Assembly: GCA_963755715.1 (NCBI GenBank)
Contig: CAVWLW010000052.1
Span: 1 to 64,000 of the forward strand
Source: an uncultured delta proteobacterium
Lineage (GTDB): Bacteria; Desulfobacterota; Binatia; UBA9968
Length of the DNA: 64,000 nt
Direction of reading: 5' to 3'
A program made the position numbers and the translations under genes. This document shows, piece by piece, positions 1 through 64,000 of this stretch. The notes beneath the pieces were generated by a model. It worked only from the letters and a program-made list of their open reading frames with translations, was not told where the DNA came from and ran no database searches. Numbering within the stretch: the first letter of the stretch is position 1; the number at the start of each line of letters is the position of its first letter.

Positions 1-1125
1 CCGCTGAGTATTCCTCCGCTCGGGTTGGTGCCAATAGCGAGCGTGATTGAGGCTGAAGAGGAAGTAATCGTGTTCCCTAAGCTATCTTGGACGACAACGG
101 TAGGAGGCCCTGACAATGCGACTCCCGCGCCCGCGTTGCCGGGCTGCACCGAAAAAGCGAGTTTGTTTGCCGCTCCCGCGCTGACATTGAATGCACTACT
201 CGTTGCCCCGGTCAGGCCTGTGGCTGAAGCGGCCAGTGTATAGCCGGTTCCCGATTTTTCGACGGAAAGATCGTTGAAGTTAGCAACTCCTGAAACTGCA
301 TTCTTCGTAGTTGTGCCGCTGAGGGTGCCGCTTCCAGGATTCGTTCCAATTGCCACCGTGATCGACGCGGTGGACGAAGTCACTGTATTTCCAAAACTAT
401 CTTGGACTGTAACGGTAGGCGGACCCGCAATCGTATTCCCGGCCGTCGAATTTCCGGGTGCGGTTGTGTAGGCGAGCTTCGCTGCTGCGCCTGCAGCGAT
501 GTTGAAACCGCCACTCGTTGCACCAGTGAGCCCGATCGCTGATGCGGTCAACGTATAACCGGCTCCCGACTTGCTAACCGAGAGATTACTGAAGCTCGCC
601 ACACCAGACGTGGCGTTCATCGTGAGGGTGCCGCTTAACGATCCGCCACCTGGATTAGTTCCAATCGCGATGGTGATTGACGCCGATGACGACGTGACCG
701 TGTTACCAAAGTTGTCCTGCACCGTAACGGTAGGCGGACCAGCAATTGCGCTGCCTGCATTGGCGCTCGCGGGTTGGGTCGTGAAAGCGACCTTGGTCGC
801 TGCCGCTGCGCTAATATTAAATGCGCTACTCGTCGCGCTGGTGAGCCCGGTCGCAGATGCAGTGAGCGTGTAACCGGTCCCGGCCTTATTGATTGATAGA
901 TCACTAAAGCTCGCAACCCCTCCCGAAGCGTTTTTCGAAGTCGTCCCACTTAGAACTCCTCCACCGGGGTTTGTGCCGATCGCCACCGTAATCGATGCCG
1001 ACGACGATGTGACCGTATTGCCAAGGCTGTCTTGAACTACGACGGTTGGCGGACCGGAAAGAACACTACCGGCTGTGCTACTTCCCGACGGTGTCAAAAA
1101 CGCAACCTTGTTTGCCGCGCCTGGA
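1..1125 (-). repeat. Intragenic degenerate tandem repeat, 315-nt period (about 3.5 copies in the window)
   Basis: The GGTAGG/GGTTGG anchor recurs at 99, 414, 729 and 1044, exactly 315 nt apart. Confidence 0.9.
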
Positions 1126-2183
1126 TTGACTGCAAACGATGCACTGTCGCCGGGACTAAGATTGTCCCCGCTCGTGCGTGTAGCGGTTATCACGACTGCG
1201 CTTTCCGCTTTTGTATAGGTAACTCCGGTGATTGTTGTTTGGTTCGATCCCGCCGCGATTGTTCCGGATAGCGTGCCCCCCAAGGTCCCGGTCCCTGTTT
1301 TCCGAGAAAGACTGACACCCGTCGCCACAGTGACGTTGGTGGGAATTCCACTAGCGTTTTGAGACTGGACCACGACGGAAAATGCAGTTCCCGCTATCGG
1401 ATTGCTTCCACCATTGACAGAGGTAATCACTAGCTTAGTAGCTGTCGCTGGCGTAGCTTTGTAGGTCACAATAGCAGCGGCCCATTTGGTCGAAGTACCC
1501 AGAGTGCCGCTGGCGCTATAGCCGCCAGTGGTGGTAACCAACCGATACTCTGGGTTAATGGTGATGTTTGAGGCTGCCGAGCCTTGATTTGTTCCTGTTC
1601 GACCGATTGAGGTGTAACTGCTCCCTACGGTAAAACTCTCATTCGACTTTCCCTCGACGCCGATTGTTCCTAGAACCAGTTCCGAACCTTGGGTAGTTGT
1701 CGGCGTAGAACCTGACGATGCTGCAGTACTATTTCCCGTTCCAGAGCTTGTTTGGTCTCTCGTTGCGCTGGTTGCGAGACCGGAAAACTCGTTTGCGCTC
1801 ATCGCTCTAGCGCCAGCGCTCGGATGAGTGCAGGTGATCGTATTGCCGTTAGTGAGAGCGACAATGTTGTGCGCCGAAAAAATGACGGCCCGAATGCCGC
1901 TCTTTCCCGAACCGTTCGTAATATCCTTATCCACCGCGTAGCTATTTCCATGACTATCGCTGCAGGAGACTGAACCGGATGCGGGATCGAAGCCAAGAGA
2001 AACAATTACACTGTTTCCACCGGCAACACCTGCGGCTGGAACAGTGACTGTTAAGCTCGTGCCGTTGCTCGTTGATGGTGTCGTCCCGATCGTCTTAACG
2101 AAAGCAATCTGAGCAAGGGCTTGGGAGCTTGACAAGGCGAGCAGCACGGCAATTGCTATCAAACAGCGGCGATGTAGATTCAT
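1..2183 (-). CDS. Large secreted Ser/Thr/Gly-rich surface protein with tandem 105-aa Ig-like repeats (runs off the window start)
   Basis: Absent from the ORF track because its stop lies outside the window. Read manually: ATG at 2183, signal peptide MNLHRRCLIAIAVLLALSSSQALA, beta-rich domain, then repeats such as GPPTVxVQDSxGNTVTSS and KxGTGYTLxAS. Start and window-edge codons are in the same frame. Confidence 0.85.
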   Translation of the reverse strand, partial: MNLHRRCLIAIAVLLALSSSQALAQIAFVKTIGTTPSTSNGTSLTVTVPAAGVAGGNSVIVSLGFDPASGSVSCSDSHGNSYAVDKDITNGSGKSGIRAVIFSAHNIVALTNGNTITCTHPSAGARAMSANEFSGLATSATRDQTSSGTGNSTAASSGSTPTTTQGSELVLGTIGVEGKSNESFTVGSSYTSIGRTGTNQGSAASNITINPEYRLVTTTGGYSASGTLGTSTKWAAAIVTYKATPATATKLVITSVNGGSNPIAGTAFSVVVQSQNASGIPTNVTVATGVSLSRKTGTGTLGGTLSGTIAAGSNQTTITGVTYTKAESAVVITATRTSGDNLSPGDSASFAVNPGAANKVAFLTPSGSSTAGSVLSGPPTVVVQDSLGNTVTSSSASITVAIGTNPGGGVLSGTTSKNASGGVASFSDLSINKAGTGYTLTASATGLTSATSSAFNISAAAATKVAFTTQPASANAGSAIAGPPTVTVQDNFGNTVTSSSASITIAIGTNPGGGSLSGTLTMNATSGVASFSNLSVSKSGAGYTLTASAIGLTGATSGGFNIAAGAAAKLAYTTAPGNSTAGNTIAGPPTVTVQDSFGNTVTSSTASITVAIGTNPGSGTLSGTTTKNAVSGVANFNDLSVEKSGTGYTLAASATGLTGATSSAFNVSAGAANKLAFSVQPGNAGAGVALSGPPTVVVQDSLGNTITSSSASITLAIGTNPSGGILS

Positions 2184-2443
2184 ATTGAATTTCTCTCTAA
2201 AGGGATTTTCACTTCTTGATTTGCGTTAGTCTCTGGCTGTCATTTTTTATTTGCAAACCCATTTTCTTTAACCTGGCAAACGAGTCGCGAAGCTGAAACA
2301 AAATCGACCGCACGATGGACGAAAAATAGAAACTCCCTTGCCTAACTGAGAAACAAAACTTGCCGAGAAAGTTGCTGATCCATATTGGGCGAGGTTCTTA
2401 CTCTTCCTTTGCAAGTGCTGTCCACCACAATTTTTGCATGGGT

Positions 2444-2462
2444 TCATGCATTTTCTGCATGA
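2444..2462. promoter_or_regulatory. Palindromic LysR-type operator candidate
   Basis: TCATGCA-TTTTC-TGCATGA contains ATGC-N7-GCAT (T-N11-A) and lies between the divergent surface-protein and LysR genes. Confidence 0.55.
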
Positions 2463-2588
2463 GTCCATTCAGAACCGTTGGCGCCCTACCTAGGAGAATT
2501 GCACTGGCGAGACAGGATTTGCGCAGAAGGCGAGCTTAACCCAAAAAATAACGCGGGCGGCTGTTTAAACCACAAGACTGCAATCTTG

Positions 2589-2608
2589 GTTTACACCTTT
2601 GTGTAAAC
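2589..2608. promoter_or_regulatory. Perfect 8-bp inverted repeat, possible operator
   Basis: GTTTACAC-CTTT-GTGTAAAC in the same divergent intergenic region. Confidence 0.4.
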
Positions 2609-2794
2609 AGAAGTTACAGATTCTTAATCGATGTTCGACAACCGAAATCCTCCTTGCTTCGTAACTTGCAATAATTTCAAAACTCTCGAAAAAGTGATTG
2701 TAGCTTTACCAATAGCTATGGTAATGGCTCTGTCGAACATCGGACGCGGTTTAGCCAATACAACTAGCGCTCTACACCACGGAGGAAACGCGCC

Positions 2795-3827
2795 ATGACG
2801 ATCGATGCGATTCGGCTATTCATTTTGACGGCCAAGCATCTCAACATCACAAAAGCCGCGCGAGAGTTTCGCACCACCCAATCCACGGCCTCCCGGCGAT
2901 TGACGCAGTTTCAAACAGACCTAGGCATGAAATTGTTAAAGAACAATGGACGGGGAATAGAGTTGACCAGATCGGGCCGGACTTATTTAAATGAAGTCTT
3001 ACCGATCTTCTCGCAGTTCCAGGCATTGCAGGAAAAATACACGCCGAGTCAAGAATCGTCACTATCGCTGCCAGCTATCGAGCGTCAAAGTACCTTTTGC
3101 CAGTGCTGATGACGGAGTTTAGTAAAAAGCATCCTTCGGCTAATCTGACATTACGGACTCGCAGCAGCCGCGAAATAGAAAAACTGCTCTTAGAGTCGAA
3201 AGTTGATCTTGCCATCACTACGAACCCAACAGTGGGCGCTGGTGTCATTTTTTACGGAGCCTTATTGTAAAGAACGGTTAACGGCCTTCGTCGCGGCGAA
3301 TCACCCACTAGCGCAAATGAAATCGATGCGAGCGTCGAATATCGGTACAATTCCTATCATCATCAAGTTTCGGCGCGAGGGTCAAAGCAGGGTTGAACGG
3401 ACAATTTAGCGGCTTTGGGAAAGAAGGAATAAAATTCAAAGTCGTAATGCGTTGCGAATCGCCGGAAGCGGTAAAGGAACTTGTTCGGCACGGGGCTGGT
3501 ATAGGATTCTTGTATTACAATTCAATCAAGCGGGGAATTGAGCGTGGGCGATTTAAAGCTATCGAAATTCCAGGGCTCGATCTCACAGGGCAAAGTTATA
3601 TTGTCTACTCCAAGGAGAAGCCGCTCTCTCGGCTGGCGGGAGAGTTTCTATCTTTTCTCCGTACCTCGTTGACGAAAAACGCACCCATCAAACCCACGGC
3701 GTCTCGGACGCCGATTCCCGCCGCTCCCGTGAACAGCCGTGTGGGCGATTACATGCGCCGATCGAGCCTTCTATCCTGGCTCAGTTCTATTTTGTCGTTC
3801 GAATTGATCACTTGTGCGTTGGTGTAG
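2795..3827 (+). CDS. LysR-family transcriptional regulator (frameshifted in this assembly)
   Basis: N-terminal HTH (LNITKAAREFRTTQSTASRRL...NGRGIELTRSG). The substrate-binding part (EFSKKHPSANLTL...VDLAIT; ESPEAVKELVRHGAGIGFL) is split over several frames. RBS GGAGG. Confidence 0.85.
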
Positions 3828-4118
3828 TAGCCTACCGCGACTCCGAGTGCCGGTGCTGATATTGCTCGTGCGTTGGCTGACGCTGTAACTACATCCCTCC
3901 AACCCAGACTTCGATACTGAAGCGTTCCAGCGATGCGCGAGGCTTCGGTGTTTCCTGCGCGGCAAGAAGTCTGCGCTGGTGCGGTCGGATTCTCAGCATT
4001 CTCAATGCAGACGTGTTAAAGTCGCTGCCATATGCGAAACCGGGTGATTGCACAGAGAACGATTCAGTTTGCAGCGTGCCTCGACCATCCTTTGTTGATT
4101 CAGCGTTAAGTGGAAAAC

Positions 4119-4781
4119 ATGCCCAGCCCACTCGATATTCTCGTCACCGGCGGGACCGGTTACATCGGCCGGAATTTGATTCCTTCGCTGCTGGCGCGCG
4201 GTCATCGGGTGCGGGTGCTTGCGCGGGAAGAATCCGTCAAGCACGTGCCGGCGGGTGCGACAGCGGTGATCGGGGATGCGCTCAATGACGATTCGGTTGC
4301 GGCGGCGTTGCGCAGTGGCGATACGCTGATTCACCTCGTCGGCACGCCGCATCCGACGCCCAGCAAGGCCGATCAATTCGAAAAAGTCGATCTGGTGTCG
4401 ATTCGCGCCAGCGTGCGCGCGGCGCGGCGGGTGAAACTGGCCCAGCTGGTTTATGTCAGCGTCGCTCAGCCAGCGCCGATCATGCAAGCCTACCTTTGGG
4501 TGCGCGCGCTCGGTGAGTCGATGATTCGTGAAGCCGAGCTGACCGCGACGATCGTGCGGCCTTGGTATGTGCTCGGTCCGGGCCGCCGCTGGCCCAAGAT
4601 GATCCTGCCGCTTTACAAACTCGCGGAAGCCTTTCCGGCGATGCGCCCAACGGCCGAGCGCTTGGGCTTGGTGACCATCGAGCAATTTGTCAAGGCGATG
4701 GTCGGCGCGGCGGAGAATCCGCCGGCGTCCGGTCGACAACGGATCGTCGACGTCCCGGCGATCAAAAGCGCCCGCCTGTGA
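4119..4781 (+). CDS. NAD(P)-binding atypical SDR / NAD-dependent epimerase family protein
   Basis: ILVTGGTGYIG Rossmann motif; TIVRPWYVLGPG. Confidence 0.85.
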   Translation: MPSPLDILVTGGTGYIGRNLIPSLLARGHRVRVLAREESVKHVPAGATAVIGDALNDDSVAAALRSGDTLIHLVGTPHPTPSKADQFEKVDLVSIRASVRAARRVKLAQLVYVSVAQPAPIMQAYLWVRALGESMIREAELTATIVRPWYVLGPGRRWPKMILPLYKLAEAFPAMRPTAERLGLVTIEQFVKAMVGAAENPPASGRQRIVDVPAIKSARL

Positions 4782-5098
4782 GCGTTACCGTAAAAAATAT
4801 TTTCACGCCGGTGTCGCTCGCTGCCGCCGGAGAAGAGTTTCTCACGCTTTTTGAAAATCCATCCGTCAAGATCGAGCGGATCGTTTCACATTCGCACAGC
4901 AGTCCGGAAAATTACTGGTACGATCAAGCGGATGACGAATGGGTCGTGGTGTTGCGCGGCACGGCGATCTTGGAATTTGCCGACGGCGAGCTGGTCACGA
5001 TGAACGTAGGCGACTCGGTGACGATTGGGCGTCATGTGCGTCATCGAGTCGCGAAAACCAGCGCCGAAACCATCTGGCTCGCCGTGCATGTGCAATGA
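4778..5098 (+). CDS. Cupin domain protein
   Basis: GTG overlaps the upstream stop; KIERIVSHSHSSP..WYDQADDEWVVVLRG...HVRHRVA. Confidence 0.85.
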   Translation: MSVTVKNIFTPVSLAAAGEEFLTLFENPSVKIERIVSHSHSSPENYWYDQADDEWVVVLRGTAILEFADGELVTMNVGDSVTIGRHVRHRVAKTSAETIWLAVHVQ

Positions 5099-5197
5099 AG
5101 AAAAATGCTGTTCAAGAGTCAACGTTCAAAGTCTGTCCTAGAACGAAGCTCAGGATCGCGAGGCGCGCACATTGAACCTGGGAACCTTGAACGGAAA

Positions 5198-6454
5198 TCA
5201 GACAATTTTTGGCCGCGCCCACGGTTTGGCGAGCAGGCTGTAGAAAACTCCCGAGAGAAAAAACATCGCCACCACTGCCCAGAGCATCGGTTCGTAGGTT
5301 TGCCAGCGGTCCCAGATCGCGCCCGCAAGCACCGGGCCGATAACGCTGCCCCAGACATAAAACACGCTCATGTAACCGCGAATCTTGGCAAAGTGCGTGC
5401 GGCCGAAAATATCGCCGACCATCGCCCAGGCGACCGGGTAAGTCGCCTCCACCGTGGTAAAGAGCAGGATAAAAAACCACAGATGACCGATGGAGCTGCC
5501 GAAGAGCGGGAACAAAATCGAAACGCTGGCGGTGAAAAGGATGCAAGAAACCAGGCGCGGCTTGTTCATCGAATCGGCGAGCCAGCCGAACAGGAGCGTC
5601 GAAACAAAGCCAAAAAAGGCGAAACCGCTGAGCAAGAGCGCCGCTTGCTGCTGGCTCATGCCTTTCCAGATCATTAACGGCATGAAGTGAGTCGAGATCG
5701 CATGATAGGAGGCGTTGCGCACGGCGGCGCCAAAAACGAGCGCCCAAAAGGCCAAAGAGCGGATCGCTTGGGCGGCGCTCACGTTGGTTTCGTTCACGAT
5801 CGCTGCTGCGCCACCGTCTGTTATTTTCGTATCCGCGGCGCTGGCGCCGTCGGGCAGCAGTCCCATGCTTTCCGGTGATCGCCGGATCATCAAACAAAGC
5901 GGCAAACCGAACACGATAAACGTGATACCGGCGGCGGCGGCGCCCCAGCGCCAACCCCAGGAGTGCACGACCAGGCTGAGCACGGGCGCGATCAGCATGC
6001 CGCCGACGCCGTAAGCGGCGCTGTTGATGGTCATGGCGCGGGCGCGCAGGCGGATAAACCAAGTGTTTGTCAACGTCATCGGCGCGTGCATGAAGCCGCC
6101 GGCGTGAGTAAGCGAAATCAATCCGGTGTAAATCAATAGAAAGGCGACGTAGCTTTCGATCTGCGAGAGCAACAAGTAGCCGATCCCCATGGTGACCACC
6201 GCCGCTATCATGATCGGGCGCGGGCCGTAGCGATCGAGCAAGTGGCCGACGATCGGCCCTTCGATGGCGCCCTCGGCGCGTGAAAGCGAGAAGGCAAACG
6301 AAGTCGCGGTGCGGCTAAGATTCAATTCCTGGCTGAGCGGCAAGAAAAAGACCGTGAAGCCGTAGCTGTGCAAGCCCGCTCCGAGCACGCGGACCGCCGC
6401 CGATGCCGCGACCATGCGCCAGCCATAAAAAAGTCCGGTGAGGTGGTGGATCAT
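5198..6454 (-). CDS. MFS transporter
   Basis: About 12 hydrophobic segments; motif A GHLLDRYGPR. Confidence 0.9.
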   Translation of the reverse strand: MIHHLTGLFYGWRMVAASAAVRVLGAGLHSYGFTVFFLPLSQELNLSRTATSFAFSLSRAEGAIEGPIVGHLLDRYGPRPIMIAAVVTMGIGYLLLSQIESYVAFLLIYTGLISLTHAGGFMHAPMTLTNTWFIRLRARAMTINSAAYGVGGMLIAPVLSLVVHSWGWRWGAAAAGITFIVFGLPLCLMIRRSPESMGLLPDGASAADTKITDGGAAAIVNETNVSAAQAIRSLAFWALVFGAAVRNASYHAISTHFMPLMIWKGMSQQQAALLLSGFAFFGFVSTLLFGWLADSMNKPRLVSCILFTASVSILFPLFGSSIGHLWFFILLFTTVEATYPVAWAMVGDIFGRTHFAKIRGYMSVFYVWGSVIGPVLAGAIWDRWQTYEPMLWAVVAMFFLSGVFYSLLAKPWARPKIV

Positions 6455-6642
6455 GGAGTGAAATCGTCGATGAGCGAGTTCTCAGAATTGGCTAAGCTCG
6501 GCGCGGCGGCGCCAGCGTGTTTCCATGAGTTTCACAACAGGTGCGCTCGGCGGACGAACGGTCGAAGAAAAGCGCTCGGCAACTTTAGCGCGCCGACCGG
6601 AAGTTCGGACAAAATGGAAACGTTTAGATGCGCCGGCGCGCT

Positions 6643-7722
6643 CTACTCCGACTCGCCGTCGGCCGCCGCTTTTACGCGGCGTTCGCGCGCCGCGTCGGCG
6701 AGCGTGTCGATCAAAGTCCGGCTGTCTTCCCAACCGATGCAGGCGTCGGTAATGCTCTGACCGTAGACCAGAGCCTTTCCCGGGATCAAATCTTGGCGGC
6801 CGGCTTTTAAATGGCTTTCCACCATGATCCCGAAAATTCGCGCGTCTCCGGCGGCGACCTGCGCCGCGACATCGCGGCCCACCGCAACTTGTTTGTTGGG
6901 ATCTTTGTTGCTGTTGTCGTGGCTGCAGTCGATCATGATGCGCGCCGGAATCCCGGCTTCAGCGAGACTCTTCGCGGCGGCGTTGACGTTGGCGGCGTCG
7001 TAATTGGGCTGCTTGCCGCCGCGCAAAATAATGTGACAATCCTCGTTGCCGGCCGTCGACACGATGGCCGAATGGCCGTCCTTGGTGACCGATAAAAAAT
7101 GATGCGGCGCTTGGGCGGCGCGCAGCGCGTCCATGGCGATCCTGACGTTGCCGTCGGTGCCGTTTTTGAAGCCGACGGGACAAGACAGGCCCGAGGCGAG
7201 CTCGCGGTGCACCTGACTCTCGGTCGTGCGCGCGCCGATGGCGCCCCACGAAACCAGATCCGCGATATACTGCGGCGTGATCATGTCGAGAAATTCACAT
7301 CCCGCCGGCATGCCGCCTTCGTTCAGTTCGAGCAGGAGCCGGCGCGCCACGCGCAGGCCGTCGTTGATTTGAAAGCTGCCGTCGAGATTGGGATCGTTGA
7401 TCAAACCTTTCCAGCCAACGGTGGTGCGCGGCTTCTCGAAATAAACGCGCATGACGATCAGCAGATTGGCGGCGCTGCGCAGCTTCGCTTCTTGCAGACG
7501 CGCGGCATATTCCTTGGCGGCCTTCGTGTCGTGAATCGAACAGGGGCCGGTGATCACCAACACGCGGTCGTCGGCGCCGTGCAGGATGCGGTGAATTGCC
7601 TGGCGGGTTTCGTAAACTGTCTCGGCTGCTTTGTCCGTGATCGGAAAATCCGCCAACAGCCGCGCCGGCGGAAGGAGCTCCTTGATTTCTTTGATCCTGA
7701 GATCGTCGGTTTGGTACTTCAT
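6643..7722 (-). CDS. aroG: 3-deoxy-7-phosphoheptulonate (DAHP) synthase, class I alpha
   Basis: GPCSIHD, RVYFEKPRTTVGWKG, AIGARTTESQ, GFKNGTDG, YGQSITDAC. Confidence 0.95.
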   Translation of the reverse strand: MKYQTDDLRIKEIKELLPPARLLADFPITDKAAETVYETRQAIHRILHGADDRVLVITGPCSIHDTKAAKEYAARLQEAKLRSAANLLIVMRVYFEKPRTTVGWKGLINDPNLDGSFQINDGLRVARRLLLELNEGGMPAGCEFLDMITPQYIADLVSWGAIGARTTESQVHRELASGLSCPVGFKNGTDGNVRIAMDALRAAQAPHHFLSVTKDGHSAIVSTAGNEDCHIILRGGKQPNYDAANVNAAAKSLAEAGIPARIMIDCSHDNSNKDPNKQVAVGRDVAAQVAAGDARIFGIMVESHLKAGRQDLIPGKALVYGQSITDACIGWEDSRTLIDTLADAARERRVKAAADGESE

Positions 7723-7864
7723 GACGCCAGACTCGCTTGAATCCGCTTATTATAGACAAAATCCGCGTGAAATCTATCGACGGCGATTGCCGAATTCGAC
7801 ACAGACGGGCGGTCCCATAGGATCGCCGCGGCAATTTTGCGAACGATTGACCTTATTCCATTGC

Positions 7865-9094
7865 CTAGCGCTGCAAAGTTTCGCGTGCCAGCAGCCCGAG
7901 TAAAATCGCCGATAAAACCAAGAGCGGCGCGTAGGCTAAAAAAGGCACGCCGGGGTTGAATCTGTCGGCGAGATAACCGCCCAGCAACGGCGCCGCGACG
8001 CCGCCGATTTCGGCGAGAGTGCGCCGCGCCGCTTGCAGGCGCCCGCGCGCGCTCGGCGGCACCACGTCGTAGGTCGAGGTGGCCAAAGAGCCGAGCGAGA
8101 GGCCGTTGGCGATCCCTAGAAAAGAAATCAGCACGGCGAGCTGAAAAAAATTGTTCGCGAAGGGAATCAGCAGAAACGCCACCGCGGGGATGCCCGTGCT
8201 CGGCACCGTGGCCCATTTTCTGCCGACCTTATCGATGACAAAGCCCGCGGGGAGGATCATGGCGAAAACCGAAAACCCCGAGATCGTAAACAGCATGCCG
8301 ATTTCTTTCGGCGACAATCCCATTTTCGCCGTGGCGAGCAGCGGCAGCATGCTTTGAGTCGTGACCCGGTGCATGAAGCTCGTGAAAGTAGCTAGGACCA
8401 GCACGATATAGGTGGTGCGCAGGTCCGGGGAAATTTGCTCGAAGAGATCTTTCAGGCCGCGCAGCCTTTGGCCGAGCGCGGCGAAGCCCCAATCGGCAAC
8501 CCCGGCGCTTGGAGCCGGCGGCGGCGTAGGCGCCGCGCCGACGGCAAGACCTAAAAAAACCGATGTGACGGCGCATGCGGCGTAACCGAAGAACACCGCG
8601 CGAAAGCCGACGGCTTCGGTCAGCAGCCCGCCGAAGAGCGGGCCCAGCGCGAGGCCGAGATTATTGATGCCGTGAAAGCCGCTCAAGACGCGGCCGCGTT
8701 GATCTTGACGCGTCAAGTCGATGCCAGCGACTTCGCGCGCGATGACCCAGATACTCTCGCCGACGCCGATCAAAAACAGCAATGCCAAGATCAAGCTAAA
8801 CCACGGCGTGATACCGGCGAGGAGCGCGGCACCGCACGCGAGCGCCGGTCCCGCGGTCAAGGCGGCGCGGGTGCCCAAGCGATCGAGCACGACGCCACTC
8901 AGCGGCATGCCGGCAAAGCGGCCGAGCGCCAGGGCGGTAATGGTTTGCGCAGCGGTGCCCGGGCTCACGGCGAAAGCCGTTGCCATCACCGGGACGGCGG
9001 GCACCATCATCGACCACATGCCAGCGAGCAGTGCGCTCGCGTACAGCGTGATCAAACCGCGCGCCGTAGCGTTGAAAGTAAACGGTAAAAGCAT
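7865..9094 (-). CDS. MFS transporter
   Basis: Hydrophobic, with GVVLDRLGTR and GFVIDKVGRK motifs. Confidence 0.9.
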   Translation of the reverse strand: MLLPFTFNATARGLITLYASALLAGMWSMMVPAVPVMATAFAVSPGTAAQTITALALGRFAGMPLSGVVLDRLGTRAALTAGPALACGAALLAGITPWFSLILALLFLIGVGESIWVIAREVAGIDLTRQDQRGRVLSGFHGINNLGLALGPLFGGLLTEAVGFRAVFFGYAACAVTSVFLGLAVGAAPTPPPAPSAGVADWGFAALGQRLRGLKDLFEQISPDLRTTYIVLVLATFTSFMHRVTTQSMLPLLATAKMGLSPKEIGMLFTISGFSVFAMILPAGFVIDKVGRKWATVPSTGIPAVAFLLIPFANNFFQLAVLISFLGIANGLSLGSLATSTYDVVPPSARGRLQAARRTLAEIGGVAAPLLGGYLADRFNPGVPFLAYAPLLVLSAILLGLLARETLQR

Positions 9095-9299
9095 CGGTGG
9101 ATGGTTAAACGGATTTCTAAAATGTTCGCTCTGTTCTCACGATTTTTTCTCGCCCGCGACGAGCTGGACGCGAAAGCATCGAAATTTTTCCGGACGCGTG
9201 ATAAAGGGTTAGCTCTTACGTGGATCGAACCGGCTGCGCCGAAAAGGCTTCGTTGTTTTACTTGCCATGCATCGCGAACGCGAGCAAGCCGCACAAAAA

Positions 9300-9523
9300 T
9301 CGCTCGCCACGCAGAACCGCATTGCGACGCTCGTGTTGTCGCGCTCGCCGTTTTCAGCGAGCGATCTCGAAGCGTTGGAAAAAGCTGCGGCGACTTGCGA
9401 GTATGAAATCCTGATCACGCCCGTCGCGCGCCGACATCGATCGTGCCATCGCACATCGTCGGCGCCGCCGGTGTGCTCGCGTCAATCGTTGCCCTGGTTC
9501 TCAGCCTTGCACTCGCTGAATAG
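9300..9523 (+). pseudogene. Possible remnant of a spermidine-synthase-like membrane protein
   Basis: RIATLVLSRSPFSASDLEALEKAA and, in another frame, GAAGVLASIVALVLSLA recall internal and C-terminal segments of that family (recognised from memory). Confidence 0.35.
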
Positions 9524-9578
9524 TTCGCGGAAAGACTGTCTGTGGTGTCGCCGCGCGGCTCGCGGGCGCAGATCTCGA

Positions 9579-10974
<1,396 letters not shown>

Positions 10975-11089
10975 ATGCGCCAAGTATCGGATAAATTGAC
11001 GTGGTGTCAACGGTAGAATCGGCCCTGTCAGCAGGAAGACTGCCATAAGGAGCAAGCCACGGGTTAACGATAGGTTGCCATTAGCAATT

Positions 11090-11695
11090 TCATTTCGCGA
11101 TCGCTTCTTGAACGAGGCGTTGGAGGTGTGTACGGCAGCGCTGCAAGCTTTGAGAACTTTCGGCGGCAATCGCTGGTCGCCAAAGTTTAGATTGAACAAA
11201 TTCGATTAACCTTGAAGTATACGCTGGCCCGACGGCTCGTCCGCTACTCGGCCGAGGGACCATGTCCTCACGGATGCTTCGGCGTTGGGATCGAGCAGCC
11301 AGATCGACCATTTTGGCCTTGGGATTCGACTCCAGTTCTGGGTTTGTTGGAACACGTGCCGGTGACACGGAAAGAAACTTGGCTATGGATTCTCGGTCAG
11401 CGAGAAGCCATGATTCGACCGCCCGTATAGCTACGCGAAAGCACAGGTGTGCCGCCTTTACACCGATCCAGTTGCGGCACAACTCGGGGGCACAATCCGC
11501 ATCATGGTCCAGATCCACGAGTACGATCCAGGGGCGAAACTTGGCGGCGTTATTGTAACCACTGATGCTGGCATGCAAATACGATTTCCCTTTCTTGCCA
11601 TAGATATGCCCGGCGCTAGCGCCAGCTTCGCCGATGAGAAACTTGACGACGGCTTCGTCGACCAAACCTTCTACTGCTCCCGAGATAACGACCAC
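11090..11695 (-). CDS. TOPRIM-like protein (DUF4276-like), partner of the adjacent ATPase
   Basis: [16 protein letters not shown] (DxD) and [10 protein letters not shown] motifs; starts 3 nt after the ATPase stop. Confidence 0.65.
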
Positions 11696-11698
11696 CCT

Positions 11699-12889
11699 CT
11701 AGCGCTCCAGATCTCCGAAGAGGGACAGCTGTGCCGCAGATTGAGGCTTTGTTCTCGGTATAATTGCGTCGGGCAATGCAACTCCGCCGTCGAGCAATTC
11801 CTTAATGTCAGCAAAAGCACTAGCAACGCTCACCTCGGTCCCTTCCTTGCCAGGCTCTAGGAGAAAGACTTCATCTAACCCTATGCCTTCATCGCGGAGC
11901 AGATCAGCCGAGTGAGTGCTTAGCACGATCTGCCGTCCGGTGCGCCGTTGAATCCGCGCAAATATTTGCGGCACGTAACGAATAACTTCAGGATGAAGCG
12001 ATAGCTCGGGCTCTTCCAAGAGCAGCGGTCCGCGTCCATCCAATACTGCCCAAAGTAATCCTATGAGTCGCAATGTGCCGTCCGAGAACTGATCCTCCTT
12101 CTGCCATGCTCCCTGTGGTCGCCAATGTTCATACTTGCCGCGCAGATGCGGCGTCCCCTTTTCATCTCGGTAAAGCTCAATCTCGGTCAATTGCGGGACC
12201 GCAACCGCCAGTCCCTTTTGTATTTGTCTGAGACGAGCCTTTTGGGTCTTCTCTGGAGTCCGGGCTAGCTGTTCCAAAAAATCGCCACCGTAAGGATCAT
12301 TTCGTCTTCCAACCGATCGATCTGGTTCACGGACAAGCTGTGGCACGATGTGGAGATAACGCACTGACGCAAAGAAATCCGCTATGTCGCGAAACTCCCG
12401 GTTGACATTGACCTGCTCCAGATAGGTCTGTGTCCGCCGCTCTGGATCCGCTTCGTCTTCAGGGCTTGGACGGCGCAGGATCTCAACGCCATTCTTCGTA
12501 ACCCGTTCGCTTTTGACGAGCGGTCGCCTGAGTTTGTCTTGGGCAAAACGTAACTCATAGCCAGCTGCTCCTTCAATGCCTTCGCCCTCGAGTTCTGCAC
12601 GAATAACAATATCGGAGTTTTGCCTTGCAGCCAGACAGCGGATTGAAGACACGCCACCACGTTTATTTATGGCTTGCTGAAATCCGCCTCCTACCGACAC
12701 TATATCGTGCAAGAAGCGAAACACGTCCAGCAGGTTCGATTTTCCCGAGGCGTTCGGTCCAACAAGAAATACACGCCTTTGCAACTCGAGGTCGGTCCGT
12801 TGAAAATTACGCCAATTCTCCAAGTATAGCCTCGCAAACCGTTGGCCTTTCGTTTCCGGTTTCCGGCGACCATTTTGTGTCATTGGCAA
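11699..12889 (-). CDS. AAA_21/AAA_15-type ABC-class ATPase
   Basis: LENWRNF, Walker A GPNASGKS, signature FSDGTLR, Walker B LLLEEPELSLHP, H-loop STHS. Confidence 0.9.
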   Translation of the reverse strand: MPMTQNGRRKPETKGQRFARLYLENWRNFQRTDLELQRRVFLVGPNASGKSNLLDVFRFLHDIVSVGGGFQQAINKRGGVSSIRCLAARQNSDIVIRAELEGEGIEGAAGYELRFAQDKLRRPLVKSERVTKNGVEILRRPSPEDEADPERRTQTYLEQVNVNREFRDIADFFASVRYLHIVPQLVREPDRSVGRRNDPYGGDFLEQLARTPEKTQKARLRQIQKGLAVAVPQLTEIELYRDEKGTPHLRGKYEHWRPQGAWQKEDQFSDGTLRLIGLLWAVLDGRGPLLLEEPELSLHPEVIRYVPQIFARIQRRTGRQIVLSTHSADLLRDEGIGLDEVFLLEPGKEGTEVSVASAFADIKELLDGGVALPDAIIPRTKPQSAAQLSLFGDLER

Positions 12890-13202
12890 TTCTCTCTCTC
12901 ACAGTTCAAAGGGAACAATGATTCTCTGATCTCAAGAGGGCAATCATCAAACGTAACTGGCTATTAAACTTATGTTTATCATTAAATCGCCCGTAATGTG
13001 AACTGATAGTTGGTAGTCGAATGTAATTCTTCAAGGTTGGGACAGCTAGATAGAATACTTACGAATTTGGGTGATGTTTGCCCTTGCTGGGCATCAACGG
13101 GGCAAGTAACAATCCCTGAAATTTTTACACGGTGCGCATCGTTTAGGATTGCTCGAAGCGTCCCCTTTTTTGAGTAGGTTGTGAAATGGAACGTTGCGGA
13201 AT

Positions 13203-14780
13203 TTAACGCCGGCTTTTTGTCAGGAACTGTCGTTCGTAAAGAGCCTGAAGCTCGGCGAGCGTGGAAATTTGGTCTGGGCTTTTGTCGTCGCGAATTCTCT
13301 TGATGCGGGCGAAGCGCAGGGCGAATCCCGAGCTGTACTGCGGGCTCTTTTGGATTTCGTTATAGGCGACTTCGACGACGACCTCCGGACGTACGGTGAC
13401 TGTGTAGCCGTCATCGTGCGACTCGAGCGCCTTAAGCCTAGCGGTCATCTCGATAAACTGCTTGTCGGTGAGGCCTTTAAAAGTTTTGCCCACCGGCGCG
13501 TGACCGCCGGCGTGATCGGCGACAGCGAGGTGATAATTTGAGAGCCAGCCGCGCCTTCGCCCCGAACCGCGATCGGCGGCCAGGATCACACAATCGATAG
13601 TTTCGGCGAGCTTCACTTTGAACCAGAGCTTGCCGCGATTGCCGGGCATATACGGACTGCTTGGGGCTTTCGCCATCAATCCTTCGTGGCCCGCGGCGAG
13701 AGATTGATTCAGAAAAGCTTCGGCAGCGTTTTTGTCGCTGACAATTTTTCGCGCCGCCAAATATTTGCCGGCGGAAATTTCACCGAGCTTTCGCCAACGC
13801 GCCTCGTAGGCCTCATCGATCAGCGACCGGCCGTCTAAGTAGAGGCAGTCGAATAGATAAAGTGAAAGAGGGATTTCGCCCGCCGCCGTTTCGATGCCGT
13901 GAACGCGCCGGAAGCGGCGCATGAGCTCTTGGAAAGGAAATGGCCGGCCGTCGCTGCCCGTCGCCACGACTTCGGCGTCGAGGATGAAGGAATCGCCTCG
14001 AAGATGATTGCGCGCGATCTCGGCAATCTCGGGCAGACTCTCGGTTACTTCGGTCAGGCGCCGGCTCCAGATGCGCACCTGATCGCGGTCTTTGTGGATC
14101 TGCACCCGCGCGCCGTCGTATTTATACTCGAGCGCGGTTTCTCCGCTGTGCGTTTTGATAATCTCATCGAAGTCCTCCGAAAGCTCGGAAAGCATCGGCA
14201 GCAGCGGCACGAATAGTTTAATATTGACCCGCTGCAGCCCGTCGGCGCCGTCTGTCAGAGCGATCGCGGCGACTTCGGCGAGATCCGAAAGAAAAAGCGC
14301 GGCGCGGCGCACGGTTTTGAGATCGCTGCCGGAGGCGCGGGCAATCGCCTCCTGGATCAGGCCGTCGTGCAGCCCGATGCGCAGTTCATTGTGCAGCAGG
14401 CGAAACAAAATCGGCCGCTCGTGCACCGAAGCCATTTCAATCAACTCTCTGAGCCGACTATATTTCTGCTCGCGCGAACCCTTGCCGCTCGCTTCGGCTA
14501 TCCGGGCGAAGCTGTTGGCAACGTCACTGATCTTGAGCGGCGGTAGGACGGAGGCGTCGTTTTCCGGTACTTCAGCGGCGTGTGAAAAGGCACCGGCTCC
14601 GATGTCGAGTGTCCGTGGATCGGAAACGGGAAATGGGCGGCCCGACAAAAAAGCCACTCCAGGACGAATTTCTTCCGGTTCGAGGCGACGAAGATAATCC
14701 GCCGCCGCGGCAATCTTCGCCAGCCGGCTCGGCGTCTTTTCCAATGCATAACAGAGTGAGGCAAAGTCTGAAAAGTTCAC
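13203..14780 (-). CDS. ATP-dependent DNA ligase (LigB/archaeal-like, with N-terminal DNA-binding domain)
   Basis: EYKYDGARVQIH, EGLMAK, WFKVK, VGKTFKGLTD, ALRFAR. Confidence 0.95.
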   Translation of the reverse strand: MNFSDFASLCYALEKTPSRLAKIAAAADYLRRLEPEEIRPGVAFLSGRPFPVSDPRTLDIGAGAFSHAAEVPENDASVLPPLKISDVANSFARIAEASGKGSREQKYSRLRELIEMASVHERPILFRLLHNELRIGLHDGLIQEAIARASGSDLKTVRRAALFLSDLAEVAAIALTDGADGLQRVNIKLFVPLLPMLSELSEDFDEIIKTHSGETALEYKYDGARVQIHKDRDQVRIWSRRLTEVTESLPEIAEIARNHLRGDSFILDAEVVATGSDGRPFPFQELMRRFRRVHGIETAAGEIPLSLYLFDCLYLDGRSLIDEAYEARWRKLGEISAGKYLAARKIVSDKNAAEAFLNQSLAAGHEGLMAKAPSSPYMPGNRGKLWFKVKLAETIDCVILAADRGSGRRRGWLSNYHLAVADHAGGHAPVGKTFKGLTDKQFIEMTARLKALESHDDGYTVTVRPEVVVEVAYNEIQKSPQYSSGFALRFARIKRIRDDKSPDQISTLAELQALYERQFLTKSRR

Positions 14781-14805
14781 TGAACTTATTCTAACATTCC
14801 GCTCG

Positions 14806-14835
14806 ATTAGATGCTAAGGTGGAAGTAACGGATGC
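14806..14835 (-). promoter_or_regulatory. ECF-type promoter motif, copy 1 (before DNA ligase)
   Basis: Minus strand GCATC-N16-GCATCTAAT, ending 25 nt before the GTG. Confidence 0.65.
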
Positions 14836-14926
14836 AAAGTAGATCGGATCAATCTTCAACCCCCGCAAATGGTGAACGAGAATCGCCTAAGCCGGTCATT
14901 TCAGTAAAGGATGAAAGGATGGAATC

Positions 14927-15490
14927 ATGACGCGACGTGGTTTATTGCGGAGTTTGTTGGCAGGAGGAATCTGGTCCGCTTTAAGGGGACACTTAGCGGC
15001 GGCGCAGCCGGTATCGTTGAAAGATGTCGAGGCGCTGCAAAAAAACTGGAAGTCGCTCCTCGCCGAAGGGGTAAAAGTGCCGTTGCCCAACGAGCAACTC
15101 AAACTATCCAAAGAGGAGTGGCGCAAGCGATTGTCGCCGAATGAATTCAACATTTTGCGTGAGGAGGGCACGGAGCCTCCCGGCACGAGCCCGTTGAATA
15201 GCGAGAAGCGCCCGGGAATTTACACCTGCGCGGGCTGCGGCTTGCCGCTCTTCACCTCCGAGATGAAATACGACAGCGGCACAGGCTGGCCGAGCTTTTT
15301 TGCGAGCATTCCAAGCGCCTTTGAGACCAGCACGGATTTCAAATTAGTTCTGCCGCGCACCGAATATCACTGTGCGCGTTGCGGCGGCCACCATGGCCAT
15401 GTCTTCAACGACGGCCCGCCGCCCACCGGAAAACGATGGTGCAACAACGGCGTAGCTCTGAAGTTCATTCCGAAGTCCGGCAAGATTTGA
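14927..15490 (+). CDS. msrB: Peptide-methionine (R)-S-oxide reductase with Tat-like signal
   Basis: CAGC, KYDSGTGWPSF, RTEYHCARCGGHHGHVFNDGP, RWCNNG; N-terminus MTRRGLL. Confidence 0.93.
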   Translation: MTRRGLLRSLLAGGIWSALRGHLAAAQPVSLKDVEALQKNWKSLLAEGVKVPLPNEQLKLSKEEWRKRLSPNEFNILREEGTEPPGTSPLNSEKRPGIYTCAGCGLPLFTSEMKYDSGTGWPSFFASIPSAFETSTDFKLVLPRTEYHCARCGGHHGHVFNDGPPPTGKRWCNNGVALKFIPKSGKI

Positions 15491-15623
15491 TTGTGCGCCC
15501 CGTTGGCCGCGTCGCATAACTTGGATGCTGTGACTGCGGCAAAAGGTGCAGGGCGGGCAGACTGCTGTGCGGTTGCAAGAGAGTCTTTGAGGTCTCAGGT
15601 GCCAGGGTAGCCAGAACGGTCGA

Positions 15624-16010
15624 TCAATCGCTGGCAAAGCGGATGCCGAAAGCCGTCCGGGTCCGCGATAGTGAAATCTCGCAGGCCGTAGTAACGATCG
15701 GCGATCGGAATGATGAATTCGCGCACCCATGTCTATTACCAAGCGCCAATAGTCATCCACGTTGGGCACCATCACTCTGATATTGGCGGCAGGAAACTTT
15801 GATGAAGCGGGCGACTCTATTGGGCCCGCTTCGTGGAACGCTGACAGCTCGGCAAGAAACAGACGATGGTCTTCGCAGGTAGACGACGAAATCACCGCCG
15901 TCGCGCAGTAGCGCAAATCCCAATTGACAATAGAACTGAGTGGAATGTTTTATGTCCTTGACGAGGATTTCGGTGACGAGCTGTTCCGTTGGTTCGACGT
16001 ATCTGCTCAT
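15624..16010 (-). CDS. VOC/glyoxalase family protein (frameshifted)
   Basis: LVKDIKHSTQFYCQLGF...IRVMVPNVDDYW...DRYYGLRDFTIADPDG across frames. Confidence 0.8.
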
Positions 16011-16121
16011 AAAAGGCAAAGTTAAATGTTGTGCGCAGGCCAGTCAACGACTCTGGTCGAACTGAGGTTTCGGTGTGATATCAGATATCAGCCCTCGGCA
16101 AATACGACGCGCTACGCGAGC

Positions 16122-16303
16122 TTACTCGGCAACACGCGAAGCGACGGCGCCGCAACCGGGCAGCCGTGGGTTTCTTCGATCAAACCGCCCAGTGATGCGT
16201 CGAAGTTCGCGGCTTCACGTCCTTCGATCGAATAGATCAGCTTGTCGGCGTGATGATTCATCTCGTTGCCGCACTTCGGGCAAATCATTTTGCTCTTTGC
16301 CAT
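16122..16303 (-). CDS. Small putative zinc-ribbon protein (CPKCG...HxCPGCG), 1-nt frameshift
   Basis: RBS AAGGAG; MAKSKMICPKCGNEMNHHADKL...EETHGCP. Restoring one base gives CPGCGAVASRVAE*. Confidence 0.65.
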
Positions 16304-16316
16304 CTCGGTTTCTCCT

Positions 16317-16889
16317 TTAACTATCCAGAGTGATGTTATCCCGGCCGTGGCGCAGCGTCTTGGCCATCCAAACAAGCTCGTCCAAGAATTTATCGGCGCG
16401 CTTGATAAACGCTTGATCGAGAAGGTTGCCCGATGGGTCGAATACGCTGGCGACATTGCCGAAATTGACGTCCCAAAAAATGTTGACTAACCCGAGCTCG
16501 CGAATCACCGGCAGGAAATCCTGAATCGCGCGCACGCCGCCGAAAGGTCCAGCCGATACACCGACGATGCCGGCGGCTTTGTGGATGTATTCTTTCAGGC
16601 AGCTGTCTAAAACGTGTTTGAGCAAACCAGGAAAGCTATGGTTGTACTCCGGCGTGACGATCACCAGGGCGTCGGCCATCGTCATCCTGTTCGAGAAGGT
16701 GGAATCCTTGATCTCTTCGCCGGCGTCGTCAATTGGCATGGGCAGGTCCGAGAGATCGATCAAGTCGGTCGAAATACACGGTCGTTTTTGGATCTGTTCG
16801 ACCATGAAGCGCGCGGCGTGAGCGCTCATGCGCCCTTTGCGGGTTGTCCCCAGGATAACCGGTATGCTCAGTGGTCTGTTGTTGGTCAT
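16317..16889 (-). CDS. NADPH-dependent FMN reductase
   Basis: LGTTRKGRMS, VTPEYNHSFPGLLKHVLD, SAGPFGG. Confidence 0.92.
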   Translation of the reverse strand: MTNNRPLSIPVILGTTRKGRMSAHAARFMVEQIQKRPCISTDLIDLSDLPMPIDDAGEEIKDSTFSNRMTMADALVIVTPEYNHSFPGLLKHVLDSCLKEYIHKAAGIVGVSAGPFGGVRAIQDFLPVIRELGLVNIFWDVNFGNVASVFDPSGNLLDQAFIKRADKFLDELVWMAKTLRHGRDNITLDS

Positions 16890-16902
16890 TGCTCGTGCTC
16901 CT

Positions 16903-17181
16903 TTACTTCACTTGTGACAAGCTACCAACGCTCGCATCGGGTTGAACGCCAGGAATGTTCAACGGCATGCGATAAAGGCTGCCCTGCGCGGTCATATAAA
17001 GAGTCTTGCCGTCGTCGCCGCCCCACGCCATGTTGTGCGGGTGCCTGGGCGCGATGATCGTGCCCAGATGTTTCGCCTCGGGGGAAATGATCCACAATCC
17101 GCCGGGGCCGGAAACGTACAAGTTGCCTTGTCGATCGACTTTGATGCCCAACAAACTGCTGGTGGTGAAAAATGTTTTCAT
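16903..17181 (-). pseudogene. SMP-30/gluconolactonase remnant (C-terminal ~80 aa only)
   Basis: GIKVDRQGNLYVSGPGGLWIISPEAKHLGTI...NMAWGGDDGKTLYMTA behind an 11-aa leader; RBS GGAGGAG. Confidence 0.75.
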
Positions 17182-17284
17182 TTGCTCCTCCGATGAATTT
17201 GCTCCGATTGTTTTTCGGCCGGGTCCTAACAGGGAAGCTGGGCCCGGCCTGATGCCGCTTTTTTCTCGCGGCCTTGTTTGCAGG

Positions 17285-17314
17285 ATTAGATGCGGCGGCG
17301 CTCAAAAGAGATGC
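17285..17314 (-). promoter_or_regulatory. ECF-type promoter motif, copy 2
   Basis: GCATC-N16-GCATCTAAT upstream of the lactonase remnant / FMN reductase operon. Confidence 0.65.
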
Positions 17315-17452
17315 GAGACGAGAGCTGGAAAAGCATTGGAGTGATGAAGAACGGAGTGGTGCGATATAAAGAGGGCTTCAGCAGTCGGGCGGAATGCTAG
17401 CGAACAACGTCTGCCGCGGCGATTCACCGCGGTAGCGAGGAAAGGTTGAGAG

Positions 17453-18427
17453 CTACGCGAACTGCGGCGAGGCGCTATCGACCCAGTGAGGACGGATGCC
17501 GGCCAAGTCGAGCGACGCCAGGACGCGCTTCGGCTCGCCGAGGTCGCTCCACCTGAGACCGCTGACTTTGAGAACCGCGAGCCGCTGCGGCAGTTGCGCG
17601 AGCACTTGATGAGAAAAATTGATCTCCTCCAGGCTTTGGTAGAGCTCGGTCACTGCTCCGGCCTCGGCCCGAGTGGCGAATAAAGGATTTAAGCACGCGA
17701 ATGCACGGTAAAAACCGGGAAGCGCGCTCTCAATGATATCGAGCAGCGCTTGCACCGAGGCGACCATCACGAAACTGTTCCACAGGCAGCCGCGCAGTTG
17801 CAGGACTTGGGCTAACACTTGGTTGGGCTTTTCCCAAAAACGCCGCACGCCAGAAACTTTGGCGTTGCCTTTGGCGGGCAGCGTCGGTTCGATCCAGCCG
17901 TATTCCACTTCGGGACTTTCGGGCTCGACTCCAAGCAGAATCACGACATCTCGTCTCACTCGTGCGGTGTCGAGCGCGGTGCGGATGTGGTTCATAAATT
18001 TTCGATTGTCGGAGATATAGTGATCCGACGGAAACAGGGCGACCACAGCCTGTGGATCTGCCGCCGCAATGCGCAGGAGACCATAGAGGATCGCGGGCGC
18101 GGTGCCGGCATTACGCGGCTGTACGACAAGATTCGCCGGACGCTTGTCGGCGAGGATCGGCGCATAAAAGGGTTCGTGCGCCTGGTTGACGATGTAGAGG
18201 GTACGTTCTTCCGGCAATTCCAAAGCGGCTCGCCGTTGGGTTTCTTCGAGAAGTGTGGCGCGGCCGAGGACTGAGCAAAACTGCTTTGGCCGTTCATCCC
18301 CGGCAATCTTCCGCGTTAAAGACTTGAGCCGAGTGCCGTCTCCGCCGGCCAAAATGATCGCCCATTCACGATCGAGAGGTCTGGACACCGTGTTATTCGT
18401 GTTTTCGTCGGCTGATTGTTCGAGCAT
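17453..18427 (-). CDS. Mannose-1-phosphate guanylyltransferase-like sugar nucleotidyltransferase
   Basis: ILAGGDGTRL, PKQF, QPRNAGTAPAI, FPSDHY, EYGWI, RFWEKP, WNSF, WSDLG. Start placed at ATG 18427 after GAGG. Confidence 0.85.
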   Translation of the reverse strand: MLEQSADENTNNTVSRPLDREWAIILAGGDGTRLKSLTRKIAGDERPKQFCSVLGRATLLEETQRRAALELPEERTLYIVNQAHEPFYAPILADKRPANLVVQPRNAGTAPAILYGLLRIAAADPQAVVALFPSDHYISDNRKFMNHIRTALDTARVRRDVVILLGVEPESPEVEYGWIEPTLPAKGNAKVSGVRRFWEKPNQVLAQVLQLRGCLWNSFVMVASVQALLDIIESALPGFYRAFACLNPLFATRAEAGAVTELYQSLEEINFSHQVLAQLPQRLAVLKVSGLRWSDLGEPKRVLASLDLAGIRPHWVDSASPQFA

Positions 18428-18491
18428 GATGAATACCTCGTTAGAAGTTCGTTGTATCGAACCCTCAATCCGAGTTTCGGATTGCTTGTCG

Positions 18492-18521
18492 ATTGGATGT
18501 CTAACGGCGGACAAACGATGC
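18492..18521 (-). promoter_or_regulatory. ECF-type promoter motif, copy 3
   Basis: GCATC-N16-ACATCCAAT. Confidence 0.55.
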
Positions 18522-18774
18522 TAAAGATTCGAAGGCTGACACTCCGCCCAATCTAGATGCGCACTGAACGTACAAGTGGGAGATTAATTCCGGATGGCGC
18601 CGATGGTTAAGAATTCGTGACCCGTTAAACTGAGCAGCGGGATGGCACAAACTCAACCGCGATACCGGCTGCCTGAGACGGTTGGAGTGCGGTTGGAGTC
18701 GGATCGCCCGGCTGCGCTGGCACAGTCTGATCATTCCCACGGAGGGGCGGCTAGAATGACTTAAATCATCGGTG

Positions 18775-18927
18775 TCAACTGTCTCCGCCACGGCCAAATA
18801 GACGGTCCCTATTTTGACTCGCAGGGTGCTCAAAAATCGTTCCAAAACTAAATGCCGATATCATGAAGAGCCCGAGACAGGCGCCTTCGATCAAGTATTC
18901 AGGCCAATGGTTCTTCAGCGCATCCAT
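18775..18927 (-). pseudogene. Truncated MIP/aquaporin-like N-terminus
   Basis: MDALKNHWPEYLIEGACLGLFMISAFSFGTIFEHPAS, then an unrelated tail and stop at 50 aa; below the ORF track cutoff. Confidence 0.55.
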
Positions 18928-18934
18928 CACTAGG

Positions 18935-18963
18935 ATTAGATGCGGAAGATTTTAAAATGATGC
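18935..18963 (-). promoter_or_regulatory. ECF-type promoter motif, copy 4
   Basis: GCATC-N15-GCATCTAAT immediately before the aquaporin-like start. Confidence 0.6.
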
Positions 18964-19056
18964 GATAACTTGACGGTGCATCAGTAGCGGAAGCGTGGTG
19001 GGCTTGCTTTTTTGTGCCGCGGCAGTTTGATTGGGATCAAGGTTTCCTGGAAGCGA

Positions 19057-19674
19057 TTAGTTTTTGCCGCCCTGTTCGTAAATCGATCTTGATTCGGATT
19101 GGCGAGCGCGGTCGATCTCGCTATCGAATTGACGGCCGATTCGCTGCGCCGAGGCGGTGAACTCGCCTGCCTCCGGCTTTCCCGCCAAAGTGCGCTCGAT
19201 GGCAAGTCGAATCGTCCTATTCGGGTCCCAGTGAATGCCGTAGACGCTGTCTGACGTAACTTCATCGAGCCATGCGTGCATGCCATTGAGTCCGGCATCG
19301 ATTTCCTTGCGACCCCGCTCTCGATCGTTCGACCGATAAAGCGTGAGCCCGAAGTAGAGCCGCGCTAAATAGTCATTGTTATCGTTGGCAAGGGCGCGCT
19401 CGAGAACAGCGCGCGCTTTAGTGTTGTCACCGGTCTCATAATAAGCGCGACCGAGATAGGTCAGAATGCTTTCCTGCGCCCTGGTGGGGAGTTTGTAGTT
19501 CGGATCCGACTCAGCGGCGCGGCTGAGATAAATGACAGCGTCCTCAGGATGGCCAGTCTGAAGCGCCGCGCGACCCGCTTGAACGTCTCGACCGACTTGA
19601 AAACTGGCGCAGCCGCCTGCCAGCATGAGTGCTAGCAAACATGTTGAAATCAATGTTCGGCTTGCATTCCTCAT
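19057..19674 (-). CDS. TPR-repeat lipoprotein
   Basis: Lipobox-like LAGGC; TPR helices (YLGRAYYETGDNTKARAVLERAL); RBS GAGGAG. Confidence 0.8.
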   Translation of the reverse strand: MRNASRTLISTCLLALMLAGGCASFQVGRDVQAGRAALQTGHPEDAVIYLSRAAESDPNYKLPTRAQESILTYLGRAYYETGDNTKARAVLERALANDNNDYLARLYFGLTLYRSNDRERGRKEIDAGLNGMHAWLDEVTSDSVYGIHWDPNRTIRLAIERTLAGKPEAGEFTASAQRIGRQFDSEIDRARQSESRSIYEQGGKN

Positions 19675-19767
19675 AGACGCTCCTCTGCTGACACTCATTG
19701 GGGAGCATCATCAAATATCGCCAACGAGTATCGCGCTGAGCGACTGGAACGTCAACTGAGTAAGCGA

Positions 19768-20880
19768 TCAGTTGAGCGCGATCACGTTCTTGATGCCGCC
19801 GCCTTTCCCCAATAGCAAATCGCGGTGCGCTTCAATGGGGAAGCGGCCGGTGATTACACTGCGAACCGCTTCGGGCCAAGTATCAACGAACGAACCGAGA
19901 TCTCGGATCGACGCTTCGAAGGCGTCGCGCCCGGCGTTGACCGTGCCGAACACCACTTGATTTTTCAGAACTAGATTTCGCATCATCAAGTCGGTGTCGA
20001 TCTCGACGGGTCCCTTGCGTCCGGGAACTCCGGTAAACACAAAAATTCCGTTGGTGCCGAGGTGTTGGATCATGTCAAAAGCAAGGCGCGACGCGCCGGT
20101 CGCTTCATAGACCAAGTCGACGTTGCCGACTTCTGATGCCAGAGCTTCGAGCGAATGGGTTTCCGCCGAGAGATACTTGGCGCCGATCATTGCCAGCACG
20201 TCTGCTTTCGGATTTGGCACGGGCTCGCGGGCGTAGACGTAGGTATCGAAGCCGTTCTTGACTAAAGCCATGGCGCCGAGCAATCCCACGGGACCGGCGC
20301 CTAAGACTACGGCTTTGTGGCAGTGCGCTTGGGCCTTGTTCGCTGCCGCGGGACAACCCCACGGTAGTCGCCGCTGCACATCCCAAACTTGAATTAACGC
20401 CTTTTCGGCGATCGTTAGAGGTTCGACTAAGATCGCGAGGTCGCGGAGATCTACGGGCACCGGATTCATATACTGTTCATCATCGACGACAAACTGCGCC
20501 ATGAAACCATGCCGCCCTTTAATGCCGCGTTCGGTAAAGTCTCCGGTGAAGCAAAAGTCCTGGTGCCCGACCCGGCATGCCGGACAATAGTCGTGCGGAC
20601 AGGGCCGACGGACCATCGGTACGACAAGGTCGCCGACTTTGACGCGTGTGACCTTCGCGCCGACTTCGATGACTTCTCCCAACGATTCATGGCCGATGAC
20701 CAATTCGGCCGATCCGGCCGGCGGCGTGCCGTATTCGAAGGCGCAGATCTCTTTGTCGGTGCCGCAAACGCCGGCTTCAAGCATCCGCAGCTTGACATCG
20801 GTGGGGCTACAGAGGCGAGGTTCGGGTAGATTGATTAACCCCAATTGTTTAGTTTCCGGTGTGACGGCGATCGCTTTCAT
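19768..20880 (-). CDS. Zn-dependent glucose 1-dehydrogenase-like MDR enzyme
   Basis: GVCGTDKE, GHE, MVRRP with Cys cluster, ERGIKGRHGF, LVEP, VLGAGPVG, VFGTVNA. Confidence 0.85.
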   Translation of the reverse strand: MKAIAVTPETKQLGLINLPEPRLCSPTDVKLRMLEAGVCGTDKEICAFEYGTPPAGSAELVIGHESLGEVIEVGAKVTRVKVGDLVVPMVRRPCPHDYCPACRVGHQDFCFTGDFTERGIKGRHGFMAQFVVDDEQYMNPVPVDLRDLAILVEPLTIAEKALIQVWDVQRRLPWGCPAAANKAQAHCHKAVVLGAGPVGLLGAMALVKNGFDTYVYAREPVPNPKADVLAMIGAKYLSAETHSLEALASEVGNVDLVYEATGASRLAFDMIQHLGTNGIFVFTGVPGRKGPVEIDTDLMMRNLVLKNQVVFGTVNAGRDAFEASIRDLGSFVDTWPEAVRSVITGRFPIEAHRDLLLGKGGGIKNVIALN

Positions 20881-20968
20881 GGCCAATTTTCTCCTGTGAA
20901 TTCGTCGAGGGTGGATCACCGAGAATGAGTCTTCGGTTGAGCCCCCGTCTAAGTTGATTCGTTAGTTT

Positions 20969-20998
20969 GTTGGATGACGCGATCCGGAGAAAAGATGC
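20969..20998 (-). promoter_or_regulatory. ECF-type promoter motif, copy 5
   Basis: GCATC-N16-TCATCCAAC. Confidence 0.55.
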
Positions 20999-21027
20999 AG
21001 CAGGCAAATCCCGATGAGCGCGCTCGC

Positions 21028-21285
21028 TCAGCGGCGCAAGCTCAAGCTTTCCGACAGCGCTGCTCCACGAAGACGTAAAAACGAGCGGCTGAGCTCAATG
21101 GTTTTCCTGTAGGTTTGCAGGAACGCCACGCAATCCGGGCATATTTGCTGATGTGATTCAAAGGCCAAACGGTCCGCCGCCTTTATTTCCCCGGAGATAA
21201 GATCGGCGAGCAGAGCAACGGCTTGCGCGCAAGTGACCGATGAAACGGCGCGCTCGCGCCGTCTTGTCGCGCGCGCGTTCAACAT
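21028..21285 (-). CDS. Soluble zf-HC2 (ZAS) anti-sigma-like protein
   Basis: TCAQAVALLADLISGEI...HQQICPDC (HxxxCxxC). Start uncertain. Confidence 0.8.
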   Translation of the reverse strand: MLNARATRRRERAVSSVTCAQAVALLADLISGEIKAADRLAFESHQQICPDCVAFLQTYRKTIELSRSFLRLRGAALSESLSLRR

Positions 21286-21376
21286 TGACTTTTTTCCCGC
21301 GCGGCGTATGGCTTGCCCAGGCAAATTGGCGATAACAGAAATGGCAATGCCCTCCTGATGGCGCCAACAGTGCTGG

Positions 21377-21634
21377 TTAGGCCCATACTTTAGTTCGACC
21401 GAAGCCGCGCCGCGCTCGGCGCGTTGAGCCCTTGCCCTCGACGAGCTTTACGGGGGCCAGTGTGCGCGCAAGACGTACCCGATGTGAATCGAAGATGCGC
21501 TTGAAAACCGCCAGCACCAAGGCGTCGTCTTTGGTCAGCTTAGTGAGTTCTTTCAGCACATCCATGAAGGTTGTCCTGATTGTCGCGCGCTTTAGACCAA
21601 CGGCCGATATTGCTGAAGATCGCTTCGCTTTCAT
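21377..21634 (-). CDS. Small basic hypothetical protein
   Basis: RBS GGAGGG; own promoter motif; core RTTFMDVLKELTKLTKDDALVLAVF. Confidence 0.7.
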   Translation of the reverse strand: MKAKRSSAISAVGLKRATIRTTFMDVLKELTKLTKDDALVLAVFKRIFDSHRVRLARTLAPVKLVEGKGSTRRARRGFGRTKVWA

Positions 21635-21666
21635 GGTAGCCCTCCGTGATGGCATCTGACGTATAG

Positions 21667-21696
21667 ATTAGATGCGCGGCCATCAAGAAAGGTTAC
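21667..21696 (-). promoter_or_regulatory. ECF-type promoter motif, copy 6
   Basis: GTAAC-N16-GCATCTAAT. Confidence 0.65.
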
Positions 21697-21937
21697 AGGA
21701 ATTTTAAAAGATCTTAACAAGTCAGCTTGGAGCTTATCCGCGGTGATCCCTGGACAATGTCATCCAGATCATCTGGCGGCGGCTCAATAGAAGCGCGCGT
21801 TGCCCGAGACGGCGATTTGAGCTGCACGCGCGCCTCAGCGCTCAAACCGCAGTGAACCGGCTAGAGAGGAAATCAGCCGCGGCGCCATTGCCTAGCGCTG
21901 CGGGGAATCGCCCGCGGCTGATTTGTCTCACCGAGCG

Positions 21938-22141
21938 TTACATGTCTCGCAAGGTTTCGGTTTCGTTGAATTTTCGGCTGGTTTTCAGGGCGCCGCCGCT
22001 GGCATGATCGCGAATAAGATCCAAGCGCGACTGAAACCAGGTACCGCGCGGCCAAGCCCAGTGTTGCTGGGGTAGGCGCTGCTCGTTGTAGTAACCCTGG
22101 TTGACCGGGCTCTGAGTAAAAATCGCTTCCCAATTAGTCAT
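21938..22141 (-). CDS. Small hypothetical protein (67 aa)
   Basis: RBS AAAGGGGG and an upstream promoter motif; no family recognised. Confidence 0.45.
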   Translation of the reverse strand: MTNWEAIFTQSPVNQGYYNEQRLPQQHWAWPRGTWFQSRLDLIRDHASGGALKTSRKFNETETLRDM

Positions 22142-22216
22142 CTAAATCCCCCCTTTATGTGGCAATTCTCTACGCTAGGGATACAAGCCCTAACTTGTCA
22201 AGATGTGCCCCTGGCG

Positions 22217-22246
22217 GTTAGACGGCGGCGGCCGATGAATCGTTGC
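22217..22246 (-). promoter_or_regulatory. ECF-type promoter motif, copy 7
   Basis: GCAAC-N16-CCGTCTAAC. Confidence 0.65.
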
Positions 22247-22264
22247 GCTCGAAGCGGAGGGTTT

Positions 22265-22576
22265 TCAAATCGCGAGCTGGGTTACGATGCAAAGCAGCAC
22301 TGCGCCCAGGCGCCGAATCCGCTTGCGTAGAAAGGTCAGGATATTGTCGCGCACGCTGGCGGGGAGATCGCTTTGTTGAACCGACTTCGTGACTGCCACA
22401 GTTTTTTTATAGGTGTTCAAAAAATTCATGCAATCCGGGCAAACGGCAAGGTGTTGCTCGAATTCGCGCTTAACGCTCGGACTGAGTTTGCCGGTTAGAT
22501 AGCCGAGAACCAAATCGGTCATTTGGCGACAAGTCTTGCTCGTCAAAGCTTTCGCAGATTGCTTGCGCTTTGCCAT
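22265..22576 (-). CDS. zf-HC2 (ZAS) anti-sigma factor
   Basis: TCRQMTDLVLGYLTGKL...HLAVCPDC; directly downstream of the ECF sigma. Confidence 0.88.
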   Translation of the reverse strand: MAKRKQSAKALTSKTCRQMTDLVLGYLTGKLSPSVKREFEQHLAVCPDCMNFLNTYKKTVAVTKSVQQSDLPASVRDNILTFLRKRIRRLGAVLLCIVTQLAI

Positions 22577-22584
22577 TAGGAAGC

Positions 22585-23355
22585 TCACGCCGCCGTGTAA
22601 CCGAGGTGTACGGCCATTTTTCCACGAAGAAACAAACGCGCCCGGTGCAGCCGGGTCTTGACCGCCGAGACGGTAAGGTCGAGCGCAACCGCGATTTCCT
22701 TATCGGACAGTCCTTCAAGATCGCTCAGCACGATGACACTCTTATCAATTGGTTTTAATTGATCCAAGGACTTGCCGAGCAACTGCTGGACCTCGCGTGT
22801 AGTGTATTTCTCGTCCAACGTGTCCGACCAATCCACTACGGGTCTAACCCTGTGATGGCCGTCCTTTTGAAACTTCGGCAGAAATTCTTCGTACTCAACC
22901 TCTTTGTTTTTTTTGCTCCGGCGGATTTTTCCCAAAGCGGCATTCACTGTCAGGCGATAGAGCCACGTGGAAAACTGTGAATTGCCCTGAAACGAATTTG
23001 CTTTGCGGTAAGCAATCCAAAAAACATCCTGAATCACTTCCTCGGTATCTCCGGGATCACCGAGAATACGCAGTGCGACGTTGTAGAGTTTCGCGGAATA
23101 GAGGTTAAAGATCGCTTCGAGCGCATCCTGGTCACCGGCCTTGAGACGTTCGATGAGTCGAGCGTCGTCTTGCGCGGATTTGCGCTGCCTCATCGCACGC
23201 TTCGGGGCCAGGGATTTCAGACTGAATGGTGGTGGGATTGCCGAGGCGGCGCAATTTGCCGCAGCGGGGCTCGGTGCCTTCAATGTTTCGAGTGCGGACA
23301 TAACCATCTCCTCTCCTCGAGTCGCCAAAACTTCCGGCTGTTCAAGACGCATCAT
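22585..23355 (-). CDS. ECF-family RNA polymerase sigma factor with N-terminal extension
   Basis: Region 2: DTEEVIQDVF...FQGNSQFSTWLYRLTVN. Region 4: LSDLEGLSDKEIA...AVKTRLHRAR. Confidence 0.95.
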   Translation of the reverse strand: MMRLEQPEVLATRGEEMVMSALETLKAPSPAAANCAASAIPPPFSLKSLAPKRAMRQRKSAQDDARLIERLKAGDQDALEAIFNLYSAKLYNVALRILGDPGDTEEVIQDVFWIAYRKANSFQGNSQFSTWLYRLTVNAALGKIRRSKKNKEVEYEEFLPKFQKDGHHRVRPVVDWSDTLDEKYTTREVQQLLGKSLDQLKPIDKSVIVLSDLEGLSDKEIAVALDLTVSAVKTRLHRARLFLRGKMAVHLGYTAA

Positions 23356-23356
23356 T

Positions 23357-23633
23357 TCAGTCGGTCCTTTCCACTGTATCTAAGAGCGCGGTAATGAAGG
23401 GTGAGCAGTTAATAATTCGCAGAGTCTCTCCTTTGAATCCTTGCGAGCTTAGCCGCGGGTTCATCATTCATGAAACTCACGCCCGCCATATCTAGGATAA
23501 TCATCGGTGGTTTGCCCTGATGGTAACGAGAAAACGCTTTGTCGAGTTCCGCGTACGACTCGGTTGTTAAGCTGCCGTCCAGGCGCAATCGAATCACGTC
23601 GCCATTTTCTAAATTTTCTGTGATTCTCAGCAT
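23357..23633 (-). CDS. STAS-domain small protein (1-nt frameshift)
   Basis: MLRITE..IRLRLDGSLT...IILDMAGVSFMND. Removing one base continues ETLRIINCSPFITALL to a stop 1 nt before the sigma start. Confidence 0.8.
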
Positions 23634-23667
23634 GTCTCTTCGCTCCCCTGGATGTGAATGCTTTAAC

Positions 23668-23683
23668 GCAGAGTTTATGCCAG
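23668..23683 (-). promoter_or_regulatory. Sigma-54 (-24/-12) promoter for the STAS-ECF-antisigma operon
   Basis: Minus strand CTGGCATAAACTCTGC (GG-N10-GC), 34 nt before the STAS ATG. Confidence 0.7.
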
Positions 23684-23732
23684 CTCTCAACTACCTAAAT
23701 TATTGGTATTTTTGATGTCGGAGCAATTTGCG

Positions 23733-23780
23733 GCGCGATATTTCGTTGCGATATTTCGCAACAGTTGTGAAATATCGCAA
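23733..23780. promoter_or_regulatory. Tandem palindromic enhancer (UAS) sites
   Basis: TTGCGA-TATT-TCGCAA (23746-23761), TTGTGA-AATA-TCGCAA (23765-23780) and a partial third copy GCGCGATATTTCG. Confidence 0.7.
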
Positions 23781-23823
23781 TTGGACGTATGAATTGAGAT
23801 TATCTAAGTGCGAAGAGGTCAGC

Positions 23824-26397
23824 GTGCAAAATCAGCGCAATATTGAGGCGAGCGGCGGCGATGAAATCTTGTACCACATCACCGACGGCATCGCCGGCGC
23901 CATCGGCGAAGAATTTTTTCGCTCGTTGATTCGCCATTTGGCCGACGCCTTACAGGTTCGCTATTCGTTTGTCACGGAATGCACCGACGAAACGCGAACA
24001 CGCGTTCGCGCCCTCGCTTTTTGGGACGGCGCCGGCTTCGCCCAAGACATCGAGTACTCACTGCGCGGCACACCCTGCGAAAAAGTCATCGAGGGAGAGG
24101 TCTGCGCTTATCCGGAGCGGCTGCAATTATTATTTCCCGCGGACAAAGATTTGGTCACTCTCGGCGCGGAGAGTTTTGCCGGCGTGCCACTGCCGAATTA
24201 TCAAGGCAAAGTGCTGGGACACCTCGTGGTGATGGACACTAGGCACCGAGTTTTTGATGAGACGGAGCTTCGGATACTTCGCATATTTGCGACCAGGGCC
24301 AGTGCTGAACTGGAACGCATGCGGACCGACCGCGAGGTCAACCTGCTCAATGCGGAACTGAGCACGCTTCTCGACATTAACCGCGCGGTCGGCCGTCATT
24401 TACACCGGGATAGTTTGTTTGGCGCGCTTGCCGAATGTCTAAAGACGCTGGTCCCGACGGAACGGTTCGGCATCGAACTGCCTCTCGATGGTGGTCAACT
24501 GCAGGGACATATCTTGTCGACAATTCCGGCGGGTGGCGCGCCGACACAAACCACCCTATTGCCGGCTGCCGGTACTGCCTGCGACTGGGTGTTAAGCAAT
24601 CGGGTCTGGTTCATCGCCGGCTGCCGCGACGAATTCCGCGAGCGCTTTCCAGTGACTCATGAGGTAATGGCCGGCGACGGCATGGAGTCTTTGTGCGCGC
24701 TGCCGATGGTCAGCGGTGAACGCGCCCTGGGCGCGCTCTTTTTCATGGCGGCCGAGAGAGACGCCTACGGACATTTGCGCCGGGAGTTTCTCGAGCAAGT
24801 CGCCAACCAAGTCGCGATCGCCGTGGCCAACATGAATGCCTACGAAGAGATTGCGGCGCTCAATGCAAGCATCGCGGCGGCGGCAGCGCGCCGGCGCACA
24901 ATCCTCGACATCAATAATGCGATTGTCACCAAGCTGACGCGCGACGAGCTATTGACCGCGGTGGGCGAAGCGTTGGCGCGGGTCATAGCGTTCGATCGTC
25001 TGGCGCTGTCGCTTTATGAACCCAAAGAAAATTGTCTCAGGATTTTGAGCTACGCGGGACCTTACCAGCGGGATGATTACACGCCGATCGGCCGCCGGCT
25101 CAAGCTGGACGACAGCCCGGCGGGACTCGCGTTCGCGACGCGCCAGCCGATTTTGCGCCGCGATCTAGAACGCGAGCGGCTGACCAGTTCTGAGGAGCGG
25201 GCCTACGGACATGGGTTTCGCTCGATCTGCGCCGTGCCCCTAGTCGTGCGTGGGCTGAGCATCGGCGGGCTCACCGTCGGTAGCCTCACACGCGAACAGT
25301 ACTCCGAAGCAGACGCTGATTTCCTAATGGAAATGGCGAGTCAGATCGCTATCGCCGTCGACAATATGAGAGTCCACGAAGAAGTGGAATCGTTAAAAGC
25401 ACGCTTCGAGGCCGAGGCGGTTTATCTTCAGGAAGAAATCAAAACCGAGCACAACTTCGAAGAAATTATCGGCCAAAGCGCGCCGATCCGCCAGCTATTG
25501 AAGAAGCTCGAACAGGTGGCGCCGACGGACGCCACCGTCCTGATTCACGGCGAAACCGGCACCGGCAAGGAACTTCTAGCGCGGGCGGTGCACGACCGTA
25601 GCCGGCGTAAAAATCGAGCGCTGGTCAAAGTGAATTGCGGATCGATTCCCTCCGGCTTGGTCGAAAGCGAGCTGTTTGGCCATGAGCGCGGCGCGTTTAC
25701 CGGCGCGACGCAGCAGCGCATCGGTCGATTCGAGCTGGCGAACGGTGGAACGATCTTTCTCGACGAAGTGACCGAGCTGCCACTCGATACCCAGGTTAAA
25801 CTCTTGCGCGTGCTCCAAGAAGGCGAGTTCGAGCGGGTCGGCAGCAGCCGCACGATCAAAGTCGACGTGCGCGTGATCGCCGCAACGAATCGAAATTTGC
25901 AGGAAGTGGTTAGGAATGGCTCTTTTCGCGCTGATTTGTTTTATCGCTTGAACGTTTTTCCGCTCGAGGTGCCGGCACTACGCGAGCGGCGCGAGGATAT
26001 CCCGCTATTGGTCAACTTTTTTCTCAGTCGGTTCGGCAAAAACCTGGGTAAAGAGGTTCGCGGCGTGTCGCAGAAATCGATGGAGAACCTAACTAAATAC
26101 GCCTGGCCGGGCAACATCCGCGAGTTGCAAAACGTCATCGAACGCGCCGTGGTCCTGGCCAAAGGGCCGATCGTAGGGATCGACGACTCTATGCTGCGCG
26201 CCGATGAAACCGTCGATGACTCGTCATTTATCGATAATTTGGAAAACGTTGAACGCCAACACATCATCCGGGCGCTGTCGGAAACCCGTTGGGTGATTCA
26301 TGGCAAGAAGGGTGCGGCGGAGATTCTCGGCATTAACCCGAGCACGCTGCGCTCGCGGATGGATAAGCTGGGAATAAAAAAATCCCAGACCGCTTAG
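23824..26397 (+). CDS. FhlA-like sigma54-dependent activator (3 GAF + AAA+ + Fis HTH)
   Basis: GETGTGKE, ESELFGHERGAFTGA, FLDEV, WPGNIREL, GAAEILGINPSTLRSRM; three GAF-like segments. Likely start GTG 23824. Confidence 0.93.
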   Translation: MQNQRNIEASGGDEILYHITDGIAGAIGEEFFRSLIRHLADALQVRYSFVTECTDETRTRVRALAFWDGAGFAQDIEYSLRGTPCEKVIEGEVCAYPERLQLLFPADKDLVTLGAESFAGVPLPNYQGKVLGHLVVMDTRHRVFDETELRILRIFATRASAELERMRTDREVNLLNAELSTLLDINRAVGRHLHRDSLFGALAECLKTLVPTERFGIELPLDGGQLQGHILSTIPAGGAPTQTTLLPAAGTACDWVLSNRVWFIAGCRDEFRERFPVTHEVMAGDGMESLCALPMVSGERALGALFFMAAERDAYGHLRREFLEQVANQVAIAVANMNAYEEIAALNASIAAAAARRRTILDINNAIVTKLTRDELLTAVGEALARVIAFDRLALSLYEPKENCLRILSYAGPYQRDDYTPIGRRLKLDDSPAGLAFATRQPILRRDLERERLTSSEERAYGHGFRSICAVPLVVRGLSIGGLTVGSLTREQYSEADADFLMEMASQIAIAVDNMRVHEEVESLKARFEAEAVYLQEEIKTEHNFEEIIGQSAPIRQLLKKLEQVAPTDATVLIHGETGTGKELLARAVHDRSRRKNRALVKVNCGSIPSGLVESELFGHERGAFTGATQQRIGRFELANGGTIFLDEVTELPLDTQVKLLRVLQEGEFERVGSSRTIKVDVRVIAATNRNLQEVVRNGSFRADLFYRLNVFPLEVPALRERREDIPLLVNFFLSRFGKNLGKEVRGVSQKSMENLTKYAWPGNIRELQNVIERAVVLAKGPIVGIDDSMLRADETVDDSSFIDNLENVERQHIIRALSETRWVIHGKKGAAEILGINPSTLRSRMDKLGIKKSQTA

Positions 26398-27086
26398 CTG
26401 ATTTCCTGCGCACGCGCAACGGCGGACTTGCGCGCGACGGCGGCGGGTTTGCGCTTGGCCCATTTCATCGCAACTCGGTAACCCAACAAGAGCGCCAAGA
26501 CGAAGCCGTATTGTGCCGGCCGGCGAATGTCCGCTTTCACCAGCCAATAAAAATGAATCACTCCAGCGATGGCGGCGACATAAACCAGGCGGTGCAATTG
26601 CTGCCAACGTTTGCCCAGGCGGCGAATCATCGCGGCAGTCGAAGTGAGCGCGAGCGGGAGCATCATCATCAGAGCGGTAAATCCGGCGGTGACGTACGGC
26701 CGCTTGAGAATGTCCTTGCCGATCGCCGGCCAATTGAAAAAATGGTCGAGCACCAAGTACGTCGCGAAGTGGCTGAGCGCATAAGAGAACGCAAACAGTC
26801 CGAGCATGCGGCGGAACTTGATCACCTCGTTCCAGCCGGTAATTCTCCGCAGCGGTGTTACGGCCAGGCACGTCAGCAAAAAGATCAGCGCCCACGAGCC
26901 GGTGAATCGAGTGATCGTATCGATCGGATTGACGCCGAGATCTCCGGTGTAGGCTCGGTAGGCGAGTTGCCCGAACGGGATCAGGCAGGCGATGAAAAGT
27001 AAAAAATGGAGAATGGAAAATGGAGAATGGAGAATTCGTCCGGCCCGAGTCATTTTCCATTCTCCATTATTCATTTTCCATTTCAT
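26394..27086 (-). CDS. msrQ: Methionine sulfoxide reductase heme-binding subunit
   Basis: TGSWAL..LAVTPLR..RRMLGL..Y..H..KRPY..LALTS..WQQLHRLVY..IHFYW; ATG overlaps the msrP stop. Confidence 0.92.
   Translation of the reverse strand: MKWKMNNGEWKMTRAGRILHSPFSILHFLLFIACLIPFGQLAYRAYTGDLGVNPIDTITRFTGSWALIFLLTCLAVTPLRRITGWNEVIKFRRMLGLFAFSYALSHFATYLVLDHFFNWPAIGKDILKRPYVTAGFTALMMMLPLALTSTAAMIRRLGKRWQQLHRLVYVAAIAGVIHFYWLVKADIRRPAQYGFVLALLLGYRVAMKWAKRKPAAVARKSAVARAQEIS
27005..27084. repeat. Heptamer tandem repeats in inverted arrangement inside the msrQ 5' end
   Basis: About four (AATGGAG/AATGGAA) units, a spacer, then about four (TTCTCCA/TTTTCCA) units. Confidence 0.85.
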
Positions 27087-28060
27087 CAGTAGTATTTTTT
27101 TAAGTCCATGCCTTTGTACAGGCTCGCCACTTGTTCGCCGTAGCCGTTGAACATGAGAGTCTTGCGGCGCAAAAATTCGCCGATGCGCCGCTCGGTGGCT
27201 TGACTCCAGCGCGGATGGTCGACTTCGGGATTGACGTTGGAATAGAAGCCGTACTCTTGCGGTTGCATCGTGTTCCACGCGGTCTTGGGTTGCGTCTCGA
27301 CAAAGCGCACTTTGACGATCGACTTGATGCTTTTGAAGCCATATTTCCACGGCACGACCATACGGATCGGCGCGCCGTTCTGCGCCGGCAAAATTTCGCC
27401 GTAAAGACCGACTGACAAAATAGCTAATGGATGCATCGCTTCATCCATGCGCAGCCCTTCGACGTAGGGCCAATCGAGCACGTTGCCGAAGATGCCGGGT
27501 TTCTGGCCGGGCATGCGCTTGGGATCCTGCAGCGTGACGAACTGAATGAACTTGGCGTTGTTGGTCGGCTCGACTTGCTTGATCAACGCGCTGAGTGGAA
27601 AGCCGACCCAGGGAATGACCATCGACCAGGCTTCGACGCAGCGCAGCCGATAGATCCGCTCCTCGAGCGGGGCTAATTTCATCAGGGCGTCGATGTCGAA
27701 TGTTTTGGGTTTTTTGACTTCGCCTTCGACCGCCACCGTCCAAGGACGCGTGGTCAAATATTTAGCATTCTCCGCCGGGTCGCCTTTGTCGATGCCGAGC
27801 TCGTAGAAGTTGTTGTACGAAGTGATGTCTTTGAAGGAATTTTGCTTTTCATCGATGCTATAAGAGCTTTTTTTGACGTTGGCCAATTTTTCGCCGGCGT
27901 ATGCTCGGCCGGACGGTCGTAAGATATCGAGGCCGGCGAGCGCTGCGCCGGCGGTTATTAGCCCGGCAGATGCTGAAGTCATGAATTGTCGCCGGTTCAA
28001 GTAGATCTCTTTCGGCGTGATCTCCGATGACTTAATATCCGCTGGCTTTTTGATCAGCAT
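27086..28060 (-). CDS. msrP: Methionine sulfoxide reductase catalytic molybdoprotein
   Basis: SSEITP..YLNRRQF Tat signal, [41 protein letters not shown]. Confidence 0.96.
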
Positions 28061-28279
28061 GGTTTGCTGGTCCTCCTGGACTGAATAGTACGCATGGCCG
28101 CCGACAAAAGATTTCTCGTCAACTTCCCGCGGCAAGCAGTTGGTTGATCGGCGGTCGGGTTTCACACCTTAATTCTAGCGAATTATGCCCTTTTTATCGA
28201 TCAGGGCAATGATCAGTCATACTCAGGTTCAGCGGCGCTACACTACCAGGTATGCAGTCATTAATTTCACCAAACAACT

Positions 28280-28309
28280 TTTAGATGCCTGACGACAGCT
28301 TTAAGTTGC
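28280..28309 (-). promoter_or_regulatory. ECF-type promoter motif, copy 8 (upstream of msrPQ)
   Basis: GCAAC-N16-GCATCTAAA. Confidence 0.6.
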
Positions 28310-28353
28310 TTGGTTTCAGAGGATAAAACAGAAAAAGCGTGTCGAATTGAGGC

Positions 28354-28389
28354 AAAACGAATATCGGGGAGGCTAGACTCCCCGATATT
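28354..28389 (-). terminator. Intrinsic terminator candidate
   Basis: 12-bp stem AATATCGGGGAG/CTCCCCGATATT right after the 28400 stop, followed by CGTTTT on the minus strand. Confidence 0.65.
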
Positions 28390-28399
28390 TACTGGCGGT

Positions 28400-28612
28400 T
28401 TAGTGGAGGTGCTGAGAGGGGGAAGTTGCAGCTTCAAAATCCTTATCTAAATCGAATGTGTGTGCGGAATTCTTGATAATTTCGATTAACGCGAAGCGGG
28501 CCAAGTTGTAGGCTTCCCGGTCATTATCCGAATGTTCGAACGCCACCTCGCCGGCTGCCGCGATGAGGTCGCTCAGGGTGGTATCCAGCTTTCGCCGGTG
28601 CGCTTTTTCCAT
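28400..28612 (-). CDS. Small hypothetical protein
   Basis: RBS AAGGAG, own promoter motif and terminator; KLDTTLSDLIAAAGEVAFEHSDNDREAYNLA. Confidence 0.75.
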   Translation of the reverse strand: MEKAHRRKLDTTLSDLIAAAGEVAFEHSDNDREAYNLARFALIEIIKNSAHTFDLDKDFEAATSPSQHLH

Positions 28613-28660
28613 AGAATTTTTAGCTCCTTTCACAGCTTTGCACCTAACTGCTTCTGATTA

Positions 28661-28689
28661 ATTAGACGCTGGGCAGAGCAAAATGATGT
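28661..28689 (-). promoter_or_regulatory. ECF-type promoter motif, copy 9
   Basis: ACATC-N15-GCGTCTAAT. Confidence 0.55.
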
Positions 28690-28703
28690 ATTGAACCGTC
28701 GAC

Positions 28704-29465
28704 CTATTCCTCGGCAGGCAGTTCTGGCGCCGTTTCCTCCACTTTTTGAAACAGCGGCGCTTGCTTAGCGCGCTGATATTCCTCGTTGCTGATGTAACCG
28801 ACGCTAGCGAGACGGCCAAGGATCAAATTTCTTCGGCTCAGGATGTTCCGTTCTTTCGAGGTGCGCGGGCTGGGCACTAGGGCGGCGAGTGTCGCGGCCT
28901 CAAGCGGATCGAGAGCGGCCGCAGATTTACCGAAATAAAACCGCGCCGCGGCTTCGGCGCCATAAACGTTGCGCCCCCATTCGACGACGTTCAGATAAAT
29001 CTCGAAAATCCGCTGTTTCGATAACGCTTGCTCGAGTTGTCTGGCGATGATGATTTCTTTCACCTTGCGCAGCGGATTTTTTGATGGATTCAAATAAAGA
29101 TTTTTGGCGAGCTGCATGGTGATGGTGCTGCCGCCGCGGTTAAAACTCATAGTCTCCCAGTCTTTTTTCAGCGCGGCTTTGAGCTCGTCGAGGTCGATGC
29201 CCTTGTGGCTAAAAAATGCGGCGTCTTCATTGATCAGGACGGCTTTCTTCAGATTTTCCGAGATCGCGCCATAGGTCACCCAGTTTTGCCGGCGCGGTGC
29301 GCGGATCGCTTTTTTTCGATATTCCTCGTCGCGCAACTCCATCAGGGCCGAGCTCTTGGGATTGCGTTGCTTCAGAACCGACACGTCGGGAAGCGTGTGA
29401 TAGACGTAAAAACAAACACTGACGACGATCGTAACCAAGAGACTTTTAAGCAGAACGCGTTTCAT
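28704..29465 (-). CDS. mtgA: Monofunctional peptidoglycan transglycosylase
   Basis: EDAAFFSHKGID, RGGSTITMQLAKNL, RKVKE, KQRIFEIYLN. Confidence 0.92.
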   Translation of the reverse strand: MKRVLLKSLLVTIVVSVCFYVYHTLPDVSVLKQRNPKSSALMELRDEEYRKKAIRAPRRQNWVTYGAISENLKKAVLINEDAAFFSHKGIDLDELKAALKKDWETMSFNRGGSTITMQLAKNLYLNPSKNPLRKVKEIIIARQLEQALSKQRIFEIYLNVVEWGRNVYGAEAAARFYFGKSAAALDPLEAATLAALVPSPRTSKERNILSRRNLILGRLASVGYISNEEYQRAKQAPLFQKVEETAPELPAEE

Positions 29466-30513
29466 GGGCGGCTAGAACGGCCAGCGCTTTCTTGGTCATC
29501 GATGAAATTGGATAGCGCTCGACTCGATGCGCGGTGACCCAGTGCCAGCGCGCTCCCGGCACACGAATTTCAGGCTTCGAAGCGCACTCGAAAAGATAGA
29601 TCGGCGCGCAAATGCGCCGGCGCGTGATGACGTGGCGAAATTCGCCGATGGGGAGCGGCTTGGCGAGCTTGATCGGCAATAAAAATAATTCACGTCGCAG
29701 CGCACCGGCGGGCTTGACTGCGCCGGTCAATGCGCCGCCTGGCAGTTCCCAGAGCCGCGCCAATAAATCATTCGCGGCGCGCCGCCGCAGCAGGATCTTG
29801 CCGCGATGGCGCACCACGGCCAGCGGCCAAGTAACATCGATAATATTTCGCATGGGCGCGCGCCGAGAGCGCGCCGGCGAGTTGCGCCGCGCGCGCGAGC
29901 TACATTGAAGCGCGAGCGGGCAAGCGCCGCACCGCGGCGTCACCGGCGCGCAAATTGTTGCGCCCAATTCCATCAACGCCTGATTGAAATTTCCCGGCTT
30001 GCGTTTGCTGACAAGCCGGTGCGCGAGCGCGCGCAGGGCGGTTTCGTTCTTGAGCGAAAAGAGCCGGTCGAGCACGCGCCGCGCGTTGCCGTCGATGGCG
30101 GGATAGGGCTGCTGAAACGCGATGCTCAGAATCGCCCCGGCGGTGTAATCGCCGATGCCGGCCAGAGCGCGCAGTTGAGCGTAATTTTGAGGTAGCTCGC
30201 CATGATGATCACGGACAATTTGGCGCGCCGCCGCTCTGAGATTCTCGGCGCGCCGGTAATAACCAAGGCCCGACCATAGATGCAGCACGCGCGCGAGCGG
30301 CGCCCGCGCCAATGCTTCGACGGTGGGAAAGGTATCGAGGAAACGCTCGTAGTAAGGCAGCACGGTTTTTACCTGGGTCTGCTGCAGCATGGTTTCCGAG
30401 ATCCAAATGGCGTAGGGATCGCTGGTTTGACGCCACGGCAGGTCACGCCGGTTTTTTTCATACCAGCTCAAAAGCTTGCGGCGAATGGAAGGGAAATTCT
30501 GCGCGGGCATCAA
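29446..30513 (-). CDS. mutY: A/G-specific adenine glycosylase
   Basis: RDLPWR, SETMLQQT, WSGLGYYRRA, HhH LAGIGDYTA, NQALMELGATIC with CX6CX2CX5C. Confidence 0.95.
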   Translation of the reverse strand: MMPAQNFPSIRRKLLSWYEKNRRDLPWRQTSDPYAIWISETMLQQTQVKTVLPYYERFLDTFPTVEALARAPLARVLHLWSGLGYYRRAENLRAAARQIVRDHHGELPQNYAQLRALAGIGDYTAGAILSIAFQQPYPAIDGNARRVLDRLFSLKNETALRALAHRLVSKRKPGNFNQALMELGATICAPVTPRCGACPLALQCSSRARRNSPARSRRAPMRNIIDVTWPLAVVRHRGKILLRRRAANDLLARLWELPGGALTGAVKPAGALRRELFLLPIKLAKPLPIGEFRHVITRRRICAPIYLFECASKPEIRVPGARWHWVTAHRVERYPISSMTKKALAVLAAHETRSA

Positions 30514-30585
30514 TGCAGTTCGGCAATTTTTCAGTTATAAGGCAATGTAATCGAAAACCATCATGAAGGAAACAATTCACGCGCT

Positions 30586-31452
30586 GTGTTGCCGATCGTC
30601 TTCGGACTACTAACTTCGCTCTGCTTCGCCATTGCGAGTCTGTTGGCCCAGCGCGGCTACTTCGCCGCGCCGGCGCCGTGGGGCGCGTGGGTTACGATCG
30701 CGGTCAATGCGTTGTTTCTCTTGGCGGCTCATTTTATTTTGTACTCCGATACGCGGCTATTCGCCGTCGATAACTTAATTTTTATCGCGGTCGGTCTGTT
30801 CGTGCCCGGCGTGACGCGGGTTTTGAGTTTTCGCGGTATCCGCGCCATGGGCAGCTCGGTCACGTCGACGATCGTCAACACGACGCCGATGTTTTCGACG
30901 GTGCTCGCCATTCTTATCCTCGAAGAACGGCCGGCGCCGTTGGTCGTGCTCGGCGTAGCGCTGACGGTCGGCGGACTGGTCACGGTTTCTTGGGGCGGCG
31001 AGAAAACTTCGTACAAAAAAAGCGAATTGATTTATCCGTTTCTGTGCGCGCTTTTGTTTTCGATGAAAGATGTCGCTGTGCGCTGGGGCCTGGGCGATGG
31101 CGGCGGCCAGCCGATCCTCGCTGCCGGTATCGCGGCGCTGACCTCGACCATCGAGATTTTTCTCATCACCCGTTACGTCCAAGGGGAAAAGTTTATTTTG
31201 CCGCCGGCGCCGGTGGCGCGCTGGTTTATGGGGTCGGGAATCTTCACCGGCGCGTCTTTTTTATTTATGTATTTGGCCTACAGCCTGGAGCGTGTCTCGA
31301 TCGTCGCGCCGTTGGTCAACAGTTATACGGTGTTTGTCTCGATATTGACGCCGTTCATGGCGCGCCGGATCGAGACCGTCACGGCGCGCAAATTAGCCGG
31401 CGCCGCGCTGGTCGTCGCCGGCATTTTTGCCGTGTCGTTGGGCAAGGACTAG
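30586..31452 (+). CDS. EamA/DMT family transporter
   Basis: About ten hydrophobic segments in two repeats; LAILILEERP. Confidence 0.85.
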   Translation: MLPIVFGLLTSLCFAIASLLAQRGYFAAPAPWGAWVTIAVNALFLLAAHFILYSDTRLFAVDNLIFIAVGLFVPGVTRVLSFRGIRAMGSSVTSTIVNTTPMFSTVLAILILEERPAPLVVLGVALTVGGLVTVSWGGEKTSYKKSELIYPFLCALLFSMKDVAVRWGLGDGGGQPILAAGIAALTSTIEIFLITRYVQGEKFILPPAPVARWFMGSGIFTGASFLFMYLAYSLERVSIVAPLVNSYTVFVSILTPFMARRIETVTARKLAGAALVVAGIFAVSLGKD

Positions 31453-31557
31453 TAGGCTGGTTGTGTTGGGTCGAAGATCGAGGATGGAAGATAGCGATTT
31501 TCGACTGAGTTTACATTGTATGCTGGGTACTCGCAGGTGCAAATTTTAAAGCGGAAG

Positions 31558-31622
31558 AAAGATCTCTCACTTCGTTCGAGATGACAGACAAGTTGTCATT
31601 TCGACCGCCGGGAGAAATCTTT
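31558..31622. repeat. REP-like inverted pair between convergent genes
   Basis: AAAGATCTCTCACTTCGTTCGAGATGACA ... TGTCATTTCGACCGCCGGGAGAAATCTTT. Confidence 0.7.
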
Positions 31623-31636
31623 CTTCGCCTCGCTGA

Positions 31637-32107
31637 TTATTCGTCTATCTGTTGGGCCAGATAGTTCTGATAGCCGACTTCGTCGATCTGATGCAGTTGG
31701 GTTTCGATCCAGTCGACGTGTTTTTCTTCGTCGACGACAATATCCTCGAGCAGCTCCCGCGAGGCGTCGTCGGATGCTTCGAGGCAGGTCTTGATCCCCG
31801 GGTGAAGCACGGTCAACGCGGCGAGCTCTAAACCGAGATCGTTTTCCAACTGTTGCTTGACGCCCGAGCCGACCGAGATTTTATCATAGGCAGTGACATT
31901 CGGTATTCCCTCAAGGAATAAAATGCGTTCGATAATACGATCCGCGTGCTTCATTTCCCCGATCGACTCGTCCCATAGGACCTTCTTGAGTTTGCGGTAG
32001 CCCCAGTTCTCGCACATCTTGGCGTGGATGAAATACTGATTTATCCCGGTGAGTTCTTTGCGGAGAACCTGATTGAGAACGCTGACGACCTGTTCATTTC
32101 CCTTCAT
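31637..32107 (-). CDS. bfr: Bacterioferritin
   Basis: MKG..ELTGINQYFIH..ESIGEMKHAD..ERILFLEG..EEKHVDW..NYL. Confidence 0.96.
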   Translation of the reverse strand: MKGNEQVVSVLNQVLRKELTGINQYFIHAKMCENWGYRKLKKVLWDESIGEMKHADRIIERILFLEGIPNVTAYDKISVGSGVKQQLENDLGLELAALTVLHPGIKTCLEASDDASRELLEDIVVDEEKHVDWIETQLHQIDEVGYQNYLAQQIDE

Positions 32108-32155
32108 GCCGTTGCTCCTTTCGACATTGAGAGATTAGACGGAATTTAACAAATT

Positions 32156-32558
32156 TCAGCGACCCGCACCACCCACGGTCACGGTTAACAGGGTCGCGTT
32201 GTTTTGTTTGCCAACGGCCACCAACATTGTTTTGCCGTCTTTGCTGTACGCCAAGAGAGTGCTGCCACTGCGCAGGCTCATATTCGGCTGCCAGCCGCGC
32301 GCGGGCATTTCCTTTTTATAGAACTCGACGATTTTCTCGGCGTCCATGTCGCCGTGAAACGACGCTTGGCCGGCGCCGACGCCGAAAAAGTTCATCTCAA
32401 CCGGTTTGTCCGAGCCCCGAGCTCATCGCTTTCGGGACCGGAATCGCCACACCAGAAATGGTCTCTTCATAGGAGCCGCCGCAGCTCGATGTAGAAACGA
32501 TCAGCAGCACGGCTACGGCAGCTACACGCGAAACTGAATGACAGGCAGGTTGTTGCAT
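32156..32558 (-). CDS. Hypothetical lipoprotein (frameshifted)
   Basis: Signal-like AAVAVLLIVSTSSC; C-terminal IVEFYKKEMPARGW in a second frame. Confidence 0.6.
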
Positions 32559-32609
32559 AAGCCTCCTGAAGCCCTGATGGCCGTTGCCCTGCGAGCGACG
32601 GCGCACGTT

Positions 32610-33785
32610 CTAGGTACTCGAGTCCGGCGGTATAGGCAATCCCAAAAAATACCAAAAAACCAGCAACGCGACGCCCACGAATTCGGGCATAGACGGCGCA
32701 ATGTGGATCAGCGCGCCGCCGAGCATGCCGCCTAGGGATGAGCCGATGAATCCGAAAAAATTATAGATGCCGCTCGCAGTGCCGCGCCCCGCGGTCGGTA
32801 TTCGTTGACTGAGAAACGCCGGCAGTATCGGTTGGTACAAACTGTAGCCAAAGAAAAATGCCGCGCCGCCAAGATACAGAAACAGATCGTATTGAGCGCC
32901 GAACAAATAAACAGCGTACCCGAGAGTGGCGGTCAGCCAGCCGATCAAAATCGGTTTGCGAAAACGTTTCTGTTTCTCGGCACGCCGCATGTAGGGAAAA
33001 ACCAACAATGCGCTGGGTAAAAAAATAATCAAATAAACTCTCCAGAGATCCGCCCGTCCGACGCCGATAGCGGTCCAGCTCAGCGGATAGGTGAAAAAAA
33101 ACAGATTGAGCGCGAAGGAAAGCACGAACGCGGCGATGTAGATCGGCCTGAGACCGCTGTGCATCAGCATCGGCGCGAGTGCCATCGGCGCTTCGGCTTG
33201 TTCGGCCCGCCGTTCCACCGGAAACGAAGTCGCCGTGAGAACCATGGAGAAAAAGGCGAGGGCCGCGAGGACGTAAAACAATCCGGCCAAACCGATCTGC
33301 GCCGCCAGAAAAGGCCCGGCGAGAAGACCGATCATGAACGAGGTGCCGATAGCGATACCGGTGATCGTGTACGCCTGGGTGCGGACGTTCGGCCGGGTCA
33401 AATCGGCCAATGCGGCGAAAGCCACCGAGCCGACGGCTCCGGTGCCTTGCAACGCGCGCGCGAGGATCAGGCCGTGAATATCTTTGGCGAGCGCGCAACC
33501 GACGCTACCGATGGCGAAAAGCGCGAGCCCGGCGATCAGCACGGGTTTGCGTCCCCAGCGGTCGCTCGCCCATCCGAGCGGTATTTGAAAGATGCACTGG
33601 GTGAGCGCGTAAATCCCGAAAGCCACGCCGGCGAGCGCGGCCGATGCGCCCGGGTACTGCACCGCATAAGCGCTGAAGATCGGCAACATGAGAAAGATGC
33701 CTAAGAGTCGCAGCGCGGAAATCAAACTCACGGTGATGATCGGCCCGATTTCTTCTCGAGTAAAAGAGTGAGACGATTCAGTCAA
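32610..33785 (-). CDS. MFS transporter (YajR-like)
   Basis: LRLLGIFLMLP, GIYALTQ..FQIPLG..SDRWGRKP. Confidence 0.9.
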   Translation of the reverse strand: MTESSHSFTREEIGPIITVSLISALRLLGIFLMLPIFSAYAVQYPGASAALAGVAFGIYALTQCIFQIPLGWASDRWGRKPVLIAGLALFAIGSVGCALAKDIHGLILARALQGTGAVGSVAFAALADLTRPNVRTQAYTITGIAIGTSFMIGLLAGPFLAAQIGLAGLFYVLAALAFFSMVLTATSFPVERRAEQAEAPMALAPMLMHSGLRPIYIAAFVLSFALNLFFFTYPLSWTAIGVGRADLWRVYLIIFLPSALLVFPYMRRAEKQKRFRKPILIGWLTATLGYAVYLFGAQYDLFLYLGGAAFFFGYSLYQPILPAFLSQRIPTAGRGTASGIYNFFGFIGSSLGGMLGGALIHIAPSMPEFVGVALLVFWYFLGLPIPPDSST

Positions 33786-33904
33786 GATAAGGTGTGTGCT
33801 CCGTTGCCGTTGAAAATCTTCGGTTCAATCTACACGCTTTGGGGCAAATGGAAAGGGCTTGGCGCGGACCTTTTTCCATCGCGCGTCGCAGCGTCAAGCC
33901 GTTT

Positions 33905-34795
33905 TTACGATGGCGTTGGCCGGGCGGCGGGTGCATTGGCGGGGCGGGTCGAAGCGGGCAGGTCGACGCCGGTCGCGTCGAACGCTTTTTTGAGGCGGCG
34001 GCGAAACTCGCGGCCCACCGAATGTTGCTTCGCCGGTAAGGTCTTGAAGCGCGCCTTAATGACGATGGCGCTGTCGGTAAAAGCGTCGACGCCGAAGATT
34101 TCGATGGGCTCCAACATCACCCGGCCGTATTCGGCATCTTGTTTCAGCTCGTCGGCGACCCGGCGCATGATGTCGATAACTCGGTCGGGATCTTCGCGGT
34201 AGGAGATGGCAATATCGATGACGTAACCCGACCAGTCCAGGGTGGCGTTGGCGAGCGTGTTGATCGCGCCGTTGGGAAAAACATAAACCACGCCGGTTTG
34301 ATCACGCAATGCGATGGTCCGAAAAGTGACCGCCTCCACCAGCCCGGCCGTGCCGTTGATAATCGCCGAATCACCGACGCGAATCTGATTTTCCAATATC
34401 AGAAAAAAGCCGCTCACCAAGTCGCGCACTAAATGCTGCGCGCCAAACCCGACGGCGAGGCCGACGACGCCGGCGCCGGCGAGGATCGGACCGATGTTGA
34501 TGCCGAGCTGGCTGAACGAGGTGAGCACGACGATAAACCATAAAAAGCCGCAACTGATGGTCCAAAGCACGCCGAACAAAGTCTTGACGCGCTTTGCTGC
34601 GGCGCCCGGAACTATTTCGGTTGTCTCGGTGGCGCGGATCACAAATGCTTCCAGCCGATAGAATGCCGCGCGCATCAATTTCATAATGACGTAGGCGACC
34701 GCGACGATCAGCGCGATCCTGATCGTGCTCTGCGCGGCGTTGAGCGCCATGGACAAGAGTCTATCAACGAATGATTCCCAGGCGTGAACGGGCAT
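33905..34795 (-). CDS. MscS-family mechanosensitive channel (YbiO-like)
   Basis: AGAGVVGLAVGFGAQHLVRD..SGFFLILENQIRVGD, FPNG. Confidence 0.92.
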   Translation of the reverse strand: MPVHAWESFVDRLLSMALNAAQSTIRIALIVAVAYVIMKLMRAAFYRLEAFVIRATETTEIVPGAAAKRVKTLFGVLWTISCGFLWFIVVLTSFSQLGINIGPILAGAGVVGLAVGFGAQHLVRDLVSGFFLILENQIRVGDSAIINGTAGLVEAVTFRTIALRDQTGVVYVFPNGAINTLANATLDWSGYVIDIAISYREDPDRVIDIMRRVADELKQDAEYGRVMLEPIEIFGVDAFTDSAIVIKARFKTLPAKQHSVGREFRRRLKKAFDATGVDLPASTRPANAPAARPTPS

Positions 34796-34973
34796 AGTCG
34801 ATTCCTCCTTGAAGCCCGCCGCGAAAATTTGCGCGGCCTTTGGTGTTCTTGTCGCAAATCTTGACCGAAGAAGCCAGCGCGGTGAAAGGTGCGGGGCATT
34901 TAGGGTTTGAGAAATTTCTTGACATGTCATCGGGCTAGGATAGATTTCGGCAACGAATAGAACGGGAGGATTT

Positions 34974-35981
34974 ATGCGTAAGTCGGCAGCGATCGCGTGT
35001 TCGTTAATTTGGCTTACAGGCTTTATAGCGCATCAAGCGTCGGCCGGTTCGGCGCCGGACAAGATCAAATTTCCTTACTCGCCGATGTCCTGGAACAGTT
35101 TGCCCTGGTGGGTGGCGAAGGACGCGGGACATTTTGACAAGAACAGCCTCGACGTCGATCTCTTCTATGAAGGAGCATCATCGGCAATCGTCCAGGCGAT
35201 GCTCGCCGGTGAAGCCAACTTTGCCGGTTTGGCCGGACCATCGGTGGTGACCAACGTGCTCGCCGGCGGCGACGTGATTCAAATTGCCGCGATAGTAAAG
35301 ACGTTCACCATTCCGATGTATTCTCAACCGTCGATCAAAGAAGTCGCCCAGCTTAAGGGACAAAAAGTTGCCGTGAGCCGCTTTGGCTCGATCTCGCACA
35401 TTGCGGCACAGAATATCTTTCAGAAAGCCGGTATCACCGGCGTCACTGTTGTCCAATCGGGAGGTACTCCGGAATCGGCCGCGATGTTGATGTCGGGCAA
35501 CGTGGTGGCGGCGATGGTGCCGCCGCCGCAAAGTTTGATGCTCAAAGAAAAGGGTTTTCGCGAGCTGGTCAGCGTTAAGCAATTTCGCGAGTGGAATATT
35601 CCGGTAGTCGAAAACGGCGTCGCCGCGCGCCGATCGTTCATCGACAAAAATCCCAACGTGGCAAAGCGCTTTATCCGCGCCGCATTCGAAGGGATTCAAA
35701 CGATCTACACGAACAAAGAACTGGCGATCAAATCTCTGGCGAAATACACCAAGGTCAACGACGAGAAAATTCTCGACGAGAGTTACCGGTTCTCAGTCGA
35801 AGCGCTCAGTAAAGAAGGCATGATGCCGCAGGAGGCATTTGCGGCGTTAGTGGAACAATTGGTGAGCCAGAAGTCGATCGATGAAGCCGCATCGAAGAAA
35901 TTGCCACTGACCGCGTATTTCGACAATCGGTTTGTGATCGAGCTCGAGAAAGAAGGCTTCTTCAAGAAATTGTGGCAGTAG
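34974..35981 (+). CDS. SsuA/NMT1-type ABC substrate-binding protein
   Basis: Signal peptide; LPWWVAKDAG, LKGQKVAVSRFGS, ELEKEGF. Confidence 0.88.
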   Translation: MRKSAAIACSLIWLTGFIAHQASAGSAPDKIKFPYSPMSWNSLPWWVAKDAGHFDKNSLDVDLFYEGASSAIVQAMLAGEANFAGLAGPSVVTNVLAGGDVIQIAAIVKTFTIPMYSQPSIKEVAQLKGQKVAVSRFGSISHIAAQNIFQKAGITGVTVVQSGGTPESAAMLMSGNVVAAMVPPPQSLMLKEKGFRELVSVKQFREWNIPVVENGVAARRSFIDKNPNVAKRFIRAAFEGIQTIYTNKELAIKSLAKYTKVNDEKILDESYRFSVEALSKEGMMPQEAFAALVEQLVSQKSIDEAASKKLPLTAYFDNRFVIELEKEGFFKKLWQ

Positions 35982-36150
35982 AAGGCAAGCGTTAGGTTTC
36001 ACTTTCGGGTTGCAGGTTCGGGGCTTAGAGTTTGTAATCTGCATTTGAGATGTGAGATGCGGAAGGCCAGGCCTTCGGCCTTGGCAACCCGCGATTTTAT
36101 CGCGTAGAATCCCCCGCTAACAATCTGACACGGTTTATATCGATTTTTGC

Positions 36151-36561
36151 GTGATCACTGAAGCCGACACCTGTAGAAAATACGTCCTGCCGAAACTGTA
36201 CGCTGCCGGTTGGAATGACGATCAAATCAGCGAACAAAAAAGTTTCACCGACGGCCGCATTCTTGTCGTTGGCACTAAAGCTCGGCGGCGCCCGGCCAAA
36301 CGCGCCGACTATCTTCTCCGCTACGCCAGGGACTTTATGTTGGCGGTGGTCGAAGCCAAGGCGGCATATAAGCTGCCGGGTGATGGTCTACAGCAAGCCA
36401 AAGATTACGCGGCAATGCTCGGACTTAAATTCGCCTATTCGACCAACGGCCATGGCATCGTCGAGTTCGACTTTACGACCGGCAAAGAGCATCTCGTCGA
36501 TGTTTTTCCAAAACCTGCAGAACTGTGGCAGCGCTCCGAGCAAGAAGTCCTAAAGCAATAA
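36151..36561 (+). pseudogene. hsdR: Type I restriction enzyme R subunit, N-terminal nuclease domain only
   Basis: TEADTC..PKL..AGW, FTDGRI, RADY, VVEAK, QQAKDYA, YSTNG; stop after 136 aa, with no helicase region, hsdM or hsdS. Confidence 0.8.
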
Positions 36562-36783
36562 ATCCGATCCGGCTCTGGTGTGGTTACCTGCTAGGAATTC
36601 CGCGAGATCGAGCATAACAATCTGATCAATCTTTAGATCTTATTGATGAGAGGGCACGCACAATAGCGCTTTTATCTTCGCCCAGCCATGTATCATTGGT
36701 GACCAACCGCGAGAAAGTTGGGGTCAGAGAACAATAATTACCATCTGGAAGACAACCCTTACTCCGAACGTCTTTGCGACCGT

Positions 36784-37857
36784 TTACAGCAAGCGGCCGC
36801 CGGGCATGTGGGGGAAGGCGCTCATTTCATGGGTGGGACCCATGGGTTGAACTTTGCACAAATAGTTGGGGGTCAGTTGATCGAGGCGGGTGACGCCGAG
36901 CAATCCCATGGTGGTCACGATTTCGTCTTTCAATATTTCGAGAACCCGTATTAAACCCGCTTGACCGGCGGCGGCGAGTCCCCAGCCTTGAAGTTTGCCG
37001 ATGGCGACGGCACGCGCTCCCAGCGCGATGGCCTTGAGCACGTCGCTGCCGCGGACGATGCCGCCATCGAGCACGATCTCGGCGCGGCCGCGCACCGCAT
37101 CGACGATTTCCGGCAGCATATCGATAGTGGCGCGCCCATGATCGAGCTGGCGTCCGCCATGGTTGGAGACGTAGATCGCGCCGACGCCATGTTCCACGGC
37201 CAAGGCGGCGTCCTCGGCTGTCGCCACACCCTTTAGAATAAAGGGCAGTCCGGCCATCTGCTTAATGGCGTCTAATGTTTCCCAAGTCAGGCCCGCGCGA
37301 TACTCATAGCCGGTGCCGCGGCGACTCGGAGGCAGCCAGCGGTCCATCATCTGCCGCTCCCGATGACCGTAGTGCGCCGTGTCGACGGTCAGGCATAGCG
37401 CCGAGTATCCGGCCCGCTTGACACGAGTCAAAAGATTCTCGACCCATTTTAAATCTCCCTGGACGTAGAGTTGAAATATTTTCGGATTGCGGCTGGCCGC
37501 GGCGATTTCTTCGAGACTGGGTTGGGTCACGGAGCTGACGAAGTTGACGGTACCGAACTCTTCCGCGGCTCTGGCGACCGCGACTCCGCCCTCGGGCGTG
37601 ATGGACTGTAACGAGCCGATGGGCGCCAGCATGACGGGAATTGAGAGTTTGTGTCCGAGAAAAGTTGTCGAAGCATCGATCTTGGATACGTCAATGAGCA
37701 CGCGCGGACGAAAAGCGAGACTGTCGAGGCCGAAGCGATTGCGGCACATGGTGGTTTCGGACTCGGCGCCGCCGGTCAGGTAATGCCAGACGTTTTGCGT
37801 CAGATTGCGCCGCGCCGCCATAATGATTTCTTGGTTGGTAACAAAGTCCAAGGCCAT
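36784..37857 (-). CDS. FMN-dependent alpha-hydroxy acid oxidase/dehydrogenase
   Basis: FRPRVL, LTVD, ILKG, VSNHGGRQLD, DGGIVRGSDVLKAIALGA. Confidence 0.93.
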   Translation of the reverse strand: MALDFVTNQEIIMAARRNLTQNVWHYLTGGAESETTMCRNRFGLDSLAFRPRVLIDVSKIDASTTFLGHKLSIPVMLAPIGSLQSITPEGGVAVARAAEEFGTVNFVSSVTQPSLEEIAAASRNPKIFQLYVQGDLKWVENLLTRVKRAGYSALCLTVDTAHYGHRERQMMDRWLPPSRRGTGYEYRAGLTWETLDAIKQMAGLPFILKGVATAEDAALAVEHGVGAIYVSNHGGRQLDHGRATIDMLPEIVDAVRGRAEIVLDGGIVRGSDVLKAIALGARAVAIGKLQGWGLAAAGQAGLIRVLEILKDEIVTTMGLLGVTRLDQLTPNYLCKVQPMGPTHEMSAFPHMPGGRLL

Positions 37858-37910
37858 AGTTTCATCCCTCAGAATAGGTCTTTGCGCCTTTGCGCGATAT
37901 ATTCGAGAGG

Positions 37911-38693
37911 CTAGGAGAAGAACGAATCACGGATTTTCTGAAGCCATGGATCATCGGCGATCAGGCGTGAGAAGTTTGCCTGAACCAGCGATTCGACGTG
38001 GTCCGGTGTTGATTGTCTCAGCTCGGCGAGCGCGTTGACGACATCTTTGATCGCCGTCGGCATGCCGACCTCGTCATTTTTCTTCAACCATTTGAGTGCG
38101 CCGGGGTTGTCGGTTTCGGTCAGCAGCAGATGATCCGGCACCGCTTTGGCGATTTCTTTGATGTAATCCGAGTAGAGCACTTCGACGCCGATCGTGAAGT
38201 AGCAGCCGAAATCGATCATCGCGCGCAACATGTCCATCGGCCCCGAGTACCAATGGATGATGGCGCGGCGCACGTCGTACTTTTCCAATAGATCGAGAAT
38301 TTCTTTTTCGCCGGCTTTGGTGTGCAGGTTGACGAACTTGTTCTGTTCGGCGGCGGCGGCGATGAAATATTCCAGGACTTTTCTTTGCGCCGGATAAGTC
38401 GAAGTATCTTTGACCCAGTGAAAGTCGAGACCGATCTCGCCGATGGCCGGGCTCGTTTCGATGTGACGGCCGATCTCAGGCAGTCGATTCGCATATTCGG
38501 CGGCGCGGCGGGGATGAATGCCGAAAGTCGGCAAAACCAGATTCGAGCGTTCGCCGATTTTTTGCAGCTCCAGATACGACGGCACGTCCATCGCCGTCGC
38601 GACGGTAAAGATGCGTTCGTTCTTCGATTTCTTTCAGGGCGTCGTCGAGCGATCGCCGTATTTATCCAAGTGGACGTGAGCATCGATAAGCAT
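37911..38693 (-). CDS. TatD family hydrolase (frameshifted near the N-terminus)
   Basis: MLIDAHVHLD, GIHP, AIGEIGLD, LHTK, IIHWYSG, LLTETDNP. Confidence 0.9.
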
Positions 38694-38795
38694 GTTTAGA
38701 ACCTCAGCCTCCGCCTCTCGTAATGGGAGAGGGGAAATATTCGGTCTTGCTCGTCGTTGACACTGACATCTTTCTTGCGGGCGGTTCAAGAACGC

Positions 38796-39986
38796 TCATA
38801 CGATGAATCCTCCGATCTGCGGCGGTGTATCAGCCTTTGCATGGTAATAACAGAGTCCGAGAAAACTGACGACCGCGGTGGTGAGGTACATGAGCTTAAA
38901 GCTTTGATCCGTGAGATCGAGCAGCACGCCGAGGGATAGCGAGCCGATACCGATGCCAAGATCGTAGAAGCACTGGTACTGGGCCATCGATTGGCCGCGG
39001 CGCTGCGGCGTGGTTTGATCGACAGTGAGTGTCATCAGCGCCGGCTGCGCCGCGCCGACGCCGAAACCGCCCGTCACGGCGGCGGCCCAGAGCCACGGGG
39101 TCGATGTCGCGAACGCGAGCAGCAAGAAGCTGCTCATGTGCAGGACCAATCCGGGAATGATAACCGCACGCCGGCTGATGCGATCCGATAGCGGTCCGGC
39201 AATCGGCCGGCTCAACAGTAGACAAAACGCATAAAGGCCGAACCAAAGACCAGGATTGCTAAGGCCTACGTGAATCGCGTGTATCGGCAAAAACGTCAGT
39301 GTGCCGCCTTGGCCGAAGGAAAGAAATGCGGCGGCAATCGCCGGCATCAAAGTTTCGCGTACCACGAGCGCTTCGGTCCAATGACCGATTTTGCCAGTGG
39401 AAAGCGCGTTCTTCGGTTCGGGCACGATTTGCGAAAGAAGTAGCGCGACAACGAGCAGCGCGCCGGCGCCCCAAAAAACTCCCGGGTAGCCATAGACACT
39501 ATAAATCGCAAAGCCAGCCACCGGCCCGAGCGAACCGGCGAGGCTGCTTGCCATGCCGGCGTAGCCGATCAGCTCGCCGCGCCGGTGGCGCGGCGCGATA
39601 TCCGCCGCCAGCGTAGAGATCGCCGTGCTGCAGCCGGACCAACCGATGCCGTGTAGAACCCGGCATGGGATCATGAGCAGGATGGACGGCGCCCAGAGAT
39701 AGCCGAAGTTGGCGGCGGTGAAGCAGGCGATGCCGTAGAACAAAAAAGGTTTGCGTCCCCAGCGATCGATGTACAGGCCCACGGGCACACGCATTACCGT
39801 GGATGTGATGGTAAATACGCCGATCACAGCGCCGACGACAGTTGAAGAAGCGCCGAAGCTCACGAGATAGAGAGGCAGCAGCGGGCGGGTCAAATGATGG
39901 GCGAAAAAGAAACTGAACCGATTGATCCAAGTCAGGAGAAAGTCTCTAACCCATTTATCGGATGGAGCCGATGCCTGCTCTGCCAC
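38796..39986 (-). CDS. MFS transporter
   Basis: GLYIDRWGRK, GPLSDRISRR. Confidence 0.9.
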   Translation of the reverse strand: MAEQASAPSDKWVRDFLLTWINRFSFFFAHHLTRPLLPLYLVSFGASSTVVGAVIGVFTITSTVMRVPVGLYIDRWGRKPFLFYGIACFTAANFGYLWAPSILLMIPCRVLHGIGWSGCSTAISTLAADIAPRHRRGELIGYAGMASSLAGSLGPVAGFAIYSVYGYPGVFWGAGALLVVALLLSQIVPEPKNALSTGKIGHWTEALVVRETLMPAIAAAFLSFGQGGTLTFLPIHAIHVGLSNPGLWFGLYAFCLLLSRPIAGPLSDRISRRAVIIPGLVLHMSSFLLLAFATSTPWLWAAAVTGGFGVGAAQPALMTLTVDQTTPQRRGQSMAQYQCFYDLGIGIGSLSLGVLLDLTDQSFKLMYLTTAVVSFLGLCYYHAKADTPPQIGGFIV

Positions 39987-40191
39987 TTGTTGTGCCGCGA
40001 ACTCGATGTGTTGGAGGGTTCATCTTTGCGGCAGGGAGGGTGCAAAGTCAAAGCCTCTAACGAAAGGGTGGCTCTTCCTGCGCGCCGCTTCATCGGGAAC
40101 GTAAATTCAAGTTGAAAAATTAACTCGTTCTTGACAGAGTTGGCCGGTCTTGCCAAGGCTCATCCATGTCTCGCGGTTAGAAAGGAACAGT

Positions 40192-41943
40192 ATGTCTGAG
40201 AAATTCACGAAAACCATTCCGGTTTCGAGCGGCGCCGAAGCTTTTCTGGCGCAGATGAAGGAGCTTGGTTCGGTGCGCTACATGTTTGCCAATACCGGCA
40301 CCGATCACGGCCCGCTGATCGAGGCGATGGCGCGGACCGCGAAAGAAGATCCTCGTGATATTCAGCCAATTGTCGTGCCGCACGAGCAGGCGGCAGTTTC
40401 GATGGCGCATGGTTATTACAACGTGACGCAAAAACCGCAAATGGTTTTGGTGCATACTCTGCCCGGCACGGCTAACGCGCTCGGCGGCATCATCAATGCG
40501 GCATCGTGCAACGTGCCGCTGTTCCTGGTTGCCGGCAGAACGCCGATCACTGAGGGCGAGCTGCGCGGCGGCAAGAGCCAAAACATTCACTGGCGCCAGG
40601 AGTCGCGCGATCAGGGCAACATCGTGCGCGAGTTCGTCAAGTGGGACTATGAAGTGCGGACCAATCAAAATCTCGCCGCGGTGGTGTCGCGCGCCTACAA
40701 GATCAGCATGAGCGAGCCACGCGGGCCGGTTTACATGACCTTGCCGCGGGAGTGGCTGGCCGAAGCGATCGAGTCGACTCAGTTGTTGTCGCCCGACTCG
40801 TTGGCGCCCGCGAGTAAGACGCAAGCGGATCAGGCGTCGCTGGAGAAAGCGGCGGAATGGCTGATCGCCTCCGAGAGTCCGTTGATCGTCACCAAATATC
40901 TCGGCCGCAATCCCGAAGCGGTGCAGTACTTAATAGAGCTCGCCGAGTTGCTCGCGATTCCGGTGGTGCAGCAGCTGAGCTACGTGAATTTCCCGACGGA
41001 TCATCCGCTCAATCTCGGTACGCAAACGACCAAATACGTGCGTAAGTCCGATCTGCTGTTTTTCATCGACACCGACGTGCCATGGGAGCCGCCCAACCGC
41101 AACGTTCTGCGCGACGGGGTCAAGATCATTCACCTCGAACGCGATCCGATGTTCACGGGAATTCCCGGCTGGGGTTTCCCTGCCGATCTGCCGGTGACGG
41201 GATGCTCGGAAGTGTCGTTGCCGGTTCTTATCGGAATCATCAGAACGAAGCTGGCGGCGGGCGCGGTGGTCGAAAGTAAAATCGAAGAGCGGCGGAAAAA
41301 GACCGAAGCGGAGCACAAGGAAATGATCCGCGAGATGGACGCGAACGTAGCTGCGGTGAAAAGCCAAAAGCCGATCAATCCGATCTGGTTATCACACTGC
41401 ATCGGCGAAGCGATGGACGACAAGACAATCATCGCCAACGAGACGGTTACTTCGAAGCTTGCCGACGTTATTCACTTGAACCGCCCGGGTTCGATGTTCA
41501 ACACGCCGCTCGCAGGTCATCTCGGCTGGGGACTGGGCGCGGCCATCGGCATGAAGCTCGGCGCGCCGGATGCGACGGTGATCGCCGCCGAAGGCGACGG
41601 CTCCTATATGTTTTGCGCGCCGACGGCCTGTCACTTCACGGCGCAGAAATATCAGATCCCGTTTTTGACCGTCATCTACAACAATCAGGTGTGGAACGCG
41701 AGTTTCAATGCTGCCCGCGGCTTATATCCGGAAGGCGTCGCGGCGCGCACGCGCAACTTTCCTGGCACAGACTTGAGCCCATCGCCGAATTTCGAGCTCA
41801 CGGCTCAAGCTTGCGGCGCTTACGCTGCGCGGGTCGAGGAGCCCGGCGAGTTGCCGGATGCGATTGCCAAGGCACTCAAAGTCGTCAAGGAAGAGGGACG
41901 GCAGGCGCTGCTGAATGTGGTTTGTCGGAATCCGCTGGCGTAG
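40192..41943 (+). CDS. Thiamine diphosphate-dependent enzyme (benzoylformate decarboxylase / acetolactate synthase-like)
   Basis: PHEQAAVSMAHGY, GPVY, LGWGLGAAIG, GDGSY...NN. Confidence 0.9.
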   Translation: MSEKFTKTIPVSSGAEAFLAQMKELGSVRYMFANTGTDHGPLIEAMARTAKEDPRDIQPIVVPHEQAAVSMAHGYYNVTQKPQMVLVHTLPGTANALGGIINAASCNVPLFLVAGRTPITEGELRGGKSQNIHWRQESRDQGNIVREFVKWDYEVRTNQNLAAVVSRAYKISMSEPRGPVYMTLPREWLAEAIESTQLLSPDSLAPASKTQADQASLEKAAEWLIASESPLIVTKYLGRNPEAVQYLIELAELLAIPVVQQLSYVNFPTDHPLNLGTQTTKYVRKSDLLFFIDTDVPWEPPNRNVLRDGVKIIHLERDPMFTGIPGWGFPADLPVTGCSEVSLPVLIGIIRTKLAAGAVVESKIEERRKKTEAEHKEMIREMDANVAAVKSQKPINPIWLSHCIGEAMDDKTIIANETVTSKLADVIHLNRPGSMFNTPLAGHLGWGLGAAIGMKLGAPDATVIAAEGDGSYMFCAPTACHFTAQKYQIPFLTVIYNNQVWNASFNAARGLYPEGVAARTRNFPGTDLSPSPNFELTAQACGAYAARVEEPGELPDAIAKALKVVKEEGRQALLNVVCRNPLA

Positions 41944-42056
41944 GCGGGAATTGGAGTGATGGAGTGGTGGAGTAATGGAGCGATGGGTGGGAGTGGGACT
42001 CCGGACTTTGACCGCAGAGAATGCAAAGCTATGGATTGATGTTTTCCGAGCTTGTG

Positions 42057-43055
42057 ATGCGCCGACTAAACGTAATCGTAATCGCGCTCGTTGCCGTGTT
42101 CGCTCCGAGCCGCAGTCATGGCGCGGACAAGCTCATCGGTCTTCACTCCGCGCCTGCGGTTTCGCAATCGCTGCCTTGGATCGCTCGCGAGGCCGGCGCT
42201 TTTAAAAAACACAATCTTGACTTCGATCTGGTCTATGTTCAGGCGGCGGCAGCCGCAGCCGCTGCTTTGATCGGCGGCGACGCGGAAATCGGCCTCACCG
42301 GCGGCATCGCCATCGTGCGCGCCTACCTTCAGGGGATTCAGGATTTTGTTTTCATCGGCGCCAACAAAAACATTCTCACGCACAGCATCGTCGCGCGCCC
42401 GGAGATCAAGCGGCCGCAGGACCTCAAGGGAAAACGGCTCGGCGTGTTTCGGTTCGGCAGCAACAATCATTACTTTGCGCTGCAGACGCTGCCGCGCTAC
42501 GGACTCGATCCCAACCGCGACGTCATTCTCCGGCAGACCACCGGAGGCGTGGGCGACGTGGCCGCATTAGTGAATGGCTCGCTGGACGCTTCGGTCATGT
42601 TGACCTACGGCGAGAGCGCGGTCGCGCAGGGATTTCACTATCTGATTTACGGCCCCGACGCTCGCGTGCCTTACGCCGCCGCGGTCTTCGTCACGCGCCA
42701 AGCGGTCCTAAAGCGCCGCCCGCAAGTCATTGCCCAGTTCATGCGCGCCATGGCGGAAGCGGCAAAAATATTCCACACCGATCGCGCATTCACTTACAAG
42801 GTGCTGGCGAAGTATTTGCGCATCGATGACCCGAAAATCGTCGATGCGGTGTACAGGTACGAAGTCAAAGCGCTGGAGCCGCGATTGGAACTAAAAGCCG
42901 AGGCGATTCAGGCAATTCTCGACGAAGTATCGGCTAGCGATCCGCGCGCCAAAAACGTCAGCGCGCAGCAGCTGATCGATCGTCATTATTTGGATGAGAT
43001 GGACAAGAGTGGTTTCTATGAGAGTTTGTGGGGAAAAGTGAAGGATAAAGGATGA
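42057..43055 (+). CDS. SsuA/NMT1-type ABC substrate-binding protein
   Basis: LPWIAREAG, DLKGKRLGVFRFGS, EMDKSGF. Confidence 0.88.
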   Translation: MRRLNVIVIALVAVFAPSRSHGADKLIGLHSAPAVSQSLPWIAREAGAFKKHNLDFDLVYVQAAAAAAAALIGGDAEIGLTGGIAIVRAYLQGIQDFVFIGANKNILTHSIVARPEIKRPQDLKGKRLGVFRFGSNNHYFALQTLPRYGLDPNRDVILRQTTGGVGDVAALVNGSLDASVMLTYGESAVAQGFHYLIYGPDARVPYAAAVFVTRQAVLKRRPQVIAQFMRAMAEAAKIFHTDRAFTYKVLAKYLRIDDPKIVDAVYRYEVKALEPRLELKAEAIQAILDEVSASDPRAKNVSAQQLIDRHYLDEMDKSGFYESLWGKVKDKG

Positions 43056-43121
43056 AGGCGGAAGGATGAATTTCATTTCTCGGATTGATCTTTATCCTTC
43101 ATCCTTTCGCCCCTATCCTTT
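43037..43121. repeat. Heptamer tandem repeats in inverted arrangement
   Basis: (AGGATAA/AGGATGA)n ... (TTATCCT/TCATCCT)n. Confidence 0.75.
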
Positions 43122-43139
43122 TCGAAAGGAGATCTAGAG

Positions 43140-44926
43140 ATGGCCGAAACTATTTCTCATGACGCCCGTTGGAGCGAATATCCCGGAGACGATTGGTCGG
43201 ATGCGCTGGTGCAGTCGATGAAGCTTGGCGGCATCGATCATTTATTTTTTGTCTCCGGTTCGGAGATCGCTTTTTGGCAGGAGAGCATCGCGAAAGCGAA
43301 TGAGAGAGGCTGGCCGGCGCCGAAATTGATTACGGTGACCCACGAAGCTGTGGCGCTCAACGCCGCGCTCGGCACCGCGATGGTGCGCAATCAACCCGCC
43401 GCCACCGCAGTTCACGTTGACGTCGGCACGCTCAATTACGGCGGCGCGATTCATACCGCCTGGCGCGGCAACTATCCGGTTCTGATCACCGCGGGCACCG
43501 GGCCGCGCGCTTATCCCGGCTCGATGATCGGCGCGCGCAATAGCCCGGTCCAGTGGGTGCAGGAGCCGCGCGATCAGGGCGGCATCGTCCGGCAATATAC
43601 CAAAGTCGATCATCGCCTGGAGCACCAGGACAATCCCGGCATGATGATCAGCCGGCTCTTGCAGATCGCGATGAGCGAACCCAAGGGTCCGGCCTATCTC
43701 ACCGTCCCGCGTGAAACCGCGATGCTGAAGCTGCCCGGCAAAACTTATTTTCCGACTCGCGACGAGCTCGGCATCGCGCGGCCGGCCTGGCCCGATCCGA
43801 GCGACGCACGGCGCGCCGCCCAGTGGCTCATCGAAGCGCGCAATCCCGGCATTTACTCAGCGACCGCGGGACGCAATCCTGAAGCAGTGGCGGAAGTCGT
43901 CCGGCTTGCTGAATTGTTCGCGCATTACCGGTGCTCGACATGGACCGTTTGAATCGGCTGAATTTTCCCACCACGCATGCGCTCTACGGCACCGGGCCAG
44001 AGCCCAAAGACGCCGATGCTTTGCTCATGCTGGAACCGCTGGTGCCGTACATTACGCCGGCCGCGGCGCCGAAGGCGGGCAGCAAGACCATCTGGGTCGA
44101 TAGCGATCCAGTGTTGACCAATTACAAGACAATGGAGTTTCAGGCCGATCTCTGGTTGCCGGTGACTGTGGCTGCCGCAGCGCGGGCAATCTATGACGCC
44201 GCCACGGCGCTTTTGTCGAAGAGCGACATGAGCCGCATCGCCGAGCGGCGCGAGCGCTTGGAAGCGCGCAAGCGCGAGCTCGCAGCGGAGAGCGAACGAT
44301 TAGGCCAAGAGTCCGGGCGACGCCGGCCTATGCATCCGCGCTGGGTCGGCTATCAATTAGGAAAGATTCTCGAGCCCGAAGCGATCGTGCTCGACGATGC
44401 GATCAGCAATTCCGACTACGTTTGCGCTCATCACAATCGGTCGCAGGCCGGAACTTATTTTGCCAGCGGCGGCTCATCGGGCGGTTGGGGCGCGGGCGCG
44501 GCGTTGGGCGCTAAATTGGCCGCGCCGGACCGCGACGTGGTTCTTGCCACCGGCGACGGTTATTTCATGTTCGGCACGCCGCTGCCGGCGCTCTGGTCGG
44601 CCGAGCACTACAAGGCCCCGTTCTTGACCGTGGTCTTCGTCAACCGTTCCTACACGACCGGCACCAACGGATTGAAACGTACCTATCCCAGCGGCGTCGC
44701 CGTGCGCACCGAAAACTACGAAGGCGGAGTTTTCGATCCGCCGCCTGATTTTGCCAAGCTCGCAGAAGCCGGCAATTGCTATGGGCAAACCGTGCGCGAG
44801 CCCGAAGAAGTCGGTCCCGCGCTCAAGCGCGGGCTGGAGCAGGTGCGCAAAGGCACGCCGGCGGTGGTTGCAGCATACTTGCCGACGCTGGTGGAGGAGA
44901 TGAGTTTTGCGCAGCGAAAGTTATGA
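43140..44926 (+). CDS. Second thiamine diphosphate-dependent enzyme (frameshift near 43925)
   Basis: THEAVALNAALG, EPKGPAY, GWGAGAALGAKLA, TGDGYF; two overlapping ORFs. Confidence 0.88.
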
Positions 44927-44937
44927 AACTCTTCCGG

Positions 44938-44977
44938 GTTCAAAAAGTTCAAGACGTTCAAGTCGTTCAAACCGTTA
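44938..44977. repeat. 9-nt tandem repeat (GTTCAA core, about 4 copies)
   Basis: GTTCAAAAA GTTCAAGAC GTTCAAGTC GTTCAAACC GTT. Confidence 0.75.
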
Positions 44978-45013
44978 ATCGAAAGTAAAAGGATTGAGAA
45001 GAAAGAATTACCT

Positions 45014-45724
45014 ATGCAGACAAATCATGAGCAAATTAGCGTAGACAATAGCAGGATGAATCTGTTCGTCGCTCGGCCGGAGGGTGACAAGCCCGTGCCG
45101 GCAGTCGTCGTGATCCAGCACCAATACGGCGTCGATCAGTTCATGGAGGAGATGACTGCGCGCACGGCGGCGGAGGGATATTTCGCGGTGACGCCGGATC
45201 TCTATCATCGTGACGGGCCGGATTGCAAAGACGATGGGCCGACGCGGCGTGGAAGAGCGCGCGATGTGAACATCATCAAAGATGTCGGCGCGACAGTGAA
45301 TTATCTCAAGGCGAGCAAATTCGTCGACGCCGGCCGTATCGGCATTCTTGGATTTTGCATGGGCGGGCGGGTCGCGTACTTGATGGCCGCCGCCAGCAAA
45401 GATTTCAAAGCCGCGATCACCTGGTACGGTGGCAGTTGCTTTCGCCAGTGGGGCGACGGGCCGACACCCTTCGAGCGCACGGCTCAAATCAACTGCCCGA
45501 TCCAAGGCCATTTCGGCGCAACCGATCAGAATCCAACATTAGAGGACATGGCGAAGCTCGACGCCGAGTTGACCAAGCATGGCAAAGCTCACGAATTTTA
45601 CGTTTACAAGGACACCGGACACTCGTTTATGGACCCGCACCATCCGGAAAAATATGTCGCGGAATCCGATCGCCTGTCGTGGCACCGGGGGATGGAGTTT
45701 TTGAAGAAACATTTGGCGGCGTGA
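45014..45724 (+). CDS. Dienelactone hydrolase family protein
   Basis: PAVVVIQ, PDLY, GFCMGG, GHSF. Confidence 0.92.
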   Translation: MQTNHEQISVDNSRMNLFVARPEGDKPVPAVVVIQHQYGVDQFMEEMTARTAAEGYFAVTPDLYHRDGPDCKDDGPTRRGRARDVNIIKDVGATVNYLKASKFVDAGRIGILGFCMGGRVAYLMAAASKDFKAAITWYGGSCFRQWGDGPTPFERTAQINCPIQGHFGATDQNPTLEDMAKLDAELTKHGKAHEFYVYKDTGHSFMDPHHPEKYVAESDRLSWHRGMEFLKKHLAA

Positions 45725-45961
45725 ACCGGATTTATCTCGCGCAAAGACGCAAAGTTCGCAAAGTTCGGAGATTGAGGGTGAAAATCATTTATAAGAGTTT
45801 TTGTCCTTTCCCCATAACCTTGGCCCTTGCGCCTTGGCGGGAGAATTCCGATCCGAATTTTGATATAGTAATACGAAGTTCGGAAATGAAATCTTTACTT
45901 CGTGATCTTCGTGTCCTTCGTGGTGCAACAAAATGAGGCATTAAAAAGAGGAGCTTCAACG

Positions 45962-46951
45962 ATGGCAGCTAAACCGAAAATTACCTTCAGCACCAACCCC
46001 AACCCGCGCAACCGCGCGCTGATCGACGGACTTATTCCAATCGACGGCTACGATCTCGAATATGTCGGTGACAAATATTCCGCCGGGGAGATCCATTACC
46101 GTTTCGTGCAGGGTGAGTTCGATGTCGCTGAGATGTCGACGGCGACGCTGATGCGCGCCAAGGAAAAGGGCAAGCGCTTTTTGGCTTTGCCAGTATTCTT
46201 CCAGCGCGGGCCCCGCCAAAGAAATATTTTTTACTGTGAAGGTAAGCTGAAACATCCGAGCGAGCTCAAAGGCAAACAGATCGGCGCCTTTCGCTATGGC
46301 GCGACCGCGGTCTCTTGGGCGCGAGGTTATCTGCTGGATGAACATGGTATCAAGACAACCGACGTGAGTTGGTTCGTATCCGGCAAAGAAGTCTTCATTG
46401 GCAATGAACTGCCGGTAAAAGTGGAGCGGCTCGATCCGCCGCCGCCGTTTGGACAAGAAAAGCCACATCTCGCCCGGCTTGTCGGCGAGGGAAAACTCGG
46501 CGTGGCGCTGGTCGCGGGTGATTCGGGATATCCGGCACTATTTGGCGGCGGCGTGCTGCCGGGTGTCATGGGCGAAGTCCCGGGCGTAAAGCCGCTCTTT
46601 GCAGATACAGACGAGATTATCCGCTATGTGAAACGGACGCAGATTTATCCGATCATTCACATTATGACGATCAAAGAAGAGACGGTGGAGAAGTACCCTG
46701 ATCTGGCGACGAAACTGATCGAAGCGTTTCGCGAAGCGAACCGGCTCGCGCCGAAATATTTTAAGAACGGCGATGCCGCCGGCTACGCCAAAGAGCGAGA
46801 GGTTCTGGGCTACGATCCCTATGCCTGTGTGCTAACCGACGCCGACAAAAAGAGTATCCAGGCCTTGAACCGCTATCAAATCGAACAGGGCTTGGTAAAA
46901 AAAGAGCTGCCGTTGGAGAGTTTATTCGTGAAAGAAGCGTTTAGAATGTGA
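45962..46951 (+). CDS. 4,5-dihydroxyphthalate decarboxylase-like protein
   Basis: RALIDG, EFDVAEMS, ALPVF, ELKGKQIG, WARGYL..EHG, IYPIIH. Confidence 0.7.
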   Translation: MAAKPKITFSTNPNPRNRALIDGLIPIDGYDLEYVGDKYSAGEIHYRFVQGEFDVAEMSTATLMRAKEKGKRFLALPVFFQRGPRQRNIFYCEGKLKHPSELKGKQIGAFRYGATAVSWARGYLLDEHGIKTTDVSWFVSGKEVFIGNELPVKVERLDPPPPFGQEKPHLARLVGEGKLGVALVAGDSGYPALFGGGVLPGVMGEVPGVKPLFADTDEIIRYVKRTQIYPIIHIMTIKEETVEKYPDLATKLIEAFREANRLAPKYFKNGDAAGYAKEREVLGYDPYACVLTDADKKSIQALNRYQIEQGLVKKELPLESLFVKEAFRM

Positions 46952-47023
46952 GGATTGGTTGGAGTAATGGGTTTGGCCCATAGTGCTGCCGATCATAACT
47001 TCGGCTAGGTTTCTCTCTAAGAC

Positions 47024-48878
47024 TCAGTCCGCCAGCGCGCGGATCTCGGCGTCGGCCCGGCGCAGACGCGCGGAAAGTTCCCGGCCGATATTGAAAATCA
47101 ATTTGCTTTCGATATTCGGATGATGCTTTGCCAACTCTTGCAGTTTGTCGATCGGCAGGACATAGCAGAGTGCCGGTTCATCGGCGATAGCGTCAGCGGA
47201 GCGCTTGCCGCCGTCTAAAAGCGCCAATTCACCGAATGCTACCCCGGGACTGATCGTGCTCAGTCGCTGACGCCGCGCCCGGTCCCTCAAGCTGAGGCAG
47301 ATGCTGACTCGTCCCGAGGCCAACAAATAGAGAGAATCGGCGCTATCGCCCTCGCGAATAATGATTTCACCGGCGTGATAGCGCTTCTCCAACAAAATCG
47401 TTTCAATCAATGCGATTTCGCTGGGGTCAAAGCCCTGCAGAATATCCATCGCTGGGAGCGATATTTGTCGACCGCCGCGTAGCCATTCCGGCTGTTCCTG
47501 CTGGAGCAACTGGTCTTCGCACCATTCAAGAGCGCCATCGATATCGGCGAAGCGCTCGTGGTTTATCGTCTCCCCCGAATTACCAAAATGCTCCGGGCAA
47601 TGGGTTAACAGGAGGATTTTTTGCTGCTGGTTTAGCATGGCGGCGGTTTGCGACAAGAGCGCCGCCGAACATTCGTCGGCTTGCAGCACACGCTTGAGAT
47701 CCAGAATCAGATACGAAAACGTTGCCATTTCTTCTGTGATCCGTCTCAATACTCGCTCCATTGTGCCGAAGAACAAGGGTTCCTTGAAGTTCAAAAACAC
47801 AGATCGTTGCGCCGCGCCGGTTTAGAATCTCATCCTCGCTGCTGCTACGTCGCCGCTTCGAGCGCATCGCGTTTCCCCGATAGCTGCAGCGCACAACAAC
47901 GCCAGCGGCGGATCGGCTTTTTAACATATGCAGCTTAAAGCGCTCGGATAACTCTTCGCACACCCGGATGCCGCGCCAGCTATTTCCTTGATCATCTAAA
48001 GGCGCGGAAAACGTGCCGACGCCGAATTGGCCCGGAAGCACGGCCAGGATGCCTCCGCCCACGCCGCTTTTAGCGGGCAGACCGATGCGGTAACTCCATT
48101 CCCCGGCATAATCGTACATGCCGCAACTGTGCATGATGCTGAGGACGTTCTGGACGTAGCGCTCGTCGAGAGCGCATTGGCCGGTCAGCGGGTTGATGCC
48201 ATTATTGGCCAGGGTTGCAGCCATGACCGCGAGGTCGCGGGCGCTAACCAGGATCGAACATTGCTCGAAATAGAGATCGAGGTGCTCGTTGACCGGCTCT
48301 TCGATCATGCCGAAATTGAGCTCCAGATAACCGATCGCGCGGTTGCGGTGACCGGTCGCTCGCTCGGAAATGTAGACGCCATGATCGATCTCGAGAGAGC
48401 GGCCGGCTAGATCGGAAAACTTGCCGAGCAGCCGGGCCAGGCGCTGATCGTGGCCCTTGCCCTTGATCAGAGCCGTCGTGGCGATGGCGCCGGCGTTGAC
48501 CATCGGATTAAACGGCCGGTTATGGCGCTCGTCGAGAACGATCGAATTGAACGCTTCGCCGCTCGGTTCGACGCCCACTTTGCTGAGGACATGGTCGACG
48601 CCATGATCTTCAAGCGCAAAGCCGTAAACAAACGGTTTCGAGATCGACTGCATCGTAAATAGATGGTTCGCGTCCCCGATCTCGTAAACCTGGCCGTCGG
48701 CGGTCACCAGCGCGACACCGAAGAGGCTCGGATCAGCCTTAGCCAACTCCGGGATATAGGTTGCGACGTTGCCGCTGAAATCGTCTCGATATTTTGCGTG
48801 AATTTCTTTAAGCGACGCGTGGATCGGCGAGAGATCGATATTTCGGCATCCCAGGTCGGGTGTTTTTCGCGGTTGCAT
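47024..48878 (-). CDS. glsA: Glutaminase A fused to STAS and cyclic-nucleotide-binding domains (frameshift near 47780)
   Basis: ATYIPELA, QSISKPF, GVEPSGEAFN, NPMVNAGAI, CGMYD, AKSGVGGG; then ELQG..LFFG..LDLKRV (STAS) and FGELALLDGGKRSAD (cNMP). Confidence 0.92.
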
Positions 48879-49218
48879 TTGTTCGCGGTCGATCACTGCG
48901 GAGGGTCGCCGACCGACTAAAAAGGCGCAGTCGCAAACCGTCGGCCAAAGCTCCGCCCGATAAAGCACTCCGCATGCCAGCGATATGCGTCGTTCGTCTC
49001 GACTTTAGAAACGACAAATTGCTCGTGATTGCTAAGGACGGCGGGCGTGAATACGGATGCGGCTCTTTCTATTGTATAATACTTAAGCAGCACTGGCGTC
49101 GATTTGGGCAGACGACCTAGCACCAATCCTCGACGGGAAAATGCGACTCGCGGAAGCCTGGGAGCCTTTGGTTCGGCTGCCGTCGCAATCGCGTGCGGTG
49201 GCTAGACGAAGAGAATAG

Positions 49219-49575
49219 CTAGCGCGGTGAACGGATTTCCAATTCCAGGCCGTTTGGATCTTTGACGAAAATGGTGGTGAGCTTGCCCGTGTCGTCGCGA
49301 TTCTCGCGCAGGATCTCTGCGCCTTTCTGCTTAAATTCGCTGGCGACCTGATCGATCTCGTCGGTGACGTAGCCATAGTGATGGACGCCGACTGCGCCAG
49401 CCGATTCCATTAATTGGATCGACGGGGAGCCGGCGATTCTCACAAAACAGAAGCCGTAGCCGGCGCTGCCCTTGCGGATCGGTGTAGCATGGCCGCCAAA
49501 GAATTTTTCGTAGTATTTGATCGATTCCGCGATGTCTTTTGTGTAAATGGCGACATGCTCGAGTTGGTAATTCAT
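49219..49575 (-). CDS. VOC/glyoxalase family protein
   Basis: LEHVAIYT, HHYGY, FVKDPNGLELE. Confidence 0.9.
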   Translation of the reverse strand: MNYQLEHVAIYTKDIAESIKYYEKFFGGHATPIRKGSAGYGFCFVRIAGSPSIQLMESAGAVGVHHYGYVTDEIDQVASEFKQKGAEILRENRDDTGKLTTIFVKDPNGLELEIRSPR

Positions 49576-49617
49576 CGACAACCTCCGTTCATTCGGTCTA
49601 ATTGAAATTCGTCAACC

Positions 49618-50703
49618 CTAGCTCAGATTGATGACGGCTTTCACCACCGAGTAGCTTGCCATCGCTGCCATCGCCTCGTTGATCTGATCCAAGGTATAGC
49701 TTTTGCTGATCATTTCCTCGAACGGGAAAGTTTTCCGACGGGTGGCAAGAAAGTCGATGGCTTGGAGCCAATGGCGCGGCTCGGCGGAGCGCACCGTGAT
49801 GAAGAGCATTTCCTGCGGGATCTTTTCTACCGCGATGTTCGCTTTGCCGCCGGCGCCGATATTTAGATAGCGACCGCCGCCGCGCAGCAGGGTGAGCCCT
49901 TCGGGCACCGCCATATTGTTGGCGACTTGAATCACGATATCGGCGCCGCGTCCGTCGGTGTGATCGCGCACCCACTGGCGCCGCTGCTTTTCCTCGGTGA
50001 CTTCCTCGAGATTTAGCACCGCATCGGCGCCCATCCGTTTCGTGACTTCCAATCGGTTGGCGGGCGCGCCAATCACGAGAACTTTCTTGGCGCCGTGATC
50101 GCGCGCGACGGCGGTGGCGAAGTTGCCGAGCGGGCCACTGCCTTGTATGACTACCGTCTCGTGACTCTTGATCGCGCCCAAGCGGTCGAAGCCATGCATC
50201 ACCGTACGGTACGCGCACGCCGAAGCCGCCGCCGAAGCAGAGGTGACGTCGTCGGGAACCTTGATAATGAGACATTCCTTGGGCACGTACATGTACTCCG
50301 CGCAACTGCCGAGGAGATAAGGGTGCTCGTCGCTGCGATTATGCCCCCAGGACGCGCGTCCGGGACAAATGCATGGCTGTAAAGCCACGGCGCAGTAGTA
50401 GCAAGAGCCGCAGGCGACGTAACTCCAGACGATGCGGTCGCCGCGCTTGACTGCACTACCAAGAATATCGGTGCGCTCTCCGGCGATATCTTCGACAAAT
50501 CCGCAGGGCTCATGGCCGGTCACGATCGGTAAGGAGTCACCGTCACTCAGCGGCCCATGCCAGCGGTGCACGTCGGTGCCGCATAGCGTCGAGGCCGTGA
50601 TTTTTACCAGTAGAGAACCCGGATCGAGTTTGGGAATCGGCACTTGCTGGATGGTCAGCGGTTTGTTGTGTTCGGTGATGACGGCGGCGCGACACGTATC
50701 CAT
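49618..50703 (-). CDS. Zinc-binding MDR alcohol dehydrogenase
   Basis: LCGTDVH, GHE, CGSCYYC...C, IQGSGPLG. Confidence 0.92.
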   Translation of the reverse strand: MDTCRAAVITEHNKPLTIQQVPIPKLDPGSLLVKITASTLCGTDVHRWHGPLSDGDSLPIVTGHEPCGFVEDIAGERTDILGSAVKRGDRIVWSYVACGSCYYCAVALQPCICPGRASWGHNRSDEHPYLLGSCAEYMYVPKECLIIKVPDDVTSASAAASACAYRTVMHGFDRLGAIKSHETVVIQGSGPLGNFATAVARDHGAKKVLVIGAPANRLEVTKRMGADAVLNLEEVTEEKQRRQWVRDHTDGRGADIVIQVANNMAVPEGLTLLRGGGRYLNIGAGGKANIAVEKIPQEMLFITVRSAEPRHWLQAIDFLATRRKTFPFEEMISKSYTLDQINEAMAAMASYSVVKAVINLS

Positions 50704-50784
50704 ATTTGTTCCTCTTGGTGGCTTTCGATTTTCGACGGCTCGAACAGTTTGAACGGATTGTATAGTCTGAACTATCAGCTTTTG

Positions 50785-51870
50785 TCAGAGCGGCAATTTG
50801 TAAAACGTCTCCGCGTTGCGCCACAGCATCGCTGCCTTGTCATCGTCGGTGATCTCGTTGCTTTCCATTAGCTCGCCGAGATCATGCTTACAGCTTTCGT
50901 TGGTTACCTCGTGGGGAAAATCGGACGAATAGAGGAACGGCTTGTTGCCGACGGTCTTGATGGCGAACGGCAAGGTCAATTCTTCGGTCTCGATGCCAAG
51001 ATAAACGCGACCCTCTTTAATCAGATGCTTAATTTGCTTTGTCGGATCCTGTTCTTCGCGCACGCCGAACTCACCTTCAGGGATGTACTGGAAGTGTGTC
51101 TCGTGCGATGCATGCAGTCGTTCGAGCAGAAGCAACAGCCAAGCGATGCCGCCCTCGAGGAAGGCGATGCGCACGCGAGGGAAGCGCTCGAAGATGCCAT
51201 TGTAGAGAATATCGGCACAGTTGATCGTCAAACCCCACGGATGTCCGAGGGCGTGCACCGGCACGTACATGTTCATATGGTCCATGCCGAAGCGGTCGTG
51301 CGCCCCGCCATGCACGGCGAGGCAGCACCCGAGCTTGTTGGCCTCTTCGTAAACCGGCCAAAATTGTTTTGCGCCCAAAGGCTGAGCGAGCCCATTAGAC
51401 GGCATCATCGCTCCGAGCATTCCCAGTTCGGTGACCGCGCGGCGCAGCTCCTTGGCGGCTTCTTCAGGGTCCTGCATCGGAATAATCGCCATGCCTTTGA
51501 AGCGTGAATTGAATTTTATATAAGTGTCGGTCATCCAATCGTTGTAGGCCTTGCAGATCGCCACCGCGTAATCGCGGCTCACGATCTTGCCATAGGAGAG
51601 CGCGAGAGTCGGATACATGACGGTCCAGTCGATGCCGACGTCGTCGAGAAACTCGAGCCAGCCTTTCGGTCCTACCGGAGGGCGTTGGTCCCGTTGCGGC
51701 GGTGTCTCGACGGCTCGCCCCGCATGAAGATGATCCAAGGGCGGAAAGCAAATTCCCTTGCGCCCCGCGATCTCTCGGTAAGCACCTTCCATATGAGCGA
51801 TGATTGCCGCGTTGTCCTCCATGATATGGCCGTCGCCGTCAATAATTCGCGTCCCAAGCGTGGCTGACAT
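50785..51870 (-). CDS. Amidohydrolase_2 family protein
   Basis: IIDGDGHIME, YNDW, AVHG, FLEGG, YSSDFPH. Confidence 0.9.
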   Translation of the reverse strand: MSATLGTRIIDGDGHIMEDNAAIIAHMEGAYREIAGRKGICFPPLDHLHAGRAVETPPQRDQRPPVGPKGWLEFLDDVGIDWTVMYPTLALSYGKIVSRDYAVAICKAYNDWMTDTYIKFNSRFKGMAIIPMQDPEEAAKELRRAVTELGMLGAMMPSNGLAQPLGAKQFWPVYEEANKLGCCLAVHGGAHDRFGMDHMNMYVPVHALGHPWGLTINCADILYNGIFERFPRVRIAFLEGGIAWLLLLLERLHASHETHFQYIPEGEFGVREEQDPTKQIKHLIKEGRVYLGIETEELTLPFAIKTVGNKPFLYSSDFPHEVTNESCKHDLGELMESNEITDDDKAAMLWRNAETFYKLPL

Positions 51871-52154
51871 TTCTAAACCTCCTAGTCGATTGAGAATCTG
51901 CCTTTTTTTGTGCCTTATTATGAATGTCCCGAAAGACGTGCCTTCTTTATAATCTGACTTGTGTTTGCGGATCAAGCAGGGTACCTGTCTCCGGCATCGG
52001 GGCTGGACCGCCGCCTGTTTAAATGGGCTCCTGTCTATTTTTGTCGCTGCCTAGAATTGGCTTGTTTTTTCAGTCTAATATGAATAGGGTACAGCTAAAA
52101 TTTTTATAAGGCATAGAATTACAAACAGAAACTCATCAAGTCGCGGAGGGGGAA

Positions 52155-52442
52155 ATGGCGGAAGAAACAGCGGAGCAAAAAGTAGCTCGCCTCGAGGCAG
52201 AAAATCGCGCCCTCAAAGAACAGGTGGAGCAGCGCCGAACCGGACAACTGCGCTTGAAAATCAGCGAAAAAGGCGGACTCTCCGTCTACGGGCTAGGCAG
52301 GTTTCCTGTTACTCTATACAAAGAGCAGTGGATCCGGCTGCTCGAGCAGACTGAAGAAATCAAAGAATTTCTTAAAGAAAATGATCAACAACTAAAAGTC
52401 AAACAATCGGCGCCAGTGCGGTCGATCGAAAATGAGCGCTGA
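52155..52442 (+). CDS. Small conserved hypothetical protein (coiled coil + KISEKGGLSVYGLGRFPVTLY motif)
   Basis: Strong RBS GGAGGGGG; motif recalled from an uncharacterised family. Confidence 0.85.
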   Translation: MAEETAEQKVARLEAENRALKEQVEQRRTGQLRLKISEKGGLSVYGLGRFPVTLYKEQWIRLLEQTEEIKEFLKENDQQLKVKQSAPVRSIENER

Positions 52443-52574
52443 AATCGCGCCGCATTGATTTCCGCCGCTGAGATGTTGCTATTTTGCTCAGCGCTATCCG
52501 GCGCTCGCTGATGACTATTTGCTGTATAACTCTTGACTGATGGAGTGCGCGACCCGACTGGGTTTGACAGTCGG

Positions 52575-53504
52575 TTACTTTCGATCCGGGGCGTAAAAAG
52601 TCTCCAAAAGCCTGCGTCGCATTGCTTCTTCGCCTCCTGGCAAAGCGTCGAACTTCGAAGTTTGGTCGGTGTTTTGAAGAATCTTCCCGCCTTCGCTGTT
52701 TTCATGCATCGATTGTAAAATCCGGCTGAGTCGTTCAGACGCCGCTGCCGGCAAGTCCTTGCGCACAGACACCAAGTGGCGTGGTAGCAAGTCGGTTTGG
52801 CCGAGGATGGTGAGGCTCGTTTTCTTTTGGTCGTCGAGCCTGGCGAAATCGTCATCACTGATCGCGCCGGCCGCCACCTGCTTCGCAAAAATCAAATCGA
52901 AGAGCTTCTCGCTATCGTCGGCAAAGATATAGCCCACCTCGGTTGCTGGAACTTGCGCGTTCATCGACGCCATCTGCTTGAGCTTGAAGCCGTTTCTCTG
53001 GAGGAAAAACTTCGGCAGAAAATAGCCCGACGTCGACTCCGGATCTTTGAAGGCGATGATTTTACCGCGCAGGCTGTCGAGACGGGTGATGCCGCTGTCT
53101 TTGCGGGTAGCGATCAAACTTCGATACTCGGCCATGCCGCTCTTCCAGCGCCGCAGCAATAACCGGCCGGCGCCGTGAACCTGATTGACGATGTAGGTCG
53201 GGTAGGGACTCTCCAGAAAAAAATCGACCTTGCTCTGTTCGAGCAGCTTGGCCAGCTCGGTCACCGTTGCGGCGACGACGACTTTGCCTTCGGCATCCGC
53301 AGCCGAGTGGTATTGACGCGATAGGTAGAAAACAAAATCGCGAAAATGTTCTTCGATCTCGCGCTGATGGGTGGTCGCCACGAGCCCCAGGGCGAGGCTC
53401 TTTGAAGTGGAAGGAGGGGCCGTTTGACCGGCGCCATTCGAGCACAGCGCTGCACCCAAGAAAAACGCCGGCAACATCGAATAAATCAATAAAAGACGTT
53501 TCAT
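52575..53504 (-). CDS. PhnD-like phosphate/phosphite/phosphonate-binding protein
   Basis: Signal peptide; YRSLIATRKDSGI, LRGKIIAF, STSGYFLP. Confidence 0.82.
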   Translation of the reverse strand: MKRLLLIYSMLPAFFLGAALCSNGAGQTAPPSTSKSLALGLVATTHQREIEEHFRDFVFYLSRQYHSAADAEGKVVVAATVTELAKLLEQSKVDFFLESPYPTYIVNQVHGAGRLLLRRWKSGMAEYRSLIATRKDSGITRLDSLRGKIIAFKDPESTSGYFLPKFFLQRNGFKLKQMASMNAQVPATEVGYIFADDSEKLFDLIFAKQVAAGAISDDDFARLDDQKKTSLTILGQTDLLPRHLVSVRKDLPAAASERLSRILQSMHENSEGGKILQNTDQTSKFDALPGGEEAMRRRLLETFYAPDRK

Positions 53505-53849
53505 GATCTCTCCAAGGGGTCTGTGATGTGGCTTTGTTCCTATCCAACTGCGGCCGGCTTGGCAAGGGAGAAGAAACGGAAAGCGCCATCGCCATTGGGT
53601 GAAGAGGCGGAGGATGCTATTTTGCTCGAACTGGGACAGAACCGATCGGCAGTGGAGCGCGCTATCGCGGCTTGGACACCCCGGTTTCACGGCAATTGTG
53701 CGGGCACAGTGCCGCTCCTTGGCCAATTCTTCAAATTGGTCGTCATTTAACGTAAAATTTTTCATCATGAATTTCTTTGGCAAATGACGCGTGGAAAGGT
53801 AAAATGCGTGAGTCTCGGTCGGCCCGGTCCGATCCAACTATAATTCGCT

Positions 53850-56800
53850 ATGCGGACTCGTGATAAAGTCGTTGTTGTTCTCATCGTGGCCAGCCTCATT
53901 CTAGGCGGCCTGATCTTTGTTGCCTTTCAAGACAATGAAGTCGAGGCAAATTATTCGCGCTGGCTGTTTACCACCAATCTCCAGCACCTTTTTTCTTCCC
54001 CGGCAAAATTCCTATCCGATGAGTTGCCGTCCGGCACGGTATTCTACGGCGGTTTGACGCTCTTCGCCGTGGTGATGACCGTGGTTTTCTTGAAGATGAC
54101 GCGCGACGGCGAAATCCAAGCGCTGCGAAGACGGTTGATCGACTTGCGGTCGGAAAAGCATCAGACCGAGAGCTTGCTGCAAGAGGAGGTTTGGAAAGGC
54201 AAGCACGAGCGGCAGTCGAAGGATTCGGCGATGCGCGATCTCGAGACGAGCATCGACAAGATCGAAACACTGCTCGGCGAGCTCAACGAAAAGGAACAGG
54301 AGCTAAAAGCGCGCGACGTGCAACTGGTGTCGCTGAAGACAAGCGCCCTCGGGGATTCCGATTCCACGCCGGCGAGACCTTCATCGGAACGCCTGCTGCG
54401 GGAAGAGATCAACAAAAAGAATGAGATTCTGCAGACGAAGGACTCAGCGATTCGAGAACTCGAACAGCGGTTAAGCGCGAAGACCCGGCTGTGGGAGAGT
54501 CAGCTACGGGAAAAAGACGGACTATTAAACGGCCGCAACAGCGAGCTGGAAAGCCTACGGGTAGAAATCTCCGATCTCAATGGACAGCTCAACGATTTAA
54601 CGAGCGCAAAAAAACGCGCCGAAGATCTACTGCAGGAGGAATTGCGCAAGAAGAAGGAAGTTCTCGAAGCCAACGATGTGGCGGTTCGGTCGGAAGAGAA
54701 GCGCTTAACCGAAAGAATTAGAGCACTGGAAAACCATGTGGGCGAGAAGGATAAACTGCTGAGAACTCGCGACACGGAGCTCAGCGGTTTTCGCCGCCAG
54801 TTGGACGAGTTCGAATCGGCCAAAGAGCAAATGCAAAGCCGGCTCCAAGAGGAGCTTGGAAAATCCGAGCAAGACCGGCGCGCGAAAGACCAGGTCATCA
54901 AGGATCTGGAGCAGCGCCTGAGCGCGAACCTGCAGGCTCTAAAGAACGAGGTTGGCGAGAAGGATCTGCTATTGCAGACGCGCGCCGCCGAACTAAAATC
55001 GCTCCAGTCTGAAGTCAAATCGATTTCACTACGCTTGAGCGAAATGGCAGCCGCCAAAGTGCGCGCCGAGGAAAATCTGCAAGAGGAGCTTAAGAAGGAG
55101 AGGCAGCAGCACGAGAACGCCCGAATCGCCTATCAAGAGCTCGAAGAGCGCACGGGCAAAGAAATCAAGCTGCTGGCCGCCCAACGTGCCGAACAGGAAG
55201 AATCTTTCACACGCCGCGCCGGCGAAATCCAAAAGCTCAAGCAGGAAGTCGATGCGGTGGCGCTGCGATTGCGCGAATCGAGCGTCGCCAAGGAACAGAC
55301 CGAGAAGGCGCTGCGCGACCAGCTCAACAAAGAGAAAGCTCAACGCGAGTCGAAAGAGGCCGCCGGCCGTGAATTGGAACAGCGTTACGGCATAGAGATC
55401 CAGGCGCTCAAAAGCCAGCTCGGCGAAAAGGAAGAGTCGCTCAGAAGCCGCGGCGACGAAATCAAATCGCTTAAAACACAGGTCGCCTCGCTTGCCGAGC
55501 AATTGACAAAAGTGGGCTCGGCGAAAGAGCGGGCGGCGAGCCTGCTTCAGCAAAAGCTCAAGGCGGAAAAGCAAGGACTCCAAGCAAACGATTCCGCGGT
55601 ACGGGAGCTCGAAGCCAGTTTTACGGCCAAGATCGACGCGCTCGAGCAACAACTGGCGGCCAAGCAGGATCTTGTCGGCAATCGCGATACCGAAGTAGCG
55701 GCGCTCAAGTCCGAGCTCGCATCGCTGAATCAAAAGATGGCGAACCTCGCGGCGGCGCATAAACAAGCGGAGAATTTGTTCGAAGATGCCGTCAGAGAGA
55801 GAACCGAGCTCTTACAATCGAAGGACGCGGCCGTTGAAAAGCTTGAAGCCGATCTGAGCGGCCGGATTCGCGAAATGGAAAGCCGGCTTCGTGAAAATGA
55901 CGACCTGCTTAATCGTCGCGAATCGGAGCTGAGCGAGCTCAAAAATCAGCTCGCCGAGGTGGCGACGGCGAAGGAGCAAACGGCGCGCTCCCTCGGTGAA
56001 AATCTCAGGGAGAAAAACGCGCTGCTCGACGAGAAAGACGCCGCTATCCATGCTCTCGAGGAGCGTTTCGGCACGCGCATCCACACGCTTGAGAGCGAGC
56101 TCGGCGAGAAGCAGAATCTTCTCGAGGCGCGGGAGCAGGAACTTAGAGGGCTCCTGGCCAAAGCCAACGCGCTGTCCGGCGACCTGGCCGAGCTTGGGAC
56201 CTCAAAAGACCAGGCGCTACGTTCGCTCCAAGAAGACTTGAAGCACAGAACGGACATGCTCGACGCCAAAGAGTCCGCCATGTCAGACTCTGGAGGAGCG
56301 CTTGAACGCCAAAGCGCGTTCTCTGGAAGGTCAATTGAGCCAAAAGCAAGAGCTGCTCGCGGCCCGCGATACGGAGCTCGACGCGCTAATGATGAAGGTC
56401 AGCGAGCTTACCCAAAGGCTCAGCGAAATGGGTGCCGAGCAGGATCGTTCGGATCGCCTCCTTCAAGAAGAGTTGCGCGAAAAGACCGCGCTCTTGCAGT
56501 CTCGAGAGTCATCCATCGATGAGTTAGAAGATCAATTGAAAGGCCGAGTGGAATCTCTCGAGCGTCAGGTCGTGGAGAAGCATAGACTCTTGGAAGCTAG
56601 CGGCGTCGAGATCGGCGAGCTGCGCGCGCAATTCTACGCCATCACCGAGCGCCTCAATGAAGCTGAAGCTGCGAAGGTGGCTTTGGAAGGTCTACTCGAA
56701 GAGGAACGCGGCAAAAATAACAAAACGCTCATGGTTATGGAAACGGCGGAAAGCCACGGCGAGGTCAATGGCGAAGCGCATGGCCTGGAAACCTTGTTGA

Positions 56801-56976
56801 GCGAAAGAGAACAACTGCTCCAGGCGCGCGACAAATTAATTCAAAACTTAATGACCGAGCTGAGGGAAAAGAAAACCCAACTGGCCAGACAGGAGATCGA
56901 GGTCTGGCAGAAAATCGAACGGCGCGAAGCCTGGAAACACCGGCTCTCCAAAATCGGCATTCGAATCAAGGACTGA
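53850..56976 (+). CDS. Membrane-anchored long coiled-coil repeat protein, about 1040 aa (frameshift near 56290)
   Basis: Two N-terminal hydrophobic helices, then about ten E/K/L/R-rich units; the repeat register continues across the two ORFs. Confidence 0.85.
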
Positions 56977-57079
56977 ATACTTCGCCGCGCTTTCGCGATC
57001 GCGACGAATGCCACATCGCCTACTCACCCTAGCATCGCCGCTCGCCGCGCACTGAAAGTTTTCCGCAGCAAGCCGTCGC

Positions 57080-58087
57080 TTATTTCTTCCTGCCATAAAG
57101 CCCGTCGATGTAGCCGCTCTTGTCGAACTCTTCGACGAAACGGGCATCGATGAAGTCTTGCGGTTTTGCGGTTTTTGCCTTCGGGTTGGTGAGCGCGAGC
57201 TGGTCGATGATCGTCTTTAGCCCTTCCGCCGTCGGATATTGCTTCATCGGCAGCTTGTTCTCATCAATCGAGCTTTCGTAGGTTTTCCGTAACAACTCCG
57301 GATCTTCTAAACGCAGGTATTTCGCCGCGATCTTGAGTCCCGTGGCGCGGTCGGTTTTCAAGCGGTGCACCGCCTCGATGTACGATTTAACGAAATTTCG
57401 CACCACGTCCGGATGCTCGCGCAAATATTTTCGCGTCGTCACCCCGCCTTGATGCTGGTAGGCGAGGCCTAGAGCGGCGACATCGGCCAAGAGATGAAAG
57501 CCTCTTTTTTGTGCGACGAAGGTCGCCGGCGGAACCAGAGTGCTACCCGAAACGCGCCGCGCTTCCATGGCGGCCAAGCGTTCCGGCGTGCTGCCGGTTT
57601 GCACGATCGTGACATCCTTCCCGGGACTGAGCCCGAGCCGCGCGAGCGCGTAGCGCGCGACAAAGTCCGCCGCGCCGCCGAAACGGGCGACCGCGATCGT
57701 GCCGCCCTTTAATTGCTCCGGGGTTTTGATTTCAGGCTGTGTCATCAGCCAATAATCCAAACTGACGATGCCGCCGACCACGTAGACTGGGTCGGCTCCT
57801 GCTAGCCCGGCGCTGACGATGCCAGGCCCTGAGGCTTGAATCAGCGGCGTATCGCCTGAAACCATCGCGGTGACGGACAGCGTTCCGCCCGTGAAATATA
57901 TCAGCTGCGCATCGAGATTATTCTTTGCGAAGATACCGGTATCCTTGGCGACCCAGATCACCAGTTGATCGGCGCTGATGCCGCTGTAGCCAATGGCTAC
58001 TTTGGTTGCTTGCGCCGACGCAGGTGCATTCCAGCAAACGGATAAAAGCGCGACTAGAGCAGCCGGGATATTCAATTTTTTAATCAT
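57080..58087 (-). CDS. SsuA/NMT1-type ABC substrate-binding protein
   Basis: IWVAKDTG, QLKGGTIAVARFG, EFDKSGY. Confidence 0.88.
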   Translation of the reverse strand: MIKKLNIPAALVALLSVCWNAPASAQATKVAIGYSGISADQLVIWVAKDTGIFAKNNLDAQLIYFTGGTLSVTAMVSGDTPLIQASGPGIVSAGLAGADPVYVVGGIVSLDYWLMTQPEIKTPEQLKGGTIAVARFGGAADFVARYALARLGLSPGKDVTIVQTGSTPERLAAMEARRVSGSTLVPPATFVAQKRGFHLLADVAALGLAYQHQGGVTTRKYLREHPDVVRNFVKSYIEAVHRLKTDRATGLKIAAKYLRLEDPELLRKTYESSIDENKLPMKQYPTAEGLKTIIDQLALTNPKAKTAKPQDFIDARFVEEFDKSGYIDGLYGRKK

Positions 58088-58222
58088 CGACAATCCTCTC
58101 GCTGACTCGATCGACCTGAATTCGCGGCTTTTGCATGCGTGCCCATTGCCGGGCCTTGCTTGGCCTGCGCAGGCGACCGGAAAAGAAGACAATGGGATTA
58201 TGAATATCGGAGCGAGCTTCGG

Positions 58223-58837
58223 TTATTTTTGTAAGTAGCTCGCAGGCATAGGCACGCGGAGAATATTGATGCCCTCACTGTCTTCGATGTAGCGGATGAA
58301 GCGATATTTATTTTCCAGCTCGTCGTAGCGCAGCGGCGGCGCTTCGGCGCGGCCGGCTTCGATGCGCGCCCAGATAAAATGCGGTCCGTCGTGGCCTAGG
58401 GCATGATTCACGGCCTGTTTCAGTTCGTCGACGGTGGCCGCGGCGCTGGAACTTTGGATGCCGGCGTTGCGCGCCACACCGGCGAAATCGATCTTGCCCG
58501 CGGTTGCAACCGTCGGTTCGCCGCCGGAAGATTCGTATTGCTGGTTGTCCCAGCAAATGTGAATGAGATTTTTCGGCTGATGCAGGCCGATGGTCGCGAG
58601 CGAGCCGAGATTCATCCACAGAGCGCCATCGCCGTCGAAGACGAAAACTTTGCGCTGGGGAAGCGCGATGGCAAGGCCGAGACCGATGGAGGAGCACAGG
58701 CCGAGGGTTTTGACTTGAATATTGCCGTCGCTCGGCCGCAGCGCATTCCACTCGGCGGTAGCGCCGCCCGCGGTGGTGACGAACAATTCTTTATCGATCA
58801 GCGGCGCAATCGCTTGCAAGCATTCAAAGCGTTTCAT
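58223..58837 (-). CDS. Sulfopyruvate/phosphonopyruvate decarboxylase-like beta subunit (ComE-like)
   Basis: LGLCSSIGLGLA, DGDGALWMNLGSL, WDNQQYESSGG. Confidence 0.8.
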   Translation of the reverse strand: MKRFECLQAIAPLIDKELFVTTAGGATAEWNALRPSDGNIQVKTLGLCSSIGLGLAIALPQRKVFVFDGDGALWMNLGSLATIGLHQPKNLIHICWDNQQYESSGGEPTVATAGKIDFAGVARNAGIQSSSAAATVDELKQAVNHALGHDGPHFIWARIEAGRAEAPPLRYDELENKYRFIRYIEDSEGINILRVPMPASYLQK

Positions 58838-58845
58838 GATGAACC

Positions 58846-59340
58846 TTATAAGACCGCGCGGGTGAGGAGCAAAGCGACCGGTCGTTTGGAGCTGTTCGCC
58901 AGCACGACGGCGCCGCCGATGTCTTGCTTCACTTTCGCCGGATCGCGCAGCACGACGTATTTGATGCCCAATCCTTGCAGCACCGGCTCGGTGACGAGGC
59001 CGACCATGTGAAAGGCGTTGTCGCCGATATCGCCGGCATAATAAATCAGGAGCAGGATCGGCACGCCGAACTGAAGCGCCGTCGTCGTGAGACCGTTGCA
59101 ACTGTTCAGCAAGCCGCCGTTTTGCATCAACATGGCCGTTTTTTTGCCGCCCAGATGCGCGCCGGCGCAGACGCCGATCCCTTCTTCTTCGCGGCCGACG
59201 GGGACATGAGCGATGTCTTTATCTTCGTAAAGCAGATTGATGAGCTGCATCATATTGATATCGGGAACGCTCGATACGAGGTCGATGCCGGCTTCTTTCA
59301 ATCCTGCGAGAATCTGCTGCGCTCCCGCGACGGTTCCCAT
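58846..59340 (-). CDS. Sulfopyruvate/phosphonopyruvate decarboxylase-like alpha subunit (ComD-like)
   Basis: VSSVPD, REEEGIGVCAGAHLGG, LMQNGGL. Confidence 0.82.
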   Translation of the reverse strand: MGTVAGAQQILAGLKEAGIDLVSSVPDINMMQLINLLYEDKDIAHVPVGREEEGIGVCAGAHLGGKKTAMLMQNGGLLNSCNGLTTTALQFGVPILLLIYYAGDIGDNAFHMVGLVTEPVLQGLGIKYVVLRDPAKVKQDIGGAVVLANSSKRPVALLLTRAVL

Positions 59341-59519
59341 ATCGCCAATCCCTCGAAAGTCCGCAGGCGCGCGTTACACGCGCCCGCGTCGGTTTGCTTT
59401 AATGCTTCCTCCTTCTAGGAATTATCTTCGGTTGTGTCAAGCAAGATGAAGGTTGGTTTGACACTCTGTAGCGGATTCTGTTAGCAGAGATAGCGATTCA
59501 ACCATCGGAGGTGCGGCCT

Positions 59520-60514
59520 GTGAAATTTTTGCATGTGGCTCGGGAGTCGCTCTATGAACGCGCCGTTACGCTGCTTTTCTCTGGCGTAGCATCTTCGCCG
59601 CTGCGGCGATTTCCGAGGCGGCAGAGTATCCGACCAAGACCATGCAGATCATCAATCCTTTTCCGCCGGGAGCCGTGACCGACATCGTCGCGCGCATCGT
59701 CGCGCCGAAGATGACCGCGCTTCTCGGTCAGCAGGTGATTATCGTCAACAAAGCCGGTGGTGGCGGCGCCGTCGGTATTCAGGCCGCCAAGGACGCTGCG
59801 CCGGACGGTTACACGATTCTCGTCACGCCGCCGCCGATACTGCTGATTCCGCTCGTCAATAAGAATTCCGGTTTCGCGATGAAGGATTTCACGCCGCTGA
59901 ATCTCGCGACCAGCAGCCCGAACACCACCGTAGTGAAAGCGGATGCGCCGTGGAAGACGCTCGAAGAATTCATCGCCGAGGCGGCGAAAAACCCCGGGGC
60001 GCTGACTTACGGTTCGGCCGGGCCCGGCACCACGCCGCATTTTATCGGCGAGCTGGTGAAGCTCAAAACCAAGATCGATCTCACCCATGTTCCCCTTGGC
60101 TCGGAATCGGCGGCGGCCACCGCCGTGCTCGGCGGTCATGTAAATATCGCATTTTTGACCTTGGGTACGACCCGAAGCCACATCGAAGCCGGCACCATGC
60201 GGGCGTTGGCGGTGGCTTCCAATCGACGACTTAAAGACTTTCCCAATATACCGACGACGGTAGAAAAAGGTTTCCCCGAGCTCAACTTGAAAATCTGGGT
60301 GGGTTTTTTCGCGCCGGCAAAAACGCCGGCGGCGATCGTCAAACGGCTGGCTGCGGCGCTCAGCGAAAGCCTGAAAGATACGGAAGTCGCCGCCCATATC
60401 GAAAAGGCGCAAGCGCTGATCGAAAATCTCGGCCCCCAGGAAGCGGCGAAGTTTTACACCGAGGAAGAACGCAAGTGGTCCGAGGTAACGCGCGTTGCTA
60501 AGATCGGCAACTGA
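59520..60514 (+). CDS. tctC: Tripartite tricarboxylate transporter substrate-binding protein (Bug/TctC); signal region frameshifted, start uncertain
   Basis: YPTK..INPFPPGAVTDIVAR, NKAGGGG, PDGYT, YGSAGPG, THVP. Confidence 0.9.
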
Positions 60515-60546
60515 GCGTGCTTTGAATTCATCTTTGTCTTAAATCG

Positions 60547-61002
60547 ATGAAACGGTCCGATGCCGCAGTGTCCGTGATCCTAATCGGATTGGCTGGATTT
60601 ATCCTCCTGGAAAGCCGCCATCTTTCGTTCGGCACCATGCGCGTGCCGCAAACCGCATTCTTTCCGAAGATTCTAGCGGTATTGTTGCTGATTTTTTCCG
60701 GCATCGCGTTGCTCCAGGCACTCCTTGGACCCCAATCCGCAAGCCGCTCTGAACCGCTCGCCGCCGAAGGTTGGACAAGAATCGGCGCGACTTTGGCAAC
60801 GATGGTGGGTTTTGCTTTTGTACTCGAGCGCGCCGGGTTTTTTCTAACGACCTTTCTTTTGATGATCTTGCTGCTGCGTGCGATAGAGGCTCAGAGGTGG
60901 TCCAAAGTCATCGGCATCGCTGTGGCGACGGCGCTGATCTCCTACGCCATTTTTGGCTGGCTTCTCGGTATTCCTCTCCCCACCGGCATCTTGGGAATCT
61001 GA
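60547..61002 (+). CDS. tctB: TTT small membrane subunit
   Basis: P..FFPK..; F..LLGIPLPTG. Confidence 0.88.
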   Translation: MKRSDAAVSVILIGLAGFILLESRHLSFGTMRVPQTAFFPKILAVLLLIFSGIALLQALLGPQSASRSEPLAAEGWTRIGATLATMVGFAFVLERAGFFLTTFLLMILLLRAIEAQRWSKVIGIAVATALISYAIFGWLLGIPLPTGILGI

Positions 61003-61003
61003 G

Positions 61004-62554
61004 GTGGATCTCTTCACCAATGTCGCGCTCGGCTTCTCGGTCGCACTCACGCCGACAAATTTGCTTTTTTGTTTTCTCGGCTCCCTGGTCGGCACGCTGG
61101 TCGGCGTATTGCCGGGCTTGGGTCCAGTCGGCGCGATCGCGTTTTTGCTGTCATTGACGTTCAAAATGGAGCCGGCGACCGCGATCATCATGCTCGCCGG
61201 CATTTACTACGGCGCCATGTACGGCGGCTCGACGACGTCGATTCTAGTCAATATCCCGGGCGAGACGGCGTCGGTAGTTACTTGTCTCGACGGTTACCGT
61301 ATGGCGCGCCAAGGCCGCGCGGGCGCGGCGTTGGGCATCTCCGCTTTCGGCTCGTTTATCGCTGGAACTTTCGGCGTGATCGGGCTCATGTTTCTCGCGC
61401 CGATGCTTGGACGAGCGGCGCTCCGCTTCGGGCCGCCGGAATATTTTGCGCTGACGCTCACCGGTTTGACTCTGGTCGCCTATCTTACGCAGGGATCGAT
61501 GCTCAAGGCGTTGATCATGACTACGCTGGGGCTGCTCGCTGGCAGCGTCGGCATGGATCCGATTTCGGGCGAAGAGCGCTTTACCTTTGGCAGTCTGACC
61601 TTGCGCGATGGTTTGGGTCTTGTGCCCGTGGCTATGGGGCTTTTCGGTATCGCCGAGGTGCTGGAGAACTTGGGCGCCACGGGCACGCAATCGATTTACC
61701 AAACAAAGATCAAAGGATTGCTGCCCAACGCGAAAGATTGGCGCGACAGCGGCTGGCCGATCGCGCGCGGCTCCGTCATCGGCTTTCTCTTGGGCATTTT
61801 GCCCGGCCCTGGTCCGGTAATCGCGTCGTTTGTTTCTTATGCGATGGAAAAGCGCATGTCGCGCTATCCGGAAAAATTCGGCACCGGTGTAATCGAAGGG
61901 GTCGCCGGACCCGAAGCGGCCAACAATTCCGCCACGGCCGGATCGTTTATTCCTTTGCTCTCGCTCGGCATCCCGACCAGCGCGATCATGGCGCTCTTCA
62001 TGGGCGCCCTGATGATTCACGGCATCCAGCCCGGCCCGCTCTTTATCAGCAAGTATCCGGAACTGTTCTGGGGCTTCATCGCCAGCATGTACATCGGCAA
62101 CGCGATGCTGCTGGTGTTGAATTTGCCCCTGATCGGTATTTGGGTGCGCCTGCTCAAGACGCCGTACACGATTTTATTTCCGTTGATTTTGCTGTTCTGC
62201 CTGATCGGCGTCTACACGCTTAATTCCAACACAACGGAAATCCTCATCATGCTCATCTTCGGCATCGCCGGCTTTTTCTTGAGGCGCCTTGGCTTCGAAG
62301 GGGCGCCGTTTATCCTCGCGATGGTGCTCGGCCCGGTGATGGAAACGTCGCTGCGCCAATCGCTGCTCATCTCGCGCGGCAATTTCGCGATCTTTTACAC
62401 TCGGCCGATTTGCGCCGTCCTGCTGGCGCTGACAATCCTGTTTTTGATCGTTCCCGCTGTTTCGCGGCAAAAAAAACTCATGATGTGCGCACGCATGCGC
62501 GCATGGGTTTTGTTCGATCGATCATGCCTACAGAGCCGGGTTGATGCGCTGTGA
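61004..62554 (+). CDS. tctA: TTT large permease
   Basis: [42 protein letters not shown]. Confidence 0.95.
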
Positions 62555-62594
62555 AAAGGTAGTAAGCTAAACAGCGAGTCGAGCAAGTCCAGCG

Positions 62595-63096
62595 ATGCAA
62601 ATGTCGTTACATCTTGGCAAGCACTACCGTGTTTGGCTGCTCCTGTTCCTGGCCGTCACCTGTCTTGGCGCGGCCGCCGAAAAATCCGAAAAATCCGTCT
62701 ATTCGCAAATTTCGAACAAGGAACTCAAACAGCGAACCCTCCGGCTGGTTAAAAACATTCGGGATATGGTCGAGTCGTACAATCAAAAAGATCGAGAGCT
62801 CATGGCCGATTACGACAAGAAGAATCGGCCCGAATATCGCTCTCGACGAGCGTAAAGCCATGCGAGAGCAGTGGATGCGGCAGTCCGATTCGGTTCACGA
62901 TGCGACGATGCGCCGCTATAAAGAAACCTACTGGGCCGACGCCATCCTTCTGCTCGATGAGCTCTACCGCCGTGTGCCCCAGCGCATGCGTCAGAAAGAT
63001 ATCCTGCCGATTTATCAGCATCCCACCAACGTTCTCGGCGTGGAAACCATCGCCAATCACCTGGAGCTAATGGCGAAAGCATTGCCGGACGCGTAA
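62595..63096 (+). CDS. Hypothetical exported protein (frameshifted near 62845)
   Basis: Signal-like VWLLLFLAVTCLGAAA; helical C-terminus in the overlapping frame. Confidence 0.6.
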
Positions 63097-63117
63097 CTTC
63101 CGAACTTAATCTAATTT

Positions 63118-64000
63118 CTACTTGGCATACAGTCGGTTCATCTCGTCGAAGAAGCCGGAGCTTTCCAATTCGTTGATGTAGCGCGCTTCGATGAATCCTT
63201 CCGGATTGACGCCGGCGACTTCAGGACTCGAGCGGGACAACAAGTAAAGCATCGATTTGGCCACCCGCGCCGTCGGCGTGGGTTTGGTCATCAGTCTTTC
63301 TCTGTAAAGATTATAGATCGTGTTCAGAACTTCAGCGTCTTGAGTCGCGACATATTTTTTTAATGTGGCCAAGGCGAACTCAGGTTTGGCGCGAAACAAG
63401 TACAGTCCTTCGATCCAGGCTTTGAGGAACTTAAGGGTGATGTCCGGATTCTTACTCACATAAGAGCGGCGCGCGAGGATCCCGGAACCGGAAATTTCCA
63501 GCGGTAGCTTGGAGTAGTCGATGAGCGTGCGAAAGCCCAGTTTGTTTGCCGTTAGCGTCTGGATGCCGGCGATGATCGCGCCGTGGATGCGACCGGTTTG
63601 CAGACCGCTCAGGCGCGCGCCCAGATCGCCGACAGGGACGATGGTCACGTCTTTCTCGGCGATGCCATTCAGGCGCAGGCCTTCGCGTAGCAGGATGTCG
63701 GTCAGTGAGCCCGCTGTGCTCATGCCCAACACTTTGCCGCGCAACTGCTCGGCGCTCGTAATATTTTTTTGCACGACCAGCGAGTGCTCGAGCTGATTCA
63801 TCGGCGAGGCGATCAGCGCGGTGTCGGCGCCGCGCTGGTAGGCTTCCAACGCGGGCATGCCGGAGTGATTGACGAATTGCACGCTGCCGCCGATCAGGGA
63901 CATGATGCTGCGCGGCCCGCCGGAGATGTAGACGAGATTTAGATCCAAGCCGTACTTTTCGTAGAGGCGCGCTTCTTTGGCTACCCAGGTTTGTGCCATC
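63118..64000 (-). CDS. SsuA/NMT1-type ABC substrate-binding protein (5' end outside the window)
   Basis: WVAKEARLYEKYGLD, QLRGKVLG, ELESSGF. Confidence 0.88.
   Translation of the reverse strand, partial: MAQTWVAKEARLYEKYGLDLNLVYISGGPRSIMSLIGGSVQFVNHSGMPALEAYQRGADTALIASPMNQLEHSLVVQKNITSAEQLRGKVLGMSTAGSLTDILLREGLRLNGIAEKDVTIVPVGDLGARLSGLQTGRIHGAIIAGIQTLTANKLGFRTLIDYSKLPLEISGSGILARRSYVSKNPDITLKFLKAWIEGLYLFRAKPEFALATLKKYVATQDAEVLNTIYNLYRERLMTKPTPTARVAKSMLYLLSRSSPEVAGVNPEGFIEARYINELESSGFFDEMNRLYAK

Follow-up and report, generated by a model that had tools for sequence, protein, structure and literature searches.

ECF12 sigma factors that respond to thiol-oxidative stress, namely SigR-RsrA of Streptomyces and SigH-RshA of Mycobacterium, are held by short soluble zinc-binding anti-sigma proteins (ZAS) of ~100 aa. 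Both SigR and SigH are autoregulated, and the SigR promoter is GGAAT-N18-GTT; the sigma-E consensus is GGAACTT-N16-TCTAA. As described for the ECF16 systems SigF-NrsF, BcrS-AbcS, and EcfF-OsrA, oxidants cause the sigma to drive an adjacent MsrP/MsrQ operon in which a small protein gene precedes the msr genes, the anti-sigma being a DUF1109 membrane protein with six helices and the motif being (T/C)GTAAC-N17-CGAA (PMC8315932). The HrpL sigma (ECF32) of Pseudomonas syringae is described as part of a cascade, in which a sigma-54 promoter and the HrpR/HrpS enhancer-binding proteins drive its transcription (PMC8999054; PMC7826278). In the actinobacterial ECF19 subgroups s7 and s18, as they are listed, a STAS gene lies directly upstream of the sigma and the soluble zinc-finger anti-sigma carries a fused mycothiol maleylpyruvate isomerase-like domain (PMC7826278). 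Here, we analyzed a 64,000-nt stretch of DNA (the window) from the 7.4-Mb genome of a soil bacterium of the uncultured Candidatus Binatia, which probably carries a small ECF regulon combining an RsrA/RsiW-like zinc anti-sigma with sigma-54 control.

Motif copies in the window and in the genome

A sequence-only reading of the window had described nine co-oriented copies of a bipartite motif, single-base variants included, each in front of a minus-strand gene, and this was borne out in full. All nine copies of GCA(T/A)C-N15/16-(G)C(A/G)TC(T/C)AA were verified on the minus strand at the claimed positions, with a minus-strand ORF start 10-115 nt downstream of each. The literal pattern matched five of the nine sites and had 13 matches in the genome, while the remaining four sites are single-base deviations from it. 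When loosened one step, it had nine matches in the window, every one of them a minus-strand match inside 14-29 kb, and 65 across the genome; a pattern with a 15-16 nt spacer yielded nine matches on the minus strand of the window, none on its plus strand, and 48 in the whole genome. The chance expectation was a mean of 0.41 copies and a maximum of 3, as estimated from 100 first-order Markov simulations of 64 kb with both strands summed. Leave-one-out matrix scores of the nine sites were 30.0, 25.4, 24.2, 22.8, 21.8, 18.6, 16.4, 12.4, and 10.3, the last two belonging to the copies at 22217 and 28280, which are therefore weak taken alone. The copies are as follows:

14805..14835, minus strand: promoter copy 1, GCATC-N16-GCATCTAATC; DNA ligase GTG 24 nt downstream; score 28.5, leave-one-out 24.2
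17284..17314, minus strand: promoter copy 2, before the SGL-fragment/FMN reductase operon; score 29.4; identical 29-mer present in G018
18491..18521, minus strand: promoter copy 3, before the NTP transferase (ATG 18427); score 27.1; orthologous sites in G004, G015, G008, and G018
18934..18963, minus strand: promoter copy 4, aquaporin stub ATG 18927 6 nt past the motif; score 31.1
20968..20998, minus strand: promoter copy 5, before the glucose-dehydrogenase-type ADH and TPR genes; score 24.9
21666..21696, minus strand: promoter copy 6, before orf21377 and a second zinc anti-sigma paralogue; score 27.8
22216..22246, minus strand: promoter copy 7 (weak), before the 67-aa orf21938; score 21.4, leave-one-out 12.4
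28279..28309, minus strand: promoter copy 8 (weak), before msrPQ; score 21.8, leave-one-out 10.3; orthologous site in G020 scores 19.5
28660..28689, minus strand: promoter copy 9, before the 70-aa orf28400; score 24.4

The gene labels given earlier hold in the main, with the DNA ligase, FMN reductase, NTP transferase, glucose-dehydrogenase-type ADH, and MsrP/MsrQ all confirmed, and the genes behind the promoter copies are:

13203..14780, minus strand: ATP-dependent DNA ligase, family match; a target in this lineage only
16317-16889, minus strand: NADPH-dependent FMN reductase, in an operon with the SGL fragment (16317..17181)
16903-17181, minus strand: SGL-domain fragment of 92 aa, the former "lactonase remnant"; the short ORF is also kept in relatives
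17453..18427, minus strand: NTP transferase (mannose-1-phosphate guanylyltransferase-like), family match
18775..18927, minus strand: truncated aquaporin (MIP), the former "aquaporin remnant", a stub with the 50-aa N-terminal part; MIP is intact (265-281 aa) in relatives
19057-19698, minus strand: TPR protein, adjoining the Zn-ADH in a common unit (19057..20880)
19768-20880, minus strand: glucose-dehydrogenase-type Zn-ADH, family match
21377-21634, minus strand: orf21377, behind promoter copy 6 and ahead of the second ZAS
21938..22141, minus strand: orf21938, 67 aa, conserved, no family match
26394-27350, minus strand: msrQ ORF, family match from residue 111 on
27086-28165, minus strand: msrP, family match; the msrPQ unit is 26394..28165
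28400..28612, minus strand: orf28400, 70 aa, conserved, no family match

A genome-wide matrix scan returned only three comparable matches (>19.7) outside the training set, all within one cluster on contig C51 (C51:76659, 27.6; C51:75416, 26.7; C51:68317, 19.9), where the predicted targets encode DM13, GMC oxidoreductase, and cytochrome b561/molybdoenzyme proteins. Among the matches scoring ≥21, 9/11 fall outside any open frame of at least 120 aa and each of the 11 is followed after 10-113 nt by a co-oriented ORF start, whereas 19 of the 24 matches scoring 16-20 lie inside such a frame. Beyond the two clusters, only five matches ≥18 exist in the entire genome.

Promoter anatomy, conservation, and content of the proposed regulon

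The layout of the motif reads as that of an ECF promoter, with a -35 element GCA(T/A)C followed by a T-tract, a 16-nt spacer, and a -10 element (G)CATCTAA. The 66 unique sites found in relatives have the T-tract 3' of the -35 element and a spacer of 16 nt (57 sites), 15 nt (5), or 17 nt (4), a consensus that is partly circular because the search matrix was trained on this genome. An A located 7 nt past the TAA, in a column outside that matrix, is present in 69% of relatives' sites and is compatible with a start site, while the intact aquaporin genes of relatives start 3-4 nt past the motif, which would fit a leaderless transcript.

The motif is conserved upstream of the same gene families in other Candidatus Binatia genomes, which are related to one another and hence no independent samples. 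Across 28 loci around sigma orthologues (389,789 bases), 68 matches ≥18 were found on the sigma strand and none on the opposite strand, and in four genomes all 21 matches ≥16 within 40 kb around the sigma orthologue were on the sigma strand. Of the 66 assigned sites in relatives, 17 belong to the ADH, the commonest target, with further sites preceding orf21377 (11), orf28400 (5), the NTP transferase (4), and orf21938 (3); 23 unassigned sites include ~10 before HbpS-like genes and 5 before MIP. The gene order of the island is kept, and cluster, motif, and sigma co-occur in other Binatia genomes. At two loci where the sigma is just 63% identical (L068 and L070), we found no motif matches, no ZAS ORF beside the sigma, no sigma-54 site, and no STAS ORF. 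On sequence and comparative grounds, the motif, its enrichment, its strand lock, and its conservation beside sigma orthologues can be regarded as established. The earlier interpretation is supported in part: the motif anatomy fits an ECF promoter, the copies are strand-locked to genes, and they cluster round an ECF sigma/zinc anti-sigma pair.

Two other readings of the repeated blocks were weighed against this one. The motif could be a direct-repeat operator for a DNA-binding regulator instead of a -35/-10 pair, given that GCATC recurs in each half and that the blocks are set 21 bp, or two helical turns, apart. The halves are non-equivalent, however, with a T-tract after the first and TAA after the second, and orientation always matches the gene that follows (68 to 0 in relatives, 9 to 0 in the window). 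Start codons also lie close to the motif, within 3-4 nt for aquaporin, and besides the sigma the sole conserved DNA-binding protein of the island is an enhancer-binding protein with different palindromes, so that we consider such an operator very unlikely. It is even harder to credit that the copies have no regulatory role and are what is left of a short dispersed repeat or mobile element. Many copies are indeed crowded together in an accessory island that only about half of the genus has, but conservation is limited to two short blocks with unrelated spacers and flanks, orthologous positions are kept between genomes with 60-80% protein identity, and every copy lies between genes and in their orientation.

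Turning to the content of the ECF regulon, the earlier inclusion of DNA ligase was upheld for this genome, where promoter copy 1 precedes it, but not for the relatives. The orthologous promoter precedes a Spondin_N-like gene situated before the ligase in five other genomes, and in six others the ligase lacks the motif. Capture of the promoter by the ligase is lineage-specific, and the ligase is no conserved regulon member. A general-stress or desiccation program had also been suggested. Judged from gene families, the content instead points to oxidative/redox stress and repair, because it comprises MsrPQ, an HbpS-like protein, DM13, cytochrome b561 with a molybdoenzyme, FMN reductase, GMC oxidoreductase, and a CHCC zinc anti-sigma.

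The sigma operon, its control, and the reader of the motif

The sigma gene lies in an operon with the order STAS protein - ECF sigma - zinc anti-sigma. The features of this operon and its surroundings are:

21028..21324, minus strand: second ZAS paralogue, C-x25-H-x3-C-x2-C, behind orf21377 and promoter copy 6
22265..22588, minus strand: short ZAS, ~103 aa from ATG 22576; zf-HC2
22585..23355, minus strand: ECF sigma gene, ORF as listed 256 aa; ATG 23307 behind GAGGAGAGGAG is the likelier start
23357..23633, minus strand: STAS-domain gene opening the sigma operon; frameshift near its 3' end (about 23422-23440) in this genome
23667..23682, minus strand: sigma-54-type promoter, TGGCAT-N6-TGCG, with -24 GG/-12 GC spacing
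23735..23790, no strand: palindromes TTGCGATATTTC ... TTGCGAAATATCGCAA ... CGAAATATCGCG, presumed enhancer-binding protein sites
23728..26397, plus strand: divergent sigma-54 enhancer-binding protein, GAF-GAF-AAA+; Sigma54_activat, HTH_8, GAFTGA

The sigma contains the Pfam domains Sigma70_r2, r4_2, and Sigma70_ECF and scores 86.8 against TIGR02937 (cut-off 42.9). Its ZAS matches RsrA, RsiW, and RslA; the ligands C16, H42, C46, and C49 are invariant among 20 orthologues, of which only 11 have a hydrophobic tail. The second ZAS has identical ligand spacing and is downstream of an ECF promoter at every locus examined, and at four loci (L066, L067, L069, and L072) it is the sole ZAS beside the sigma. 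Intact STAS orthologues of 88-95 aa occur at 20 of 26 loci, with Pfam STAS detected in 17 of the 20.

No motif copy scoring ≥10 was found upstream of the sigma operon in any of 12 upstream regions. TGGCA(C/T)-N6-TGC is present in 12/12 intergenic regions, including that of L007 from the unpublished genome G005, and a sigma-54 site recurred at a constant distance in 21 of the 25 public loci that had at least 600 nt upstream, with none on the other strand. The palindromes are kept in 21/22 upstream regions (L074 is cut at a contig end), roughly at -100 to -60 relative to the sigma-54 promoter, and the enhancer-binding protein is the divergent neighbor of the sigma in relatives too. Comparison of these loci likewise supports treating the sigma-54 promoter, the palindromes, the enhancer-binding protein, and the zinc ligands as conserved components. 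Since the operon has a conserved sigma-54 promoter and no copy of its own motif, the sigma would not be the top of the circuit, and the motif cannot be tied to the sigma through the sigma's own promoter, as is usual for ECF factors. The genome has an rpoN gene, which reads in two frames in this assembly; together with the STAS frameshift, this may reflect either indel errors of the assembly or a circuit impaired in this one genome.

The reader of the motif is most likely the ECF sigma at 22585-23355, as the sequence-only reading had proposed. Motif and sigma are co-conserved, and none of 10 sigma-negative genomes searched yielded the glucose-dehydrogenase-type ADH, which is the core target. 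An exclusive assignment is unsupported, though, because strong copies remain in three genomes lacking a sigma orthologue of >40% identity: G018, where the sigma is deleted (29.4, 21.9, 21.6, and 17.8), G019 (92% complete, sigma not found; 31.3 and 23.0), and G024 (97% complete, sigma not found; 26.9, 23.0, and 17.1). These high-scoring copies precede DM13, GMC, msrB-side, NTP transferase, and orf28400 genes. We therefore considered whether another ECF sigma reads the promoter wholly or partly, leaving the adjacent one a co-reader or mere neighbor. There are ~24 ECF-like candidates in this genome, the adjacent sigma lacks autoregulation, and cross-reading is plausible because at least two other ECF sigmas (C53 and C11) have a similar CGTCTAA -10 ahead of their own genes. 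On the other hand, G018 is closely related (protein identity 86-93%) and has a deletion scar that reduces the enhancer-binding protein to residues 794-889, so its sites can be recent relics. In addition, clusters of at least three sites were observed only beside sigma orthologues or in fragmentary assemblies, the unusual ATC/CATC variant is absent before the other sigma genes checked, and no paralogous sigma was found near the C51 cluster. Counting against the adjacent sigma, the looser pattern outnumbered its reversed control not only in 17 sigma-positive genomes (196 to 64) but also in 14 sigma-negative genomes (114 to 47); many of those matches are scattered, conserved coding sequence. Overall, we judge a different reader to be unlikely.

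As a whole, we regard as probable an explanation in which the adjacent sigma reads the nine sites as ECF-type promoters within a three-tier circuit; the motif-reading sigma, the signal, the feedback, and the role of the STAS protein are its inferred parts. The nine sites and the three on C51 would form a small, physically clustered regulon of about a dozen operons. In the first tier, the divergent GAF enhancer-binding protein would bind the conserved palindromes and, with sigma-54, activate transcription of the STAS protein - ECF sigma - zinc anti-sigma operon, the ECF sigma not driving its own gene. In the second tier, the short cytoplasmic RsrA/RsiW-type anti-sigma (C-x25-H-x3-C-x2-C) would hold the sigma until a signal, probably thiol-oxidative, releases it. 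In the third tier, the freed sigma would direct transcription of MsrPQ, with the small protein of no known family in front, the glucose-dehydrogenase-type ADH and TPR genes, the NTP transferase, aquaporin (a stub here), and the SGL fragment with FMN reductase, as well as the DM13 protein, GMC oxidoreductase, and cytochrome b561 with molybdoenzyme on C51 and, in this lineage, DNA ligase. The second anti-sigma paralogue, itself a target, would then switch the response off by negative feedback. The sigma-54 tier over the sigma operon, the in-regulon second anti-sigma, and the promoter capture by the ligase are points beyond the earlier note.

Comparison with described systems

The best solved-structure sequence matches of this sigma are SigW of the Bacillus subtilis SigW-RsiW pair (5wuq, E 1.7e-22) and E. 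coli sigma-E (1or7, E 4.4e-20). The RsiW anti-sigma domain aligns with this ZAS, H-x3-C-x2-C included, and the -10 TCTAA and -35 xxAAC/ATC plus T-tract resemble the sigma-E consensus. Nevertheless, NCBIfam scores are far under the equivalog cut-offs (SigW, 124.8 vs 209; RpoE, 98.6 vs 236), the anti-sigma here is just 90-106 aa with no periplasmic domain, the sigma lacks autoregulation, and the -35 is mostly GCATC instead of AAC.

As in HrpL, the ECF sigma gene is predicted to lie behind a sigma-54 promoter with an enhancer-binding protein. HrpL lacks an anti-sigma and governs type III secretion, whereas here a ZAS and a STAS protein would be co-transcribed and the predicted targets are redox and repair genes; unlike HrpR/HrpS, the enhancer-binding protein also bears GAF sensor domains. 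With the ECF16 systems the locus shares a neighboring msrPQ operon, headed by a small protein gene, as predicted target of the ECF sigma. The ECF16 systems differ in that the ZAS here is soluble, the motif is different, and the small protein orf28400 is not methionine-rich. As in ECF19 s7 and s18, a STAS gene precedes an ECF sigma that has a zinc anti-sigma, but the anti-sigma domain is bare and the phylum is another. In the passages compared, PMC7826278 describes no sigma-54 link for s7 and s18; the comparison covers the earlier ECF groups.

In its anti-sigma, the locus resembles SigR-RsrA and SigH-RshA: the ZAS is similarly short and soluble, it has the invariant upstream Cys plus H-x3-C-x2-C, and it matches the RsrA family at E 1.9e-6, below the cut-off. 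The predicted regulon likewise holds methionine-sulfoxide repair and redox enzymes. Unlike those systems, the promoter is different, the sigma is not autoregulated, and sigma-54 control and a STAS gene belong to the system.

Promoter motif copies and predicted target genes

The nine copies of an ECF-type promoter motif that had been described for this region, from 14806 to 28661, are all present on the minus strand as reported. In minus-strand reading, each opens with GCATC, GCAAC, GTAAC or ACATC and a T-rich stretch, followed after 15-16 nt by a second block of the form (G)CATCTAA, CATCCAA or CGTCTAA. The pattern as literally written in the sequence-only reading recovers five of the nine sites and occurs at 13 places in the 7.4-Mb genome, and a version one step looser recovers all nine and occurs at 65 places. 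When the spacer is set to 15-16 nt, nine copies are counted in the window on the minus strand and none on the plus strand, as compared with a mean of 0.41 and a maximum of 3 in 100 simulated 64-kb sequences of matched dinucleotide make-up. A two-block weight matrix trained on the nine sites of this genome scored them at 21.4-31.1, and a genome-wide scan found only three further matches above 19.7, all of them minus-strand sites on contig C51 (76659, 75416 and 68317). Leave-one-out scores ran from 30.0 down to 10.3, with the sites at 22217 and 28280 being weak by themselves. All 11 matches scoring at least 21 have a co-oriented ORF start 10-113 nt downstream (10-115 nt to the start codon for the nine sites), and 19 of the 24 matches scoring 16-20 fall inside open frames of at least 120 aa. 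Outside the window and C51 clusters, only five matches in this genome reach 18. At a score of 16.9, the site TTAAC-N-CGTCTAAAC (C53:55319-55348, plus strand) is followed after 42 nt by the gene for another ECF sigma, of 191 aa, and is probably that sigma's own autoregulated promoter; GCGTCTAA is found upstream of another sigma gene on C11.

Gene identities were taken from Pfam and NCBIfam, which bore out the labels given to the ATP-dependent DNA ligase, FMN reductase, NTP transferase, MsrP and MsrQ (the latter two each above an equivalog cut-off). The glucose dehydrogenase likewise held up as a glucose-dehydrogenase-type Zn-ADH (hereafter ADH), with a TPR protein gene next to it. The three small proteins behind promoter copies 6, 7 and 9 (orf21377, orf21938 and orf28400) matched no family in either collection, and the supposed aquaporin remnant is a 50-aa stub of what is, in relatives, an intact MIP protein of 265-281 aa. 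The C51 sites lie ahead of a double DM13 protein, a GMC oxidoreductase (its gene is split in the present assembly) and a cytochrome b561-like gene with a molybdopterin oxidoreductase fragment behind it. In the relative G004, these genes of C51 are found directly downstream within the same island, and therefore the window and C51 clusters were formerly a single cluster. The general-stress or desiccation programme proposed for these genes should be relabeled towards oxidative and redox repair. The stretch 14000-23990 is represented in DNA sequencing runs of soil and rhizosphere samples from 13 studies, with no RNA run among those listed. Contigs from four metagenome runs differ from the window by strain variants and by indels at about 15500-16100, 18600 and 18679. 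Several features were observed at the ligase end of the island:

10234-12889, minus strand: just downstream of the ligase, an ATPase (AAA_21, AbiEii-type), a 201-aa ORF that matches no family and an ORF covering no more than the N-terminal portion of a class II Asp/Lys-tRNA synthetase; the stretch looks like an insertion at the island edge
14927-15490, plus strand: msrB, divergent from the ligase promoter and without its own motif copy; it also adjoins the island edge in G018, G024 and G004
15150-16330, minus strand: between FMN reductase and msrB, fragments in several frames, in a stretch where contigs from soil metagenomes have several indels
16903-17181, minus strand: the SGL-domain fragment that precedes FMN reductase, 92 aa, comprising the last part of the domain

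This last feature, previously termed a lactonase remnant, persists in relatives as a short ORF present in duplicate (G004:C9:102196-102486 and 104840-105037), and may be a functional small protein instead of a remnant.

The ligase promoter has its own history. In G012, G041, G013, G016 and the unpublished G005, the motif is located 940-1170 nt before the ligase, ahead of a Spondin_N-like gene that it would drive, and the same arrangement is present in decayed form in G018. This genome has lost the Spondin_N gene, so that its promoter is now immediately next to the ligase. In six other genomes, no motif copy accompanies the ligase.

Conservation and the probable tie to the adjacent sigma

The genes at the center of the island are the following:

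23357-23633, minus strand: STAS gene
22585-23355, minus strand: ECF sigma gene
22265-22588, minus strand: zinc anti-sigma (ZAS) gene
21028-21324, minus strand: second zinc anti-sigma gene (ZAS-b)

The relatives belong to Candidatus Binatia, some of them under older 'Deltaproteobacteria' labels. Orthologues of the sigma (64-80% identity) were detected in 16 of the 31 genomes of the genus, this one included, with an additional, frameshifted copy in G020, and the order's other genera, represented by 16 genomes, gave no match above about 38% identity. In four genomes, all 21 matches scoring at least 16 within 40 kb around the sigma orthologue were on the sigma strand. Across 28 public loci (389,789 bases), several of which come from the same four genomes, all 68 matches scoring at least 18 were on the sigma strand. 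No motif match was present in five of these loci, three of which have almost no downstream flank; the other two (L068 and L070, at 63% identity) also had no ZAS ORF beside sigma, no sigma-54 site and no STAS ORF. The relatives' sites precede ADH (17), orf21377 (11), orf28400 (5), the NTP transferase (4) and orf21938 (3), and among 23 unassigned sites, about ten precede HbpS-like proteins and five precede aquaporins. The conserved gene order runs from EamA through mutY, transglycosylase, orf28400 and msrPQ to an enhancer-binding protein gene divergent from STAS, and continues with STAS, sigma, ZAS, orf21938, orf21377, ZAS-b, ADH, TPR (variably) and NTP transferase, with FMN reductase further on. 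From 66 unique sites of relatives, we derived the consensus GCA(T/A)C-n-TTT, spacer, GCATCTAA, with a 16 nt spacer in 57 of the 66; its core is partly circular, because the sites were picked with the matrix from this genome. An A seven bases past TAA is present in 69% of the 66 sites, and this column lies outside the search matrix. Between the motif and the aquaporin ATG there are 3-4 nt, a distance that fits a leaderless message.

Based on these comparisons, the proposal that the nine copies form the regulon of the adjacent sigma is well supported, short of proof. The strict pattern was found in 15 of the 24 genomes examined from this genus and in none of 16 genomes of other genera; the background of the looser pattern includes conserved coding sequence, which a reversed control misses. 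At the genome level, the correspondence between motif and sigma is not clean: the strict pattern is also found in six genomes without an intact sigma orthologue (none found in five, frameshifted in G020). The close relative G018 has lost the STAS gene, sigma and anti-sigma and has only residues 794-889 of the activator, and retains sites scoring 29.4, 21.9, 21.6 and 17.8. Sites are likewise present in two genomes with no detectable sigma orthologue, G019 (92% complete; 31.3 and 23.0) and G024 (97% complete; 26.9, 23.0 and 17.1). The core target ADH was not found in any of the 10 sigma-negative genomes searched, and therefore the central module is absent en bloc in those genomes, with peripheral promoters left. 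These may be relics, or they may be read by another ECF sigma, a possibility raised by the CGTCTAA-type elements that precede two other sigma genes in the present genome, although the -35 blocks of those elements differ. Off the island, motif-like site pairs 1.4 kb apart are conserved in sigma-positive and sigma-negative genomes alike (G003:C17:24092 and 25481; G023:C520:7046 and 8431; G009:C593:2194 and 3632).

The sigma, its probable anti-sigmas and the proposed sigma-54 tier

ECF (group 4) sigma-70 factors have only the sigma-2 and sigma-4 regions, are encoded adjacent to their cognate anti-sigma, and typically, if not universally, autoregulate from their own target promoter. The sigma here matches Pfam Sigma70_r2, Sigma70_r4_2 and Sigma70_ECF as well as TIGR02937 (86.8 bits against a cut-off of 42.9), placing it among the ECF factors; its closest solved structures are SigW and sigma-E, and all NCBIfam equivalogs remained under their cut-offs, so that neither NCBIfam nor the solved structures assigned it to a specific ECF group. 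A zf-HC2 ORF overlaps its stop codon and thus lies next to it, as expected for a cognate anti-sigma, and a ZAS ORF occupies the +1 position in 20 of 26 loci; in four of the remaining six, a ZAS paralogue is found two genes further on. The zinc anti-sigma aligns to RsiW and RslA, and C16, H42, C46 and C49 are invariant among 20 orthologues, giving H-x3-C-x2-C with an upstream ligand. The orthologues are 90-106 aa long with a hydrophobic tail in only 11 of the 20, and therefore the core is an anti-sigma domain alone, cytoplasmic like that of RsrA. In the SigR-RsrA system, the sigma is controlled post-translationally by the zinc anti-sigma. The second ZAS has identical ligand spacing and lies behind orf21377 and promoter copy 6. 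At four loci lacking a +1 anti-sigma, an ECF promoter comes immediately after the sigma, with orf21377 and the second ZAS behind it, an arrangement in favor of the second ZAS being a functional anti-sigma whose production the sigma controls.

Upstream of the sigma, none of 12 regions contained a copy of its own motif scoring at least 10, and the expected sign of autoregulation was thus not found. All 12 regions (one from the unpublished G005) instead carried TGGCA(C/T)-N6-TGC at sigma-54 spacing. Among the 25 public loci with at least 600 nt of upstream sequence, this element, with GG at -24 and GC at -12, was present in 21 and on the opposite strand in 0, and its position was constant, 470-560 nt before sigma residue 60. 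Conserved palindromes (TTGCGAtATTTCGCAA ... CGCGAAATATCGC) are located about 60-100 nt further upstream. The divergent gene encodes a GAF-GAF-AAA+ activator (Sigma54_activat, E 1e-73; HTH_8) with GAFTGA at residue 655, and thus combines the AAA+ domain, GAFTGA, HTH and upstream sites of an enhancer-binding protein. The 12-bp palindrome GCGAWATWTCGC upstream of the sigma-54 promoter has at least six further occurrences in this genome (C1:116377, C14:33642, C18:10870, C20:10684, C45:51778 and C74:27376), which may be sites for the same or related enhancer-binding proteins. An rpoN gene is present on C34 (TIGR02395, 368.5 bits, above the cut-off). It should be noted that this gene (C34:25713-27141, L079) is in two adjacent frames covering model positions 1-101 and 102-434, due to either a frameshift or an assembly indel; the GMC oxidoreductase on C51, the aquaporin and the STAS gene are also broken in this genome.

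A conserved STAS gene of 88-95 aa lies between the sigma-54 promoter and sigma in 20 of 26 loci by a strict search. Pfam STAS matched 17 of the 20 orthologues (best E 6.9e-8), the copy in this genome and member 1 being just below the gathering cut-off. The copy in this genome has a frameshift near its 3' end, with the C-terminal LRIINCSPF... block in another frame; relatives have intact orthologues, and no indel at this position was seen among the matches listed for the contigs of the four metagenome runs. The STAS consensus has FMNDExA at what we take to be the place of the phosphorylatable-serine motif. Partner switching of the SpoIIAA/RsbV type would call for an anti-sigma that is a GHKL kinase, and no HATPase-type gene was found in the operon or among its neighbors. 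A complex prediction for STAS and anti-sigma (alignments A1 and A2) scored 0.00, which speaks neither for nor against binding.

The proposed circuit and known systems

These elements can be assembled into a three-tier cascade with two paralogous ZAS and a kinase-free STAS switch, housed in a transferable or losable stress island, a reading that we put forward as speculative and rather unlikely in its entirety. A GAF-sensing enhancer-binding protein together with sigma-54 would license synthesis of the ECF sigma, whose activity would be controlled by two paralogous zinc anti-sigmas resembling RsrA, one made with the sigma and the other made by it as a delayed off-switch. A STAS protein that cannot be phosphorylated would act on the ZAS as a variant of the partner switch without a kinase, and the island, within an uncultured phylum, would consist of some dozen operons with one promoter each. 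Independently of this broader reading, if the sigma-54 and zinc anti-sigma circuit functions as proposed, it would constitute an AND gate of a metabolite or gas signal (via the GAF domains) and a thiol-oxidative signal (via the anti-sigma) with a built-in shut-off, as well as a compact orthogonal set of promoter, sigma and anti-sigma for synthetic biology. To our knowledge, Candidatus Binatia has no cultured member, and thus its regulatory circuits are readable from sequence alone; in the present case, comparison alone sufficed to derive some dozen promoters along with the sigma that probably reads them, its anti-sigma and the switch upstream. The finding is a regulon predicted in silico and offers no new principle.

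The combination of sigma-54, ECF sigma, a ZAS pair and STAS was not found in a full-text literature search. Its components have precedents. An ECF sigma under sigma-54 control is already described for HrpL, in the part of PMC8999054 concerned with it, and the portion of PMC7826278 covering ECF19 places a STAS gene beside an ECF sigma with a soluble zinc anti-sigma in subgroups s7 and s18. As outlined in the relevant part of PMC8315932, ECF16 (SigF/NrsF) controls msrPQ, with a DUF1109 six-helix anti-sigma and the motif GTAAC-N17-CGAA; the present system does not belong to ECF16, since its anti-sigma is a 90-106-aa ZAS and its motif is different. The circuit is a new combination of already known regulatory elements. 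It unites HrpL-like sigma-54 control with SigR-RsrA-like zinc anti-sigma control, which are usually described apart, and adds to these two a STAS protein and an anti-sigma paralogue encoded within the regulon.
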